The notes beneath the pieces were generated by a model, which did not search any database, had not been told where the DNA came from, and was given only the letters and a program-made list of their open reading frames with translations. Below are positions 1 to 64,000 of a DNA stretch of 64,000 nucleotides, piece after piece. The stretch is from assembly GCA_963741205.1 (NCBI GenBank), contig CAVUHW010000015.1, positions 32,001-96,000 on the forward strand. Direction: 5' to 3'. Every line of letters begins with the position of its first letter. Position 1 is the first letter of the stretch. A program made the translations under genes and the position numbers. The stretch is from Nitrospirota bacterium. Its GTDB lineage: Bacteria; Nitrospirota; UBA9217.

Positions 1-239
1 TATACGGGAAATAGCTTTTCAGTGGTCCAGAAACTAAACGTGGGCAGGGCATGATTATTACATGTTTTACGTACGGATCGCGGTACAGGTAGCGTAGATG
101 TTCAAATTAATTTTTTTGAGAATCGACAGATTTCCATTTATTTCGGATGAATTTCCATTGCCACAGGCATTGAATTACCTTCCTGTCGAAAATGCTGACC
201 AATGTGTATATGGATTATTTAGCGTAGTGCGTTGAAATT

Positions 240-1062
240 TTGAATACTTTTTTGCATATCATTTACCGAATTGTCTTGTTTTTATGTCTCACTGGCTTTA
301 TTTCCACCCTGAAAGCTGGGAATTGTACAGATATTCCCCAAATTTCCGATACAATTCCAAAAACACAGGATACAATACCCAAAACCGGGCCACCAAAAAA
401 GCGCAGCAATATTACCCGGTATTTCAATATCATTACCGATCAGCAGCAGAGGGATTCCCTGTTTCTGCAACTTGGCCGGACCAATGTTCCCGCACCCCCT
501 GCAGACAGCGCCGTTTGGAAATCCAGGGAAAATACATTCAGTGTTTACCGGGGAAAACAAATCCGGTATATCTACTATAACCAGCTGAGAGTTTTTGGAA
601 CAACCATTGAAGACACCGCCGTAGTGCCTTCCAATTTGGTTCGGTTTGCTAACCGGCTTCACTTCGACACCAGGACATGGGTGATACGCCAGTCCCTGTT
701 CTTCAGGGAAGGAGATACGGTGAATGCCTATAAACTGGTTGATAATGAAAGATATCTCCGCAGACTTCCCTTTATCCAGGATGCGCGTATCTATGTGATA
801 AATAGTTTCGAGACGAATGATTCGATCGATATTGTTGTGCTGACTAAAGACGTATTTGAATATGGTGGCACTATTTCCCAGTTCAACAATACACAGGCAT
901 CGGCTACTGTTTTCAATAATAACCTGCTCGGTGCGGGACAAAAAGTAGCCCTGGGATTCAGCTGGGACAATGCTTATAATCCAAAGTGGCGTACCGGGGC
1001 CAGTTATACAAAATATAATGTTGAAGGAACTTTTGCTGATGTCGCTGTGGGTTATACCATGC
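240..1062 (+). CDS. N-terminal fragment of a Bacteroidota-type Omp85/BamA-TamA-like outer membrane protein (signal peptide, POTRA-like region), truncated at a junction
   Basis: Hydrophobic leader, then 'HFDTRTWVIRQSLFFREGDTVNAYKLVDNERYLRRLPFIQDARI' and 'NNLLGAGQKV'. The DNA is visibly AT-richer than downstream, and the homology-like character ends near 1060. Confidence 0.65.
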
Positions 1063-1133
1063 TGAGATTTAAAGATTTTCCTTTGCGTCTTTGCGAGAAA
1101 TGTTCTTGCCATTGTGTGGTTGAGGAAGACACC

Positions 1134-2732
1134 ATGGGATTAAAGGAATACGCATCGAAACGGGAATTCGAGAAAACGCCTGAACCGAAACCGGGCGTTG
1201 AGCCGCAGGGGAACCGTCTCATGTTTGTCGTTCATAAGCATGCAGCCCGGGCCCTTCATTATGATCTCAGGCTTGAGCTGGAAGGGGTGCTGAAGAGCTG
1301 GGCCGTGCCGAGGGGGCCCTCGCTGGACCCTTCCTTGAAAAGGCTGGCCGTCATGGTCGAAGACCACCCGCTTGACTACAAGGATTTTGAGGGCGTCATC
1401 CCGGAGGGCAATTACGGCGCGGGAAGCGTTATCATCTGGGACAAAGGCTTTTATCATCACCCTTCCACGCGGGATGAAAAGGAAAGTGAAAAGCTACTTC
1501 GCGACGGTCTGGAAAAAGGGGATATGAAGTTCGTCCTTGAAGGGGAAAAGCTTCACGGCGAATTCGCGCTGGTAAAAACAAGAAAAGACGGGAAGTCGTG
1601 GCTGCTTCTGAAGAAAAAAGATCGAAACGTTGCCAAGGGGGACGTTCTCAAGGAGAACCGTTCCGTCGTGTCCCATAAGACGTTAGAAGAGCTGCTTGAA
1701 ACTGATGCGCGGAAATCCTTCAAACAAAAAAAAGTAAACCAGATCAGAATCTACGAAGCAGGTGAGGGCGAAGACCTGAAGGATGCGGGCGTTACACCGA
1801 TGCCGCATGATATAAAACCGATGCTCGCAACCCCGGTCGAGGAACCCTTCGATCATCCTGACTGGATCTTCGAGGTGAAGTGGGACGGATACCGGGCTGT
1901 TGCCGAAATCCGGGCTGACGGTGTTTCGCTGTATTCCCGGAACGGGATCTCGTTTAACAAAAAGTTTTCCCCGGTCGTGGACGCGCTTCGAAAATTCGGG
2001 TTTGACACTGTTCTGGACGGCGAAATCGTCGTCGTGGATGACCAGGGCCGCCCTGATTTTGAGGCGCTGCAGCATTACCAGAAATCCGGGAGCGGTCATT
2101 TGCTCTACTACGTTTTCGATCTCCTCTACTTCCGGGGGCATGATCTGACGGGCCTGCCCCTGGTGAGGAGAAAAGAACTCCTGAAAAAAATTCTGCCCGC
2201 TTCCCCGAAGATAAGATTCAGCGATCACGTAGGGAAAGACGGCGTTCTGTTTTATCGCGTCTCCAAAGAAAAGGGACTGGAAGGGATCATCGCCAAGCAT
2301 TCTCAAAGCGTGTACGAGACGGGCAGAAGGAGCCGGCAGTGGCTGAAGGTGAAGACGCGGCTCACGCAGGAGGCCGTGATCGCGGGATTCACGGAGCCGG
2401 GAGGCGGAAGAAAATATTTCGGCGCCCTCGTCCTGGGGCTCTACGAAGGAGACGAGTTGATATACATCGGTCATTCGGGAGGCGGATTTACGGCGAACGA
2501 TTTAAAGGATATCCGCGGGAAATTGGAACCACTGGTCCAAAAAGAATGCCCGTTTACGGTCCAGCCGGAGACCAATGCCCGCGTTACCTGGGTAAAGCCG
2601 GAGCTGGTCTGCGAGGTTACATTGTCCGGTTGGACTGAAGACGCCATCATGAGGCAGCCCACGTTCCTGCGTATGCGCGAGGATAAGGCAGCCCGCGAAG
2701 TGGTGCGGGAAGGCGAGTCATTTCGCAGCTAA
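1134..2732 (+). CDS. ligD: NHEJ DNA ligase D (phosphoesterase + ATP-dependent ligase domains, no polymerase domain)
   Basis: ATG at 1134 after GAGGAAG. PE motif 'VVHKHAARALHYDLRLE...LKSWAVPRGPS'; ligase motifs 'EVKWDGYR', 'LDGEIV', 'EGIIAK', 'WLKVK'. Confidence 0.92.
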   Translation: MGLKEYASKREFEKTPEPKPGVEPQGNRLMFVVHKHAARALHYDLRLELEGVLKSWAVPRGPSLDPSLKRLAVMVEDHPLDYKDFEGVIPEGNYGAGSVIIWDKGFYHHPSTRDEKESEKLLRDGLEKGDMKFVLEGEKLHGEFALVKTRKDGKSWLLLKKKDRNVAKGDVLKENRSVVSHKTLEELLETDARKSFKQKKVNQIRIYEAGEGEDLKDAGVTPMPHDIKPMLATPVEEPFDHPDWIFEVKWDGYRAVAEIRADGVSLYSRNGISFNKKFSPVVDALRKFGFDTVLDGEIVVVDDQGRPDFEALQHYQKSGSGHLLYYVFDLLYFRGHDLTGLPLVRRKELLKKILPASPKIRFSDHVGKDGVLFYRVSKEKGLEGIIAKHSQSVYETGRRSRQWLKVKTRLTQEAVIAGFTEPGGGRKYFGALVLGLYEGDELIYIGHSGGGFTANDLKDIRGKLEPLVQKECPFTVQPETNARVTWVKPELVCEVTLSGWTEDAIMRQPTFLRMREDKAAREVVREGESFRS

Positions 2733-2750
2733 AATGGGCTTCCGCCTCGG

Positions 2751-2870
2751 TGTCATACCTGCGAAAGCAGGTATCCATTGGCTTTTATGACCAACTTCAA
2801 AATGGATTCCTCGATTAAATCGGGCAAGCCCGCTGGAGTTTATCCCGACTCCGTCGGGGCGGGAATGACA
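2751..2870. repeat. REP-like palindromic element (TGTCAT...ATGACA termini, GNATCC/GGATTC cores)
   Basis: tgtcatacctgcgaaagcaggtatccatt ... aatggattcc ... gcgggaatgaca. Related sequences at ~5497-5560 and 39274-39380. Confidence 0.7.
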
Positions 2871-2906
2871 AAAAAGTGTAGATGAAGCGATAGGAGGAAG
2901 CAAATT

Positions 2907-3641
2907 ATGAAAATCCATGTCGGTACAAGCGGGTTTGCACATAAGGAATGGAAGGGAACGTTCTATCCTGAAAAGATCTCACCCAAGGAAATGCTTCGCT
3001 TCTATGCCGAACGCCTCAACACGGTAGAGATCAATAATACCTTTTATCACATGCCCAAAGAGAGCGTGCTCTCGTCCTGGGCGGACCAGGTCCCCGATGA
3101 TTTCGTTTTCGCACTCAAAGCGCCCCAGGTCATAACACATATCAAGCAGCTGCGGAATGTATTCGAGGAGACCGAGTATCTGTTCAAGACGCTGTCAATT
3201 ATGGGCAACAAACTGGGGCCGGTCCTTTTTCAGTTTCCCAAGAGTTTTCGCGCGAACCTGCCCACGCTGCAGGATTTTCTTCCGCTGATACCCGGCACTG
3301 TTTCATGTGCATTCGATTTCCGCAGTCCATCCTGGCTCGATGCTGGAACTCCAAACCTCCTTCGTGAAAAGGGATGCAGCTGGTGCATCGAGGATACTGA
3401 CGAAAACCCGGTGAAGGAGATCATCAGTACGGCGGCCTGGGGGTACCTGCGCCTGCGCCGTTCCGATTACACGGATGCCGATCTGTCACGATGGTTGGAA
3501 AGAATCCTTTCGCAAAAATGGGAAAGGACCTTTGTTTATTTTAAACACGAGGATGAGGCCAAAGGGGCTGAAATGGCGATGCGCTTTCAGGAGCTTATCG
3601 ATGCAAGAACATCAGCTCCCAGAAAAAAGGCTCGATCCTGA
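2907..3641 (+). CDS. DUF72 (YecE) family protein
   Basis: 'IHVGTSGF..KEWKGTFYP', 'TVEINNTFY', 'LGPVLFQFP', 'YLRLR', 'VYFKHE'; RBS AGGAGGA. Confidence 0.92.
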   Translation: MKIHVGTSGFAHKEWKGTFYPEKISPKEMLRFYAERLNTVEINNTFYHMPKESVLSSWADQVPDDFVFALKAPQVITHIKQLRNVFEETEYLFKTLSIMGNKLGPVLFQFPKSFRANLPTLQDFLPLIPGTVSCAFDFRSPSWLDAGTPNLLREKGCSWCIEDTDENPVKEIISTAAWGYLRLRRSDYTDADLSRWLERILSQKWERTFVYFKHEDEAKGAEMAMRFQELIDARTSAPRKKARS

Positions 3642-3653
3642 ATACACCGTTGC

Positions 3654-4121
3654 TCACGGGCAATACAAGCGCGCACGGTAATCATTTCCGGTGACGTAGT
3701 TCTCGAGTGTTTGGATCGTGGAGTCCTGCTCGCAAACGACCGTTTTGACGACGTCGCCGAGGCTCACGAGACCGACGATCACGCCTTTCTCCATGATGGG
3801 CAGATGGCGGATATGGTTAATCGTCATGAGCGCCATGCAATCCCTGATCGTAAGCGCCGGGTCCCCGCAGATCGGCGGAGAGCTCATCAGCTCCCCGACA
3901 GTCGTGCTCTTGGAGGATTTCCCTTTCAAGATTACCTTCCGCGCATAATCCCGCTCCGAGAAAACGCCGGCCAGCCTTCCGTCATCAACGACCAGGAGCG
4001 CCCCGATGTTCTTCTCCGCCATAAACTCCAGGGCCTCATATGCGGTCGCGTTCGGCTTGATGGCGAAGTAGTCGTGTCCCTTCGCGCGCAGCACCTGTTC
4101 GATCGTAATCGTCGAATTCAT
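3654..4121 (-). CDS. CBS-domain pair protein
   Basis: 'IGALLVVDDGRLAGVFSERDYARKV', 'IRHLPI...GLVSLGDVVK'. ATG at 4121 with RBS GGAGGAGG. Confidence 0.92.
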   Translation of the reverse strand: MNSTITIEQVLRAKGHDYFAIKPNATAYEALEFMAEKNIGALLVVDDGRLAGVFSERDYARKVILKGKSSKSTTVGELMSSPPICGDPALTIRDCMALMTINHIRHLPIMEKGVIVGLVSLGDVVKTVVCEQDSTIQTLENYVTGNDYRARLYCP

Positions 4122-4154
4122 GTCTACTACCTCCTCCTTGCACGATGCCTCAAT

Positions 4155-4200
4155 AAAAAAAGCCGGGCATACCGAAGGTTTTTCCTTCGGCAGCTCGGCC
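4155..4200 (-). terminator. Intrinsic terminator forming the riboswitch expression platform
   Basis: GCCGAGCTGCCGAAGG-AAAAA-CCTTCGGTATGCCCGGC-TTTTTTT overlaps the aptamer 3' strand. Confidence 0.8.
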
Positions 4201-4265
4201 ATCTTCTTTCAAGACCCGCGGCGTTCCTTCCCCTTCTCGCGAAAGGGTCGGCTTTGTCGGGAAAT
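4184..4265 (-). ncRNA. GEMM-I (cyclic di-GMP-I class) riboswitch aptamer
   Basis: Minus strand CGACAAAGCCGACCCTTTC-GCGA-GAAGGGGAAGGAACGCCGCGGGTCTT-GAAAG-AAGATGGCCGAGCTGCCGAA follows GEMM-I architecture (P2 with GNRA loop, P3, 3' GCCGA). Confidence 0.8.
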
Positions 4266-4462
4266 ATATTTCGTGAACTATATGATACTCAATACCACCG
4301 CGTCTCTTTCAAGTCAAAGTCTATTTCTAAATGCAGATAGTCTACAGTCATCTGTTGGTACGAAATAAGTAATACCGGAAGATGGGGATAGAGGATGTCC
4401 CGCCGGCCCACGGTGATGGAGATGCGATCAGTGCCGGCTCAATTCTCACAAATAGCGGCATC

Positions 4463-5290
4463 CTACGGCACCGCTGTAGGGTCCCAGGAACTGCGAAAGC
4501 CTTCATCGAGGCTGTCGAGTATTGAAACGTCTTCGGGGGTGAGTTCGAAGTCGAAGATCCGTGCATTCTCCGCGATCCTGTCGGAATGCCTGGACTTGGG
4601 GATAGCGACGACCTCGTGCTGGATCACCCATCGAAGCAGGACTTGCGCGGTCGTGCGGCCGAGCTTCTTTGCGATCGCGGTTATCCGTGGGTCATGGAGC
4701 CGGTTGCCCGCGGTCAGCGGGGCGTAGGCTTCGAGCTGGATCCCGGTTTTTCTGCAGAACTCGAGCAGCTCGCGCTGATAGAGAAAGGGGCTGAACTCGA
4801 CCTGGTTCACGGCCGGGATGGCGCCCGATTGGCCGAGCAGCTCCTGAAGATGCCGAACCGTATAGTTGCTCACCCCGATCGCGCGGACTCTGCCGCCTTC
4901 CAGGATTTTCTCCAATGCGCGCCAGCTCTCTTTGCGAAGGTCGGGGACCGGATAATGGATCAGGTAGAGATCGATGTAGCCGAGGCCCAGGCGCTCGAGG
5001 GAAGCGTCGAAGGCCCGCATCGCGGCGTCATACCCGTGGTCGTCATTCCAGAGTTTCGTTGTGATGAAGACTTCTTCCCGCCGGAGGCCGCTGTCCCGGA
5101 CCGCACCGCCAACATCCTCTTCATTCTTGTAGATGCGGGCTGTGTCCACAAGACGATAACCGGTTTCGAGAGCGGTCTTCACCGCCTCATAGGTCTCCCT
5201 GCCGGGACGCATAAGGTAAACGCCAAGTCCGAGCAGGGGCATGGAGATGCCGGTATTCAGTTTGACGGTCGACTGCAGAGTGAATTGCAT
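4463..5290 (-). CDS. Aldo/keto reductase (DkgA-like)
   Basis: 'GYRLVDTARIYKNE', 'FITTKLW', 'IDLYLIHYP', 'IGVSNY', 'NQVEF', 'IPKS'. Confidence 0.95.
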   Translation of the reverse strand: MQFTLQSTVKLNTGISMPLLGLGVYLMRPGRETYEAVKTALETGYRLVDTARIYKNEEDVGGAVRDSGLRREEVFITTKLWNDDHGYDAAMRAFDASLERLGLGYIDLYLIHYPVPDLRKESWRALEKILEGGRVRAIGVSNYTVRHLQELLGQSGAIPAVNQVEFSPFLYQRELLEFCRKTGIQLEAYAPLTAGNRLHDPRITAIAKKLGRTTAQVLLRWVIQHEVVAIPKSRHSDRIAENARIFDFELTPEDVSILDSLDEGFRSSWDPTAVP

Positions 5291-5432
5291 GCCCCTCCCT
5301 TTTTACCCGTCGCCTTCCTGTATCCCGGGTGAAGAGCTTAATTCCAGTATACCAGTAAGGCAAGGCTTGCATCCGGCATTCCCTGTGAAAATAAAAACTT
5401 GTACTTCAACTCATCTTAAAATTTGAGTCAAG

Positions 5433-5690
5433 TCATGAGTTTAACCCAAAATCAAAGACATTTCAGCGCACAAGGCGCAAACCCGCAGTGGTCAGAGCGG
5501 GAATCCAGTCTTAGTTTTGAAAGAAATTGGATCCCCGGATAGAGGCATTCGGGGATGCCGGTCAGTGGCTATTAACAGCAATTATGAGTCCATTGATAAG
5601 TCAGGCTTTCCTTTGCGCCCTCTGCGTCTTTGCGAGAGATCGCTTTTGATTTTGAATTCATGCTTTATTGGTCTGAGGCGTTGTCTCGTT
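5433..5690. repeat. Composite palindromic element: CGCAAAG-type arms enclosing a GGGAATCC REP-like module
   Basis: caaaatcaaag..gcgcacaaggcgcaaa pairs with tttgcgccctctgcgtctttgcgaga..ttttgattttg. The 3' part recurs at 18527-18582. Confidence 0.65.
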
Positions 5691-5750
5691 AGAATTTCGT
5701 GACACTCTGTTCCGTCATGACCGGTCTTCTTTTGCTAAACTAGAACCATT

Positions 5751-6491
5751 ATGAAGAATCTGCGAAGACAGCTTGCGCTCGGAATTGTCCTGGTCATGCT
5801 TTCAGCACTGATGTATTTTCTCGAGATAAGAATCTTCCACGCCGAGCGCGACACCTTTTTTTACCTGCTCCAGGACCTTGCCTTCGTCCCGATCCAGGTA
5901 CTGCTCGTGACCGTAATCGTCGATCAGGTGCTGCGGCTGCGGGAAAAGGCGGCGATGCTGAACAAACTGAACATGGTTATCGGCACTTTTTTCAGCGAAG
6001 CCGGCACCCGGATGCTCAAGTCGTTCTCAGGTTTCGATCATCATATCGACCGCATCAGGCCGGAACTGCTCGTGAAGGGGGACTGGATCGACCGGCGGTT
6101 TGACCAGGTCATGACGGATCTTAAGCAGTACGATTACGATATCGACGTGCGGAAGAACGACCTGGGAGGGCTTAAGCTCTTCCTGAGCGGGAAACGTGAT
6201 TTTCTCCTGAGGCTTCTGGAAAACCAGAACCTGCTCGAACACGAGACGTTTACGGAATTGCTCTGGGCGATTTTTCACCTGACCGAAGAGCTTGAGGCAA
6301 GGGCCGATCTGGCGAAGCTTTCTGTCGCCGACCAGGAACATCTCGCGATCGACATCAGGAGGGCTTATATAATTCTGATCAGTGAATGGCTCAGCTATAT
6401 GAAGCATCTCAAAAAGGAATATCCGTACCTGTTCTCGCTTGCCGTAAGGACCAATCCGTTTGACGAGCATGCCTCAGCCTCATTTCAATGA
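5751..6491 (+). CDS. Hypothetical protein with two N-terminal TM helices
   Basis: 246-aa ORF with hydrophobic N-terminus; segments 'LLENQNLLEHETFTELLWAIFHLTEEL' and 'YPYLFSLAVRTNPF' look like a conserved family. Confidence 0.75.
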   Translation: MKNLRRQLALGIVLVMLSALMYFLEIRIFHAERDTFFYLLQDLAFVPIQVLLVTVIVDQVLRLREKAAMLNKLNMVIGTFFSEAGTRMLKSFSGFDHHIDRIRPELLVKGDWIDRRFDQVMTDLKQYDYDIDVRKNDLGGLKLFLSGKRDFLLRLLENQNLLEHETFTELLWAIFHLTEELEARADLAKLSVADQEHLAIDIRRAYIILISEWLSYMKHLKKEYPYLFSLAVRTNPFDEHASASFQ

Positions 6492-6539
6492 GGTCGACGG
6501 TACGATCTTGCGAGTCCGGTTTCGAATACCGGGGAGAAA

Positions 6540-9500
6540 TTACCCCTTTCGGTTTCCGGCTGCGTGCTCGAGGACCTGCTGGATGTGAACATCCACCTGC
6601 CGGAGGACCGAAGGCGATACCGCGTAGCCGTCGCTCTCGTAGGTCAGGATGGGCATCCCTTGCCGGATACAGAGGGGTTTCAGGATCGACTCCGAAATCC
6701 GGAACGGGAGACAGTTAAACGGCCCGATGTTGATGATCCCGTCATAGCCATCGGTCTCGGCCTCCAGTCCCCGGCCCACGGTCGGGAGGATTTCGCCGTA
6801 GATTTCCGGCGAAACATGCACGGAGGCCTTCTCAAACAGGGACTCGGCGTTATTGGGGCCGGCCACGAGCAGGCCGGTCTTCCCGAATAACTTCCGGTAG
6901 TCTCCCTCGTACCATCTCTCCAGCTGATAGGCGAGCCAGTTCTGCAGATACTGCTTTCCGTCGCTTGCGAGGACCCTCGTGCAGGCCTTGGCGAATGCAA
7001 GACTGCCGGGCTTCAGGTCCCATCCCTGAGCGGTTTCGGATACCGCGTTATAGAGGTGATAGAGAAGGAGATCGCTCAGATCAACCGGCTTCAGGATAAT
7101 GCCCCGGTCGGTATAAAGGTCGCGTACGCCTTCTATGAAAAAAGGATTGAACCGGGTGAAAAAATCGCCGATCACTACCACCCGCGGGCAGGTCTGCGGT
7201 TTCCGGGTGCGGGGAAGCGTTGCCAGCCGCTCGACGAGGCCGGGCAAATCGACCTGGAACCTGGTCGGGCGAGCTTGTCGCGGCGACGAACTGCTCCCAT
7301 TGCCGCCGAAGCCGGTCCACAGCTGTCTTCGGATCCCACCACACGAAGAACGTGCTCGATCTCCACGACGATGTCCGCTACCAGCAGCGTGAGCGCCGTG
7401 TTTTTTGCGAGGGTCAGCTTGTCGAACCCGAGTTCTACGCTTTTTTCTTTCGGGCTGAACACGAAGATGTCGGGCAGCTGCTGCTCGGCGATGAAACGCT
7501 CGAGGTACCCCATGTAGGAGTCTATCACGCAGGGAGCGCCGCCCTGCAGCATGAAGAACCCGCAGATCTCGCCGGGTTGGCGCTGCTCGTGGATCCTGAG
7601 CAGTTGCCCGACGCAGAGCGGCAGGGGGAGGCACTCCCGTCCCGAAGTGTATTGGAGGCCCCGTTCAAGCTGGCTCCGGTCCAGGGGAAGCGAGTCGCCG
7701 GCATGCAGGCCCGACCAGCGGACAGCCATGGCCAGGGCCTCTGAATGGAATTCGGAGAAGTTGGGAAAGTAGAGCTTTACCCGGGGATCGGTCAGCGGTA
7801 CGCTTTCTCCCCGGGAGCTGATGACGTGGCCGCCGTCGACAAGCCGGCACGGGGAGAACTGATGCGTATTCACGGCCGGCACGGGCTGATAGGTCCGGAT
7901 GATGTCAAGGAACGCCTCGATGCGGGTTTGGACCCCGGCGTCAGCGGTGTGCGCATCGATCTCGAGGGTCAGATACGGAGTGGAGCCCATCTTGGATGCA
8001 ATCAGGGCATGGGTGAACGCATCCACGGTGCAACTGTAATTGCTGACGCACAGGAGGAACAAATTGGGGTGCCGCTTGGCAAGGGCCACGGCGTTCAAGA
8101 CCTGGTTGGAGAAGTACCACGACGTGGGCCCCTCTTCGATCGGCGCCAGGCAATCAGCAGGGATTGCCGTCACGCCCATGCTGGAGAGCTTCTTTCCCAC
8201 CGATTGGGAAGCCTCCGGCGAGTAGGCATTGTAGCTGTGGCCCGCAAGCAGAATCGCGGGCCTCCCTTGCGATATCGCGTGATCCAGCGCCTGCTGCCCA
8301 AGCTCCCGCATGGCGCGCTCCACTCCGGTTTGAGCGTTCTTTGCCGCATCCCATGCTTGCAAGACGCGTTCGCGGCCGACTCCCAGTTCCTCTGTTGCCA
8401 TCTCCACCAGTCCGGAACCGATCTCGTAGCCACGCGTGAAATCCAGGAGCGGAGAGAGAAAACGGACTTCGGGAAATGCCTTGGCCAGGAAATAGGGGCT
8501 GGCCTGAGTGATGGGGCACAAGTAGGAGTCGCGGCACCCCCTGGGTTGCGGCATGCGCGCTATATGGGGCAGAAAGACCAGGTTGACGCCTTGTCGCGCA
8601 AGGTCCAACACCGCCCCGTGCGCTGTTTGCACGGGGAAGCAAAAGCCGGAATAGGATTTCAGCTCGCCGTGCGGGTCCACTTTTGACAACACCACGTCCA
8701 GTCCCAGAGACGAGAAGAAGGTTGAGTAGAGAGGGTAGAGCGAGTAGGTGATCAACGCCCTCGGAATGCCGATGCGCAGCTTACCCTTATCATGCTCACG
8801 GCCTCGTTCGTAAGTGGACGGCTGAGGGGCATCGTGCGTCGGCTCGACCGGCCGGTCCGTGGGCTTTCCAAAGATCAATCCGGCCCGCTGCTCGACCAGG
8901 TCCGGAGCCGCGGAGGTGCGGGCCTTCCTCTTCCATACGCTTTCATACAGGCTGCAGCGGCCGCCGAAAGGAAATTTTCGGCCGGCCACTTCGAAACGGT
9001 CGATGCTGCAGCGCATCGGGCATGCCCCGCAGGTGAAGCGGCCGGGAGACTCCATCTCAGGCGCGGCCAGGGAAAGCAGGTCCGTCGCGGAAGCGAACAG
9101 GCCTTCCGACCGCTCGAGGGCCAGCAGCGCGACACCCAGCGCCCCCATGAGCTCAGGGCTGGGGGGGATGACCACGGTGCGGTCCACGCTCTGAGCAAAG
9201 GCGTGGCCTATCGCGCGGTTCAGGGCAACGCCGCCCTGCAGAAACACCTTCCTGCCCACGACACGCGGTCCCTTGACCTTGGTGAGATAGTTGGCGGCGA
9301 TGGCATGGACCAGCCCGGCAACGATGTTCTCCCGCGACTGACCTTGCTGGAATGCGATGCGAATGTCGGAATTGATGAACGCCGCGCACGTTGCCTTTAA
9401 CTGCACCGGGGAGGGTGCGGCCAGCGCGATCTCGGCGATGTCGTTCACCGAGATGCCGAGGTCGCCTTGCGCGCTCTCTTCCAGAAAGGAGCCCGTGCCG

Positions 9501-10880
9501 GCGGAGCAGGCATTGTTCATCACATAATCGACGGGCACGCCGTTGCGGAGGTAAATATACTTGGAGTCCTGGCCGCCGATCTCGAAGATGGTGTCCACGT
9601 CGGCGTCGAAATGAGTCGCGCCCCTGGCATGGGCCGAGATCTCATTGTACACGTGGGCCGTGCCCGCGTAGGCCCCTACGAGTTCCCGGGCCGAGCCGGT
9701 GGTTGCGACAAGCCCGACCCGGAGGTTTCCGGCCCCCTGCGCAATGGCCCGGAGGCACTCCCGCGTTGCCGCTATGGGATCGCTTCGTGTGCGCGTATAA
9801 TGAGATGCGACCACGCCCTTGCTTGCAGGATCGAGCAGGACTGCCTTTGTCGTTGTCGAACCCGCATCAATGCCGAGGACAAGCGGACCTTCCGGAGGGG
9901 CATGCGGGGAAGGCGAAGCGATGATCCGGACCCGGTCCGCATAGCGAACGAGCGGCGGAAAACTGGCGAGGCTTGGCTGGGGCGAGATCTTCGGCGAGGT
10001 ATGGCGCGGGTCGTCCCGGGTGAGCAGGGCGCACCCCCAAGCCTCGAAGAAGTGACTCTGCGGCGAGACGACGAACTCCGTGGAGGGACGCTTCTCCCGG
10101 AGGGCCGCCAGCATGGCGGCGTTTCGGGACACGCCGCCGATTACGAGCACGCGGCTGAGCGGGCATTGTCCCTTCTCCAGGAGAGAGATCACCTTGTCGG
10201 CCATGCTGTCATGGAGCGTGTGCAGGATGTCCTCGGGGCCCGCCTCTTTCCGGTTGAGCTTGTGAGTGATGTCCGACTTGCAGTGAACCGAGCACCGGCA
10301 TGCCAGCGGCACGACCTTGCCGCGTTGTGAGCACTCGGATCGCTTCCTCGATGCCGAGACCCATCCTGCCGATCTGCTGCACAAAGAACTCACCGCTGCC
10401 GGCGGCGCACTTGTTGTGCGAAAGGACATTGACGATCTTCCCGTCAGACAGGATGTACACCAGGAAGGACTCGCCGCCGAGCGATACGACGGCGTCAAAA
10501 TCGCCCTGCATCTCGGCGAGCGCCCGCTGAATGGCCGCAACTTCGGATATATGGCCCCGGCGGCCGGACACTCCGAAATATCGCGCCTCTCTGAACGTGG
10601 GCCGGGCGAGGATTTCTTCGAGTACTTCCAGGGGACGTCCCTGATGGGTCACAATTTCGGAGTATATCTCATCCCCTTGCAGCACGACCGCCTTTACCGC
10701 AATGGCGCCGATGTTCACGCCCACGAAGGACGATGGGGATAGGCTATTATGCGAGAATGCCTTCTGCTTCACGGGTGGATCGTTTCGTAAGTCTCCCACA
10801 GGTCCTCTCTTGGGATGTGCGACCCATCCGCCTCGGTATGTCCTGGTATTATCGCAGGAGCGTGCTTTCATCTGTTTCAA
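6540..10880 (-). CDS. Fused 2-hydroxyacyl-CoA dehydratase activase (two BadF/BadG/BcrA/BcrD ATPase domains + DUF2229 regions), split by indels; start uncertain
   Basis: 'NKCAAGSGEF', 'GIDAGSTTTK', 'EIGGQDSK', 'NNACSAGTGSF', 'CFPV', 'GRECLP', 'GPFNCLP' spread over three frames, with breaks near 10330 and 7300. Confidence 0.85.
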
Positions 10881-11087
10881 TTCCGGATGTTCTGCCGTGC
10901 CTTGAGTTAAGTATAGCGCGGATCAATGCATCGGGTGAGTGATCCGGGGAGGTAGAAAAGGATGTCGGATTTCCCGTCCCGGCGTACACTTTGGGGCCAA
11001 TAATCTTATTCCCGCCTTCTTCCGCAGGATGTATAATTAAACGAAGAGATGTTTTGTCCTGATCCGGAGCAAAGGAGAGTGTGATCC

Positions 11088-11474
11088 ATGAGACTGCTTG
11101 AAAAGTACGAAGACCACACTTATGCATTGATGCGCATCGTGGCGGGATTTATGTTCTCGTTCCACGGCGCCCAGAAGATCCTGGGTGTTCTTTCCCAGTT
11201 CCAGCCGCCGATGGGGTCCCAGCTCTGGTTCGGCGGGATCATCGAGCTGGTGTGCGGGCTGGCGGTGATGCTGGGGTTACAGACCCGTTTGGCTGCCTTC
11301 CTCGCGAGCGGCGAGATGGCCGTGGCTTATTTCCAGTTCCATTGGAAGCTCCAGCTCGGACCCCTGTTCTTCCCCGCAGTGAATAAAGGTGAGTTGGCCG
11401 CCCTCTACTGCTTTGTGTTCCTCTACATTGCCTGCCGGGGAGGGGTCAAGTGGAGCCTGGACAAAACGGGCTGA
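11088..11474 (+). CDS. DoxX family membrane protein
   Basis: 'RIVAGFMFSFHGAQK', 'GLQTRLAAFLASGEMAVAYF', 'NKGELA'. Confidence 0.9.
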   Translation: MRLLEKYEDHTYALMRIVAGFMFSFHGAQKILGVLSQFQPPMGSQLWFGGIIELVCGLAVMLGLQTRLAAFLASGEMAVAYFQFHWKLQLGPLFFPAVNKGELAALYCFVFLYIACRGGVKWSLDKTG

Positions 11475-11536
11475 AAAGAAGAACGCCGCGGAGAAATCTT
11501 TGAGTCCGGCCCGGAGACGCCTGAAGGAGGGTGGCC

Positions 11537-12100
11537 ATGAGGAAATTATTCGTATTCAACCTGGTAACGCTTGACGGCTACTTTGAGGGGCCGAGCAGGG
11601 ATATCAGCTGGCATAACGTGGATGCGGAATTCAATGAATATGCAGTCGAAATGCTCGATTCCGTGGATACGCTTCTCTTCGGCCGTGTGACGTATGACCT
11701 CATGGCAAGTTTCTGGCCGACCCCGGACGCGGTGAAGAACGATCCTCTCGTCGCCGGAAGAATGAACAGTCTGCCCAAGATCGTTTTTTCAAGGACGCTG
11801 GATAAAGTCGAATGGAACAATACCAGGCTGGTAAAAAACAATATCGAGGAAGAAATAAGGAAAATGAAAGCGCAGCCAGGCAAGGATATGGCGCTTTTGG
11901 GAAGCGGCGTCATGATGTCGGAATTTGCGCAGGCCGGACTGATTGATGAATACCGGATCATGGTGAATCCTGTTGTCCTGGGTAACGGCAACCCGTTATT
12001 CAAAGGCATCAAGGACAGACTCAACCTGAAACTGGTAAACACAAAGATCTTTAAGTCAGGGAACGTTTTGCTGTATTACCAACCGGTGAAATTGAACTAA
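11537..12100 (+). CDS. Dihydrofolate reductase-like RibD_C domain protein
   Basis: 'TLDGYFEGP', 'LFGRVTY', 'KIVFSRTL', 'LIDEYRIMVNPVVLGNG'; RBS AAGGAGG. Confidence 0.9.
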   Translation: MRKLFVFNLVTLDGYFEGPSRDISWHNVDAEFNEYAVEMLDSVDTLLFGRVTYDLMASFWPTPDAVKNDPLVAGRMNSLPKIVFSRTLDKVEWNNTRLVKNNIEEEIRKMKAQPGKDMALLGSGVMMSEFAQAGLIDEYRIMVNPVVLGNGNPLFKGIKDRLNLKLVNTKIFKSGNVLLYYQPVKLN

Positions 12101-13745
12101 AGTCCGCGCATTCCCCCTGCTAGGGGCGAAGCGCCAGGAGGGGGTCAAGCGGACTGTTTTGGATGTGGATTGGTGAGTTGTCTGTGCTACAAAACGATAT
12201 GCAATCTTATAATATAGTGCCGATGGCTGCAGCGTATTATTGAGTTGCACTATCAGGATTCATCACCTATATTAGAGATGTGGCGATTTTAAGCGGCATA
12301 AAATTCCATTGCTACCCGACAATGGAGCAGTCCGATATTCTCGCGCAGTGGATGGGCTGCCAGCGATTTATCTACAACGCCAAGGTTGCCGAAGAACGTT
12401 ATTTCCGAACATTCCGGAATCATTCGCTGTCACTAACCGGACTACAGACGCCGATCGACCAGCAGTACTCCCAGTTTAAGGACAAGGATCTCACTCCGTT
12501 TTTATACAATGTGCCGTCTCAGATCCTAAGGAATGGCGCAACCAGGTTCATGGGCTCCTACAAGAGGTACCTGACGGGACTGTCGGGTCGCCCTGCTTAT
12601 AAAAAGAAGGCTGGACGGCAGTCCGTCTGGATTACCAGCGAGCTATTCAGGTTCGTTCCTACTGGAGGCTCAAAACAGCGGCGGGACAAAACAATATATG
12701 AGCACCGGCTGATGCTTGGCACAAAGTCGGTCGATCTGGGCGAACTTAAGTTCAAGGCTCACGATGAGTACGAAATTCCGGCGGCTATCACCATTACCCG
12801 GGAGTCCGGGAAATGGTATGTCTCCTTCTCCTATGAGAAGCAAGGCACAGTTTTGAGCGAGCAGGAACTTCTCGAGCTTTACGGCGGCATGTCATCAGAG
12901 AGTCTTAATACCGTTACACTGGGAATGGACCGCGGGATTGTAATCCCGCTGGCAACGAGCGACGGCTCGGTGCATGACTTCTCCGGCATCCAAAAAGAGC
13001 GACTGTTAAAAAAGGATGCCCGGAAGAAGAGATATCAGAGGCAAATGGCGAGGCGGATCAAAGGATCCGGCCGATTTAGGCAATCAGTTGCGAAATCAGC
13101 CCGCTGCCAGGCTTATGCTGCAAACGTAAGGCATGATTTCGCGCATAAGGCCAGCCGCAAGCTCGTGGATTCACCCGCGGAGGTGTTCGTCTTCGAGGAC
13201 CTCAAGGTCAAGAACATGACCAGAGCGCCAAAGCCTAAGAAGTCGGCCGGCGGGACGTATATTGCGAACGGGTCAAAGGCCAAGGCCGGTTTCAACAAGT
13301 CCATACTCGAATCAGCGTGGGGCAAGGTAAAACTCTTTACGACGTACAAAGCCTCGCGACGCAACAAGCTCGTAATCGCCATACCGCCGCACGGCACCTC
13401 ACAGGAGTGTTCGAAGTGTTCGCACACTCACCCGGATAATCGCCAGTCACAGGCGGTGTTCGATTGCCAAAGCTGTGGCTTTACGGAAAACGCCGATACC
13501 AATGCGTCTCTCGTTATCAAGAGGCGCGGCATAGAAATGCTTGTGTCCGGCGTAATTGCCGTAAAGCATCACAAACGCGCCATGCGGTTAAGGAAGAAGG
13601 AAACACTAGGCCGGGAACCGGCCGAAGTTACGCGCGGGGAGAAGCAGATAAGTCACGCCTTGGGAACTACTCAGGGACTGCACGCTTCTATGATCCGCGA
13701 AACCCCCACTGCAACCATGTAATTGGTTCAGTGGCGGGTAGTTCA
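12097..13745 (+). mobile_element. IS200/IS605-family element carrying tnpB without an intact tnpA (IS1341-like); ends inferred
   Basis: Left hairpin agtccgc..ccccct..agggg..gcggact (12101-12155). Right hairpin ccccactgcaacc..ggttcagtggcggg followed by TTCA (13742-13745). Confidence 0.75.
12280..13722 (+). CDS. tnpB: RNA-guided endonuclease TnpB
   Basis: N-terminal 'GCQRFIYN'; RuvC residues in 'GMDRG', 'VFEDL', 'NADTNAS'; zinc finger CSKC...CQSC. Confidence 0.93.
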   Translation: MAILSGIKFHCYPTMEQSDILAQWMGCQRFIYNAKVAEERYFRTFRNHSLSLTGLQTPIDQQYSQFKDKDLTPFLYNVPSQILRNGATRFMGSYKRYLTGLSGRPAYKKKAGRQSVWITSELFRFVPTGGSKQRRDKTIYEHRLMLGTKSVDLGELKFKAHDEYEIPAAITITRESGKWYVSFSYEKQGTVLSEQELLELYGGMSSESLNTVTLGMDRGIVIPLATSDGSVHDFSGIQKERLLKKDARKKRYQRQMARRIKGSGRFRQSVAKSARCQAYAANVRHDFAHKASRKLVDSPAEVFVFEDLKVKNMTRAPKPKKSAGGTYIANGSKAKAGFNKSILESAWGKVKLFTTYKASRRNKLVIAIPPHGTSQECSKCSHTHPDNRQSQAVFDCQSCGFTENADTNASLVIKRRGIEMLVSGVIAVKHHKRAMRLRKKETLGREPAEVTRGEKQISHALGTTQGLHASMIRETPTATM

Positions 13746-13943
13746 TTCTCAAGCTTGCAAGGACCAAGGCTTTTCCTTCCGGTGTCGTTTTACTTTGTTA
13801 CCAGCCTGACAGAAAATGATTCATACCGCCTTCAGTGCCCTCTTTCCCGCTTAAATCCGAGAAATGATTTGACAGAGAGATGCGATTGCTCTTATATTGT
13901 GCAAACAGAAACAAGGAGATAACCTTATACGCTAGGAGCACGC

Positions 13944-14966
13944 ATGCTTATCGTACTGCACCATTCAGCAAGCGAAAAGGACGTTGAAAACATCAAAAAG
14001 ACCATCACGAAGATGGGCCTCAAACCCGTCGCCATCCCCGGCGCCGAGCGGACGGCCATCGGCGTGATCGGCAACCAGGGCTGGGTAGACGACGCGCCGC
14101 TCAAGGGCAACAAGGCTATCATGGAGATCATCCATGTTACGAAGCCCTACAAACTCGTGAGCCGCGATTTCCATCCGAAGGACTCCGAGGTGAAGCTCGG
14201 CGGCAAGGTCAAGGTGGGAGGGAAATCGCCGTTTCTCGTGATCGCCGGGCCTTGCGCCGTCGAGAGCAGGGGACAGCTGATGAAGACGGCGAAGTTCCTG
14301 AAGCAGGCGGGCGTGCCCGTGCTGCGCGGCGGGGCCTACAAGCCCAGGACGAGTCCGCACAGCTTCCAGGGACTCCGTGAAGGCGGGCTCGATCTGCTCG
14401 ATGAGGTTCGGAAGGAGACCGGGCTTCTGGTCGTCACCGAGATCGTGAGTCCCGAGCACGTGGAACTCGTTGCCGGGAAGGTCGATATCCTCCAGATCGG
14501 CGCTCGGAACATGCAGAACTTCGACCTTCTGACCGAGGTGGGCAGGACCCGAAAACCCGTCATCCTGAAGCGGGGACTGTCGGCAACGATCGAAGAATGG
14601 CTCGGCTCGGCGGAGTATATCCTGCTCGGCGGCAATTCCGACGTCGTCCTGTGCGAACGGGGCATCCGGACCTTCGAAACTGCGACCAGGAATACCGCAG
14701 ACCTGGCGATCATCCCGCTGGTCAAACAAATGAGCCATCTGCCCGTGATCTTCGATCCGAGCCACGCGACCGGCAAGCGTGAGTTGGTGGCGCCTGCGGC
14801 CCTGGCATCGGTCGTCGTGGGCGCGCACGGGGCCATGATCGAGGTCCACCCGGACCCGGACCGCGCCCTGTCCGACGGCCCCCAGTCACTTCGCTTCAAG
14901 GAGTTCGAGAGGCTGCTGGCGCGGATTAGGGGTTTGAGCGCGTTTTCGCGGCAGAAGCTTTTTTAA
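13944..14966 (+). CDS. aroF: DAHP synthase class I-beta with N-terminal ACT-like domain
   Basis: 'IAGPCAVES', 'RGGAYKPRTSP', 'QIGARNMQN', 'LCERGIR', 'DPSH', 'SDGPQSL'. Confidence 0.95.
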   Translation: MLIVLHHSASEKDVENIKKTITKMGLKPVAIPGAERTAIGVIGNQGWVDDAPLKGNKAIMEIIHVTKPYKLVSRDFHPKDSEVKLGGKVKVGGKSPFLVIAGPCAVESRGQLMKTAKFLKQAGVPVLRGGAYKPRTSPHSFQGLREGGLDLLDEVRKETGLLVVTEIVSPEHVELVAGKVDILQIGARNMQNFDLLTEVGRTRKPVILKRGLSATIEEWLGSAEYILLGGNSDVVLCERGIRTFETATRNTADLAIIPLVKQMSHLPVIFDPSHATGKRELVAPAALASVVVGAHGAMIEVHPDPDRALSDGPQSLRFKEFERLLARIRGLSAFSRQKLF

Positions 14967-15144
14967 CACGGGATTCGTCCCGGAGTAGCCGTCCCAAGGG
15001 CGTTTTCATAGGCTTTTTCGCTTGCATTTTGAGAGCGCAGGGCATATCTTTTTTATATCAGATGAGCTCATGATATTCCGAGACTTTGTGGCCGGTGCAA
15101 GTGGAAGCGCTGTAATTATGGCGCGTAAAGCGTAAGGAGACGGT

Positions 15145-15354
15145 ATGACGGTCATGGATAAAATAGTGCAGCACATTAAAGGTCTGCCGGAAGCGCTGCA
15201 GGCGGAAGTGCTCGACTTCGTCGAATATCTTGAGGCAAAAAAGGGAAAGAGCGAGGCCGATTGGACGGCCTTCTCGCTGTCATCCGCCATGCGCGGCATG
15301 GAAGACGAGCCCCCGCTCTAATCGGCTCAAGACCTTAAAGAAAGCTTTAAATGA
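15145..15354 (+). pseudogene. DUF2281-type antitoxin with an in-frame TAA at 15319-15321
   Basis: MTVMDKIVQHIKGLPEALQAEVLDFVEYLEAK..SAMRGMEDEPPL*SAQDLKESFK*. The second stop overlaps the toxin start (ATGA). RBS AAGGAGA. Confidence 0.7.
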
Positions 15355-15698
15355 TCCAGGAAGGCCAAATAATCCTCTTCAAATTTCCGCAAACAGACCT
15401 GCCCTCTGGCAAACTCCGTTTCGCGCTTGTTATTCGAAAACTCCCCGGCCGGTTTGACGACTGGCTCATCTGCATGATTTCGTCACAACTGTCGCAACTG
15501 CTGGAAGATTTCGACGTGATTGTCGATGGGAACGATGCCGATTTCGAAACGTCCGGCCTCAAAACGGACAGCGTCATCAGGATCAGCCGCCTTGCCGTCG
15601 TCAGCAGCGCCATCCTTCTCGGCTCCATCGGTACGATCAGTGAAAATCGTCTCTCCCTCATTCGAAACAGAATAGTGGAATGGATTCAGGGCGCGTAG
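15351..15698 (+). CDS. PemK/MazF family toxin
   Basis: 'GQIILFKFPQTD...KLRFALV', 'ICMISS', 'SGLKTDSVIR'. Confidence 0.8.
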   Translation: MIQEGQIILFKFPQTDLPSGKLRFALVIRKLPGRFDDWLICMISSQLSQLLEDFDVIVDGNDADFETSGLKTDSVIRISRLAVVSSAILLGSIGTISENRLSLIRNRIVEWIQGA

Positions 15699-15720
15699 AG
15701 CCGATAGCAGAAAAAAGGGG

Positions 15721-16385
15721 ATGACCATCTTCGTGCACAGCAAGGTTGAGGCGTTTGTGCATGAAGAGTTGTTTGACCGACCGGTGGAACTGGAAGATCC
15801 CAACATATTACGCAATATACCAGAACTGGCCGCTACCAAGACACTGCTTGAGACCTTCAAAAAGGCTATCAACGCGCTGAATGTCCGGGATAAAGGCGAC
15901 GCAGAGATCCGGGACACGATCAAATTGCGCCAGACCCGGCCTTTTGTGGCCAAGAATCAAGCTACCTTGTTCCGAAGAAAAGAGTTTTCAACCGCATCAT
16001 TGGTGAAAGCAATCTGGAGCTTCGGTTTGCCGCATTTCTGGAGAACTGTCGCGACGAAGAGGTCTCTTACGCGAAGAACTACTTGGCTGCTAATTTTAAG
16101 CTCGAGTACGTGAAGGCGGACGGCGACATTTCCAACTACTACCCGGATTTTATAGTCAAGTAGTCCGAAAAGCGGATTGTCATCGTAGAAACGAAAGGGC
16201 AGGAAGACTTGGATGTGCCGCTGAAGATGGCACGGTTGCGGCAATGGTGTGAAGACATCAACCGGGTGCAGAAAGACGTGGAATACGACTTCGTTTAGGT
16301 GGACGAAGAGGGCTTTGAGAAATTCAAACTAACATCATTCCGGGACTTGCTGGATGGCTTCAAGGAATATAAAGGGGAAACATGA
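15721..16385 (+). pseudogene. C-terminal remnant of a type III restriction (Res) subunit
   Basis: After a frameshift near 15970: 'YAKNY..FKLEYV..NYYPDFIVK*..IVETKG' (PD-(D/E)xK). TAG stops at 16161 and 16296; no helicase part. Confidence 0.75.
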
Positions 16386-16450
16386 CAAGGCGCTCCGCAC
16401 CGGGCCGTTTTCTGCTGAGTTCCAAAGCCGCCAGTGAGCTTCAGTGACCG
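16382..16450 (+). repeat. Degenerate attC-like site
   Basis: acaaggcgctc-cgcaccgggcc..gccgccagtgagctt resembles attC inner arms; the core RYYYAAC/GTTRRRY boxes are eroded. Confidence 0.35.
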
Positions 16451-16568
16451 TATAGCGTCTTAAACTCGACCAGATTGATGATGTCGCTGTTCTTCATGGT
16501 TCACGAAATATTTTATGTGGAGCAGCGGAAACAGGAAAATAGCCCAAAGTATGGGGGGGAATTGACTG

Positions 16569-16841
16569 GTGAAGAAGATTTCCTGCAGAGCAGGATGCGG
16601 AGCATGCTGCATCGCCCCGTCGCTTTCATCTGCGATACCCGGCATGGCCTGCGGCAAGCCGGCTGGCGTCAGGTGCGGGCAACTGACAAAGGACAACCGA
16701 TGCCGCATGTACGGCAAGCCCGGCCGTCCCGCAGTATGCAGCTCCTACCAGGCAACAGAGGAATTCTGCGGGGCGACGCGGGAAGATGCGCTCCGCTTCC
16801 TGACCGAACTCGAGCGTGACACGGCCGCAGATCGTCCTTGA
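16569..16841 (+). CDS. YkgJ family cysteine-cluster protein
   Basis: 'CRAGCGACCIAPS', 'GKPAGVRC', 'RPAVC', 'FCG'. Confidence 0.9.
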   Translation: MKKISCRAGCGACCIAPSLSSAIPGMACGKPAGVRCGQLTKDNRCRMYGKPGRPAVCSSYQATEEFCGATREDALRFLTELERDTAADRP

Positions 16842-16906
16842 TTCTTACCGCTCGGATCGGACGCAGAAAATTTTATTTGTTTTCGATCACTCTTTTCACG
16901 ATTATT

Positions 16907-16941
16907 GACCCCGGCCAGGAACATCCACGGCCGGGGTTTTT
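16907..16941. terminator. Intrinsic terminator between convergent genes
   Basis: accccggcc-aggaacatccac-ggccggggt followed by a T-run. Confidence 0.7.
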
Positions 16942-16954
16942 ATGTTCTGACTGG

Positions 16955-17329
16955 TTATGGGGCGGGTTGCGTGGAGGGCACGGCCTCGGCGGGCTTGGTG
17001 CGGGTCGGCGTGAAGTTGGGGTCGATCTCGTAGGCTTTTTCGAAGTTTTCGCGAGACAGGTCGCGGTTTTCACCGTCCCCCTTCCTGCCCTTGAGGTAAT
17101 AGGCATAACCCAGGTAGTAATAGGCCTCCGCTTCCGGAGAGATCGTGGCGGATTCCTCGAATTCCGCGATGGCGGCATCGTAGTCCTTGGCGTTCAAATG
17201 AGCGATGCCCTGCTCGATGTGCTGCACGGCGGCCTTGGTGTCGAAGAGTTCCTCTTCCGCCCGCCCCGTCAGGGGCGCTGAACCCAGACCGATTAACAGG
17301 ATGATCATCAATACCCGCTTCATTCCCAT
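16955..17329 (-). CDS. Exported TPR protein
   Basis: Signal peptide MGMKRVLMIILLIGLGS; TPR-like 'AEAYYYLGYAY..FEKAYEIDP'. Confidence 0.8.
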   Translation of the reverse strand: MGMKRVLMIILLIGLGSAPLTGRAEEELFDTKAAVQHIEQGIAHLNAKDYDAAIAEFEESATISPEAEAYYYLGYAYYLKGRKGDGENRDLSRENFEKAYEIDPNFTPTRTKPAEAVPSTQPAP

Positions 17330-17481
17330 GCGAGCCTCCTCTCTAATCGACGCTACCATAGCACAACGTCCGAGTTGCTGTCAACAATCATGAGCCTGAA
17401 GCGAAGGGTGGCCGGGATAACAGGATGAAATCAGATTTGATCCATGTCCAAATTGTCGTTCCCGGCATAAGGCGCAGGTCT

Positions 17482-18426
17482 TCAGGGCCACCACACATAC
17501 AGGAACCGGGCGCCTGGTTCCGCCAGCGCGCCCATGTCTATGTTGATGAGCTTCAGGGAATAGATGTTCGCGCGGTATTCGCCGGGACGGAAGTAGGTCA
17601 CGACTGAGGCTTGCTTGAGGTTCGCCAGCTTTTTGGCCTGTTCGATGACGTCGTCGAGATAGCCGATGCCGTCGATAAGACCCGCCTCCTCCGCCTCACG
17701 GCTCGAATAGATGCGGCCGTCGGCGAGCTGCCGCACCTTCTCGGGCGCGAGCCTCCGCGATTCGGCCACGGTATTCACGAATCTTCCCTGGAGACTGTCG
17801 ATCAGGTTCTGGAACAGTGCCCTTTCCTCGGGCGAGAGGGGGCGAAAGGGAGAGCCCATCCCCTTGCGGTCTCCCGAGGAGATCTCCACGCTCTGGAGCC
17901 CGATCTTCTGCATGAGGCCCGTTGCATCGAGCCGGTACATGATAACGCCGATGCTTCCCGTCACACTCGTGGGCTGGGCCGTTATCCGGTCGGCGGCGAG
18001 CGCCGCATAGTATGCGCCCGAGGTCCCGATGTCCATGATGTGGGCCAGGACCTTCACGCCTGTTTCATTCTTGAATTTTTTGATCTCGTGGTAGAGCATG
18101 TCCGAGGCGGTCACCCCGCCGCCGGGGCTGTTGATCCGGAGCACGACGGCCTTTACCGCGCGGTCATTTCTGGCGTGGTCCAGCGCTTCCCGGACGCGGG
18201 CCAGAAGGCCGGGCCCCTTCCCGCCGGCCGGCAGCAGACGGTCACTGTCCCGGGTCGAAATGAAACCCGAGATGTCGAGGAGCAGGATCTTGTCCCGGCC
18301 GCTGCCCTCGATCACCTGCTCGGTGAGGGGCTGCACTTCTTCGGTCAACGAAACCTTGAGAAACGTGCAGCCGGATGCGGCAAGCAGCAGAAGCAGCAGG
18401 GAAAGTGCGGGAACGAACTTTTTCAC
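17482..18426 (-). CDS. sppA: Signal peptide peptidase SppA (S49), lipoprotein
   Basis: Lipobox ASGC; 'RINSPGG', 'TSGAYY', 'TGSIGV', 'ADGRIY'. Confidence 0.93.
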   Translation of the reverse strand: MKKFVPALSLLLLLLAASGCTFLKVSLTEEVQPLTEQVIEGSGRDKILLLDISGFISTRDSDRLLPAGGKGPGLLARVREALDHARNDRAVKAVVLRINSPGGGVTASDMLYHEIKKFKNETGVKVLAHIMDIGTSGAYYAALAADRITAQPTSVTGSIGVIMYRLDATGLMQKIGLQSVEISSGDRKGMGSPFRPLSPEERALFQNLIDSLQGRFVNTVAESRRLAPEKVRQLADGRIYSSREAEEAGLIDGIGYLDDVIEQAKKLANLKQASVVTYFRPGEYRANIYSLKLINIDMGALAEPGARFLYVWWP

Positions 18427-18474
18427 AGGCCTCCTTAAAGAATGTTCTATTTTTGCACATCTTGAATTTTTAAT

Positions 18475-19225
18475 TCACGTCCTTAAATCAGAAAACCGGA
18501 ACCTAGAAAATTTTGGCATATTGCGGCTTTGCGAGAATCTCGCCTTTGATTTTGCAGATGCATGCTTTATTGGTCTGAGGCGATGCTTCTCTAGTTGATT
18601 GACCCGGATGTCGGCCTTGCTCCGCAGGTCCGCCACATACTGGTCGAGCTGCTGCCCGACCTTCCGGTCCATCAGGAGCGCCACGATGCTCTTCTGAACG
18701 TCCTGAAACCGCTGTCCCGGGTACTCGGCGGCATGTTCGTTGAAATAAGCCTCGGCCTCCTCGCGGGTCACCCGCACGAAGAGGCCGACTTTCTTCTCGA
18801 CGAACTTTTCCACCAGGAGCCGCTCTCCGAGCATGCGGCAAGCTCCTGCTCTGTCAAGTCCATCTCTCCCAAGAAAGCGGAGAAGGCCGCGTCGGACCCG
18901 AAACGCGCCCTGATCTTCTCGACCTCTGCGCTCTTCTCCTGGTCCGAGACCTCCACGAACCGGAGCCGACGCGCCTCCTGGACCAGCAGCCGGCGCGTGA
19001 TGAGCCCTTCGAGCGTGTCGGTTTCAGCGTCCGGCCGCTCCTGCCGGATGTGCCGAGACGTTCGTTCAGCGCAACGGCCTGGGCCAGCTCGCTCGCCGTA
19101 ATCACCTCACTGTTCACGGCCGCTGCGATGTGGTCCACGAATTCGGCCGCGAGCGGCAGGAACGGGAGCAGGACGGCGGCAACGATGACGAGTGCAAGAG
19201 AAGATCGCTGAACGAGTATTCGCAT
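18475..19225 (-). CDS. SurA N-terminal-domain-like periplasmic protein, frameshifted; 3' end uncertain
   Basis: 'VDHIAAAVNSEVITASEL', 'YVADLRSKADIRV'; pieces lie in three frames. Confidence 0.7.
18520..18590. repeat. Second copy of the CTTTGCGAGA..CATGCTTTATTGGTCTGAGGCG repeat
   Basis: Identical 22-mer at 5659-5680 and 18561-18582, with similar upstream sequence. Confidence 0.8.
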
Positions 19226-19244
19226 GGATTCCAATTCCTCCGGG

Positions 19245-21183
19245 CTACTCCTGTTTCAGGTCCGTCATCGTGACGCCCCGGACGTACTCCACGACCTTGT
19301 CCCGCTTGATGGCCTGGAGCTGCTTCACGATCTCGGCGATCCGGAGCGCGTTGTTTAAGACGGCCTCAAGCCGCGACGCAAGGTCCTTGTCCATGCCTCC
19401 GTAGCGCTCGATCAGCAGCTCGATGTTGCCGATGACGGTCGTCAGCGGGTTGTTGATCTCGTGCCGCACGGCGATCACGATCTCTCCGATCGCGCCGAGC
19501 CGCTCCGCCCGCAGGAGTTTTTCCCTGATCAGTCTTCTGCTCCGTCATGTCCCGCGCGGATACCTGGTAGCCCGCGGGCGCCCGCTGCTGGGAGAGCCTT
19601 CGAACGCTCAACTCGATGAAGGCGCGGCCCCCGTCGCGTTTGGTCACCTCAAACTCGATCACCTGGCGGGCGGTGACGCCTTCACCGCGGAGCATCCGCT
19701 TCGCCGTCTCGGCGCCTTCGGGCGTCAGAAAGTCGAGCACGCTCTTTCCGACGAGTTCGGTCTTATCGTATCCGGAAAATTTTTCGGCCTCCCTGTTCAC
19801 CGCCGTCAAAATGCCGGAGCCGTCCATGGTAAAGAGGATGTCGCGGGAGTTCTCGAACAGGTCCCAGAACTTCTCGCTCGACTCCTTCACTTCGGCGTAG
19901 AACCGGAGGTTCTCGACGGCCATGCCGAGCTGGGTGCCGATGGTGTCCAGCATCTGGAGGTCCGAGGGCTTTGGGGAGAACTCTTTTTGAGGATAGAGAA
20001 AAATGACGCCGAGTACCATGCCGCGCGACTTGATCGGAATGATGATGTGCGAATGGGAAGGGGTGTTCTCGCCGCGCGTGCGGCGGAGGTCGACGCACCC
20101 TTTTGCCGAGAAGAGGATCTCCCCGCTCTGGGCCACCATGCCGCAGAGACACTCTCCCATCCTGATCGTTTCCTCCTGTTCGATGAACTGCGGCGGAAGG
20201 CCCTTGTGCGCCACGAGACGCAGGGTTTCGCCGCTCGGGCTCGCAGAGGAACACGCCCCCCCGCGGCTCCAGGCCCGCCATGCTTTCCATGATCCGGTCA
20301 AGGGACCGCGACAGCATGTCGCTCAGATTGCCCGCCTTGCTCAGGGTCAGCGCGACGGCGTCAATCGCGGCCAGTTCGTTCGTCCGGTCAAGCAGCTTTT
20401 TCTCGAGGTCGGTGTAGGATGCTTTGAGTTTCGTGGCCATTTCGTTGAACCGCTCCGCCAGCTGGGCCACGTCGCTCGTCCCCGACAGCCGCATCTGGTA
20501 GTCGAGATTTCCCCGGCTGATTTCAGCGGCGCCCTTCCACAAATCGCTCAGGGGGGCGGCGATCTTCCGGTGAAGATAGACGCCGAAGGCCGAGGAGGAA
20601 ACCGACGGTCATGATCAAAAGCGCGGAAGAGAAGAAAAAGACCTTTTTTTTCTGGAGCGAGGTGTAGTCGGGGAGTTTGGCGATCTGGAGCGTCTGCTCG
20701 TCCCGGACGTGCTTTTCGATTGCCCGGCTCATCCTCTCCACGAGACCGTCGGCTTCTTTCATGAGGCCTTCGGCCAATCGCCGGTCCTTCCCGAGGGGGT
20801 CTTTGAGCGCGAGCAGCCCTCCTGCCTTGTCCTCGAATGCGGCGATGTCGGCGCGAAGGGAAACAAGCAGGCGCCGGTCCTCCGCCTTGATAGTGAGCCT
20901 CTGAAAGTCGTCCAGGAGCCTGTGGAGCGCGGTTTGGTCGGCTTCATAATCCTGCCGGTAGCGCTCGTCCCTGACCGAGACGGCATTGCGGAGCGTTGGC
21001 GCTCAAACGGGTCACCGCTGCCGCGATGTCATCTATTTGCCGCAGCTCACGCGAGGTCTGCTCTACTTCGTCCGTTATCGAGAAAAAAGCCGTGAGGATG
21101 TTCAATTCCGACAGTACGACGGCCGTCATGATCACCATCATGCCGGCTCCCACAATAAATATGATTTTTTTGTGTATGGGCAT
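19245..21183 (-). CDS. Membrane sensor (TM-HAMP-GAF-PAS-HisKA) with no HATPase domain; frameshifted
   Basis: HAMP 'VAQLAERFNEMA', GAF 'MGECLCGMVAQSGE', PAS 'LFENSRD', H-box 'RHEINNPL', then a stop about 70 aa later. Confidence 0.75.
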
Positions 21184-21270
21184 TCGCTGTAAGACCTTTC
21201 ACGCGCGCCGGGAGTCGCGCCCGGCCCGTGATCTGAATTCTTTTAAGGGAACTATACCATGGCCGGCATA

Positions 21271-21400
21271 AAGAGTACAGAGTAGAGCGTTAAAGGTTCA
21301 GGGTTCAAAGTTCAGAGTTTGGAGTGAAATCATGGGGGCAGAGCACATTTTTTACGCTTAATACTTTGAACTTTGTGCCTTGAACGATGAACTCTGTTTT
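21271..21400. repeat. Palindromic tandem-heptamer element (GTTCAAA/TTTGAAC type)
   Basis: aaggttcagggttcaaagttcagag ... ctttgaactttgtgccttgaacgatgaact, directly after the Omp85 stop. Confidence 0.75.
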
Positions 21401-24265
21401 TTAGAACGTGTTGCCGATATTAAAATGTATCTCCCCGGGACTTTCGCCGGGGAGACGGTGGACCTTCTGGCCGTAATCGATCCGTAAGGGGCCGACGGGC
21501 GTTCCGTACCGGATGCCGGCTCCGTAGGAAGCGCGGAGGTCGCTGATGTTGATCTCCTGGCCGGACCAGACATTGCCGGCGTCGGTAAAGAGCACGAACC
21601 CCAGCCCTTCGCCCGGGTTCAGCACGGAGTTCGAGGTTGAAGATGGCCATGCTCGCGCCGCCCTGCGGAACCACGGTGCCGGTCGGGTCCTTGGCGACGG
21701 GACCGACGGAGTCCTGGGTATATCCGCGAACCGTCGTGCTGCCGCCCGCGTAGAACCGTTCATGGAGCGGGACCTCAAGCGTGTCCTTATAGGGCCAGGC
21801 CATGCCTGCCCTCACGGAAAAGGCGACGACGTCGGTGTCGACCGGCACGAACCAGTTGGCCTGCACCGTCAGTTTCGTGAAGTCGGCCTCCGAGAAAAGC
21901 AAGCTTATCGCCTCCTTCAGGACGATCCCGTAAAGAGCCCCCTTGTGCGGATTGAAAACATCGTCGCGGAGGTCCCAGACGAGGCGCGGGGCTCAGGCTG
22001 CTGACGAGCACGCGGCCGCTGTCCTCAGGGGAGATCTGGGCCGCTTGCAATACGTCATAATTGACGACGTTCTCGAACTGGTAGGTGAGCGACGGTTTAA
22101 TGTTCTTAAAGGCCTTCTCGACGCCGAAGGAGGCGCGCGGTCTTGCGCGTCTTGTAGTAGATGTCCCGCGTATCGGAGTTCAGGCGCGTCGAATCGGACC
22201 ACACCAGGCTGAACTTCGCAGTCGAGCCTGCGGTTCAGGAACCAGGGCTCCTGATAATTGAAGATCCCCCGCTTCAGGATCTCGCTCTGCTCGTACCGCA
22301 CGCTCGAGTACTGCGCCAGTGCCGAAGAGGTTGCGGTGCGAAAGCTCCACGGACCACCGGAACCGGTCCAGGTCGCCGTACCCGACGCCCACTTCCATGG
22401 CCCCCGCGGGGCGTTCTTCCACCGTAAACATCATGTCCTCGGTATATTCCCTTTCACCGGATCGGACGGGCTCGAACTTGGCGAGCCTGAAGTAGCCCAG
22501 GTGGTAGATCTGCTGCTGGCTTTCGAGGATGGCGCCGTAGTTATAGACGTCGCCGGGTTTTACGAGGAGCTGGCGCATGATCACGTAATCCTTCGTGTGC
22601 GCGTTCCCCCTCAGGATGATCTTGCCGATCCGGACCTGCCGGTCCTCGGTGATCCGGTAGAGGACGTCCTCGGTCCCGTCCCGGGAGGTTTTGTCCGCGT
22701 CCACGCGGCTGTAGAGATAGCCCTTGTTCGCGTAGGCCGTCAGGATGCGGTATTTGTCCTCTTCGACGAGCCGTTCATTGAACGGGGCTCCCGGCTTGAG
22801 GACGATCTTGTCCAGGAGCTCGGCCGAGGAAAAGACCGTGTTTCCGTCGAACGTTACGCTTCCGGTCAAGGTCCGGGGCCCTTCGGTTATTTCAATGATC
22901 ACATCGGCCTCGCGGCCGTCCGCGCTGAAGTCCACCTTTTTTTTGATGACCGTGGACAGATAGCCGGCTTCGAGATAGCGGGCCTCCAGGTTGTCCACGT
23001 CCTTGTTCAGGAGGGCAGCCTGGTAAGGAAACGGCCGGTACCAGTAGAAGGGGAAGGACCAGGACAACGACCAGCCGGGCTCGCGCAGCGCCATACCGTT
23101 CTTGATTTGCTTGGACGTGAACGCGGTGTTTCCCCGCAGCTCGATGCGCCTGACCACGACGCGGGGCCCTTCGTTGATGATGAAATCCAGGTCAAGCCTG
23201 CCCGGCCCCGCCGTTTTCTTCGTCTCTACCGTCACGTCGGCGTATCCCTGTTCCCGGTACAACGTCTTGATCTGGTCGGCGCTGCCGTCGATCGCGACGT
23301 CCGATACGTCGTGCTCCGGCCAGATGAGAAGGGCTTGTCTTCAGTTTTTTCGACCCGAATTCCTTGTTTCCCGTGAAACGGACGGTTACGCGCGGCCCTT
23401 CGGTAATGTCGATGCGGACGTATGCCTTGTGGTCGCGAAAGCTCATGCTCACGGGGCCCACCTTCGCTGCAGGATAGGCTGCGTCGGCATATTTCTCCAC
23501 GACCGCTTCCTTGTCCGTATCGAGGAGCCGGTCGCGGTTCAGCGGCGATCCCACACGGCTTTTTATCGCCGCGAGCAGCTTCTTTTCCGTGAACACGGTG
23601 TTGCCGACAAAGGTGATTTCCTCTATGAGCGTCGGTTCGCCTTCGCTGATGTCGACATGGAGGACGGCCTGGTGAGGACCCAGCTTGTCGTTGAACGTGA
23701 CCGGCAGGGCCGGTTGTCCCGCGCCTGTCTCTCCCTGCGGCGTTTCCCCCTTGGGAAGAGGTCCGGACTCCAGGCGGAAGGAAACGCCGGCATCAAAATA
23801 ACCCGCGGCCTGGTAGAGGGCCAGGATATCCTCCCGGTAGCGGGGCAGCCTGCCCTGGCGGAGCTCTTTTCCTTCGAGACCGGAGAGCGCGTCCATGATC
23901 TGATCTTTCTTCAGGGCGTGTCTGCCGTTGACCACGACCTTCGTAACGACGGTGACCGGGACAAAGGTGTATTCGAGCCGCACGCCGCCGTTTTCCGGAA
24001 ATCCTTCAACGATGATGTCCCTGAATGTACCCTTGAGATACAAAAGCGCGAGGCCCTCCCGGACCGAGGAGCCGGTGAACATGTCGCCGGCCTTGACACC
24101 GATAAGCTCCGCGATCTGGTCCGGCTGCGACCAGGGATTGCCGAAATCGTCTTTTAAGACGACCCGGGTTATCGTGAGGCCCGAGAAGGCCGAAGGGGCG
24201 GATTGGGCGGGCAGAGCTACCAAAAGAAGGCAGAAGACGATCGCGATGGAACGAAGCAATTGCAT
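21401..24265 (-). CDS. Omp85 family outer membrane protein (BamA/TamA), frameshifted
   Basis: Multiple POTRA repeats, 'RFYAGGSTTVRGY', C-terminal 'YGAGIRYGTPVGPLRIDYG..HFNIGNTF'. Confidence 0.88.
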
Positions 24266-24541
24266 GAAGGATTTTTAGCACATCAAGGTGGGAATGTAAA
24301 GCAGGATCGAAGGCGGGTGAGGACCGGATTCGGGGACGGCGGCGCGGGTCTGGTAAGGGGCGGATTATGTATGGATGCGGGAAGGGAATGGAGGTCGCGC
24401 CGGTGATGGTCATGGGGGTGACGAGCCGGCTGCTTGCTTTTGTCCCATCGGGTTGACATTGCTGCGCGCTGTGATACTTTTAGAAAAGAGGTTTTTCAAG
24501 AATCCGATGCGCAAACCTTCTTGCGGAAACCGGGGAAGGTC

Positions 24542-25525
24542 ATGGACAAACACCATGTAGTCATAACCTATAGGGTCAGCGAGGCGAAAAGGACGGTGTT
24601 CAACGCAGTTTTCGGAAAGGACACGCGGCTGACCTACCTTGCGGACATGCCGGCCGGGTTGAGGCAGCAGGCGCTGATCGACGCCGAGGTGCTCATTTCC
24701 TGGAACCTGCCCAGGGACCTGGGCCAGAGCGAGATAGGACTGCTTCAGAACGCCAGACTGATCCAGCTCCTTACCGCCGGCGCGGATTCCGTCCCCTATG
24801 CAGGGCTTCGGGAAGACATCATCATCGCGTGCAACGCGGGCGCCTATGCCGAACCCATGGCCGAACATGTTCTTGCCATGACCCTTGCCCTGGCCAAGAA
24901 CCTGCTTCGGGAGCATCAACACCTTGCGCGCGGCGAATTCAACCAGACGAAGCTCAACCGCATGCTGCGCGGCGCGGCGTGCGGGATCCTGGGCTTCGGC
25001 GGTATCGGAAGGGCCTCGGCCGGGCTGATGCGCGGTCTCGGGATGCGCATCCTCGCCGTGAACACAACGGGCAGGACCGATGAGCCCGTGGAATTCATCG
25101 GAACGCTTGCGGACCTCAGGCGCGTACTTTCCTCGTCGGACGTAGTGGTCGTCTCGTTGCCGCTCACCAAGGCTACGCGCGGCCTCATTGGCGAGCGTGA
25201 GCTCGAATGGATGAAGCCCGATGCGATATTGATCAACGTGGCACGCGGGGAAATCATCGACGAGGCGGCGCTCTATGCCCATCTGGCGGACCATCCCGAC
25301 TTCAAGGCGGGCATCGATGCATGGTGGGTCGAGCCCTTTACGCACGGTGAGTTCACAACCCGCTACCCATTCCTCGCGATGCCCAATGTGCTTGGCTCGC
25401 CGCACAATTCGGCGATGACGCCGGGAGTGAACGACGAGGGCGCCAGGCGGGCCGCCGAAAACGTGAAACGATTCCTGATTGGAGAGCCGCTCACCGGCGT
25501 TGTGCGGAGGAACGAGTATGTGTAA
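24542..25525 (+). CDS. D-isomer-specific 2-hydroxyacid dehydrogenase
   Basis: 'GILGFGGIG', 'LINVARGEII', 'SPHNS'. Confidence 0.92.
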   Translation: MDKHHVVITYRVSEAKRTVFNAVFGKDTRLTYLADMPAGLRQQALIDAEVLISWNLPRDLGQSEIGLLQNARLIQLLTAGADSVPYAGLREDIIIACNAGAYAEPMAEHVLAMTLALAKNLLREHQHLARGEFNQTKLNRMLRGAACGILGFGGIGRASAGLMRGLGMRILAVNTTGRTDEPVEFIGTLADLRRVLSSSDVVVVSLPLTKATRGLIGERELEWMKPDAILINVARGEIIDEAALYAHLADHPDFKAGIDAWWVEPFTHGEFTTRYPFLAMPNVLGSPHNSAMTPGVNDEGARRAAENVKRFLIGEPLTGVVRRNEYV

Positions 25526-25639
25526 CACCGGAAAATGCGGCGCCGGCAGGAGCAGCGTTTTCAATCCTCAGGCCCGCATGAGTGGAGAGGCGATCAAGCT
25601 TGCGGCCTGCTGCGTCAGGGGGGAGGGAGGAGACAAACC

Positions 25640-26098
25640 GTGGATGACATCAAACACATTCTCGTGGTGAGCAGAATGACGAAAGTCGACAGGAAGGCTT
25701 TTCAGTACGGCGTTTCTCTGGCCAGGGCCACGGGTGCGGGGCTCTCCCTCCTCTCTCTTGTCCCCGGATTTTTCGGGGACGAGAGCCGCAAGACGTTCTC
25801 GCAGTCCCGCGAGCTGGACTATCACCCGGGACTCACCAGCTTGAAAAGAAGGCTTGATGACCTCGTAGAGCTCGAGCGCTCCCGGGGACTGAGAGTCAAG
25901 AAACTGACAAAAGAGGGGCCGCCCGCGGAAGTGATCGTGAAAACAGCAGTGGAAGAGCTTATCGATCTCCTGATCTTGCCGGCGCACGAAGAGGGGAAGA
26001 TGGAACATTACCTCTTTTGCCGCGGCACCGATGACATCATTAAAAAATTGCCGTGCTCGATCCTGCTCGTGCAGGAGGATGTCCGGAGCAATACATAA
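25640..26098 (+). CDS. Universal stress protein
   Basis: GTG start after GGAGGAG; 'IKHILV', 'EGPPAEVIV', 'LPCSILLV'. Confidence 0.85.
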   Translation: MDDIKHILVVSRMTKVDRKAFQYGVSLARATGAGLSLLSLVPGFFGDESRKTFSQSRELDYHPGLTSLKRRLDDLVELERSRGLRVKKLTKEGPPAEVIVKTAVEELIDLLILPAHEEGKMEHYLFCRGTDDIIKKLPCSILLVQEDVRSNT

Positions 26099-26173
26099 AA
26101 GCCGCCGTCCTCCTTAAGATGTGAAGCACGGCGCCTCTGTTGCGACGGTCAAGCATGCGACGGTCAAAGCCTG

Positions 26174-26202
26174 TTGACAAGCGCGGGATGGTATGCTATC
26201 TT
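26174..26202 (+). promoter_or_regulatory. Sigma70-type promoter upstream of pal
   Basis: TTGACA-17 bp-TATCTT with an extended -10 TG. Confidence 0.55.
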
Positions 26203-26292
26203 CATTGAGAATTTTGGCTCGTCATTTCCTGCGTTCACTGTCCGAAACGATAACCTTCGAACACGGAGTGCAGCATAAGGGAGGTTGATGTC

Positions 26293-26886
26293 ATGAAGAG
26301 AAGAAGCCTTGTGCAGATCATGATTTTGTTGTCAATGAGCGTGTTGCTGTTGTGGGGCTGTCCCAAAAAGGCGGCGGTGACCAGCGCGCCTGAAACCCCG
26401 CCGGAGGTCCGCAAAGAAGCCGCGCCCGCAGAGGACGCTGCGAAGGCGGAGGAGGCGCGAAGGGCCGCCGAGGCCGCAGCAGCGAAGGCCGCCGAGGAGG
26501 CGGCAGCGGCGAGGGCCGCGGAGGAGGCGAGAGAGCGGGCCGCGACCGCGGCGAGTGGCCTCCAGCCGATCCATTTTGATTTCGATCAGTCCTTTATCCG
26601 CGACGACGCAAGGGCGGTGCTGAAGGCCAACGCCGATTGGCTCAAGTCCCACCCCAAGGTGAAAGTCAGAATCGAAGGCAACTGCGACGAGCGGGGAACG
26701 AAGGAGTACAACCAGGCCCTCGGTCAGCGGCGTGCCGCGAGCGCCAAGAAGTATCTTACCGATCTCGGCGTCTCCGCCCAGCGGATCTCGCTTATCAGCT
26801 ACGGTAAGGAAAAACCCGTCTGCGGCGAGAGCAGCGAGGACTGCATGCTAAAGAACCGCCGTGACGATTTCATCGCGGCGGAGTAG
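26293..26886 (+). CDS. pal: Peptidoglycan-associated lipoprotein
   Basis: Lipobox LWGC; 'IHFDFD', 'IEGNCDERGTKEYNQALGQRRA', 'SYGKEKP'; Ala/Glu-rich linker. Confidence 0.95.
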   Translation: MKRRSLVQIMILLSMSVLLLWGCPKKAAVTSAPETPPEVRKEAAPAEDAAKAEEARRAAEAAAAKAAEEAAAARAAEEARERAATAASGLQPIHFDFDQSFIRDDARAVLKANADWLKSHPKVKVRIEGNCDERGTKEYNQALGQRRAASAKKYLTDLGVSAQRISLISYGKEKPVCGESSEDCMLKNRRDDFIAAE

Positions 26887-27022
26887 GCGCGGAAGAAAAT
26901 GAATCGGGGGGAGTCGGAGAACCGGCGAAGGTGATCGCGGCTCTTCTTCTCCCCCGGTCTTCGTTTCCCCGTGTCGCCAATTCATAAACACCATCCGACA
27001 TCATGGCATCCAAAGAGAACAG

Positions 27023-27886
27023 ATGAAAAGAATTCTCGCTTTGCTCATCACGCTCCTGCTCGCGGCGGCGTGCGCCCCGCAGTCGGAACTCGTCAAAACG
27101 AGGTCCGACATGGGCGACTTGCGGGAAGACGTGAAGACGCTGAAGGCGCGCAATCTTGAACTGCAGAAACGACTCGACCATGACATGCAGAACATGCAAA
27201 AGCGCCTCGATGTCCTCGACGCGAATGCCAAGGGGGGCGGCGATACGCAGAAGATGATCGCCGACTACGGCGCGAAGACCGACCAGATCACCACGGACAT
27301 CCAGCTTCTCCAGGGCAGGCTTGAAGAAAATAATTTTCGTCTCGCGGAACTCGCGCAGAAAATGGACGATCGGTCCGTCAAGATCTCCGAACTAACGGCG
27401 AGGATGGACGAGGCCGATGCAAAGCTCAAGCTGCTGAGCTCGGGGCCGTTGCTTTCGGTGATATCCGCTACCGCGTCTCCGCAGGACAAGCAGCCCCAAC
27501 CCAAGACGATCGAGCCGTCCGATGCCTACCGCCAGGCGAAAAGCGATTACGATAAGGGCAATTTCGACCTCGCACTTGCCGGGTTCCAGAATTATCTTGC
27601 CCAGTTTCCCAATGCCAGCCAGGCGGACAATGCACAGTACTGGGTCGGCGAATGTTATTATTCCCTGAAGGACTACAACAAGGCGATAGATGCCTTTTCC
27701 AAGGTCATCAAGAACCATCCCAAAAGCGACAAGGCGGCCGGCGCCAAGCTCAAGATCGGCCTGACCTACCTGAACGAAAAAAATAACGTCAAGGCGAAAG
27801 AGTACCTCACCAGGGTCGTCAAGGAACATCCGGGAACGAACGAAGCGGCAATCGCCAAAGAACGCCTCGCCAAGATAGGCAAGTAA
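27023..27886 (+). CDS. cpoB: Tol-Pal protein CpoB/YbgF
   Basis: Coiled coil plus TPR 'ADNAQYWVGECYY'; directly follows pal. Confidence 0.9.
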   Translation: MKRILALLITLLLAAACAPQSELVKTRSDMGDLREDVKTLKARNLELQKRLDHDMQNMQKRLDVLDANAKGGGDTQKMIADYGAKTDQITTDIQLLQGRLEENNFRLAELAQKMDDRSVKISELTARMDEADAKLKLLSSGPLLSVISATASPQDKQPQPKTIEPSDAYRQAKSDYDKGNFDLALAGFQNYLAQFPNASQADNAQYWVGECYYSLKDYNKAIDAFSKVIKNHPKSDKAAGAKLKIGLTYLNEKNNVKAKEYLTRVVKEHPGTNEAAIAKERLAKIGK

Positions 27887-27994
27887 GGTTTCATGCCGCG
27901 TCAACTATTTCGCGCCGACAGCGGAGAGCATTTCTTATCTACCCTCCGCGCGCTCATCGATTTTACCTAGATCCTTTTATCCTGGAAAAAACAC

Positions 27995-28125
27995 TTGGAC
28001 GCTGATTTGCGCAGATGCACGCAGATATTTAAGAGCGTGAGTAAAATCTCAAGTCGCCTTTTTTTGTGAATACCGACTTGCGATTATTTTTTTACCTGCG
28101 AAAATCTGCGTTCATCTGCGTCCAA
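27995..28125. repeat. Palindromic element with TTGGACGC...GCGTCCAA termini (GCAGAT-type tandem arms)
   Basis: ttggacgctgatttgcgcagatgcacgcagat ... ctgcgaaaatctgcgttcatctgcgtccaa. Confidence 0.8.
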
Positions 28126-28373
28126 CTGCCATTTTTTTTTAGACATCCTCTTCGCTTTTTTATTGGATTGTGAACACCCTGATTCTCATTCCTCCCTGCC
28201 CCGGCGCGCTCTGGGTGTTTCACTGTATCATATACTACATCCTCTTCAGCAGCCGCTTCAAAAGGAAAGCTGCCCCGCTATCGGCCGATTCATAAACGTT
28301 TGATATATAATTGTAGTCAATGATCATCGTGATGGCCTGGACATTGCATCAGCATCAAGCCAGGAGGTACGCA

Positions 28374-29621
28374 ATGCGGATAAAGCTGCTCGTTTTTCTG
28401 GTTTATTCTCTCGTACTCATCCATCCTGCTCAAGCCGAACAGCAGGTCATAAACCTCAAGGACCTCGAGCAGGAAGCGATCCGGAACAACCCCGAAATCC
28501 TCACGGCCCAGCAGAGGACCGAATCTACACGGGAGAGGGCGTCCTTTGCCGCGGCGATGCCGGACCCGATGATCGGTTACATGGTCCAGAACGTTGGATC
28601 GCCTTTCGCCTGGAGCGTGGGGCAAGAGGACATGAGCATGCAGGGGGTGGTTTTCTCGCAGGAGATACCCTTTCCTGGCAAACTGAGCGCGAAAGGGAGG
28701 GCGGCGGAAAAGGAGTCCGAACGCACGTCGGAGGCGGCCCGTGAAACCAAGCTCAGGGTCCTCTCGAACCTGCGGACCGCGTATTACGACTATTACCTCG
28801 CCTTCAAATCCGTCGAAATATTGGACAAGACAAAAGAGCTGATGAAAAATTTCCAGCGCATTGCCGAAACGCGGTACGCGACGGGTCAGGGCATGCAGCA
28901 GGACGTCTTGCGCGCGCAGGTCGAGGTCTCAATGCTCCTCGACAAGATCGCCGAGCAGGAACAGAAAAAAGAGGCCCAGGCCGCCACGATCAACAGGCTC
29001 GCGGGACGCGACCCGCTGGCGCCTCTCGGCAGGCCCGCAGAGCTGACCGCCGCAACCTTTGGCCGGAGCCAGGAAGAGGTCGCCGCCATGGCCCTGAAGC
29101 ACTCCCCCGTGCTTGAAGAGCGGCGACACATGGTCGAGCAGAGCAGGGAGGAACTGTCGCTCAGCAAGAAGGAGTTTCTGCCCGATATGGTTGTTTCCGG
29201 CGGATGGTTCTCGAGGGGCGAGAAGCAGGATGTATGGTCTGCGAGCGTCATGTTCAAAGTCCCCCTCTATTTCTGGAACAAGTCCACGGCGGTCCGGGCC
29301 GCATCGGCGGACGTCCTCTCGACCGAGCACGATTACGATGCGGCCAGGCTTGATGCGCTCGCGCGCGTCAAGGACCTCTATACCACGATCAAGACGTCGG
29401 AGCACCATATCCACCTTTACGAGGAGGGCATTATTCCCCAGGTGCGGCTCGCCCTGCAGTCGGCTGCCACGAATTATCAAGTGGGCAAAACGGACTTTCT
29501 GACGCTCCTCGACAGCGAAAGCCTCCTGCTCAAATATCAATTGATGCAGCAGGAAGAGCTGGTGAACTGGAACAAGAATCTTTCCATGATCGGGGAACTG
29601 ACGGGAGAAGAGCATGAATAA
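28374..29621 (+). CDS. TolC-family outer membrane efflux protein of a heavy-metal RND system
   Basis: Signal peptide; 'SQEIPFPGKL', 'YQVGKTDFLTLLD'; first gene of the operon. Confidence 0.88.
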   Translation: MRIKLLVFLVYSLVLIHPAQAEQQVINLKDLEQEAIRNNPEILTAQQRTESTRERASFAAAMPDPMIGYMVQNVGSPFAWSVGQEDMSMQGVVFSQEIPFPGKLSAKGRAAEKESERTSEAARETKLRVLSNLRTAYYDYYLAFKSVEILDKTKELMKNFQRIAETRYATGQGMQQDVLRAQVEVSMLLDKIAEQEQKKEAQAATINRLAGRDPLAPLGRPAELTAATFGRSQEEVAAMALKHSPVLEERRHMVEQSREELSLSKKEFLPDMVVSGGWFSRGEKQDVWSASVMFKVPLYFWNKSTAVRAASADVLSTEHDYDAARLDALARVKDLYTTIKTSEHHIHLYEEGIIPQVRLALQSAATNYQVGKTDFLTLLDSESLLLKYQLMQQEELVNWNKNLSMIGELTGEEHE

Positions 29622-30837
29622 CAGAAAATGCGGAAAACGGAAAGCACCCTGCACTCGCGATGCCACTCGTAAGCGCTGGGCACGGGCGGAGTGCGGAACG
29701 GGGAAGGGCCCTTCCTTCCTCCTCGTATGGTGCGCCGCGATTGCTGTCTCGTTGTCAGGACTGCCGCTCCTGGCCCAGGAACACGCGGGCCACGGGGCCC
29801 CGACGAAGAGTGCAGCCCCGCCAAAACAGGCTGAAACCCCGCCTCCCATCACGCTCTCCCCCGACAAGGTCCAGTTGATCGGCGTGCGCACGGCGGCAGC
29901 CGAATACCGTCCGCTTGACAAGCAGATCCGCACGGTGGGCAAGGTGGAGACCGACGAGACCCGCCTGGCCTATGTGAACACCAAGATCGCCGGCTGGGTG
30001 AAGAAGCTTTACGTCAACTATACCGGCAAACAGGTAGAAAAGGGCGAGCCCCTCCTGTCGATTTACAGCCCCGACCTTGTCACGGCCCAGGAGGAATATC
30101 TGAACGCCCTGCGATCTGCAAGCTATGCTCCGCACGAGGCGGGCGCAATGCCGGAGGTGGAGTCCTCGCACAAGGAGCTCCTTGAATCGGCAAGAAGACG
30201 GCTGCAGCTCTGGGACATCACGGACGCGCAGATCGCCGAGCTCGAGAAGACCGGCAAGCCGCAGACGGAGATGGTCATTGCGGCGCCGCTGACCGGCACC
30301 GTGCTCGAAAAGATGGTGCTCGAAGGCGCCTACATCACGCCGGGCATGAACCTGTACAGGATCGCAGACCTCTCGTCCGTCTGGATCATGGCGGACATCT
30401 ATGAATACGAGGTGCCCCTGGTCAAGGTCGGCCAGGTTGCGCGGGTGACCCTGCCGTACCAGTCCGGAGAGGTTCACAGCGCGACGGTGAACTATATCTA
30501 CCCGACGCTCGATCCGGTGAGCCGGACCGTCAAGGTGCGGCTGGCCATGAAGAACCCGGGGCACTTGCTGAAGCCCGAGATGTTCGCAAACGTCGAGATC
30601 ATGGTTTCCTCGGGCCCACGGCTGGTGATCCCCCGCGAAGCAGTGCTGGACTCGGGTATGCGCAAGATCGTCTACGTGGAGAAGAAGCCCGGCGTGTACG
30701 AAATGCGCAGCGTGACCCTCGGCCAGCGCGGCGAGGAATACGTAGAAGTTTTAAAGGGGATCAATAAAGGGGAACGCGTCGTTACCTCAGGGAACTTTCT
30801 CATTGATTCCGAGAGCCAGCTGAGGACGGGGCAGTAA
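29614..30837 (+). CDS. cusB: CusB-like RND periplasmic adaptor with a repeat-derived N-terminus
   Basis: 'IYSPDLVTAQEEY', 'IADLSSVW', 'LKPEMFA', 'NFLIDSES'. Confidence 0.85.
   Translation: MNNRKCGKRKAPCTRDATRKRWARAECGTGKGPSFLLVWCAAIAVSLSGLPLLAQEHAGHGAPTKSAAPPKQAETPPPITLSPDKVQLIGVRTAAAEYRPLDKQIRTVGKVETDETRLAYVNTKIAGWVKKLYVNYTGKQVEKGEPLLSIYSPDLVTAQEEYLNALRSASYAPHEAGAMPEVESSHKELLESARRRLQLWDITDAQIAELEKTGKPQTEMVIAAPLTGTVLEKMVLEGAYITPGMNLYRIADLSSVWIMADIYEYEVPLVKVGQVARVTLPYQSGEVHSATVNYIYPTLDPVSRTVKVRLAMKNPGHLLKPEMFANVEIMVSSGPRLVIPREAVLDSGMRKIVYVEKKPGVYEMRSVTLGQRGEEYVEVLKGINKGERVVTSGNFLIDSESQLRTGQ
29644..29697 (+). repeat. 54-bp direct repeat, copy 1 (inside the cusB 5' end)
   Basis: gcaccctgcactcgcgatgccactcgtaagcgctgggcacgggcggagtgcgga; 4 mismatches to 30849-30902. 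Confidence 0.9.
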
Positions 30838-30971
30838 AATTTCGGATTGCACCCTGCACTCGCGTTACCACTCGTAAGCGCTGGGCACAGGCGGAATGCG
30901 GATTGCCGGTTCAGAAAGGCAGCGCCGAATATGCTTTTCCAATCCGAAATCCGAAATCAGTAATCCGCAAT
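30838..30971. repeat. Heptamer palindromic element (TGCGGAA/AATCCGM) containing copy 2 of the 54-bp repeat
   Basis: ttcggattgc[accctgcac..ggcacag]gcggaatgcggatt ... aatccgaaatccgaaatcagtaatccgcaat. Confidence 0.85.
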
Positions 30972-30981
30972 GAGGTAATTC

Positions 30982-33900
30982 ATGCTAGCCAGAATCATCG
31001 AGCTTTCAGCGCGCAATAAATTTCTTGTCTTTCTCCTCGTGGGCTTTCTCACGCTCTGGGGGGTCTGGGCGCTTTACCATACGCCGCTCGACGCCATCCC
31101 CGACCTTTCCGACGTCCAGGTGATCGTGTTCACCGAGTGGCCGGGACGGAGCCCGGACCTGGTCGAGGACCAGATCACCTATCCCATCGTCTCGACCCTG
31201 CTTGCGGCCCCCCGGGTGCGCGCGGTGCGCGGCAAGTCCTTCCTCGGCATCTCGTTCGTGTACGCCATCTTCGAGGACGGAACGGACATCTACTGGGCCA
31301 GGAGCCGCGTGCTCGAATACCTCCAGGGCGTTCAGGGAAAACTTCCCGCCGGCGTTACGCCGCAACTCGGGCCGGATGCCACCGGCGTGGGCTGGGGCTT
31401 TCAGTACGCGCTGGTCGATGAAAGCGGCGCGCACGATCTGGCCCAGCTCCGCTCCCTGCAGGACTGGACCCTCAAGTATGCCTTCGAATCGGTGCCGGGC
31501 GTATCGCAGGTTGCCTCCGTGGGCGGGTTCGTGAAGCAGTACCAGATCACCGTCGATCCGAACAGGCTCAACGTGTATAAACTGCCGCTCATGAAGATCA
31601 TGGAGGCGGTCAGGAGGAGCAACCGGGACGTGGAGGGCCGGGTCGTGGAGTGGTCCGGCAGGGAGTACATGGTCCGCGGCCGCGGATATATCAAGGACCG
31701 GACGGACATTGAGAAGATCGCCGTGGGCACCGACGGCAGGGGGACCCCCATTCTCATCCGCGATATAGCCTCGGTCCAATTGGGCCCCGAGATCCGGCGC
31801 GGCGCTGCGGACCTGGACGGCAAAGGTGAGACCGTGGGCGGCATCGTGGTCGTCCGCTTCGGCGAGAACGTGCTCGACGTGATCGAACGGGTGAAGGCGA
31901 AGATCGACGAGATCCGGCCGTCCCTGCCCGAAGGCGTCAAGATCGTCACCACCTACGACCGGTCCGAGCTGATCCGCCGCTCCGTCGACACGCTCCGCGA
32001 AGAGGTGATCAAGCTGGGGCTTGCCGTAAGCGTGGTCTGCATCGTGTTCCTCTTTCATCTTCCGAGCGCCTTCGTCGTGATCGTCACGCTGCCGGTTGCG
32101 ATCCTCATCTCCTTCGTCTGCATGTACTATCTCAGGATCAGCTCGAACATCATGAGTCTCTCCGGCATCGCGATCGCCATCGGCGCCATGGTGGACGCCT
32201 CGATCATCATGGTCGAGAACGCCCACAAAAAGCTGGAAGACTGGGAAAAGGGAGGCATGGTCCACGGCTCCCGCGTGGACGTGATCATCAATGCGGCCCA
32301 GGAGGTGGGGCCGTCGCTCTTCTTCTCGCTTCTCGTGATCACCGTCGGGTTTCTTCCGGTCTTCACGCTTGAGGAGCAGGCGGGACGGCTGTTCAAGCCC
32401 CTCGCGTATACGAAGACCTTTTCCATGCTGTTCGCGAGTTTTCTCGCGATCACGCTGACGCCGGTCCTGATGACGCTGTTCATCAAGGGAAAGATCAGGC
32501 ACGAGGACAGGAACCCGCTCAGCCGCTTTCTCGCGGCGCTCTATCACCCCGTCGCCGAGTTCGCGCTCCGCTTCCGGAAGGTCGTGATTATCGCGGCGGT
32601 CCTCGTCGTCCTGGTCACGGCGTATCCCTTTTCGAAACTGGGTTCCGAGTTCATGCCGCCCCTGTATGAAGGAACGCTCCTGTTCATGCCGTCGGCCCTG
32701 CCCGCGGCCTCCATCACGACCATGAGCGAGGTCCTCCAGGCCGAGGACCGGATCATGAAGCAGTTCCCTGAAGTGGACCGCGTCTTCGGCAAGGCGGGCA
32801 GGGCAGAAACGCCGACCGACCCGGCGCCGCTCGAAATGGTCGAGACGACCGTGACCTTGAAGCCCATGAGTCAGTGGCGGCCGCAGTTCAAAAAAGTGGA
32901 GGACCTGCGCGATGAGATGGACACCGCCCTCTCCATGCCCGGCGTGGCCAACACCTGGACCATGCCGATCATCGGCAGGATCGACATGCTCTCGACGGGC
33001 ATCAGGACCCCGCTGGGGATCAAGATCTTCGGCCCGCATCTGGACGAGATCGAACGCATCGGACTCGATCTTGAGAAGGCCCTGCGCGAGGTGCCCGGTA
33101 CGCGCAGCGTCTATGCCGAGCGTGCGAACACGGGGTATTTTCTGGATTTCACGATCAATCGCGATGAGATCGCGCGCTACGGGCTCAGGATCGAGGACGT
33201 TCAGGAAGTGATCGAGTCCGCCATCGGCGGCATGAACATGACGACGACGGTCGAGGGACGGGAGCGCTATCCGGTAAACATCCGTTACGGCCGGGAGCTC
33301 CGCGACGATATCGAAAAGCTGAAGCGCGTGCTGGTGCCGGTCATGGACAATGCCCAGGTGCCGCTGGGACAGCTTGCCGACATTCGCGTGACCCGGGGTC
33401 CCGGCATGATCCAGAGCGAAGGCGGCAGGCTCACGGCAGCGGTCACGCTGTCGATATCGGGGAGCGACTTCGGCGGCTACGTGGAGCAGGCAAAGAAAGC
33501 GATTGCCGGGAAGGTGAAGATCCCGACAGGCTACCGGCTCCAGTGGAGCGGGCAGTACGAGTACATGGAGAACGTCAAGGCCAAGCTCTTCTACGTCATC
33601 CCGCTTACGCTTCTCCTTATCATCGTGCTGATCTATCTCAATACGGAGTCGTGGCTCAAGACGGCGATCGTGCTCCTCGCCGTCCCGTTCTCGCTGGTCG
33701 GCACGGTCTGGCTCCTGTACCTGCTCGGCTACCATATGAGCACCGCGGTCTGGGTCGGCGTGATCGCCCTCGCGGGCCTTGACGCCGAGACCGGCATCGT
33801 GATGCTCCTCTACCTCGACCTTTCGTACAACCGGTGGCACCAGGAGGGCAGGATCAACTCGCTCAGGGACATCGAGGATTCCGTAATGGAAGGCGCGGTC

Positions 33901-34122
33901 AAGCGCATCAGGCCCAAGATCATGACGGTGTCCGTGATCCTCGCCGGCCTGGTGCCGATCATGTTTTCTTCGGGAACGGGCGCGGACGTGATGAAACGGA
34001 TCGCCGCGCCCATGGTCGGCGGCGTCGTCACCTCGACGATCCTGGAACTGGTCATCTACCCCGCGATCTATGTGATCTGGAAGGAACGGGAGCTGCACAA
34101 GACCGGACCGCGGGGGGCGTGA
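30982..34122 (+). CDS. cusA: CusA/SilA family Cu(I)/Ag(I) RND efflux pump
   Basis: 'LDAIPDLSDVQVI', 'LGPDATGVGW'; Met-triad context 'LLFMP', 'PAPLEMVET', 'RIDMLSTG'. Confidence 0.93.
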   Translation: MLARIIELSARNKFLVFLLVGFLTLWGVWALYHTPLDAIPDLSDVQVIVFTEWPGRSPDLVEDQITYPIVSTLLAAPRVRAVRGKSFLGISFVYAIFEDGTDIYWARSRVLEYLQGVQGKLPAGVTPQLGPDATGVGWGFQYALVDESGAHDLAQLRSLQDWTLKYAFESVPGVSQVASVGGFVKQYQITVDPNRLNVYKLPLMKIMEAVRRSNRDVEGRVVEWSGREYMVRGRGYIKDRTDIEKIAVGTDGRGTPILIRDIASVQLGPEIRRGAADLDGKGETVGGIVVVRFGENVLDVIERVKAKIDEIRPSLPEGVKIVTTYDRSELIRRSVDTLREEVIKLGLAVSVVCIVFLFHLPSAFVVIVTLPVAILISFVCMYYLRISSNIMSLSGIAIAIGAMVDASIIMVENAHKKLEDWEKGGMVHGSRVDVIINAAQEVGPSLFFSLLVITVGFLPVFTLEEQAGRLFKPLAYTKTFSMLFASFLAITLTPVLMTLFIKGKIRHEDRNPLSRFLAALYHPVAEFALRFRKVVIIAAVLVVLVTAYPFSKLGSEFMPPLYEGTLLFMPSALPAASITTMSEVLQAEDRIMKQFPEVDRVFGKAGRAETPTDPAPLEMVETTVTLKPMSQWRPQFKKVEDLRDEMDTALSMPGVANTWTMPIIGRIDMLSTGIRTPLGIKIFGPHLDEIERIGLDLEKALREVPGTRSVYAERANTGYFLDFTINRDEIARYGLRIEDVQEVIESAIGGMNMTTTVEGRERYPVNIRYGRELRDDIEKLKRVLVPVMDNAQVPLGQLADIRVTRGPGMIQSEGGRLTAAVTLSISGSDFGGYVEQAKKAIAGKVKIPTGYRLQWSGQYEYMENVKAKLFYVIPLTLLLIIVLIYLNTESWLKTAIVLLAVPFSLVGTVWLLYLLGYHMSTAVWVGVIALAGLDAETGIVMLLYLDLSYNRWHQEGRINSLRDIEDSVMEGAVKRIRPKIMTVSVILAGLVPIMFSSGTGADVMKRIAAPMVGGVVTSTILELVIYPAIYVIWKERELHKTGPRGA

Positions 34123-34168
34123 GGGAGAAGGGTGCCGTGCCCCGCCGCAGTTCAGGTCCAACCGCCAT

Positions 34169-35020
34169 ATGCGCAAAGCAGAACTGAAAAAGATCCTCAA
34201 GACCATCGATGACGAAATGACCAGGGAGCAGGTCCCCGTCGAAGGCCGGCAGACGCACGCCTTATTGCGCCTGTCCCAGCGCCTAAAGACGAAGATAGCC
34301 TCACATCCCGACGACGAACTGTATACGTTCGTCATATCCTGGTACGAGAAGAAATACGGGGGCAAGGTGAAGGCGGCCGGAACGATCGGCGTCATGGCCA
34401 TCCTTATCCGGGGTGAGCTCTATAAGATGACGATACCGCTGCTTCGCGGCCATGCCCAAATCGTCGTGGATCCGAATGTCGATACGCGAAAGAGGGTGCA
34501 GAAAAGCACGGCCCCGGACCCTGACGTGGTCTACGTGCTGAACTGCATCGAGACGCTGACGCTTGAGCACGCCAGGAAATTATCTTCCCTCGAACTCAAG
34601 GAGTTGATGCTCTATTTCAGCTGGGGCCTGGGCGCCTTTCAATCGATCAACCTGTTCTCCGGCAGGCCTGTTACCCGGGAAGCCCTGGAAGACCTGCGAA
34701 GAGCCGTCGATCACCTGTTTGGAAAGCCCCGGGCATGCGGAAAATCAAAATGGGCAAGCCTTCAGGCAACGGAGAAATTCGTCAAAGGATATATTGCGGA
34801 GAGGGGCGGCGTCGCGGACAAACAGCATGGTCTCCCGGAGCTTGTCGCGGATGCGTACGGCCTGGGTCTTCGTCCCCTGAATCCCGATAACATACAGATA
34901 CTGCTGTGCGATCCGGGAGTCCGCTCCGGCGAATCGGCCGTCACGGTCGAGGAGGCCGTGGAGGCGCACCACGCATCGATCGATATCTGCGCAAATGTAG
35001 CGAGCAGCGCCAGGCGGTAG
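34169..35020 (+). CDS. Hypothetical protein with a possible C-terminal HEPN-like domain
   Basis: 'SKWASLQATEKFVKGYI..KQHGLPEL' resembles the HEPN pattern QxxEKxxK...H-L. Confidence 0.55.
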   Translation: MRKAELKKILKTIDDEMTREQVPVEGRQTHALLRLSQRLKTKIASHPDDELYTFVISWYEKKYGGKVKAAGTIGVMAILIRGELYKMTIPLLRGHAQIVVDPNVDTRKRVQKSTAPDPDVVYVLNCIETLTLEHARKLSSLELKELMLYFSWGLGAFQSINLFSGRPVTREALEDLRRAVDHLFGKPRACGKSKWASLQATEKFVKGYIAERGGVADKQHGLPELVADAYGLGLRPLNPDNIQILLCDPGVRSGESAVTVEEAVEAHHASIDICANVASSARR

Positions 35021-35113
35021 TCCTGTTTTTGACCTTCCCGTTGTTTCCCTTGCCACGACCCGAAAATTCGGCTACAGTTACCGTATCGTCCTCATTGAAC
35101 CTGAAAACGGTAG

Positions 35114-35254
35114 TTGGACGCGGATCATCGCAGATTTACGCAGATAAAACCAGTCAGCACGATTGAAAATCCAATCACCGTTTGTGCAAAGTTTTTTATT
35201 ACGAAAAGATGTTTTTGTTTTCATCCGCGTTTATCCGATTTTATCTGCGTCCAA
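35114..35254. repeat. Palindromic element with TTGGACGC...GCGTCCAA termini (second copy)
   Basis: ttggacgcggatcatcgcagatttacgcagat ... atccgcgtttatccgattttatctgcgtccaa. Confidence 0.8.
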
Positions 35255-35292
35255 ATGCTCTTCATGGGTTGTAGGACCCGCAAAGGGGGGAC

Positions 35293-38000
35293 ATGATGAC
35301 CAAGAAGATACCGCCAAACAGGCTCCTTATCATCGCCCTCATTGCCGCGTTCCTCCTTCTGGCCGGCTCGCGCGAGTTCATCGCCTACCTGGCGGACTGG
35401 CTCTTTTTCCGCGAGGTCGGTTACAGCGCGGTCTTCACCAAGACCTTCCTGGCAAAGCTCCTGACCGGGCTCGCGTTCGGCGCAACCGCTTTTCTCATGC
35501 TCTTCATCAACCTCGGCCTTGCGCGCAGGCGCACGTTCCCGCTCGCGGGCCTGAATCCCCTGTGGGAGCAGGTGCCGCAGCTGCAGCGCCTCGACCTGAA
35601 CCGGCTCGTCGAATGGATCTCGTTCGCCGTGGCGCTCGTCGCTTTCGTGCTCGCCTTCCCCATCGGCGCGCAGTACTGGGAGCAGGCGCTCCTTTTCCTG
35701 AACAGCCGGCCGGCCGGTCTTGTCGATCCGCTCTTCGGGAAGGACATCTCGTTCTTTCTCTTCCAATATCCCTTCATCGACGCCGTGAACACGCTGGTGC
35801 GCGGCCTGATCGTGATTTCCGCGCTTCTGACGGCTGCTGGTCTATCTTCATCCGGGGCGGCATCGTGCTCATGGGAAAGCTCTTCACGATAGAACGCGTC
35901 GTGAAACTCCACCTCGGCGTCCTGGCGTCGCTCTTTCTCGCTGAGCCTCTCGTTCAGCTTTTTCCTCGACCGCTACGGCCTGCTCCTGACCGAGCACGGC
36001 GTTCTGTACGGCGCCTCGTACACCGACGCGCACGTCCGCCTGTTGATGCTCTCGGTCATGGCGGCGCTGACGGCCGCCGCGGCGGTCGATCGTACCCATC
36101 TCTGCGGCGAGACGATCCCTTCTGGTGCCGCTTCTCACGCTCGTGGCGCTCGTCGGCCGCTGTACGTCCTGGGGCTGAAGGTCTATCCCCAGGCGATCCA
36201 GAGCTTCCAGGTCTCGCCGAACGAGAGCGTGCTCGAGAAGCCCTACATCGCGGACCATATCCGGTTCACCCGGTACGGCTACGGCCTGGAGAACATGGAA
36301 CTCCAGCCCTTTGCCGCGAACAAAGAGCTCTCCTTCGCCGATATCAGAAAGAACCTGTCCACGATCCAGAACATCCGGCTCTGGGACGAGGAGCCGCTGC
36401 TCAAGACCTACAGCCAGCTGCAGCAGATCAGGACCTACTACCATTTCAACGACGTGGACAACGACCGCTATACGGTGAACGGCAATTATCTCCAGGTCAT
36501 GCTGTCCCCGCGGGAGCTGTCCTACGCCGACCTGCCGAACAAGTCGTGGATCAACGAGCGGCTCGTCTTTACGCACGGCTTCGGCCTGGCCCTGGGGCCG
36601 GTGAGCGGCATTACGAAGGAAGGCCTGCCGGAGTTTTATGTCAAGGACATCCCGCCCGTCACCAGCGCGGGGCCCAAGGTGACCCGCCCCGAGATCTACT
36701 ACGGCGAAAGCCCGAACGACTACGTGATCGTGAACACCAAGACAAGGGAGTTCAGCTATCCCACGACGAACGAGAACGTCTATACCGACTACTCGGGACG
36801 AGGGGGCGTCCGGCTTCAGTCGTTCCTGACGCGGCTCCTCTATGCAGCCTGGTTCGGGAACTTCAAAATCTTCCTTTCGAGCGACGTGACCGACGAAAGC
36901 CGGATCCTCTATAACCGCAGGATCATGAAACGGGTGTCTGAAATCGCGCCGTTCCTGTCCTTTGATCCCGATCCGTACCTGGTCGTGGGCGACGACGGCA
37001 GGTTGTCCTGGATCATCGACGCCTACACGCATTCGCGACAACCTTCCTTATTCGAAGCCTCTCGCGGGAGGGACCAATTATATCCGCAACTCCGTCAAGG
37101 TCGGTCGTCGACGCCTATGACGGCAGCGTCCTGTTCTACGTCGTGGACCAGAAGGACATCCTGGCGAAGACCTATGCGGCTATCTTCCCGACGCTCTTCA
37201 GGCCGGTCGCGCGAAATGCCGCGCGGACCTCCGGAGGCATCATCCGCTATCCCCGGGCGCTGCTCCAGATCCAGGCGCGGATGTTCAGCACCTTCCACAT
37301 GACCGATCCCTCGGTGTTCTACAACAAGGAAGACCTCTGGGAGATCCCGTCGTACCGCCAAAAGACCATGGACCCCTATTACCTCATCACGAAGCTCCCC
37401 GGCCATTCGGAGGAAGAGTTCATCCTGCTGTTGCCCTTCACGCCGTCGAAGCGGGACAACCTGGCCGCCTGGATGGCGGCGCGGTGCGACGGTGAGAACT
37501 ACGGCAAGGTCATCGTGTACACCTTCCCGCGGGACCGGCTGGTCTTCGGGCCGCGCCAGATCGACGCGCGCATCGACCAGGACGCCTACATCTCGCAGCA
37601 GCTCACGCTCTGGGGCCAGCACGGCTCCGACGTGATCCGGGGGAGCCTCCTGATCATCCCCATCGAGGACTCGCTCATCTACGTGCAGCCGCTGTATCTC
37701 GTGGCCACGGACAAGGGCGGCCTGCCGGAGCTTCGCAGGGTCATCGTCGCCTACGGGAACAACGTGGTCATGGAAGAGACGCTCGAGGCCGCGATCCAGC
37801 GGCTGTTCACCGGCTCGCTGCCGAGCATGCGGATGATGGAGGGCAAGGCGCCGAGCGCTGTTAAGCCGGCGCGGGAACTGGGCTCCCGGGCGCTGGAGCA
37901 GCTCAGGAAGGCGCGGGAGGCGCTCCGGAAAGAGGACTGGGCCGGGTACGGGAAATACCTGAAAGAGCTGGAAGACACGCTTCGGGAGATGACGAAGTGA
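35293..38000 (+). CDS. UPF0182 family membrane protein, frameshifted
   Basis: 'DPLFGKDISFFLF', 'NIRLWD', 'WINERLVFTHG', 'DPDPYLV', 'WIIDAYT', 'YVQPLY'. Confidence 0.9.
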
Positions 38001-38032
38001 GGACGCGTTTGTGTTATGACTCTTCTGAAAAT

Positions 38033-38143
38033 TCCCCTCACCCCAGCCCTCTCCCGCCCCCGATAGGATCATTCGAGGGCAGGCTCCGGGGAGAGGGAGC
38101 AAGCCGTAGCCCCTCCCTCGATGGGAGGGGTTGGGGAGGGTGA
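38033..38143. repeat. CCCTCTCCC/GGGAGAGGG palindromic element with a nested module
   Basis: ccctcaccccagccctctccc[gcccccgataggatcattcgagggcaggctcc]ggggagaggg..cctccctcgatgggagggg..agggtga; same family as 52212-52297. Confidence 0.8.
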
Positions 38144-38199
38144 TGAGCAGATAGCTGATAAAAGAACTATTTTCATACTCCCTCAAGGAGGAAAGGCTA

Positions 38200-38493
38200 A
38201 TGGATAAAACGCTCCAGGCGAAATTCAGCGATTCATGGAACAAATACTTTAACGCCGCCGAGCTTCCCCTGGCCTTTTACTACACCGAAGACGCAGGCAA
38301 CGCGGAACGGGTCCCTGCGCCTTCGGCCCATATGTGCATGATCGGGGTTTTGGCAAGGGCAAGGAAGGGAGCTACTCTCTGTTTCGAGTCCGGCACAATC
38401 GGATGCGCAGGCGGCAGAAGATATACCGGTTTCAGCGATGAATTGAGGCAGGGGTTCGAATATCGCAACATCGTCAATGATATTTATCGCTGA
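38200..38493 (+). pseudogene. Truncated DUF169-like protein (N-terminal part only)
   Basis: 'ELPLAFYY..HMCMIG..ARKG..IGCAGGRRYTGF', then an early stop. Confidence 0.6.
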
Positions 38494-38641
38494 TCAAGAT
38501 GCAGATTCTATCTCCTAGCCCAGAGCTCATGAGAAATTCGTTAGCTTATTCTAAGTCGTCGACCTCTGTGCTCTCTGTGTGCTCTGTGGCAAATCTAGAC
38601 TTATTTCAATTTCATCAAAGCTACCGAACGAGGTAAATGCC

Positions 38642-39220
38642 ATGGGATTTTTTCGAAGCCCGTTTCACAGGGAGGACCGCGTCTGCCCGTGGTGGCTGGC
38701 GTGGACGTTCGACAATCCCCTCCGCCGTTTTTTCCAGGAGCCTGAAAAAATCGTCGGCCCCTTCCTTCGGGAGGGAATGACGGTCGCCGATATCGGGTGC
38801 GGAATGGGGTACTTCACGATCGCCATGGCGAAAATGATGGGCGGGAACGGAACGGTCATTGCCGTGGATATCCAGCAAAAGATGCTTGACCTCACGCGGA
38901 AGCGGGCGGAGAGGGCCGGCGTGGCAGACCGCATCCGACCTCTTCGCGCCTCAGAGGACGACATCGGCATCAGGGAGCCTGTTGACTTTGTCCTGGCCTT
39001 CTGGATGGTGCACGAGGTCAAGGACATCCCCCGGTTCTTCAGACAGGTATCGTCCGTCTTGAAAGAAGGAGGAAAGGTCCTGTACGCGGAACCGCTTTTC
39101 CACGTGACGGAGCGGCGGTTTCGGGAGATCCTCGCTCTCGCGCGGGCCGCGGGCCTTCGGATCGGCGACGCCCCTCACATCGCTTTAAGCCGCGCGGCGC
39201 TTTTGTCGAAGACGGGTTAG
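38642..39220 (+). CDS. Class I SAM-dependent methyltransferase
   Basis: 'VADIGCGMGYF', 'IAVDIQ', 'FWMVHEV'. Confidence 0.9.
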   Translation: MGFFRSPFHREDRVCPWWLAWTFDNPLRRFFQEPEKIVGPFLREGMTVADIGCGMGYFTIAMAKMMGGNGTVIAVDIQQKMLDLTRKRAERAGVADRIRPLRASEDDIGIREPVDFVLAFWMVHEVKDIPRFFRQVSSVLKEGGKVLYAEPLFHVTERRFREILALARAAGLRIGDAPHIALSRAALLSKTG

Positions 39221-39273
39221 ACTGGAGCGACGCCTGCATATCCGGAGATATTATTACTTCAACTATACTGTTT

Positions 39274-39380
39274 TGTCGATTCCCGAAACTGCTATCTATC
39301 GGGAATCCAGGTTCTTCAAGCTACAAAGCGAAAATCAAAACTCTACTGGATTCCTGGCTATGTGTCATGCCGGAATGACG
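39274..39380. repeat. REP-like element (GGGAATCCAG/CTGGATTCC, GGAATGAC end)
   Basis: gattcccgaaac..atcgggaatccagg ... ctggattcctggc..gccggaatgacgg. Confidence 0.7.
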
Positions 39381-39427
39381 GTTAAGGGTGTTATAACAGA
39401 TAGCAGTCCCTTGATAAGGAGTTTACC

Positions 39428-40066
39428 ATGATCATCAAAGCCCTCAACATCGGTCTTCCGAAAAAGGAAATCTTCCACGGAAAGACATTCATCACCGGCA
39501 TGTGCAAGAAACCGGTCAACGGCCCGCTCCTGCTCACGAGGCAGGGGTTCGAAGGGGACGGAGTAGGCGACCGCAAGCACCACGGCGGGACCGACAAGGC
39601 CGTCTGCGTATATAGCCTCGACCATTACGCTCACTGGGAAAAAGTCCTCGGGATACCGATGCCGGAAGCGGCGTTCGGAGAAAACTTTTCCGTAATGGGC
39701 CTTCAAGAGGGCGATATCCATATCGGCGATATCTTCAAGGCCGGCTCCGCCCTGGTGCAGGTAAGCCAGCCGCGCCAGCCGTGCTCGACGCTTGCCGCCC
39801 GGTACGGCAGGAGCGACTTCGTGAAGGTCGTCTCGGATTCAGGACGCACGGGTTTCTATTTCAAGGCGCTCGAGGAGGGAAGGGTGAAGGCCGGAGACGG
39901 CCTCGATCTGGTTGAACAGGACAGCCGTCAGGTCTCAGTCTCCTTTGCCAATCATATCTGGTATCATGACCGGAAAAACCGCGAGGCTATCGAAAAGGTC
40001 CTCTCCGTGCCCGCCCTTTCGGAAGCGTGGCGGAAGTCGTTTTCGGAGTTAAAGGAAAAAGCGTGA
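39428..40066 (+). CDS. MOSC domain protein (YiiM-like)
   Basis: 'GDRKHHGGTDKAV', 'FGENF', 'VSQPRQPC', 'GRTGFY'. Confidence 0.92.
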   Translation: MIIKALNIGLPKKEIFHGKTFITGMCKKPVNGPLLLTRQGFEGDGVGDRKHHGGTDKAVCVYSLDHYAHWEKVLGIPMPEAAFGENFSVMGLQEGDIHIGDIFKAGSALVQVSQPRQPCSTLAARYGRSDFVKVVSDSGRTGFYFKALEEGRVKAGDGLDLVEQDSRQVSVSFANHIWYHDRKNREAIEKVLSVPALSEAWRKSFSELKEKA

Positions 40067-40090
40067 CGATTTTTCTGCCTTGAGGGATTT

Positions 40091-40321
40091 ATGAAAAAGA
40101 ACATTCTCTTTATCGTTGCTGCCGCCGCGGTCCTGCTCTTTCTCTTCTTTCTTTCCTCAAGAAATAAAGTGCCTTTCCTCCCGGCTGATGATCTGCACAA
40201 GATCGTAACAACGAACGAAGCATGCGAGGACTGCCATGCCCCCGGCAAACGCGCACCCCTGAAAGAGGGACACCCTCCGAAGGAACAGTGCCTGGTCTGC
40301 CACAAAGCGCAGAAACGATAG
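40091..40321 (+). CDS. Small membrane-anchored diheme cytochrome c
   Basis: N-terminal TM or signal segment; CEDCH and CLVCH. Confidence 0.8.
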   Translation: MKKNILFIVAAAAVLLFLFFLSSRNKVPFLPADDLHKIVTTNEACEDCHAPGKRAPLKEGHPPKEQCLVCHKAQKR

Positions 40322-40578
40322 GGTCATAACTTCCCTGATCTGGGCATGACTGAATCAATTATTCCACGAAGTCGCGAAGGAAAGTTAAGATTCATGAATT
40401 CCAGCTATAAGCGGCCAATTCCGGTACTCTTCATCACCCAGACTTGAGTATCCAGACCCCTCCTGTCCTCATTTTCCATGATGTCCGCATAGGTCGCGGG
40501 GTTTTAAATCATCATTTTTTTTCACCGTGGTTTCATGCCCCTGGGACGTGCCTTTTTTCATAAAACCTCCGTCAAATA

Positions 40579-40633
40579 TGACTAAATATGGTATGAGAAT
40601 CGTCTTGACAGCACAAGATGTTGTGGGTATACT
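40579..40633 (+). promoter_or_regulatory. Tandem NrdR boxes overlapping a sigma70 promoter
   Basis: TGACTAAATATGGTAT (40579) and GCACAAGATGTTGTGG (40611), 32 bp apart. TTGACA (40605)-17 bp-TATACT (40628). Confidence 0.85.
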
Positions 40634-40892
40634 TCCTAACAGTTTTTGCATCTGCATAACCATTTTCTTCTGGCATTATGCTTTTCCAGGCATCACGCAA
40701 AAAACCTCAATAGGCTTCATCCAAGAGAACCACATCATAGGCAGGGCCATATGAGAACGTCGGCAAAATCCTGTTTTATTCATCTGGCAAGTCAGTCGCG
40801 CAAGTTGTAATATTAACGCCGGGGCGGTCATCATGCCGCCCCGGCTTTGATTTCAATTCATAATTTTTTTATCGTCTAGGGAGGGGAATCGT

Positions 40893-43253
40893 ATGAAGAG
40901 CGCGGCGTCTGTTTCAGCAACAGCTTCCGGCAAGGGACTCAATCTTTCCGAGAACTGCCTCAAGGTCCTCGAAAAACGCTACCTCAAACGGAACGAGGAC
41001 GGAACTGTTGTCGAAACAGCGGTCGACATGTTCACGCGCGTGGCGCGGACCATTGCCGAGGGCGACCGGGCCTACGGCAAGTCCGACGCCGACGTGGAGC
41101 GGACCGCGACCGAGTTCTACCGCCTTATGACCTCCCTCGAGTTCCTGCCGAACAGCCCCACGCTCATGAACGCGGGGCGCGAGCTCGGCCAGCTGTCGGC
41201 CTGCTTCGTGCTTGCCCGTGGGCGACTCCATGGACGAGATCTTCGAGTCCGTGAAGAACGCGGCCCTGATCCACAAGTCCGGCGGCGGCACGGGCTTCTC
41301 CTTCTCCCGCATCCGGCCGAAGAACGACGTGGTGAAGTCCACGAAGGGCGTTTCGTCCGGCCCCATTTCGTTCATGACCGTGTTCGACGCGGCCACGGAG
41401 ACGGTGAAGCAGGGCGGCACGCGGCGGGGGGCCAACATGGGCATCCTCTCGGTGGACCATCCGGACATCCTCGATTTCGTCACCTGCAAGCAGCAGAGCG
41501 ACCGGCTGAATAACTTCAACATCTCCGTGGCCATGACCGACACATTCATGGATGCGGTGGAGAAGGACGGCGAGTACGACCTTGTCTCCCCGCGCGGCAA
41601 GGCCGTGGTCAAGAGGCTCCAGGCCCGCAAGGTATTCGACACCATCGTGAACATGGCCTGGAAGAACGGCGACCCGGGCATCATCTTCCTGGACCGCATC
41701 AACCAGTACAACCCCACACCTCACGTGGGCATGGTGGAGTCCACCAACCCCTGCGGCGAGCAGCCGCTCCTCCCCTATGAGTCCTGCAACCTGGGCTCGA
41801 TCAACCTGGCGAAGATGCTCGCGCCGAACGGCAAGGCGATCGATTTCGACAGGCTTCGCCACACGGTGCGGCAGGCGGTCCACTTCCTGGACAACGTGAT
41901 CGACGTGAACCGCTATCCCATCGAAAAGATCAGTGAGATGACCCGGGCGAACCGCAAGATCGGCCTGGGCGTCATGGGATTCGCCGATATGCTCCTGGAG
42001 ATGGGCATTCCCTACAGCTCCGACGAGGCGGTGCGGACCGGTGAAAAGGTCATGAAGTTCATCACCGACGAGGGCCGGAGGATGAGCGAGGAACTCGCCA
42101 GGGAGCGCGGGGCCTTCCCGAACTTCAAAGGGAGCATCTACGACAGGCCCGGCGCAGCCGCCGATCAGGAACGCGACGGTCACTACTATCGCGCCTACGG
42201 GCACCCTTTCGATCATCGCCGGGTGCTCCAGCGGCATCGAACCGCTCTTCGGGCTCACCTTCGTCCGGAAGGTCCTGGACGGCGCCGAACTGCTCGAAGT
42301 GAACCCCGTGTTCGAACGGATGGCGAAGGACCGGGGCTTCCATTCCGATGAACTCATGAAGGAGATCGCCGAGCACGGCGGGTGCACGAACATCCAGACA
42401 GGTCCCCGAGGACGTGCAGCGCGTGTTCGTCACGGCCCATGACATCACCCCGGAGTGGCACATCCGCATGCAGGCTGCTTTCCAGAAGCATACCGACAAC
42501 GCGGTTTCCAAGACCGTGAATTTTCCGCACAGCGCCACGCAGAAGGACGTGGAGAAGGTCTATCTGCTCGCCTACAAGACGGGCTGCAAGGGCGTCACGA
42601 TCTACCGCGACGGCTCCCGCGACGAGCAGGTGCTTTCACCGGCGCCACGGAAAAGGCGCGCAAGGCCGCTGCAGCGGCCGGTCACGGTTGCTTCGGCCTC
42701 GCCGGAGCTGGCCGAGGAGAAGAAGCCGCGAAACCGTCCGGTCTTGACCCACGGCGTTACCCAGAAGATCCCCACGGGCTGCGGCAATCTCTACATCACG
42801 ATCAACGAGGACGAAGAGGGCATCTGCGAGGTCTTTTCGACCATGGGCAAGTCCGGCGGGTGCGCCGCGAGCCAGTCCGAGGCCGTCTCCCGCATGGTCT
42901 CCCTGGCGCTCCGGTCGGGCGTGTCCATCGACTCGATCATCAAGCAGGTGAAGGGCATCCGCTGCCCGTCTCCGGCCTGGGGCGAGGGCGGCTCGATCCT
43001 GTCCTGCCCCGATGCCATTGGCCGGGCCCTCGAACGCTATGCCAAGGAGGCTGTGAACCACCACAATCACCACAAGGCCCGGGCCGTAGCCGCGCCGATG
43101 CCCACGGTCGCCTACACGTCGTCAGACTGCGCCAAGGGCGGGAGCAAGAACCACCTGGGCCTTTGCCCCGAATGCCCCGACTGCGGCGGGCTCCTGGAGT
43201 TCGGCGAAGGCTGCGCCTTCTGCCGGGGCTGCGGGTTCTCGAAGTGCGGGTAA
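40893..43253 (+). CDS. nrdJ: Class II (adenosylcobalamin-dependent) ribonucleotide reductase with C-terminal TSCPD domain, frameshifted
   Basis: '[10 protein letters not shown]', 'LSACF', '[17 protein letters not shown]', 'VSKTVNF', 'ILSCPDAI', terminal CxxC pairs. Confidence 0.93.
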
Positions 43254-43434
43254 CGGAACGAGATTCGAATTGCGGATGCAGAATGTTACATCGAGATGCA
43301 CGAAGAGCAATTCATTGTACCTTGAAGCAGGACGCAGTCTGGCTGACAGCCGGGAATTTCTTCCGGTATTCTTTATGCTGACGTTCTATCGAGCTTCAAT
43401 CTGCATTCCATAACATTTGATTAAAGGAGGTTTT

Positions 43435-43626
43435 ATGGACCTTGATGATGTGATTCTGGAACTTTACCGGCTTGCGGAGACGAAGGCCTGGGAGGGAATG
43501 GCGACCGATGAAGCACTCTCGGCGGCGATCGAGGGTATGGAGCAGATCTGGGAGCTGAGGCAGGCCGACAAGAGAAGGGTCGCGATGGTCAATGCAAACA
43601 AGAAGCAGCCGCGGATATGGTGCTAG
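43435..43626 (+). CDS. Small hypothetical protein (63 aa)
   Basis: Strong RBS AAGGAGG 4 nt before the ATG; helical sequence. Confidence 0.6.
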   Translation: MDLDDVILELYRLAETKAWEGMATDEALSAAIEGMEQIWELRQADKRRVAMVNANKKQPRIWC

Positions 43627-43813
43627 AATTCAACGTACAAAAAACTTGACATTTGATGGATATGACTTTACAGTAGCAGTGTAAGAATGTTTACGAGTAC
43701 GGTTGACCGCAGATCTCGCAGCATCGGCCGGCCCGATCAGCATTCCCAGGCCGTACGCGTTATTCCGCCCGCGGACACAGCGGGTCATCAGCTTATCAAG
43801 GAGGGCAACACGT

Positions 43814-44149
43814 ATGGCTATTGAGAGGATCATGCAGTACGAGTGCAGGGTTTGCGGAAGAAAGATCGACGTGACGAGGACAGGAGACGTGTACGAGGAG
43901 CCTGTGTATTGCTGCGGTCTGGAAGCGACTGAAATCAACGCGCCGCAAGCGCCTTCCGCTCCGGTAGCCATACCCGTGAGGAAACCGGCGGCAAAGAAGG
44001 CGAAGAAAAAGGCAGCGACAAAGAAAGCAGCGAAGAAAAAAGCGGTGACGAAGAAAGCGGCGAAGAAAAAGGTGACCAAGAAAAAAGCCGCCAAGAAGAA
44101 GGCTGCCAAAAAGGCTGTAAAAAAGAAGGCGGCAAAGAAAAGAAGGTAA
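43814..44149 (+). CDS. Desulforedoxin-like CxxC...CCG domain fused to a histone H1-like Lys/Ala tail
   Basis: 'YECRVCG..PVYCCG' followed by 'KPAAKKAKKKAATKKAAKKK..' repeats; RBS GAGG; terminator follows. Confidence 0.8.
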   Translation: MAIERIMQYECRVCGRKIDVTRTGDVYEEPVYCCGLEATEINAPQAPSAPVAIPVRKPAAKKAKKKAATKKAAKKKAVTKKAAKKKVTKKKAAKKKAAKKAVKKKAAKKRR

Positions 44150-44166
44150 TATTCTCCTCGTTTCCC

Positions 44167-44200
44167 GAAGGGCTTCCGGCGCAATCCGGAGGCCCTTTTC
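44167..44200 (+). terminator. Intrinsic terminator
   Basis: aagggcttccgg-cgcaat-ccggaggccctttt. Confidence 0.75.
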
Positions 44201-44266
44201 TGTTTGTTCTGCCATTTCCGAATTAATATCTTGACTAATGATTCTCCGGGCTTTAGGATTCAGCCC

Positions 44267-45034
44267 ATGCAGAACCTGGACCGGATGGAGCACGACATAC
44301 GGCGGCTTGCGGGCAGGGCCATCGGTGATTATGGCCTGGTCGAGGACGGCGACCGCATACTCGTCGCGCTGTCAGGCGGCAAGGACAGCTTTACGCTGCT
44401 CCGCATTCTCCAAAGCCTTCAAAAGCGGGCGCCGGTGGCATTCTCCCTCATCGCCGTAACGGTCCATCCGGGGTTCCCCGGCTTTCAGACGCAACGTATC
44501 GAGGATTATCTCGAAACACGCGGCGTCGAGCACCGGGTCGTCCATGCCCCGATCCACAAGCTCATGATCGAGAAGCTGACGCCGGATGATACTCCCTGCG
44601 CCCTCTGCGCCCGGCTGAAGCGCGGCGTGCTGTATACTCAGGCGCGCGAGCTGGGCTGCACCAAGATCGCCCTCGGACATCACCGGGACGATTTCATCGA
44701 GACGCTCCTTTTAAACCAGTTCTACAACGGCAAGATCAAGGCCATGGCCCCGCTGCTCCGGGCCGACGACGGGAGGAACGTCGTGATCCGGCCGCTCGTA
44801 TACGTTCCGGAGGACGATATTATCCGCTTCGCCGTTCTTGCGGGCTTTCCCGTAACTTGCTGCGCCTGTCCGGCATGCGGGGACCAGGACCTGAAACGGT
44901 CCAGGATCAAGGGCCTGCTCGCGGCGCTGGAGCAGGAGCAGCCCGGGGTCAAGGCAAGCCTCCTGGCCGCGCTTGCCGACGTGGACTGCCGCCATCTCCT
45001 CGTGAAAGCGGATGAGGTAGGAAGTAGGAAGTAA
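44267..45034 (+). CDS. ttcA: tRNA 2-thiocytidine(32) synthetase
   Basis: PP-loop SGGKDS, 'CALCARLKRG', 'GHHRDD', 'IRPL', 'CPAC'. Confidence 0.92.
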   Translation: MQNLDRMEHDIRRLAGRAIGDYGLVEDGDRILVALSGGKDSFTLLRILQSLQKRAPVAFSLIAVTVHPGFPGFQTQRIEDYLETRGVEHRVVHAPIHKLMIEKLTPDDTPCALCARLKRGVLYTQARELGCTKIALGHHRDDFIETLLLNQFYNGKIKAMAPLLRADDGRNVVIRPLVYVPEDDIIRFAVLAGFPVTCCACPACGDQDLKRSRIKGLLAALEQEQPGVKASLLAALADVDCRHLLVKADEVGSRK

Positions 45035-45062
45035 GAAGTAGGAAGAAGAAGTAAGAAGTAGA
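45016..45062 (+). repeat. Tandem AGTARGA heptamers spanning the ttcA stop
   Basis: ggtaggaagtaggaagtaagaagtaggaagaagaagtaagaagtag. Confidence 0.85.
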
Positions 45063-45117
45063 GAAGGGTGGAGACACCTGTATTGCATCGAGGGCGGTTT
45101 TTGCTTATAATAACGCC

Positions 45118-45282
45118 ATGGTTTACAAAGTCGTAGAAACGAGCACGGTAACGGACGAAGAGCTCGAGAGGATACTGAACGAGTGGACGGACAAGGGATT
45201 CGCCTTCGAGAGCATCCAGTTCGTCACCTCGGTCTCCTCCAAGCGGCCGACGATGGCCTTTGTTTTTTTCACGAAGACTTGA
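45118..45282 (+). CDS. DUF4177-like small protein (54 aa, below the ORF-track cutoff)
   Basis: MVYKVVETSTVTDEELERILNEWTDKGFAFESIQF..MAFVFFTKT. Confidence 0.75.
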   Translation: MVYKVVETSTVTDEELERILNEWTDKGFAFESIQFVTSVSSKRPTMAFVFFTKT

Positions 45283-45472
45283 GTCCCGATCAGTTACCGC
45301 AAAGACCGCACCATTTGAAAATTTCCCCCTGCCAACGGTCAAATCCCGAATAAATCTCCGGTCCAAAATTCTTCTATCCCCATTGCAAGCAAGGGTGAGT
45401 CGCGGGTCCTCTCGGGACGCAGAAGACGTCCGAAAAACGGATAAAAATCCTTTTCTCTCAAGATGTTCGTAA

Positions 45473-45501
45473 TTGACAACAGTTGCGGTAAAGAGTATAA
45501 T
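45473..45501 (+). promoter_or_regulatory. Consensus sigma70 promoter of the gsp operon
   Basis: TTGACA-17 bp-TATAAT, 44 bp upstream of the gspC ATG. Confidence 0.8.
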
Positions 45502-45545
45502 TTTTTTGGAAGAGCCTCAAGGGGCGCTACTGCGACATAAGGACC

Positions 45546-46376
45546 ATGAAAGAAGAAAAAACAATATATACATTGGCGCTTGTCGCGTTTCTCACCGTGT
45601 CGGCGTATTTTCTGGCAGATACCATCGACGCCATGATCGGTCGGAGTCTCTCTGCCGCGCCGATGTACACTTCGCCGGCTGAGGGCAGCCGCTCCGTTTT
45701 GCAGCCGCGGCGCGAACTCTCCGACTACTCGTCCATTCTTGAGCGCGGACTCTTCGGCGAAGGCAAGGGCCCGTCAAGCGGACCCGCTGCCGCGGAATCG
45801 ACGTCCTATAAACTCATCGGCACTGTTGAAGGGGCGGCATTCTCCGGCGCCGTGCTCGAGGACAGCACCGGCCAGGCCTTCTACCGCATCAACCAGAAGC
45901 TGCCCGACGGATCGGCCATCGTGAAGGTCATGCGCGACAAGGTCACCCTGAAGAGGTCTGACGGCGTGAGCGTGAACCTGGAACTCGTCGACGACACGAA
46001 AATCGTCACCATGAAGCCGAACGGCGCGGGAAGCGACAGTGTGAAGAAACTTTCGAGCGGCAAGTTCATGGTCGACCAGAAAGAGGTGCTCGCGAGCACC
46101 GAGAACATGAACCAGATCCTGACGCAGGCCAGGGCAGTGCCTTTCCAGGAGCAGGGGAAGACCGTCGGGTTCAAGATCAGCGAGATCGTGCCCGGCAGCA
46201 TCTACGAGAAAATCGGGCTCGTGAACGGCGACGTCATCCAACGGGTCAATTCGCAGGATGTGGACGATCCGGCCAAGTTCTTCCAGCTCTACCAGGGGCT
46301 CCGGAACGAGAGGAACATTTCGATAGACCTGATCCGGAGCGGCCAACGCACGACCCTGAACTACGAAATTCGGTAA
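45546..46376 (+). CDS. gspC: Type II secretion protein C (with PDZ domain)
   Basis: TM segment, 'KLIGTV', C-terminal PDZ 'GFKISEIVPGSIYEKIGL..GDVI'. Confidence 0.88.
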   Translation: MKEEKTIYTLALVAFLTVSAYFLADTIDAMIGRSLSAAPMYTSPAEGSRSVLQPRRELSDYSSILERGLFGEGKGPSSGPAAAESTSYKLIGTVEGAAFSGAVLEDSTGQAFYRINQKLPDGSAIVKVMRDKVTLKRSDGVSVNLELVDDTKIVTMKPNGAGSDSVKKLSSGKFMVDQKEVLASTENMNQILTQARAVPFQEQGKTVGFKISEIVPGSIYEKIGLVNGDVIQRVNSQDVDDPAKFFQLYQGLRNERNISIDLIRSGQRTTLNYEIR

Positions 46377-46383
46377 GCAAAGC

Positions 46384-46492
46384 AGAACCGGGGAACCGGG
46401 GAGAATAAAAACCGACGGAGAGAATCTGAGAAACGGAGAAAAAGTTTTACTCATGCCTACCCTTCTCCCGTTCGCCGATTCCCCATTCGGCT
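46384..46492. repeat. Palindromic tandem element (AACCGGGG/TTCTCCCG type) at the gspC/D junction
   Basis: agaaccggggaaccggggagaa..aaacggagaa ... ttctcccgttcgccgattccccattc. Confidence 0.7.
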
Positions 46493-46549
46493 CAGATGTC
46501 CTTTCAGCGGTTTGTATTTCCCGATCAATTCAAATCACGGAGGCAATGA

Positions 46550-48600
46550 GTGAAAAATAAAGCGGCCCTGCTGCTCCTGATAGGGCTTGTGTGCGCGCCT
46601 TTCGTATATGCCCAGGACCAGGAACCTCAAGCGCCTGCGGCCACTGCTTCCCCTGAAGGCCGGACCAAAACCAAAAAGACCAAATCGGGGGACGACTTCG
46701 TCACCCTCAATTTCACGAACATCGATATCAGCGCCCTCGTCAAGGTGATGAGCGAACTGACGCGGAGAAACTTCATCCTCGACGAGCGGGTGGCGGGCAA
46801 GGTCACGCTCATGACTCCGACGAAGATCTCGCCCGACGAGGCCTACCAGGTTTTTCTCTCGGCACTCGAGATCAAGGGCTTCACCGCGGTGGAGGACGGC
46901 AAGGTCATCCGTATCATTCCGGCGGCCACGGCCCGCCAGAGCGGCCTCAAGGTGTTACAGGACGGCGAGATGAGGGGCGAGGGATTCGTGACCAAGCTCA
47001 TCCGGATGAACTTCGTCAACCCCCAGGAGATCGTCCGCACCATCACGCCGCTCGTTACGAAGGACGGCAGCCTTATCGCCTATCCCACCACCAACTCGGT
47101 CATCATCACCGATTCGGTGTCCAATATCAGGAAGATCGAAAGTCTGATCCACGCGATGGATGTGGCCGCGCCCGAGGGCAAGGGCAAGATCAACGTCTAC
47201 TACCTCAGGAACGCCAGCTCCGAGGACATCGCCAAGCTGATGCAGGCCCTGGTGTCGCGGCTGCCCGTGCCGCCCGCGGGCGGGGCGGCCGCTCCCGCCG
47301 GGCCCTCGACGATCCTGGAGGGGAGCCGTCACCATCACGTCGGACAAGGCGACCAATTCGCTCATCATCGTCGGCTCGCCCGGCGATTTCGAGATCATGA
47401 AGGACGTGATCCAGAAACTCGACATCAGGCGCCGCCAGGTCTACGTCGAGGTCGCTATTATCGAAATGAGCTTGTCGAAGTCGCGCGAACTCGGGTTCGA
47501 GTTCCAGGCGCCGGTAAAAACGAGCAGCCTGGCCGAAAATGCCACATCAGCACAGCGCTGTGGGCGGCACCAACTTCGGCAACATAGGCCCCGCGATCGC
47601 AGGGGGACCTGCTGCTTTTGCACAGATAAACGGCCTGGCCGTGGGCGCGATCAAGGGCACCTTCACCTTCAAGGGCCAGCAGTTTTTGAGCGTAGGCGCA
47701 CTTCTTCATGCTCTCCAGACAGACTCTGATGTCAATGTGCTGTCAACGCCGAATATCCTCACCATGGATAACCAGAAGGCCGAGATCATGGTGGGACAGA
47801 ATGTTCCCTTTATCACGGGCCAGACGCAGAATGCGGTAACCGGCAGCCAGACCCTGTTTAACTCGGTCAACCGGCAGGACGTAGGCATCAAATTGTCGCT
47901 CACGCCGCAAATCGCCTCCGATGATAATGTCCGGCTCGATGTCAATCAGGAAATCTCCGATGTGATTGCTTCCACCAGCGCAAATGCCGCGGGCCCCACG
48001 ACCAGCAAACGTTCCGCGAGCACGACCGTTGTTGTGAAAGACCGCCAGACCATGGTCATCGGCGGCTTGATCCGCGACAACGTCACATCGTCTGAGTCGA
48101 AGGTGCCGTTCCTGGGCGATATCCCTCTCCTGGGCTGGCTTTTCAAGACCAAAACAACCACCATTGACAAAGCCAATCTCATGATCTTCATTACGCCCTA
48201 TATCATCAAAAGCGAGGGTGAGGGCACGGATCTGACCACGAGGACAAACGAGAAACTCGAAGATTTCCGGAAGGAATACCACATCGAGAAAAAAAGGTAC
48301 CTCCCTCCGCCATCCCGCCGAAAACGGGCGGAGCATCAGAACCGCCTGCTGTTGTCGTGCCGGGCTTGATGGAGAGGATGCCCCTTCCGGGACTGAAGTC
48401 GCAGCCCCGTGACAACCGCGCCTGCCAATATCCAGGAAAAGCCTGCGTCGGAACTGAAGACCGATACCTCCGTTACCGTCCCACAAAACAACAGTCCGTC
48501 TCAGGACGGAAGCCTCCCTCCTCCTGAGATAAAGACTGAGGTGACCCCTACGGCCCAGTCCCCTGTGAAATCCGAAACTCCCCAGGAGGGCGTGCGGTGA
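46550..48600 (+). CDS. gspD: Type II secretion secretin, frameshifted
   Basis: N0 'LNFTNIDI', 'DIRRRQVYVE', 'NVLSTP', 'KVPFLGDIPLLGWLF'. Confidence 0.92.
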
Positions 48601-50286
48601 GACGCCTGCTCGGCGAGATACTCGTTGAGTCCGGGCTTTCTTCGGAGCGGCTCAAGAAGGCGCTCGACCTCCAGAAGAAGCGGGGCGGACGGATCGGCAC
48701 GCTCCTCATGCGCCTTACCTTCGTGACCGAGGAGGACGTGCTCAAGGCGCTCGGGGTCGCAGCTCGGTCTTCCCTACCAATCAGACCTGGGCGAGATCGA
48801 CCGCGAACTCGCGCTCAAGGTGCCGATCACGTATGCCAAGAAGGCCGTGGTCCTTCCGCTCCGGCGGGAGAACGGCACGGTCATTGCGGCCACATCTGAA
48901 CCGCTCAACCTTTCCACGGTCGACGATCTCGCGGCGCTCCTGGGCGCCGACATCTCGCTCTGCCTGGCCCCCACCGAACAAATCCTCGACACCGTCAACC
49001 GCCTCCACAGCGAAGGGCATGAACCGGGCCGAGGACACGGTGCAGGAGATGGAGGAAGAGGACCTGTCGTTCCTCGCCGCCGAGCTCGACGAGCCCACGG
49101 ACCTGCTGGAGGCCACCGACGACGCGCCGATCATCAGGCTGGTGAACTCGCTCCTGTCGCAGGCCATCCGCGAGCGCGCGAGCGACATCCACATCGAGCC
49201 CTTCGAGAAGGAAATGATCGCCCGCTTCCGCATCGACGGTATCCTGTACAACATCCTGACCATCCAGAAGCGCTTCCAGGCGAGCATCGCGTCGCGCGTC
49301 AAGATCATGTCGGGCCTGAACATCGCGGAAAAGCGGCTCCCGCAGGACGGCGGCATGCGGATCAAGATCGGCGGAAAGGACGTGGACATCCGCGTCTCCA
49401 TCGTGCCCACGGCCTTCGGCGAGCGAATCGTGCTCCGGCTCCTGTATCGCGAGAGCGCACTGTTGCCGCTCGATCAGATCGGCTTTACCGGCGACACGCT
49501 GACCCGGTTCAATGAGATTGATCAACGCGGCCCCACGGGATCATCCTCGTGACGGGCCCCACGGGCAGCGGCAAGACCACGACGCTCTACGCGGCGCTCT
49601 CGAAAATCAACTCGCCGGACAAGAACATCATCACCATCGAGGACCCTATCGAGTACCAGCTCAAGGGCATCGGCCAGATCCAGGTGAACCCCAAGATCCA
49701 ACTGACCTTCGCGGCGGGGCTGCGCTCCGTGCTCCGTCAGGACCCGGACGTGATCCTCGTGGGCGAGGTCCGGGACTCGGAGACCGCCGAGATCGCGATC
49801 CAGGCGGCGCTCACGGGACATCTTGTGTTCTCCACGCTTCACACGAATGACGCGGCCGGGGCCGTGACGAGGTTGATCGACATGAAGATCGAGCCGTTCC
49901 TCATCTCCTCCTCGGTCATGGCGATCCTCGCCCAGCGGCTGGTGCGCGTGCTCTGTAAACACTGCCGGGAACCCTACCCGATCACGGCCGCCGAGATAGC
50001 GGAGCTCGAGATCAAGACGGGCGCGCAGGGGGCGACTGTGTACCGCGCGAAGGGCTGCGAGGCCTGCTTTCACACCGGCTACCTCGGCAGGAGCGCGATC
50101 TACGAGCTCTTGACCGTGGACGATGACATCCGCCAGTTCATCATGAAAAATACCGACGCAGCCACGATCAAGGCGCAGGCCATGAACAGGGGCATGCACA
50201 CGCTGCGGCAGGACGGCGCGGAAAGGGTCCTCGCCGGAGTCACGTCCGTGGATGAAGTGGTGCGGGTGACGCAGAAAGAAGCGTAG
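48597..50286 (+). CDS. gspE: Type II secretion ATPase, frameshifted
   Basis: 'ASDIHIEP', 'GPTGSGKTT', 'LRQDPD', CxxC..CxxC. Confidence 0.93.
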
Positions 50287-50388
50287 GTCAGAAGACAGAA
50301 GTCAGAGATCAGAGCGAAGAGACCAGGAGACGACATGGTGTTCACCTTTGTCTATCTTCTGGCAACTCTGACACTCTGTACTTCGTGA
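50287..50388. repeat. Palindromic tandem element (CAGAAGT/CTCTGAC type) at the gspE/F junction
   Basis: gtcagaagacagaagtcagagatcagag ... ttctggcaactctgacactctgtac. Confidence 0.7.
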
Positions 50389-50397
50389 TTGCAATCC

Positions 50398-51621
50398 ATG
50401 CCCGTTTACGAATATAAAGGCGTGACCGCTGCGGGGAAAAAGGTCTCCGGCGTCCAGGATGCCGAGAGCCTGAAGGCGGTAAGGTCGAGGCTTAAAAAAG
50501 ACGGCGTCACCGTCCTCGATATCCACGAGGGCGCGACTTTGCGTTCCGCCCGGCTTGGCTCGCCGGCAATGAAGCTTCGGCGCCCGGGTGAAGCTCGGCG
50601 ATCTTGCCAACGCGACGCGCCAACTTGCCACGCTCCTGTCATCGGGTCTTCCGCTGATGGAGGCCCTGTCGGTGCTCGTGGAGCAGGAGGAAAACGAGCG
50701 CCTGAAGGCGGCCATGTCGTCGGTGCGGGACTCGGTGCGCGAGGGCGCATCACTTGCCGACGCCCTCCATGGAGAACCCCACGCGTCTTCTCGCAGCTCT
50801 ACGTCAACATGGTCTCAGCCGGGGAGACGAGCGGGACCCTCGATATCACACTGGACCGGCTCGCGGATTTTCTGGACGAACAGGTCCGGTTTCGCGGCAG
50901 GATTTCCGCCGCCCTGGCTTATCCGGCCTTCATGACGGTCATTGGGGCGAGCATGCTCTTTTTTATCTTCAGCTTCGTGATGCCCCGCGTGGTTGGCATG
51001 TTCCAGGACATGAAGCAGCAGCTCCCGCTGATCACGCTCATTCTCCTCGCCACGGTGCGGTTTCTTTCGAACTTCTGGTGGGCGATCCTGCTGGTCATTG
51101 CCGGGGGCGTCTATTATGTCCGCCGGTATCTGCGCACGCAGGCGGGCAGGGAGGCCTTCGACGCGCGCATCCTCAGGATGCCGGTCTTCGGGAGCCTCAT
51201 CCGCATGATCGCCGTGTCGCGGTTCACTCGCACCCTCGGGACACTGCTTGAGAGCGGCGTGCCGGCGCTCACCGCCCTTGACATCGTGAAGAGCGTCGTA
51301 GGTAACACCGTCCTCGCGAACGCCATCCAGAAGGCTCGGGAAAACGTGCGGGAAGGCGAGCCCATCGCAGACCCCTTGAAGAGAAGCGGACTGTTCCCGC
51401 CCGTGGTGGTGCAGATGGTCGCCGTGGGCGAGAAGAGCGGGGAGCTCGAGAAGATGCTGCTCAAGATCTCCGACTCCTTCGACCGCACCGTCGAGACGCG
51501 GATCACGGCCCTCATGGCGCTCATGGAGCCGGTGATCATCCTCGCCATGGGCCTGATCATCGGGTTCATCGTGATCGCCATCATGCTGCCGATGCTCGAG
51601 ATGAGCTCGGGGGTGCGGTGA
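50398..51621 (+). CDS. gspF: Type II secretion inner membrane platform protein, with compensating frameshifts
   Basis: 'TRQLATLLSSG', 'YVNMVSAGETSG', 'VAVGEKSGEL', 'LMEP'. Confidence 0.93.
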   Translation: MPVYEYKGVTAAGKKVSGVQDAESLKAVRSRLKKDGVTVLDIHEGATLRSARLGSPAMKLRRPGEARRSCQRDAPTCHAPVIGSSADGGPVGARGAGGKRAPEGGHVVGAGLGARGRITCRRPPWRTPRVFSQLYVNMVSAGETSGTLDITLDRLADFLDEQVRFRGRISAALAYPAFMTVIGASMLFFIFSFVMPRVVGMFQDMKQQLPLITLILLATVRFLSNFWWAILLVIAGGVYYVRRYLRTQAGREAFDARILRMPVFGSLIRMIAVSRFTRTLGTLLESGVPALTALDIVKSVVGNTVLANAIQKARENVREGEPIADPLKRSGLFPPVVVQMVAVGEKSGELEKMLLKISDSFDRTVETRITALMALMEPVIILAMGLIIGFIVIAIMLPMLEMSSGVR

Positions 51622-51634
51622 AAATAAGTTCATT

Positions 51635-51729
51635 AACCACAGATGAACACAGATGGGCACTGTTTAAGACTTAAGAAATGAAAAATTATTAATCTTTAAA
51701 CCTGTGTTAATCTGTGTTCATCTGTGGTT
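51635..51729. repeat. Empty palindromic element (ACACAGATG arms) at the gspF/G junction
   Basis: Perfect 20-bp inverted repeat AACCACAGATGAACACAGAT (51635-51654 / 51710-51729). Confidence 0.9.
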
Positions 51730-51752
51730 TCAATTTTCTGAGGAGGTTTTGC

Positions 51753-52187
51753 ATGAAGAATCGGAAGGGTTTCACCCTCATTGAAATCATGGTCGTCATC
51801 ATCATCCTGGGTCTCTTGGCGGGCCTGGTGCTCCCCAAATTCCTCGGGCAGGAGGAGAAGGCCAAGGTCGAGGTGGCGAAGACGCAGATCCGCGCTCTTG
51901 AGGGGGCGCTGGACGCGTACAAGCTCGACAACGGGTTCTACCCCACGACCGACCAGGGACTGGACGCCCTGATCAAAAAGCCGGAAACGGGACGCATACC
52001 GGATAAGTGGCGGGAGGGCGGGTATCTGAAACCCGCGAGGATCCCGAAGGACCCCTGGGGCAAGGATTACGTCTACATCGCCCCGGGCAGCGAGAACAGG
52101 GAGTACGAGATCATTTCCTACGGCGCGGACGGCGAGCCCGGCGGCGAGGGCAACAACGCGGACATCGAGAGCTGGAAGATGCAATAA
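51753..52187 (+). CDS. gspG: Major pseudopilin
   Basis: MKNRKG|FTLIEIMVV; 'YKLDNG.YPTT.QGL', 'KDPWG'; RBS GAGGAGG. Confidence 0.95.
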   Translation: MKNRKGFTLIEIMVVIIILGLLAGLVLPKFLGQEEKAKVEVAKTQIRALEGALDAYKLDNGFYPTTDQGLDALIKKPETGRIPDKWREGGYLKPARIPKDPWGKDYVYIAPGSENREYEIISYGADGEPGGEGNNADIESWKMQ

Positions 52188-52297
52188 TGCGGAATGCGGA
52201 ATGGATGCGCACCCCTCACCGCGTCCCTCTCCCCAGTGGGGAGAGGGGGGAAAAGAGAGTCCTCTCCCCCGCGGGGAGAGGATTAAGGTGAGGGGGG
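52187..52297. repeat. ATGCGGA heptamers plus a CCCTCTCCC palindrome inside the gspH leader
   Basis: atgcggaatgcggaatgg..cccctcacc..ccctctccccagtggggagagggg..cctctcccccgcggggagagg..ggtgagggg. Confidence 0.85.
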
Positions 52298-52803
52298 ACT
52301 TATCGCATTCGAAAGGCTTCACCCTCATCGAGCTCACGGTCATCATCGTGATTCTGGGCGTCATGCTCTCGCTCATCATCCCCCGGCTCGGTGAGCTGGG
52401 CGAAGCGAACCTGAAGCGGAGCGCCAGGCACCTTACCGGGATGATCCGCTTCCTTCGGGACGAGGCGCAGGCGAAGAAATCCAGTTTCCGGCTGCGCTTC
52501 GACGTTGCGGAGGGACGATACTGGACCGAGGTTTTGACATTGAACCTCAGCGAGAAGACCGCCGAGTTCAGGCGGTATTCATCGGAAATGGGAACAGAGG
52601 GCAGTCTTTCAGGCCAGACGACATTGCGCGATGTCAAGGTTGCGAGCCATCCCGACGATCCGTATATCGAATTCTCGCCCACCGGATGGGTGGAGCACTC
52701 CTTGATCCATCTTCGTGACGGCGACGGACGGGATTTCACGCTCTTGGTCAATCCGCTCACCGGCAACACCGAACTCCGCGAGGGATATATCGAGGAGCGA
52801 TGA
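52201..52803 (+). CDS. gspH: Minor pseudopilin with a long repeat-derived leader
   Basis: 'SKG|FTLIELTVIIVILG'; position in the operon. Confidence 0.85.
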   Translation: MDAHPSPRPSPQWGEGGKESPLPRGERIKVRGDLSHSKGFTLIELTVIIVILGVMLSLIIPRLGELGEANLKRSARHLTGMIRFLRDEAQAKKSSFRLRFDVAEGRYWTEVLTLNLSEKTAEFRRYSSEMGTEGSLSGQTTLRDVKVASHPDDPYIEFSPTGWVEHSLIHLRDGDGRDFTLLVNPLTGNTELREGYIEER

Positions 52804-52865
52804 TGAAGAATTGCGGATTGCGATGGAAGTGCGGAAGGCAGGACTGATTCCGAATTCGGATTAGC

Positions 52866-53271
52866 TTGAATCGTTTACATTCCGCAATCCGCAATCCGCA
52901 ATCCGCAATCGAAGGGTTTCACTCTCCTCGAGGTCATGGTCGCCGTCTCGATCATGGCCATGGTGCTGGTGACCCTCATGGGGCTCAAAAACAGGTCCAT
53001 GCAGGACGTGGCGCTGGACGAGCATATCACCACGGCGACGATGCTGGCTGATGGGAAGATGCTGGAGACGATAAAATCACGGAACTTCGATGCAGTAGAA
53101 GAAGAGGGAGAATATCCAGCCGGGGAAAATCTTACGGAGTACACCTGGAAGAGAACAATCTCTAAAATACCGCTTCCCAACGGTACGTTGCTCACGGAGA
53201 TTCGTATTGCCACGCTGTGGAAAGAAGGCACGCGCCCGGAGATGGTGGAACTGGTGGACTATGAATTGTGA
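52866..53271 (+). CDS. gspI: Minor pseudopilin; the upstream start is out of frame with the pilin motif
   Basis: 'SKG|FTLLEVMVAV' at 52909-52947; in-frame TGA at 52867; AATCCGC tandem repeats directly upstream of the cleavage motif. Confidence 0.8.
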
Positions 53272-53994
53272 AATTTCGGATTTCGGATTTCGGATTTCGG
53301 AATGGAGAATGCTGAGGTTCCAAAAGAACTCAAATCCGCAATCCGCATTCCGCAATCCGCAATCGAACGGGTTCACGCTTCTTGAAGTGCTTATCGCCGT
53401 GGCGATCATGGCGGGAATCATTACCGTTATCTATCAGAGTTTTTTTACCGCAAGCAGAAACGTTGAACAGGCGGAAGCAATACGGGATTCGTCTGACATG
53501 GCGCGCACCCTGGTGGCGAAAATCTCCGATGATATATCCAATGCATATTATAATCAGGCAATGAACAGGTCCGCAGTCATTACGATTTTCAACGGTAAGA
53601 AGGAACAGGCTGATTCGACTGGACGAGAAAAGCAGGCTTGACAGCATTACCCTGACAACACTTACGAACTGGAGACGGCCGAACACGAAAGAGACCGATC
53701 TCTGGGAAGTCGGTTATTTTTTCAGGCAAAAGCCGGATGGCTCGGGTTATGTCATGATGCGCAGGGAAAAGCGGGAACTCAGCAAGGATGTACCGGCAGG
53801 CGAGGGCGGCAATCGAGTATGAGATCACGGACCGCGTGAAGTTTTTGCAGCTGCGGTATAACACGGGTGGAGACACCTGGTACGATGAATGGAACAGCAC
53901 GAGCCGGAACGGGCTCCCAAAACTGGTGGAGATAGCGCTGACACTCGACAGCGGGTTGACCTACTCAACATACGTTGAAGTTCAAAAATATTAG
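53261..53994 (+). CDS. gspJ: Minor pseudopilin with a repeat-derived leader, frameshifted
   Basis: MNCEISDFGFRISE..NPQSAFRNPQSNG|FTLLEVLIAVAI; C-terminal 'LPKLVEIAL'. Confidence 0.85.
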
Positions 53995-54839
53995 CCGACG
54001 CGTCAGGGAGTGCGGGGTGCGGAAGGGTCATCATTGGGTGCGCAACAGTCGCGGGGTGGCGCTTATCATCGTTCTTTTGGTTACGGCGCTTTTGATCGCG
54101 TTGATTTTTGAGTTTGCCTACGGAACGCGGGTGAGCCTCCGTGCCGCCGTAAACTTCCGCAACAGTGAGAGGGCATATTTTCTCGCACGCTCGGGTTTCG
54201 GGGTATTCGCCAGGTTTCCCGAAGTGCGGGATTATTATCATCAAGGGGAATTGAGTGACCCCCTTCCTTTCGTGAGTGAAGCCGACAAGGAACTGAGAGT
54301 CCTATGGGAAGATGAGCGCGGAAAAATCAATGTGACAAACATATCCAGGGGGAATGTCGCTTTCAACCGTCTCACGAATCTATTTTCCATTCTCCAGATC
54401 GACCAGGGCATTCTTGACCAGATCAGTTCATGGATGACCAATGAGCAAAGAGGCTTCTATTTGCTTACCGAGCTTCACCTGTTCCTGAGCGACGACGACT
54501 ACCGGAAAGTCGAGCACTTTCTGACGGTAAACAACAATACGGACGAGAAGATCAACATAAACACCGCACCGTCCCAAGTTCTTCAAAGTCTCGGGTTAAG
54601 CGCCCCGGATGCAGACCGTATTGTTGATTCAGCAAAACAAGAACCCTTTGATCCAGGCAAAAAACCTGATCAATACCGCACCCGGTATGACCGCGATGAT
54701 CGCCGGACAATTGGTCACGTCAAGCAACGTGTTCAAAGTCAGCTCAATCGCAACGGTAGGCGGTTACACAAAGCACATTGATGCTATCATGACGATGAAC
54801 GGTCCTCAATACACCATAAACTACTGGAGAGCGCTTTGA
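53975..54839 (+). CDS. gspK: Minor pseudopilin K, frameshifted near 54660; start may be GTG 54017
   Basis: 'SRG|VALIIVLL', 'DERGKINV', 'KININTA'. Confidence 0.85.
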
Positions 54840-56168
54840 AGATCGTCGGTTTGAAGATCGAGCAGGGAAGGGTCGCCGCGTCGGTCGTCGAGCAGGGCCT
54901 GCGCCAGACGGAGCTCGCGGGCTCCTTCAGCCTTCCTTTCACATCGGACGCCGAACTCGCGGACATCCTGCGTGAGAGAGTCGCGGGAGTGGGCCGGCGC
55001 GCGCATCGTCTCGTCCATGCCCGGGGCGCGGTTCAGCCAGCGAACCGTGACGTTCCCCTTTGCCGACCGCAAGCGCGTGGAAAAAGCCCTGCCGTTCGAA
55101 CTGGAAGACAGCATTCCCTTTCCCCTGGACGACGTTGAGATCGATCACCTCGTGCTGGACCGGCCCGGGACAGCGGCGGACAAAAAGAAAGAACACGTGA
55201 TCGTCGGCATCATGGTCTCGAAACCCGCCCTGAGGCAGCATCTCGAACTCCTCGCCGCGGCCGGCATCGACCCGCAGGTCGTCGTCCCTTCCTACGTCGG
55301 TCTCTGGTGTGTCGCGAAAAGAATACCGTCGGAGGGCATCTCCGTCTTCATCGACGGCAGCGACATCTGCCTCAAGGATGGAAATGCGGTTTTGTCCTGC
55401 CGAAGTTTTTCAACCGCGCAGTCCACCGGCGGCATCCGCCAAACACTCAAGGCGATGGAGACCGAGCACGCGGTCCAGATCGAGCAGGCCTTCCTCCTCT
55501 CCGAAGACAGCAGGATGCGCGCGGAGCTTGCGGAGCTGGGGCTCACGGTCGATCAGGCCGCATTCGACTTGCACGGCAAGAAGGCGGAAGACCCCGGAAG
55601 CCTCGGCCTTGCCCTGTGCGAGCAGACGAATTTCCGCAAAGGGGAATTCGCGTACCGGCGCGCCGACGTGGGCGTGCGCAAGCGGAGGCTCACGCTCGTC
55701 ATCGCGGGGGTCGTTGCCGCGGTCCTTGCAGCCGCGAACCTGGGCGTGAAGTTTTATCTGGTCGAGTCCAGTTACGGCAAGCTGGACCGGGAGATCAAGG
55801 AAGTCTACCGGAAAACGTTTCCGGAGGCCAAAATCGTGGCCGATCCGGTCCGTCAGCTCCGGTCCCGGCTCGATGAAGCGCAGAAAAAATTCGGGGTCCT
55901 CGGCTCCGGTTCGTCCGTCCTCGACGTTATGAAGGCGGTGACCGACGGGATCCCCAAGGAAGTGCGCGTCAGTTTTCAGGAGTTCATCCTTGAAGGCGAC
56001 CGGCTGAAGCTTTCGGGCGATGCGGCCTCCTTTGAATCCGTGGACAAGATGAAAGCCGAGCTTCAGAAGGCGGAGCCCTTCTCCGACGTCCAGGTCCTGG
56101 ACACGCGGATGGGCGTGGACAACAAGGTGAAGTTCCGGTTCGAGATGAAGCTGAAGCAGTCGATGTAG
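54836..56168 (+). CDS. gspL: Type II secretion protein L, frameshifted near 54970
   Basis: 'LPFELEDSIPF', TM helix, PilN-like C-terminus; position in the operon. Confidence 0.82.
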
Positions 56169-56181
56169 ACCACGAGGAATG

Positions 56182-56536
56182 TGTAACCACAGATGAACAC
56201 AGATGGACACGGTAAAGACAGAGACAATGACCCTGAAAAGGATTCTTTATAAAGAATTAACAAAGGATAATCTGGACTCGGCTTTTAAAATACATAATGC
56301 CTGGGTTGCGGCTGCTGGAAAAAGTTTATGGCAATGCTCTGATATGGGATCTGGAACTAAAAAAGAAAAAAGTTTCAATGCAGCAACAATACAGCTGTTT
56401 GGTACTGATATCGTCGAAGAAAATCGTGGAAAAAATCTGTAACGGCGAGTTGCTCAATTATTTAAGGATTCTGGGTCGTGTTGGTCCTAATGGACCGAAA
56501 GAGTATGTTTGTTTAACGTGTTCATCCGTGGTTACA
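56182..56536 (+). mobile_element. Palindromic element with ACACAGATG arms carrying a decayed GxxExxY gene
   Basis: tgtaaccacagatgaacac (56182-56200) / gtgttcatccgtggttaca (56518-56536), 1 mismatch; same arms as 51635-51729. Confidence 0.7.
56227..56516 (+). pseudogene. GxxExxY family protein remnant
   Basis: 'ILYKELT..SAFKIHNA', then in another frame 'LLEKVYGNAL..', 'DIV' and 'LLNYLR'. Multiple indels and deletions; AT-rich. Confidence 0.75.
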
Positions 56537-56549
56537 ACAGGAGCATTTC

Positions 56550-57050
56550 GTGAAACTTGAAGAACGGGACAAAAAGGTGCTCATCTTCGGCGGCGCGGCG
56601 GCGGTGCTCATCCTGCTCTACGCCCTTGTCCTTTCCCCGCTTACTGCGGACCTCTCCCTCAAACGGGAATTGATCCCGAAGAAGGAGAAGGACCTCGCGG
56701 AGATCAAGACGCTCAGGACGCAGTATCTCGACATCCAAAAGCGGCTCCAGGAGGCCCAGGCCGCGGCTGCGCAGCGGGGGCCTCTGCTCACGGACATCGA
56801 AAGCATCTCCAAACGGGCGAACCTCTCGAGCAAGATAGTCTCGCTCAAGCCGCAGGCGGGCGTCCAGACCGCGGGCTTCACGGAGAGCATCGTCGAGGTC
56901 AAGCTGGAGAACATAACGCTCTACGACGTCGTGACCTACGTCTATATGCTCGAGAAGGACACCCTGCGGATCAGGAAGCTCCAGTTCAAGCCGCGGTACG
57001 ACAATCCCAAACTGCTGAACGCGACCATCCTTGTATCGAGCGCCGGGTAG
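56550..57050 (+). CDS. gspM: Type II secretion protein M
   Basis: 'ERDKKVLIFGG' plus TM and coiled coil; lies between gspL and gspN. Confidence 0.8.
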   Translation: MKLEERDKKVLIFGGAAAVLILLYALVLSPLTADLSLKRELIPKKEKDLAEIKTLRTQYLDIQKRLQEAQAAAAQRGPLLTDIESISKRANLSSKIVSLKPQAGVQTAGFTESIVEVKLENITLYDVVTYVYMLEKDTLRIRKLQFKPRYDNPKLLNATILVSSAG

Positions 57051-57053
57051 GAC

Positions 57054-57884
57054 ATGATCGACAAAAAAAAACTTATCCGACGATTGTCCTTCGCCGCGTA
57101 CTTCGTCGCGGCCTTTCTGTTTTTTCTCTTCGCGCTTTTCCCCTTTGACCGCGTCAAATTAAAGCTGGAGTCCGAGGTCCGTCAGCGCGCGCCAGTTCAG
57201 CTCTCCATTGCCCGCATCGCTCCGCGGTTCATTAACCGTTTCGCGCTGACCGATGTGGTCGTATCCGATCAGAAGGGGAAGGTCCTGTTCGAAAGCCCGT
57301 CCGTGACGGCCGCGGTCTCGCTCATAGGCCTCCTCCGCGGAACGCTCTCGCTCGACATGAAGGCAAAGGCCTACGGCGGGGACCTCTTGGTGAAGACGCA
57401 GCAGGGCCGGGGCAGGCAATATTTCCTCATCGACGCGAACGGTCTGGATGTGGGCTCCTACCGGCTGTTGAAGGACGCTGGCCTCAAGCTCTCGGGCAAG
57501 CTCGGCGGAAACATAGAAATGACCGGCGACGCGGGCAAAGGAAGGCTGTGGCTCAAGGGACTGACCTCACGCGAGCTCACGATAAAAGGCTTTCCCCTGC
57601 CCGACCTCGATTTCGAACAGTGCTGGCTCGAGGCGGAAATCAAGGGTGACCGGCTGACGATCAGGAAACTGGAGCTTGACGGCAAGGAGCTCACGGTCCG
57701 GTGTCTCGGAGACATGGTGCTTCGCGAGCGCGGGACCATCAACCTGACGATCAAGCTCAAGCCGTCGGAGCGGCTCGCGCGGGAGCAGGCCGGCGTTCTG
57801 TCCCTCTTAAAGAACAGGGACGCCGAAGGCTTCTATCAGTTCAGCCTCGGCGGCACGCTGTCGGAACCGGTGCCTCGGTTGTAA
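57054..57884 (+). CDS. gspN: Type II secretion protein N
   Basis: TM ending 'LFPFD', beta-rich body, C-terminal 'LGGTLSEP'. Confidence 0.8.
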   Translation: MIDKKKLIRRLSFAAYFVAAFLFFLFALFPFDRVKLKLESEVRQRAPVQLSIARIAPRFINRFALTDVVVSDQKGKVLFESPSVTAAVSLIGLLRGTLSLDMKAKAYGGDLLVKTQQGRGRQYFLIDANGLDVGSYRLLKDAGLKLSGKLGGNIEMTGDAGKGRLWLKGLTSRELTIKGFPLPDLDFEQCWLEAEIKGDRLTIRKLELDGKELTVRCLGDMVLRERGTINLTIKLKPSERLAREQAGVLSLLKNRDAEGFYQFSLGGTLSEPVPRL

Positions 57885-58046
57885 AGGAAAGGTCTCCGCA
57901 AGAATACTTCGACCTTCTCCGCTTACCATAAATATGTGTTGATTATACGGCTCCGGATCAACTAGTTCTACGTCCGGGAGTGTATGCGGGCGCCCCGTGG
58001 TAGCCGAGGACTAATTAAAAGACAAAGATCGTCAGAACAGCATTAG

Positions 58047-58087
58047 AAAGCCTGCCAGATAGTTTACTCCTGGCAGGCTTTTTATTG
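58047..58087 (+). terminator. Intrinsic terminator downstream of the gsp operon
   Basis: aaagcctgccag-atagtttactc-ctggcaggcttttt. Confidence 0.8.
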
Positions 58088-58423
58088 GATATCCAGAAAA
58101 TATCCCACTAACATTTAAGTTTTACATATTTTCGGATATGAATGGTATTACTATGGTGCAATTTACAGATTTGGCATGGAGCGCTACAATTGAGGCAAAC
58201 GATAATAAAGGGAAGGAAGGGAAAGGGGTATCCCTACGGCTCAAATTGCACCATCTGATGGTGTCAATAGAGAAGTCGACAATCAGTTTCCCGGTTGAAC
58301 GATCGGGAATGATTTTGCATCGTTTCATTTGGTGGCATCCCCGAATATCTTTCTCGGGGATAGGGTTCTGCAGAGAGCGATTACCTGAGCTAAAGGGATA
58401 CACCCTTCAAAAGGTGATCTGCC

Positions 58424-61224
<2,801 letters not shown>

Positions 61225-61366
61225 CCGAGCAAAGGGATTCGTTTTGGTAGACGCAGGCTTTAGCCTGCGTTTGAAACGCCGCAAAAAACGAAAAAAACAC
61301 GCAAGCTGAAGCTTGCGGCTACAATATTTCATTAAGGCTTATAAAAAAACCGAGGAAGGAGATATC

Positions 61367-62350
61367 ATGCAGCGTTTTCACCGATTATCAATACCTGTGC
61401 TCACGGCTCTTTTCTTGCTCATCGGAACCATGCTGACTCTCCAGTCAGCCACCGTCATGGCCGCCGAAACAGGGGGCACGATCTGGGGCGCGGACTACTT
61501 CCCCGACGTCCCGCTCATCACTCATGAAGGAAAGACGGTGCGGTTCTTCAGCGACGTAATAAAAGGCAAGGTGGTGGCGCTCAATTTCATTTACACCAAT
61601 TGTCCGGATGCGTGCGCGCTGGAGACGGCGAGGCTTCGCGAGGTCCAGAGGATCCTCGGTGACCGTGTCGGCCGAGACGTGTTCATGTATTCGATTACCA
61701 TCGATCCGGAACATGATACGCCGAAGGTGCTGAAGCAATATGCGGAAAAATTTCAGATAGGTCCTGGCTGGTTGTTTCTGACAGGGAAAGAGGCCGACAT
61801 CACGCTTATCCGCGAGAAGCTCGGCCTGTACGGCGAGGAGGACAAAGGCGAAAGCCTTAAGGAGCACAACCTGAGTTTCATTATCGGCAATCAGGCAACG
61901 GGACAGTGGATGAAGATGTCGCCCTTTGAAAATCCCTATGTCCTGGCTACGCAGCTCGGAAGCTGGCTGCAGAACTGGAAGATGCCGCCGAAAGAAAAAA
62001 GAGATTATGCCGAGGCCCCGCAGGTGCGCAATATCTCGAAGGGAGAAGAGCTCTTCCGCACGCGCTGCGCTTCCTGCCACACGATCGGGATGAAGGATGC
62101 CGAGAGGGCGGAGAAGCGGCCCTTAGGACCGGACCTCCTGGGTGTGACCCATAAGCGCGACCGGGCCTGGCTCAACCGCTGGATGGCTGAGCCGGACAAG
62201 ATGCTGGCGGAGAAGGACCCGCTGGCCATAAAGCTTTTAGCCGAATACCACAACCTGCCTATGCCCAATCTGGGGTTAAACAGCGACGAGATCCAGAACG
62301 TGCTGAGCTATATCGATGAAGAGAGCCACAGAATGGGGTATCACCATTGA
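61367..62350 (+). CDS. SCO1/SenC copper chaperone fused to a cytochrome c domain
   Basis: 'FIYTNCPDAC', 'SITIDPEHDTP', heme motif 'CASCH', 'GPDL', 'MPN'. Confidence 0.9.
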   Translation: MQRFHRLSIPVLTALFLLIGTMLTLQSATVMAAETGGTIWGADYFPDVPLITHEGKTVRFFSDVIKGKVVALNFIYTNCPDACALETARLREVQRILGDRVGRDVFMYSITIDPEHDTPKVLKQYAEKFQIGPGWLFLTGKEADITLIREKLGLYGEEDKGESLKEHNLSFIIGNQATGQWMKMSPFENPYVLATQLGSWLQNWKMPPKEKRDYAEAPQVRNISKGEELFRTRCASCHTIGMKDAERAEKRPLGPDLLGVTHKRDRAWLNRWMAEPDKMLAEKDPLAIKLLAEYHNLPMPNLGLNSDEIQNVLSYIDEESHRMGYHH

Positions 62351-62351
62351 A

Positions 62352-62440
62352 GCGAATTGCGGAATTGCGGAATCGAAAATGAAGAAATGGCTCATTGCCG
62401 TTTAATCCGCAATCCGAAATCCGCAATCCGAAATCGCAAC
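62352..62440. repeat. Heptamer palindromic element (TGCGGAA/AATCCGM) between convergent genes
   Basis: gaattgcggaattgcggaatcg ... aatccgcaatccgaaatccgcaatccgaaatcg. Confidence 0.85.
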
Positions 62441-62445
62441 TCACC

Positions 62446-62937
62446 TCAATCCTTCAATTTCTTGATCCGTTCCTCAATATCATCGGGAATGAGGGAGTTC
62501 TTGTAGCGTACGACTCCTTTGGAATCGATCAGAAAGACGGTCGGCACCCCGCGGACCTTGAATGCCTGTCCAATTTCAAAGGAATGATCGAAACCGACGG
62601 GAATCACGTAACCGTATTTCTTCCAGTAGGCCCGGGCTTTACTCTCGCTGTCGTTTAAGCCGGTATTGACGGCGATGATTTCCACTTCCGTCTGACCAAA
62701 CCGCAGGGCCAACCTGTTAATTTTTGGAAGCTCCCTCATGCAGTCGGGACACCACGTATTCCAGAAAACGAGCATGACCGGCCTTCCCGCAAGGGCCTGA
62801 CGCGAGAGGTTTTTACCGTCAAAGGTCTGCACGGCAAAGTCCGGCATTGGCTCGCCCACTTCGACAGCCCACCCGGTGGAAGCCTTGACCATAAGGAGCA
62901 AGAGCGCCAACCATAAAATTTTAGAGATTTTTTTCAT
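62446..62937 (-). CDS. TlpA/ResA family thiol-disulfide oxidoreductase
   Basis: Signal peptide; 'FWNTWCPDC..ELP', 'GVPTVFLID'. Confidence 0.9.
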   Translation of the reverse strand: MKKISKILWLALLLLMVKASTGWAVEVGEPMPDFAVQTFDGKNLSRQALAGRPVMLVFWNTWCPDCMRELPKINRLALRFGQTEVEIIAVNTGLNDSESKARAYWKKYGYVIPVGFDHSFEIGQAFKVRGVPTVFLIDSKGVVRYKNSLIPDDIEERIKKLKD

Positions 62938-62948
62938 ATCCGCCGCCT

Positions 62949-63713
62949 CTACAACCACACCTGTCCGGCCTTGATGAGATAATATTCCGCAAACCCCAGC
63001 ATCAAAACGGCGATGACCTTTTTCACACCAGCCATCCAACCTCCGGGTTTGGGGAGTGCCGCGGCCAGCCCCGAAAATGTGCCGGCGACAATGAGAAGAA
63101 TCCCCATACCCATGGAAAAGGCGAACAGCAGGATGCCTCCGAACAGAACGCTCCGGCTCGTTGCAACATAGGTAAGCAGGGCGAAAAGCATCGGTGAAGT
63201 ACACGGCGATGCCACCAAACCCGAGGCGGCCCCGACCAGGAACGCTCCGATGACTCCTCCCATGACCGGTTTCCTCGATCGGCCCTGAAACCACGCGGGA
63301 AACGGAACAACTTCCAGGAGGTTCAGGGCAAACAGAATGAACACGTTGGCGACAATAAGAAGGGCCCAGGGGCTGGTGCTGATCCTGCCGAATAAATCGC
63401 CGGTCAGCGCCGCAATCATGCCGAGCAGCGAATAGACCGTCGCCATCCCCGCGACATAGCAGAGGGAAAGTAAAAAATATCTCGCCCGCACGCTCCCTCC
63501 GGAGGATCCGGCGACAACCGATTCAATATTTGTTACCGGACTGCAGTGTTCGCACAGTGCTCTTTCTTTGACCGACCTGCCGCTGACATATGCCGAGACA
63601 ATGGGGATCATGGGGTAGATGCAGGGGGAAAGACCGGCGAGAATCCCCCCCACAAAGGCTGCTCCGACCGCAGCCACTGGCGCTCCCGCAAGATACGTTT
63701 CCATTGAGATCAT
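62949..63713 (-). CDS. ccdA: CcdA/DsbD-beta cytochrome c biogenesis membrane protein
   Basis: 'LSPCIYPMIP' and 'VASPCTSP'; multiple TM segments. Confidence 0.85.
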   Translation of the reverse strand: MISMETYLAGAPVAAVGAAFVGGILAGLSPCIYPMIPIVSAYVSGRSVKERALCEHCSPVTNIESVVAGSSGGSVRARYFLLSLCYVAGMATVYSLLGMIAALTGDLFGRISTSPWALLIVANVFILFALNLLEVVPFPAWFQGRSRKPVMGGVIGAFLVGAASGLVASPCTSPMLFALLTYVATSRSVLFGGILLFAFSMGMGILLIVAGTFSGLAAALPKPGGWMAGVKKVIAVLMLGFAEYYLIKAGQVWL

Positions 63714-64000
63714 GTTAATTTCACCTCGATGGTCAGCACACTACACATGCACTCATGTAAATTATAACTCGTTGACGGTCATTTGAGCCACTCGACGGTG
63801 GGACCGGTGGATTTAAAGGCCGCCTTCAGCCGCTTGTCGGTCTGTCCGAGTGAGTGTACCGGTTTTGCGCATGTTTTCGGAAAGCAGAAGCCGGTAACGC
63901 CGTCTAAGTCCGCCCGAAAAACATTTCAAACTTGAAGAGGATGCCGAAGGTGGCGTCGAAGTTTGCATCCCTCGGAAACCGGACCTGGGGGGCTGCCTCG

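Follow-up and report, generated by a model that had tools for sequence, protein, structure and literature searches.

Tandem-word palindromic elements at operon junctions of a Nitrospirota bacterium: candidate arm-recognising selfish cassettes and their gene-less derivatives

Introduction

SsnA cuts single-stranded DNA at flanking NTS repeats and is reported, in the accessible sections of the paper, neither to bind nor to act on RNA; a mobile origin of the SRM-ssnA-SRM arrangement is raised by its authors (PMC11893778). As in that system, a small gene for a single domain is enclosed here by inverted repeats of which many further copies stand alone, and the GTCATTCC...GGAATCCA family of this genome is itself the Ssn-NTS element, its gene at G000:C18:167671 being broken by frameshifts. 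However, Ssn is only one of four cargo types here, and its arms are single palindromes rather than tandem words. Junction replacement, in-frame leaders and sites shared with other families are not described in the accessible sections of that work.

A second precedent is the intervening sequence (IVS) of 23S rRNA that encodes S23p. The Coxiella IVS has inverted ends and tandem GACAGAT heptamers before its ORF and is excised by RNase III, according to the available text (PMC4990558). The four-helix-bundle cargo described below belongs to the same protein family as S23p (2gsc, E 1.8e-23), but the elements here occur in protein-coding operons at many sites and lack an RNA-wobble signature. The REP, REPIN and BIME sequences associated with RAYTs are, in the portions consulted, intergenic, downstream of ORFs, between co-directional or convergent genes and in head-to-head pairs (PMC3733652, PMC3116915). 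This genome also has REPs of the GTAG and CGTC types. The present elements are set apart by their arms of tandem words around genes other than transposases, by the replacement of whole junctions and in that no RAYT was seen between such arms. MITEs likewise have terminal inverted repeats around a short non-coding core, and the full-length forms here carry non-transposase cargo.

Dispersed 7-mer arrays, often in inverted pairs and less than 50 bp from gene ends, are described in Xanthomonas, Nostoc and Beggiatoaceae (PMC4692102, PMC4679880). In their accessible parts, those papers deal with a single word in each genome and mention no cargo gene, whereas here more than 12 words each go with a cargo clade. 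As far as the consulted text goes, Rickettsia palindromic elements and further MITEs of this kind are repeats that lie in frame within proteins (PMC10969869). Those described here cluster in prepilin leaders that are cleaved off, where one family takes the place of another with the frame kept. Free-standing homing endonuclease genes are optional AT-rich nuclease genes at fixed intergenic sites. The present cassettes resemble them in having cargo apparently younger than its flanks in one pair and in their GIY-YIG, PD-(D/E)xK and Vsr-like folds, but differ in cargo of about 95-130 aa without a DNA-binding extension, in having their own arms, in one cargo type that is no nuclease and in that no long co-conversion tract was seen.

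In the mostly open-access main texts searched, we found no link of GxxExxY, four-helix bundles or DUF559 to tandem arms, and none of repeats to prepilin leaders; one paper mentions GxxExxY next to a cas4-like gene. These texts cover the Ssn, IVS and REP pieces only. New at this locus are the junction-swap evidence, a strand-symmetry test and a nested 42-nt family.

Results

Elements of the window

The window, the whole stretch of 64,000 nucleotides analysed, holds 21 elements or solo arms from 2752 to 62439. The initial annotation had described about 20 elements built from short tandem words, with eight unit types and two REP-like families. All of these were found where it placed them, and it had missed a third REP type (GTAG, 61246-61322) and the nested 42-nt element. 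Outside the gsp operon the elements are:

2752..2869, unstranded: head-to-head pair of NTS/CGTC-type REPs (ends of the Ssn GIY-YIG cassette), 20 nt past the ligD stop
5465..5640, unstranded: CGCAAAG-type 8-mer arms around an NTS-type remnant; this arm type brackets GxxExxY in L160
8724..8747, + strand: solo purine-rich GAGTAGA array without a partner arm
21277..21397, unstranded: GTTCA(A/G)A heptamer hairpin, z -6.3
27995..28125, unstranded: TTGGACGC / CGCAGAT 10-mer hairpin ahead of cusC, with arms of the type seen in GxxExxY cassettes
29614..29720, + strand: TGCGGA-type arm with a nested 42-nt element (29646-29687), in frame in the CusB N-terminus
30838..30971, + strand: TGCGGA hairpin directly past the cusB stop, with a nested 42-nt element at 30851-30892
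35114..35254, unstranded: TTGGACGC / CGCAGAT 10-mer hairpin, z -5.2
38564..38588, + strand: solo pyrimidine-rich 9-mer arm of CTCTGTG type
39274..39380, unstranded: degenerate NTS/CGTC-type REP pair
45017..45066, + strand: solo AGTA(A/G)GA array overlapping the stop of a PP-loop gene
61246..61322, unstranded: GTAG-type REP pair, with 10 strict copies in the genome
62354..62439, unstranded: TGCGGA hairpin between convergent genes, 3 nt past the SCO gene stop, z -6.5

The fold z-score is -2.8 or lower (30 shuffles) in 14 of the 21; solo arms and degenerate elements do not reach this value. The arms of the pair at 2752..2869 also flank the broken GIY-YIG gene at G000:C18:167671, and the GTCATTCC motif has 149 copies in this genome (G000) against 2 after shuffling. 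Four-helix-bundle genes are bracketed by arms related to GTTCA(A/G)A in L379 and L115 and by the AGTA(A/G)GA word in L120 and L121. In CusB, the in-frame arm precedes the hydrophobic signal stretch. Many genes of the window that are whole in relatives carry single-base frameshifts, which are probably assembly errors, so single broken frames carry little weight. A search of the elements against Rfam returned no family, the sole match being a c-di-GMP-I riboswitch.

Genome-wide census and placement

The genome has 233 arrays of period 7, and an inverted partner lies no more than 700 bp away in 132 of them, against 5 and 0 after shuffling. There are 27 arrays each of period 8 (14 with an inverted partner; shuffle 5 and 0) and period 10 (14; shuffle 1 and 0), and periods 6 and 9 are partly chance (82/7 versus 22/2 shuffled and 101/21 versus 28/1). 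GC-rich stretches (parts of C10 and C13) gave chance pairs and were dropped; after removal of hairpins above 66% GC the set stood at 131. Some of these are two neighbouring elements merged, and family tests were therefore run on 117 hairpins (at most 170 nt, outside gene calls).

By site, 103 of the 131 lie between co-directional genes, 19 between convergent and 4 between divergent ones, 4 inside gene calls and 1 at the end of a contig. The hairpins avoid spacers between divergent genes (4 of 563, versus 122 of 3454 other junctions; Fisher p 7e-5). Among the co-directional hairpins 77 of 103 have their start no more than 25 nt from a stop codon, in line with the earlier claim that many begin within a few bases of one; gene calls came from our own hexamer model, in which stops are reliable and starts unreliable. 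Placement relative to gene ends is non-random.

Copies within the genome are at most 62-79% alike, and no recent burst was caught. Strict TGCGGA hairpins occur in 13 of 28 family genomes and in none of 123 others; the relatives compared are kin, hence such counts are not independent. The genome has about 120 hairpins, yet only broken GxxExxY and arm-flanked GIY-YIG genes were found in it as cargo, and no four-helix-bundle or DUF559 gene was matched in the assembly, which is 84% complete.

Arm words and their cargo genes

The initial annotation supposed that the full form carries a small nuclease-fold gene, and listed four-helix-bundle, GxxExxY, DUF559 and GIY-YIG ORFs as candidates. All four occur between arms in relatives. 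Arms of 8-10-mers do carry GxxExxY, and REP-type palindromes carry DUF559 or an Ssn-type GIY-YIG, but the commonest arms, of 7-mers, carry a four-helix-bundle protein (TIGR02436/PF05635). Set against 20 shuffles, inverted arms stood out at 26 of 28 loci with a four-helix-bundle gene, 22 of them with period 7, at 27 of 30 GxxExxY loci (periods 8-10 in 24) and at 20 of 28 DUF559 loci; across many phyla, 63 of 78 GxxExxY loci have them. One four-helix-bundle subfamily is bracketed by TGCGGA arms in L383, L386 and L391, and arm words track cargo clades on trees. As judged from sequence, each arm word is shown to pair with a cargo clade of its own. For the AACCGGGG/ACGGAGA 8-mer of gspC/D no cargo match was found.

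In GxxExxY, E34, D73, E83, K85 and QxxxY are invariant in 26 of 26 sequences. Its predicted fold (pLDDT 94; a single-sequence fold gave only 36) resembles Cas4 SSO0001 (Foldseek E 7.6e-4; VIA Z 8.3, rmsd 3.1 over 98, tied with other restriction-like folds), and no solved structure related by sequence was found. Modelled in this way, GxxExxY is a predicted Cas4/RecB-like PD-(D/E)xK nuclease in which both the fold and the E...D...ExK residues are present. Between L001 and L002 its dN is 0.04 and its dS 0.27. Cargo GC is 41-43%, versus 55-62% in host genes.

A longest-ORF count of orientation was confounded by antisense frames, and mapping to G000 was used instead. Of 90 cargo loci, 51 mapped to about 30 G000 junctions, and at 45 of these 51 the host genes on both sides share the cargo direction. 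The mapped PF05635/TIGR02436 loci lie between protein-coding genes, none inside an rRNA gene. From these positions the cassettes are shown to sit between genes that are probably co-transcribed, in the same direction as the host genes. At the mapped junctions G000 itself often has another family or nothing.

The gsp operon and prepilin leaders

The elements of the gsp operon are:

46385..46490, + strand: gspC/D, 8-mer hairpin (AACCGGGG / ACGGAGA)
50287..50385, + strand: gspE/F, CAGAAGT heptamer hairpin starting 1 nt past the stop
51635..51729, + strand: gspF/G, gene-less ACACAGATG 10-mer hairpin, z -9.4
52186..52314, + strand: gspG/H, TGCGGAA arms enclosing a nested REP pair of DUF559 type (52212-52295)
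52808..52914, + strand: gspH/I, TGCGGAT hairpin within the region of the GspI leader, its frame interrupted in this assembly
53261..53368, + strand: gspI/J, TTCGGAT hairpin encoding the whole 35-residue GspJ leader
53995..54055, + strand: gspJ/K, degenerate 5' arm only, in the GspK leader region, z +1.0
56182..56536, + strand: gspL/M, cassette with CACAGATGAA arms and a broken, partly deleted GxxExxY gene from 56227

Seven junctions (C/D, E/F, F/G, G/H, H/I, I/J and L/M) are clearly occupied; the count of 8 of 11 in the initial annotation is reached if the J/K arm is included. The G/H, H/I, I/J and J/K elements, listed there as occupied junctions, lie inside coding leaders and are not intergenic. 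The gspG/H element is in frame within the GspH prepilin leader, whose cleavage codon is at 52315, and the GspJ leader begins at an ATG overlapping the end of gspI. The gspH/I frame is open in 35 of 37 long alleles, and the gspI/J length is 1 mod 3 in 45 of 49. Taken over gspG/H, H/I and I/J, 104 of 111 long alleles have the in-frame repeat in an intact ORF, versus 1 of 75 control junctions. Type IV prepilin leaders of up to 72 residues appear to be tolerated.

At gspL/M, orthologous junctions provide a series of intact, broken (as in the window), solo-arm and empty alleles; the window cassette is 76% identical in DNA to the intact L005 allele over 213 nt. The nuo operon in 21 genomes has the same pattern of filled, broken, solo-arm and empty alleles, and from such series the cassettes are shown, at the level of sequence comparison, to decay to hairpins and solo arms. 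The earlier view of the elements as remnants of small-gene cassettes is supported to this extent, and presence is not invariant. Cargo was found in 11 of 42 gspL/M alleles, with DUF559 in 2 of 40 at gspM/N, but in none of 47 E/F, 52 F/G, 55 G/H, 50 H/I, 49 I/J and 49 J/K alleles, so that for most hairpins without a gene, descent from a cassette at the same place is not shown.

Strand symmetry of the arms

If the arms worked as RNA stems, as in mRNA intervening sequences, they would pair in the transcript, RNase III would cut the stem as in 23S rRNA IVSs, and the RNA would be copied back by a host reverse transcriptase with an Avd-like four-helix-bundle protein. The Coxiella IVS speaks for this scheme, as do 10 RVT_1 matches in G000, a weak match of the four-helix-bundle cargo to Avd (E 1.7e-7, below cut-off), and the orientation of cargo and, frequently, of loops along transcription. 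However, G-T and A-C mismatches are equal on the sense strand of the hairpin set (133 versus 137) although terminator-like controls have an excess (39 versus 12), and the sense-strand wobble test was not significant in any of four cargo sets. A weak G-T excess appears at E/F, F/G and L/M across genomes (101 versus 71, p 0.027). The arms are not mirror copies and barely co-vary (an arm matches its own partner just a little better than other arms of the family, mean rank 0.56, a value inflated by hairpin selection). Adenine-only, DGR-like variation was not seen in the arms, the GCATAG family varying at the same four positions in both. Hairpins in leaders also appear to be translated through, and SsnA is without action on RNA. 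An origin as mRNA intervening sequences is accordingly unlikely in our estimate.

Polymerase slippage and template switching, with products spread passively by ordinary recombination, are highly improbable as the source of the elements. The number of repeat units does differ between alleles, general recombination alone can swap short spacers, and slippage is proposed for heptamer excess in the accessible text of PMC4692102. Yet the same words recur at many loci and in many phyla, tracking cargo clades, the purine arm is 5' in 103 of 117 hairpins, and template switching would give the mirror arms that were not seen.

Junction turnover between close genomes

A given junction can hold unrelated families in close genomes, or a solo arm, or no element. 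Where the flanks are 92% or more identical (28 junction pairs), the junctions themselves are less than 60% alike in 7 pairs and at least 80% alike in 13. Conversely, in 7 of 955 pairs the junction is at least as similar as its coding flanks (0.97 vs 0.89; 0.96 vs 0.85; 0.97 vs 0.89), and the L001/L002 cargo has a dS of 0.27 versus 0.61-0.68 for gspL and gspM. Alleles replace one another rather than being added to an empty site, and in close pairs neither target duplication, as already noted in the initial annotation, nor a retained old junction was seen. Alignments of close genomes show whole junctions apparently exchanged for others, the replaced stretch ending on either side at the conserved codons. 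A homing-like exchange may lie behind this, though an insertion and a later deletion could also produce such replacement. Next to swapped junctions no long co-conversion tract came to light, in a test confounded by pair distance, and the gspL/M cargo tree (1 of 5 cargo branches starred) is no proof of discordance with the host tree.

The elements might alternatively be regulatory hairpins selected by the host to set mRNA stability or operon subunit ratios, with cargo as passengers. Nearly all non-overlapping gsp and nuo junctions are filled, arms remain recognisable where loops differ, and solo 3' arms often adjoin the start codon, like TAACTGA repeats in the available text of PMC4679880. Such a role is nevertheless decidedly unlikely given the unrelated families at one junction, the location inside leaders, the patchy presence of strict TGCGGA hairpins and the lack of a wobble or covariation signature. 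Since G-T and A-C mismatches are equal, tuning by RNA hairpins, as the initial annotation had suggested for operon stoichiometry, is unsupported; little arm covariation and fast wholesale turnover also tell against it. Side effects of the elements on expression are possible.

The nested 42-nt element

Strict copies of the 42-nt element number 33 in G000; it is found in 11 of 28 family genomes and none of 123 others. It inserts precisely into arms of all families with 0 or 1 nt duplicated, the site being restored on its removal. All 93 distinct sites follow a C, and 65 of 93 lie inside a recognised arm, versus 17% of control sites. Its orientation is 18 sense versus 12 antisense, no replication-strand bias was found (26 of 43 on the G>C strand, p 0.22), and no guide-like match of its variable loop to the target was evident by eye. 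Peel-and-paste elements insert with no or 1-nt duplication. Elhai reportedly described, in 2008, cyanobacterial STRR and SDR elements, the SDRs being tiny elements nested in heptamer arrays, and the behaviour of the 42-nt element would fit theirs.

This insertion behaviour, the inverted ends without coding capacity, the GTAG-type REPs and three Y1_Tnp (HUH) matches in G000 would suit ordinary MITEs or REPINs moved in trans by IS200 TnpA or RAYT, with cargo captured by chance. The claim that no matching transposase exists therefore holds in that none is tied to the arms, but not for the genome as a whole. The arms do not form the ends of either of the two Y1 genes inspected (of 3), a 301-aa Y1 gene has no GTAG REP in 500 nt on each side, and the tandem-word arms lack the GTAG tag. 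Copies are not near-identical, close pairs lack target duplication or a retained old junction, and cargo-arm pairing is strict across phyla. For the elements in general this origin is very unlikely, and it may apply to the GTAG REPs and the 42-nt element alone. No known MITE with a transposase matches, though the GTCATTCC family is the published NTS/CGTC-REP with the Ssn nuclease.

Discussion

On balance we lean, with limited confidence, towards reading the elements as ends and gene-less derivatives of at least four unrelated families of selfish cassettes that, like Ssn-NTS, would be recognised through their arms at the DNA level. A cassette would consist of an arm, a small promoterless gene and an inverted arm. 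Each arm may be a row of degenerate sites at which the cargo protein binds, recognised on DNA and not as an RNA stem, and the cargo would bind or nick its own arms on single-stranded DNA, like SsnA at NTS, during DNA uptake, replication or repair. A cut or protected junction fragment would then be built in via recombination in both flanking host genes, so that the junction allele would spread to the same junction of related genomes. Rare illegitimate joins may carry elements to new junctions and fuse two families into chimeras, hairpins without a gene would be carried along in trans, and the 42-nt hitchhiker would use the same sites, inserting between C and RR on the purine-rich strand of the arm. 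Cassettes are shown to be tolerated only where their cost is low, in gaps between stop and ribosome-binding site, in convergent gaps and, if in frame, in cleaved leaders. Counting against DNA-level cassettes, the four-helix-bundle protein is no nuclease, and the G-T excess at E/F, F/G and L/M, the loop orientation and the near-perfect stems that run into unique flanks in a few cassettes (L067, L047) would also fit an RNA step.

More tentatively, and with rather more doubt than belief, these may be a widespread class of transposase-free elements that home to gene junctions: small proteins of four unrelated folds would each read their own tandem word on single-stranded DNA and replace the whole spacer, with operon junctions and cleaved leaders as contested sites that have their own hyperparasite.

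If true, this would provide a function for the GxxExxY, four-helix-bundle and DUF559 proteins, which form three large families of unknown function and are now tied to a predicted substrate, their own flanking word. They could thus be tested with short oligonucleotides, as for Ssn, and may be a source of sequence-specific single-stranded DNA binders and nucleases with readable targets. It would also offer a possible cause for the excess of dispersed heptamer arrays in bacteria, an old open question. Long prepilin leaders matter for start-site annotation, and spacer hairpins in conserved operons can be selfish DNA with fast turnover.

Results

The arm elements described in the initial annotation are real, and each word it named lies in the window where it was placed. 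Scanning the whole source genome (G000) recovered 233 period-7 arrays, and 132 of these have an inverted mate no more than 700 bp away; a locally shuffled genome yielded 5 and 0. At each of periods 8 and 10 there were 27 arrays, 14 paired, compared with 5 and 1 after shuffling, none paired. There are at least 15 word families in G000. Among its 131 retained hairpins, 103 lie between co-directional genes, 19 between convergent and 4 between divergent ones, divergent gaps being depleted (p = 7e-5). In 77 of the 103 co-directional cases the hairpin starts no more than 25 nt past the stop codon, a closeness that arises in part because the elements fill short operon gaps and that is not separable from targeting. 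Purine-rich 5' arms mark 103 of 117 hairpins, and solo arms follow suit, with the purine array closer to the stop in 24/29.

The window, C15:32001-96000 of G000, encodes ligD, tnpB, cusCBA, ribonucleotide reductase and gspC-N. Several of its genes are cut by single-base shifts yet intact in relatives, so lone frame breaks were treated as likely assembly errors. On contigs C10 (~117000-160000) and C13 (~171000), very GC-rich stretches unlike the remaining assembly are possible contamination or chimeric contigs. Ten reverse-transcriptase domain matches occur in G000, on C10 (79178-84134, a cluster of four), C12, C14 and C45. Other window features are:

4186-4262, minus strand: c-di-GMP-I riboswitch aptamer scoring over the Rfam gathering cut-off; a 182-aa ORF (3654-4202, minus strand) has it at its 5' end
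15145-15698: PemK/MazF gene with a small antitoxin-like ORF
15721-16390: broken restriction-enzyme-like fragment after that pair

Arms are paired with particular cargo, the small gene between them. Using the best 30 loci of each type, scored where flanks were full, inverted arms exceeded all 20 shuffles at 26/28 four-helix-bundle, 27/30 GxxExxY and 20/28 DUF559 loci. Four-helix bundles have 7-mer arms (22 loci), GxxExxY genes 8-10-mer arms, and DUF559 genes CCCTC-type palindromes; for GxxExxY the rule held at 63 of 78 loci from many phyla. In three genomes TGCGGA, the commonest word here, flanks genes of a single four-helix-bundle subfamily; GTTC(A/G)GA, TTGGAAA, CAAATAA and CAGGATG bracket others, and arm words track cargo clades in trees of 30 and 35 proteins, whose kin are not independent. 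Cargo was found for seven of the eight words in the initial annotation, with none matched so far to AACCGGGG. The GxxExxY protein, with E-D-ExK and QxxxY conserved in 26/26 sequences, models as a predicted Cas4/RecB-like nuclease.

These cargo families are common among 60 other genomes of the family (PF05635 in 47, PF13366 in 47, PF04480 in 35). G000 has broken copies only, and searches for four-helix-bundle and DUF559 genes gave no match in its 84% complete assembly. Of its three broken GxxExxY genes, one is the gspL/M element of the window; the other two, and the GIY-YIG gene, are:

C43:48242: broken GxxExxY between 8-10-mer arms
C22:152677: broken GxxExxY between 8-10-mer arms
C18:167671: broken GIY-YIG gene between GTCATTCC...GGAATCCA arms

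A small GIY-YIG gene (C22:146857-147563, minus strand) follows a tRNA gene amid partial copies of that tRNA; it has an IS-end-like motif, and its layout differs from the NTS cassette, in which repeats flank an Ssn gene.

Across 55 gsp regions, the L/M junction presents a decay series, with GxxExxY in 11 of 42 alleles alongside broken, partial, solo-arm and empty forms. DUF559 occupies M/N in 2 of 40 alleles, and G000 is empty there. Six other scored gsp junctions hold no cargo in any of 47-55 alleles each; the proposal that the hairpins are cassette remnants is therefore not demonstrated, at their own site, for most of them. Cargo loci could be mapped onto G000 in 51 of 90 cases, at about 30 junctions, and 45 of the 51 are co-directional with both host genes. 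G000 often carries a different family at the mapped junction (GxxExxY versus a four-helix bundle for loci L110, L114 and L118, for example). The nuo operon has the same allele pattern in 21 genomes among the matches listed. At nuoA/B and nuoK/L (L235-L254), solo 3' arms of TGAACT words, resembling TAACTGA repeats of Beggiatoaceae, abut the ATG without a Shine-Dalgarno sequence in many genomes.

Junctions also change by wholesale replacement rather than by addition. Genomes with flanking genes 94-99% identical differ by the entire junction, from stop codon to cleavage site or start codon, and the new sequence belongs to an unrelated word family (L192/L194 at G/H and I/J; L003/L195 at H/I and I/J). 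No duplication or leftover old spacer occurs in the swapped junctions of these two pairs. Slippage is a highly improbable origin for the elements, and movement as MITEs by a transposase is very unlikely. Locus L004 is a chimera of a 5' TGCGGA arm and a 10-mer 3' arm, the latter complete in L003. Among 28 pairs with flanks at least 92% alike, junctions were below 60% alike in 7 and at least 80% in 13. Junctions, loop included, equalled or exceeded the coding flanks in likeness in 7 of 955 pairs (up to 0.96 versus 0.85), and cargo dS between L001 and L002 is 0.27, versus 0.61-0.68 for gspL and gspM. A pattern of this kind is expected from recent horizontal transfer of just the junction. Counting against exchange, no long co-conversion tract was found beside swapped junctions, the cargo tree is poorly resolved, and G000 has no near-identical copies within it.

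The clearest precise insertion here is a nested hairpin of 41-44 nt (longer if self-nested), whose removal restores the host arm. G000 has 33 strict copies, two in the window:

29646: nested hairpin
30851: nested hairpin

Across G000 and 80 metagenome loci the hairpin occupies 93 distinct sites, and C always precedes it, mostly as C|RR on the purine-rich strand; 65 of the 93 lie in a recognised arm, versus 17% of control sites. Orientation tracks the target strand rather than transcription (18 versus 12), and the hairpin occurs in 11 of the 28 genomes of the family but in none of 123 others. Such precise insertion in varied arms suggests that unrelated arms have a common exposed or nicked site. 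The hairpin also occurs within further palindromic families absent from the window, such as the GGCTCAGAC|AGTCC and GGCAACAC|GGTTGCC types (L262, L273, L284, L291, L292, L305, L317, L322). Separately, an IS200/IS605-type element has TnpB at window 12100-13722; a related tnpA-bearing end (C34:18026-18988) adjoins a TGCGGA arm, apparently via a TTGA motif where the arm ends.

Tolerance of reading through the elements follows the junction. At G/H, H/I and I/J the element sits after the start codon and ahead of G|FTLxE, the prepilin cleavage site in gsp leaders. Where the gap measures at least 60 nt, 34/36, 35/37 and 35/38 alleles, respectively, keep the frame open, against 25/72, 20/74 and 28/76 for the other two frames. 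It is open in 1/41 at E/F, 0/26 at L/M, 0/8 at M/N, 15/51 at F/G and 15/20 at J/K, and elsewhere in G000 10 of 97 hairpins have a frame open into the following gene. Of 49 I/J alleles, 45 have a length of 1 mod 3. Hairpin-bearing leaders, up to 72 residues long, are probably translated and cleaved. CusB has a comparable N-terminal element. In the leader region of another pilin-like gene (C34:145498-145700), whose frame is broken in the assembly, lies a further TGCGGA element. Heptamer or 8-mer arms also lie in frame inside apparently cobalamin-pathway-like and molybdopterin-type genes, named from their translations (C27:95609-96238 and 98549-98979; C6:155524-156257), and resemble RPEs, described as in-frame repeats in the available part of one source (PMC10969869).

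Stems maintained in mRNA should show more G-T than A-C mismatches on the sense strand. The G000 hairpins show strand symmetry instead, 133 versus 137, whereas terminator-like controls give 39/12, so the mRNA-hairpin role proposed initially finds no backing. Four cargo sets gave 69/54, 42/53, 50/46 and 107/94, and leaders 86/91; only E/F, F/G and L/M pooled across kin reached 101/71. Host regulatory hairpins are an improbable account. Pairing of an arm is scarcely better with its own partner than with other members of its family (mean rank 0.56, n = 92), and variable positions are identical in both arms; by these comparisons the arms act as arrayed degenerate, two-fold symmetric sites would.

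Discussion

The reading we lean towards is that each cargo protein would bind to the arms of its own cassette on single-stranded DNA, or nick them, and that recombination in the flanking genes would install the junction allele. The accessible portions of earlier reports offer parallels. The GTCATTCC family corresponds to the NTS/CGTC-REP of SsnA (PMC11893778, PMC3733652), a nuclease that cuts single-stranded DNA and modulates transformation (PMC11893778). ORF-bearing 23S IVSs are the counterpart of the four-helix-bundle cassette (PMC4990558). The four-helix-bundle protein matches the pentamer 2gsc and, weakly, Avd. Excision of an mRNA IVS by RNase III followed by reverse transcription is an unlikely mechanism. 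Inverted heptamer arrays near gene ends have been reported without cargo (PMC4692102, PMC4679880). Our literature search found no paper uniting the Ssn-NTS, ORF-bearing IVS, heptamer-array and RPE observations. The cassettes belong with elements of the Ssn, IVS and REP kind, and possibly form a class of their own.

Follow-up and report, generated by a model that had tools for sequence, protein, structure and literature searches.

Heptamer-unit hairpins most likely lie within the cleaved leader peptides of pseudopilins in a Nitrospirota genome and its relatives

In a Nitrospirota bacterium (UBA9217; GenBank assembly GCA_963741205.1) and its relatives, DNA hairpins built from 7-base units most likely sit inside the leader peptides of pseudopilins, where they are apparently tolerated because the leader is removed before the protein is put to use. 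The window, that is, the whole stretch of DNA analysed here, comprises 64,000 nucleotides of contig CAVUHW010000015.1 (positions 32,001-96,000, forward strand), and its putative type II secretion system (T2SS) operon carries repeats at the junctions of successive pseudopilin genes, after the stop codon of the first and before the Gly↓Phe processing site of the second. Across 60 such junctions, from this genome and 20 relatives, the frame of the downstream gene is short of stops, and in most of them a start codon stands at the upstream stop, for which reasons the junction repeats are most likely translated, as parts of long, cleavable leaders.

The account that we consider probable is that dispersed repeats are read in frame as extended pseudopilin leaders, which prepilin peptidase then removes. 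The stretches concerned would be copies of two dispersed repeat classes of this genome, and since the pseudopilin genes appear to begin at, or immediately next to, the stop codon of the gene before, the repeats would fall inside the reading frame. There they would be translated as an N-terminal extension, predicted, with the glycine, at 37 aa for GspJ and, should ATG 52201 be the start, at 39 aa for GspH. Since prepilin peptidase takes the leader off on the cytoplasmic side, the mature pseudopilin would be unchanged, and the leaders of minor pseudopilins would collect repeats because only frame-keeping, stop-free insertions survive. Read three times, a 7-base unit yields one and the same 7-residue peptide in whatever frame it is entered (NPQSAIR, ADCGLRI and ISDFGFR), so that the arrays are indifferent to frame and constraint falls only on their flanks and loops.

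Table. Pseudopilin genes and repeat features of the T2SS segment (positions within the window; TRF, Tandem Repeats Finder, period 7)
Feature	Position	Strand	Details
Hairpin element upstream of gspG	51635..51729	+	units CACAGAT / ATCTGTG; 31-nt arms, 84%
gspG	51753..52187	+	major pseudopilin; TIGR01710 186 bits (cut-off 88.85); PF08334, PF07963
Left heptamer arm	52186..52203	+	AATGCGG x2.6 (TRF, 100%); begins within gspG stop
gspH-like gene	52201..52803	+	best match TIGR01708, 42.9 bits (under cut-off 80); PF07963
G+C-rich double palindrome	52212..52295	+	CCCCTCACC..CCTCTCCCC..GGGGAGAGG, twice, ..GGTGAGGGG; nested in heptamer hairpin; one of 33 genomic loci
Heptamer hairpin gspH/gspI	52808..52910	+	left arm ATTGCGGATTGCG.. 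(52810-52822); right arm TCCGCAA x4.3 (52881-52910; TRF, 100%); arms 100% complementary; z -3.9
gspI-like gene	52870..53271	+	best match TIGR01707, 39.3 bits (cut-off 44.35); PF07963
gspJ-like gene	53261..53994	+	PF11612 on last piece; PF07963; GspJ model 22.4 (cut-off 64.85; fragment)
Heptamer hairpin in gspJ leader	53273..53364	+	left ATTTCGG x4.1 (53273-53301; TRF, 100%); 31-nt loop with ATG 53309; right AATCCGC x4.6 (53333-53364; TRF, 92%)
Degenerate heptamer units	54005..54026 (approx.)	+	GAGTGCG GGGTGCG; gspK leader region

Repeats at the gspH, gspI and gspJ junctions had been reported in an earlier note on this DNA, and they are real: Tandem Repeats Finder calls the arrays, a repeat search finds inverted pairings, of 52810-52822 with 52883-52909 (100% complementary) and of the 35-nt arms 52212-52246 and 52261-52295, and RNA folding of the three junctions gives -74.6, -45.1 and -35.7 kcal/mol, with z-scores of -5.4, -3.9 and -2.0. 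Four of the nine period-7 rows of the whole window fall inside a single 1.2 kb segment. Genome-wide the repeats form two classes, namely hairpins with tandem arrays of 7-base units for arms and, nested in such hairpins, a double palindrome rich in G+C; the genome holds 411 period-7 rows against 160 of period 6 and 176 of period 8, with 51 inverted array pairs of median length 82 nt and the palindrome at 33 loci. Fold z-scores of the hairpins range from -2.0 to -6.5, and an Rfam search gave no family match at 51.6-54.1 kb, the sole match in the window being a c-di-GMP-I riboswitch at 4186-4262.

The main comparison concerns the reading frame. The sample consisted of 60 junctions (gspG>H, gspH>I and gspI>J) from the window genome and 20 relatives, each extending from the stop of the preceding gene up to the Gly↓Phe site. 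Stops number 6 in the frame of the downstream gene but 59 and 64 in the two alternatives, and the gene frame is open in 20 of the 21 junctions whose gap is at least 100 nt, against 4 and 4. The genomes are kin, and merging junctions at least 70% alike reduces but does not remove their dependence; after merging, 41 of the 44 groups have an open gene frame, compared with 19 and 16 for the other frames (Fisher p 8e-10), as do 17 of the 18 groups with gaps of at least 100 nt, compared with 3 and 4 (p 1e-7). A start codon lying between 12 nt before and 14 nt after the upstream stop, with an open path to the cleavage motif, is present in 47 of the 60 junctions, against 6 and 3 in the control frames, and in the 31 junctions of at least 80 nt the corresponding counts are 24, 4 and 1. 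The suggestion that prepilin leaders act as safe harbours for repeats is borne out to this extent, namely that the repeats lie between start and cleavage site and that the gene frame is kept open through them.

These counts also bear on another possibility, which we regard as unlikely, that the elements are ordinary intergenic repeats, translation starting just upstream of the motif to give leaders of 5-10 aa and the open frame being a by-product of stop-poor units. The distribution of arrays over the genome speaks for it: by our own rough gene model 175 of 332 arrays lie outside open reading frames (ORFs), and an evident ATG follows many of the 66 that stand at ORF 5' ends. The element upstream of gspG (-46.3 kcal/mol, z -6.5) likewise sits ahead of the Shine-Dalgarno (SD) sequence GAGGAGG and ATG 51753 of that gene and so is not in a reading frame. 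The gspG leader itself is short (5 aa plus Gly, MKNRKG↓FTLIE). Against the intergenic reading, stops are missing from the gene frame only. Moreover, only 3 of the 31 junctions of at least 80 nt have a start with an SD no more than 45 nt ahead of the Gly codon, and 20 of the 31 have no start of any kind over that distance. In four better assemblies, 14 of 58 prepilin genes are without ATG, GTG or TTG within 15 codons of the Gly, so that long leaders appear from sequence to be normal for prepilins of this Nitrospirota family. Independent records agree: six of seven pilin-type loci are open from an upstream start, among them L046, in which AGGAG, 6 nt, ATG and repeats precede GFT, and the gspI locus L049, whose frame runs from the ATGA overlap through a complete hairpin.

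At the gspI>gspJ junction the long gspJ leader is well supported. The conserved ATG 53261 overlaps the end of gspI and is followed by 36 codons and the Gly codon at 53369 before the Phe (a predicted 37-aa leader); the only possible starts, this one and ATG 53309, both precede the right arm, which is at odds with a start behind the repeats. Among the 19 genomes having the junction, the ATG within 'agctATGaaTAG' is found in 17, and the gap, although it ranges from 10 to 208 nt, equals 1 modulo 3 in 16, which places that ATG in frame. The other three have an in-frame ATG overlapping the stop (G002) or a GTG just behind an in-frame stop (G001 and G010). Start positions are conserved in relatives. 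Leader length, which the earlier note had proposed to compare across orthologues, ranges from 7 residues to more than 70 as repeats are gained and lost.

At gspH the start is ambiguous on sequence grounds. As first noticed, ATGs at 52187, 52194 and 52201 supply one start per frame from the gspG stop (TAA 52185-52187) onward, and the last is in the gspH frame; used as the start, it would give a long form with 38 codons plus Gly (codon 52315) before the Phe, the gene ending at TGA 52801-52803. The right end of the G+C-rich palindrome, on the other hand, contains an SD-like GGAGAGG and GTG 52288, which would give a short form of nine codons plus Gly (MRGDLSHSKG↓F), as the intergenic reading would have it, and would leave most of the repeat outside the gene. 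GGAGAGG stands 6 nt upstream of the GTG (our scoring script took AGGA at 5 nt) and, in favour of the long form, falls in the stem of the predicted G+C-rich hairpin; one relative has an equal option at its own junction (G018 J1). For gspK, candidate starts at GTG 54017 (with SD AGGGAG) and GTG 54038, ahead of the Gly codon at 54053, again suit a short leader. The gspK units drew no Tandem Repeats Finder call at score 30, and relatives carry heptamer units at the corresponding spot.

The leader peptides quoted in the earlier note are indeed in-frame translations of the DNA, yet the statement that repeats encode the leaders fares differently from gene to gene: it is well supported for gspJ, is ambiguous for gspH, is marginal for gspK, where 'ECGVRKG' corresponds to two degenerate units, and is not confirmed for gspI, where 'IRNPQSKG' has no start in the assembly. 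The further proposal, that 7-nt units with start codons restore translation whatever the frame of insertion, is likewise true of some junctions only. An ATG in every frame is found at the window's gspH junction, at G015 J1, G018 J1, G018 J2 and G006 J2, and in L042. The gspJ junction and several gspI junctions appear to use a native start abutting or overlapping the upstream stop, with the element behind it. The arrays as a whole were also expected to be rich in starts and poor in stops. ATG is indeed over-represented genome-wide, occurring in 122 of 332 arrays against 18% expected, but only 129 of 332 arrays are free of stops on both strands, against 59-66% expected, a trend opposite to stop depletion. 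Genome-wide, then, the arrays are not built for translation.

The gspI gene of the window fits no open leader as it stands. An in-frame TGA (52867-52869) precedes the Gly codon at 52915, no ATG, GTG or TTG lies between the two in the gspI frame, which offers its first start only at ATG 52936, past the cleavage site, and the gap holds two in-frame stops; the gene as assembled is broken or mis-assembled. Two repairs were considered and rejected: with one right-arm unit dropped, TTG 52866 would be in frame but would have no SD, and a change of one base or one unit does not suffice, for the conserved ATGA-overlap start still meets TGA 52845. The assembly also carries single-base insertions near 53621 and 53814, the two sites at which the gspJ frame changes, relative to near-identical environmental contigs that are without them. 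These contigs come from four DNA runs and represent related strains (at most 0.14 of sampled words shared; longest piece on the stretch 384 letters). Genes are split elsewhere in the window too (UPF0182 and ribonucleotide reductase), while rpoB is intact. With such insertions and so many split genes, the window's own frames are weak evidence. That the whole T2SS operon consists of pseudogenes is disfavoured by the split genes elsewhere and by the environmental contigs without the extra gspJ bases; the breaks appear to be mostly assembly errors, presumably also in gspD, gspE, gspF, gspK and gspL.

The gspI break could instead be seen as one state of a phase-variable switch, in which single minor pseudopilins are toggled by the one-base frame shift that gain or loss of a 7-base unit brings. 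A 7-base unit does shift the frame, loss of one right-arm unit would join gspI to the frame of TTG 52866, and L043, with an in-frame stop, is out of frame in the same way. We nevertheless hold such a switch to be very improbable. The arrays have few units (2.6-4.6), only one of the 60 junctions and one of seven further pilin loci are without an open route from a start, and each of the two out-of-frame cases is known from a single assembly, in one case an assembly with proven indel errors. At the arrays, the contigs of the four runs, which give thin cover and derive from other strains, show a replaced junction and, in a 94%-like strain, many small indels, but no difference of plus or minus 7.

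A rival of a different kind grants the proposed translation of the repeats and disputes its reason. The hairpins and out-of-frame ATGs may be domesticated regulators that repress or couple translation of the minor pseudopilins with respect to GspG, or that govern how stable the mRNA is; reading through the repeats would be the price rather than the point. Elements recur at the three junctions in most of the 20 relatives, with differing units, while major pilins with short leaders are without them, and at the gspH junction, of the three ATGs beside the gspG stop, two begin short frames that lead nowhere. Sense RNA folds better than antisense in 24 of 31 long junctions, but this was dropped as a sign of RNA-level selection, the excess being absent genome-wide (14 against 9 of 24 hairpin pairs) and perhaps explained by plain G+U richness. 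Several relatives manage with short, hairpin-free junctions (G015 J3, 10 nt; G024 J3, 19 nt; G013 J3, 16 nt), and repeats also occur in unrelated enzymes. A near-identical environmental strain has 53 letters where the window has its 127-nt gspH junction, which, mechanism apart, is turnover of elements. Regulation is on this evidence doubtful, if less so than intergenic repeats, and the elements appear to be passengers of the leader. A bolder combination, to which we give a similarly low standing, would make minor (pseudo)pilin leaders a preferred retention site for heptamer-array hairpins across phyla, with hairpin and out-of-frame ATGs recruited as an attenuator made of repeats; inside a peptide that is later cut off, it would then keep translation of the minor subunits low and coupled in comparison with that of the major one. 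The unit and junction seen in Nitrospirota occur also in Pyrinomonadaceae and in a 'delta proteobacterium' MAG.

The gene names rest on family matches below cut-off together with gene order in a gspC-D-E-F-G...L-M cluster. For GspH, GspI, GspJ and GspK the best equivalog matches are the expected families, all under their cut-offs (see the table; GspK, NF037980, 78 bits against 130). The products have the make-up of class III signal peptides (Gly or Ala at -1, some 20 hydrophobic residues, often Glu at +5), with PF07963 matches for gspG, H, I and J and TIGR02532 matches among them; G↓FTL(I/L)E can be read directly, and the gspK cleavage region, RG↓VALIIVLL, is without Glu5. A Peptidase_A24 gene is present in the genome at C20:131117-131506 (71.6 bits, cut-off 26.5).

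Should the preferred reading of translated, cleaved-off repeats be correct, the prepilin leader would be a coding sequence almost free of constraint on sequence and length, in which selfish or slippage-born repeats could persist at no cost, and it would reveal sites where heptamer hairpins survive within genes. Prepilin peptidases would need to cope with leaders that are long and arbitrary, and gene callers would choose wrong starts or score such genes as broken. In the literature searched, which largely excludes subscription journals, no description of heptamer hairpins in prepilin leaders was found. The STRR repeats of cyanobacteria are heptanucleotide tandem repeats near start codons. The TAACTGA heptanucleotide repeats of Beggiatoaceae, Cyanobacteria and Bacteroidetes occur in tens to hundreds of sets in each genome, most of them between genes and often directly upstream of start codons, with 7-nt indel steps between strains, 169 direct sets against one indirect, and stop triplets inside a unit described as untranslated (PMC4679880). 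The 7-base unit and the high number of sets are shared with the arrays described here, which unlike them form inverted pairs with hairpin potential and probably lie in reading frame at pseudopilin genes. G-rich heptameric simple-sequence repeats are over-abundant and quadruplex-forming in Xanthomonas and Nostoc (PMC4692102); the 7-base excess is common to both systems, whereas hairpin pairing and in-frame reading are apparently not part of that description.

Prepilin leaders are described as variable in length, hydrophilic, ending in Gly or Ala and cleaved on the cytoplasmic side, and the class III leaders of type IVb and Streptococcus sanguinis pilins far exceed the usual 5-10 residues and are still processed (PMC10191384). 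The leaders proposed here are similarly long and hydrophilic, and processing of a repeat-built leader of 37-39 aa is predicted; the known long leaders are not reported to consist of dispersed repeats, while here repeats set the length. Closest in behaviour, and in behaviour only, are the Rickettsia palindromic elements (RPEs), dispersed hairpin repeats some 100-150 bp long, many of which occupy in-frame positions within genes and are translated without destroying the protein (Ogata et al. 2000, as summarised in PMC10969869). The present elements are likewise multi-copy, dispersed and capable of forming hairpins, with in-frame copies in coding sequence that are kept open, as seen in the stop shortage, in the 42 of 332 arrays internal to ORFs of our rough gene model and in an in-frame copy within a carA-like gene (independent record L045). 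They differ from RPEs in that their arms are 7-base tandem arrays drawn from many families of unit, where RPEs share a single conserved element sequence, in that the preferred coding site is probably a cleaved-off leader, and in lineage, here Nitrospirota. Beyond the pilin genes, some array copies lie in frame inside ordinary enzymes.

The type II secretion cluster occupies 45.5-57.9 kb of the window, its order by Pfam being gspC, gspD (two pieces), gspE and gspF (both in pieces), gspG, three genes with the N-methyl prepilin motif, a C-terminal piece of GspJ, gspK, gspL and gspM. GspG exceeds its NCBIfam cut-off, and the best NCBIfam matches of the four genes that follow are GspH, GspI, GspJ and GspK, all under cut-off; a Peptidase_A24 gene is present in the genome. 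All four heptamer arrays located by the earlier note were called by Tandem Repeats Finder (TRF), each has an inverted partner, and strong hairpins are predicted at three junctions (z -5.4, -3.9 and -2.0). The tandem ATGs at the gspG stop were likewise as described, with the TAA at 52185-52187 and an ATG in each frame, at 52187, 52194 and 52201, the last in that of gspH. The gspH junction is composite: the AATGCGG array forms the left arm of a heptamer hairpin, a right-arm remnant lies directly ahead of the Gly codon of the cleavage site, and the loop holds a G+C-rich double palindrome. For gspK, where a repeat-encoded leader had also been proposed, the window has only two degenerate units, under the TRF threshold, but heptamer units lie at the same spot in relatives; the candidate starts are GTG 54017 or 54038, and the repeat is marginal.

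Repeats and other features of the window and, where a contig is prefixed, of the rest of the genome
Feature	Position	Remarks
AATGCGG x2.6	52186-52203	TRF
TCCGCAA x4.3	52881-52910	TRF
ATTTCGG x4.1	53273-53301	TRF
AATCCGC x4.6	53333-53364	TRF
G+C-rich double palindrome	52212-52295	gspH junction
CACAGAT/CATCTGT-unit hairpin	51635-51729	upstream of gspG; 31-nt arms, z -6.5; ends short of gspG SD
CACAGAT/CATCTGT-unit hairpin or array	56188-56210	after gspL
Heptamer element	30893-30971	
Heptamer element	45017-45066	
Heptamer element	62354-62439	
c-di-GMP-I riboswitch aptamer	4186-4262 (-)	39.5 bits, gathering score 35
Tandem repeats of 15 and 30 nt	43999-44139	rich in GAAGAAAAAAGC; Lys/Ala-rich repeat encoded if in frame
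G+C-rich palindrome	C34:15373-15427	example
G+C-rich palindrome	C34:16305-16358	example
G+C-rich palindrome	C10:21357	example
Hairpin directly 5' of Gly	C34:145504-145690	prepilin-type gene, GFTLIELMIV
Hairpin directly 5' of Gly	C6:128943-128969	prepilin-type gene, GFSYIALLV
AGTGCGG array	C34:174051-174081	immediately 5' of, and in frame with, putative Sec signal peptide (..VRSTKFVVIVSLVLLLASAAFAAQ)

Of the three further heptamer elements of the window, that at 30893-30971 ends directly 5' of an SD and the ATG at 30982 of a 1046-aa ORF, that at 45017-45066 is a (GTAGGAA)x7 array upstream of gspC, and that at 62354-62439 separates the end of one gene from a convergent gene.

The gspJ of the window shows two frame changes relative to the intact genes of six relatives, and its break points, 53621 and 53814, coincide with extra single bases absent from environmental contigs: contigs from three runs (X1, X2 and X5, matching at ~99%) are one base shorter at 53814, and X5 alone is one base shorter at 53621. 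Thus, the window's assembly contains insertion errors. Genes split across frames, at 46.5-56.2 kb, 35.2-38.2 kb and 40.9-43.4 kb, comprise gspD, E, F, J, K and L, a UPF0182 gene and a ribonucleotide reductase; rpoB is intact. Because of these errors and split genes, single frames in the window are not to be trusted, and the argument rests on relatives.

The gspG-K stretch was taken from 20 relatives, 14 of the same genus and 6 from other genera of the family, and the gspG-gspH, gspH-gspI and gspI-gspJ junctions (upstream stop to the next Gly codon) number 60, of 10 to 208 nt. The proposal that repeats in the leaders are open in the gene's frame is borne out by these junctions, which together hold 6 stop codons in that frame versus 59 and 64 in frames +1 and +2. 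Where the gap is at least 100 nt, the gene's frame is open at 20 of 21 junctions and each other frame at 4, the sole long junction with in-frame stops being that of the window's gspI. Merging at 70% identity leaves 44 groups, open in 41 cases versus 19 (+1) and 16 (+2), and 18 groups with gaps of at least 100 nt, open in 17 versus 3 and 4 (Fisher p 8e-10 and 1e-7, respectively). Only one frame is open through the right end (GGATTRAGGTGAGG) of the G+C-rich palindrome, and it is the frame read in all three T2SS copies with this end (gspH of the window, gspH and gspJ of relative G018).

Translation could instead begin downstream, close to the cleavage motif, and so exclude the repeats. A start lying -12 to +14 nt from the upstream stop and open to the motif is found at 47 of the 60 junctions versus 6 and 3 in control frames, and at 24 of the 31 junctions of at least 80 nt; of those 31, 11 have a start of any kind no more than 45 nt from the Gly codon, and only 3 have one with an SD of at least 4 bases. 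A downstream start is unlikely overall but possible for gspH, whose leader would have 38 codons plus Gly from ATG 52201 or 9 plus Gly from GTG 52288. The GTG has the better SD, but a predicted hairpin stem contains it; no stop interrupts the long frame, against one stop in each other frame, and the long form appears slightly ahead. A phase switch by heptamer unit number is unlikely, and a putative regulatory role of the hairpins would fit the data.

At gspI-gspJ, 17 of 19 genomes have the ATG of 'agctATGaaTAG'; the gap, which ranges from 10 to 208 nt, is 1 mod 3 in 16 of the 19, so that this ATG is in frame. In the remaining three, G002 starts at an in-frame ATG overlapping the stop, and G001 and G010 at a GTG directly behind an in-frame stop. 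The only in-frame starts of the window's gspJ are the conserved ATG 53261, giving a leader of 36 codons plus Gly, and loop ATG 53309, and either places the right arm within the leader. The gspI leader proposed for the window fails, having no start and two in-frame stops; this gspI is broken or mis-assembled, and orthologues have a start codon at the stop of gspH and an open frame from there on.

Prepilin leaders are described in a review as variable in length, hydrophilic or neutral, ending in Gly or Ala and cleaved on the cytoplasmic face (PMC10191384), and the predicted heptamer-encoded peptides fit that description. A PF07963 scan of four better assemblies gave 59 matches for examination, and the motif was placed in 58. 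Major pilin-like genes there have repeat-free leaders of 5-8 aa; 14 of the 58 genes lack any ATG, GTG or TTG less than 15 codons from Gly and are obligatorily long, and in 9 the 150 nt upstream carry a strong period-7 signal; 2 of these 9 have a start 5 codons from Gly, behind the repeat. Of the two further prepilin-type genes in the table, that on C34 has no ATG, GTG or TTG from the last in-frame stop to the motif, as in gspI, and that on C6 reads MKNRRYYCGMRIAECGLKGSKIRNSQ|G.

A search for right arm plus motif matched eight records in genome contigs (five Nitrospirota MAGs, two Pyrinomonadaceae and one 'delta proteobacterium' MAG). Seven of the eight are prepilin genes, and in six of these seven the frame is open from a start located upstream. 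L046 carries AGGAG, 6 nt, ATG, arrays and GFT in that order, and in L049, a gspI, the whole hairpin is read through from an ATGA overlap; in L043 the loop holds an in-frame stop with no start afterwards. L045, from a Pyrinomonadaceae MAG, has an in-frame single-arm array of TCCGCA-type units in a carA-like gene (~330-420), apparently in a linker of the carbamoyl-phosphate synthase small subunit. The elements are gained and lost while the frame is kept: the gspH junction spans 48-54 nt in most genomes of the genus and 107-127 nt in two, 53 letters replace the 127-nt gspH junction in the environmental contig X2, which is otherwise nearly identical (2 letters differ in 70, and 9 in 232), and the 94%-like contig X4 has nine small indels in the gspI junction (net +11 nt).

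Genome-wide, TRF gave 411 period-7 rows, versus 160 of period 6 and 176 of period 8, in many unit families (AATGCGG 35 rows, AATCCGC 34). Arrays of at least 2.5 copies number 332, and 101 of them belong to clear inverted pairs, of which there are 51 (median spacer 20 nt, median length 82 nt). Under a rough ORF model made here (4,082 ORFs, 77% of the genome), 175 of the 332 lie outside ORFs, 66 within the open 5' end of an ORF, 42 internally and in frame, 38 across an ORF end and 11 at the 3' end. The hosts of internal in-frame arrays presumably include RfbB, HypF, CarB and GuaA, from motifs recognised by eye, and in-frame arrays or whole hairpins at C11:15590, C27:102583, C27:133420, C27:134375, C15:157771, C34:178984 and C7:5948-6061 lie in long ORFs that we take, also by eye, to be housekeeping or maturation enzymes. 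Given such in-frame arrays, the elements are not peculiar to pilins.

The earlier note proposed that units with start codons help restore translation whatever the insertion frame. Such units do supply an in-frame start at gspH of the window, gspG-gspH of G015 and G018, gspH-gspI of G018 and G006, and L042, but gspJ and several gspI junctions use a native start with the element behind it. The anticipated enrichment of start codons is present genome-wide (122 of 332 arrays contain ATG on one strand or the other, versus 18% expected); the anticipated depletion of stops is absent, 129 of 332 being stop-free on both strands versus 59-66% expected. Selection therefore seems to act as a filter on the copies that can persist in coding sequence; the elements themselves do not appear to be made for translation.

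The heptamer units resemble the STRR repeats of cyanobacteria. Rickettsia palindromic elements are in-frame palindromic repeats in genes and behave as the repeats here do (PMC10969869), and the units are also reminiscent of the heptanucleotide repeats that lie close to start codons in other bacteria (PMC4679880). No description of heptamer hairpins within prepilin leaders was found in the literature searched, and the evidence from this analysis consists of frame-specific openness, conserved starts and in-frame copies in enzymes.

The G+C-rich palindrome, of the form CCCCTCACC..CCTCTCCCC..GGGGAGAGG..GGTGAGGGG and often nested in heptamer hairpins, occurs at 33 loci across the genome, and heptamer arrays flank several of these as well; six copies have longer common flanks, resembling the terminal part of some larger repeat. 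A GTG within the AGTGCGG array on C34 is a possible start codon for the putative signal peptide there.
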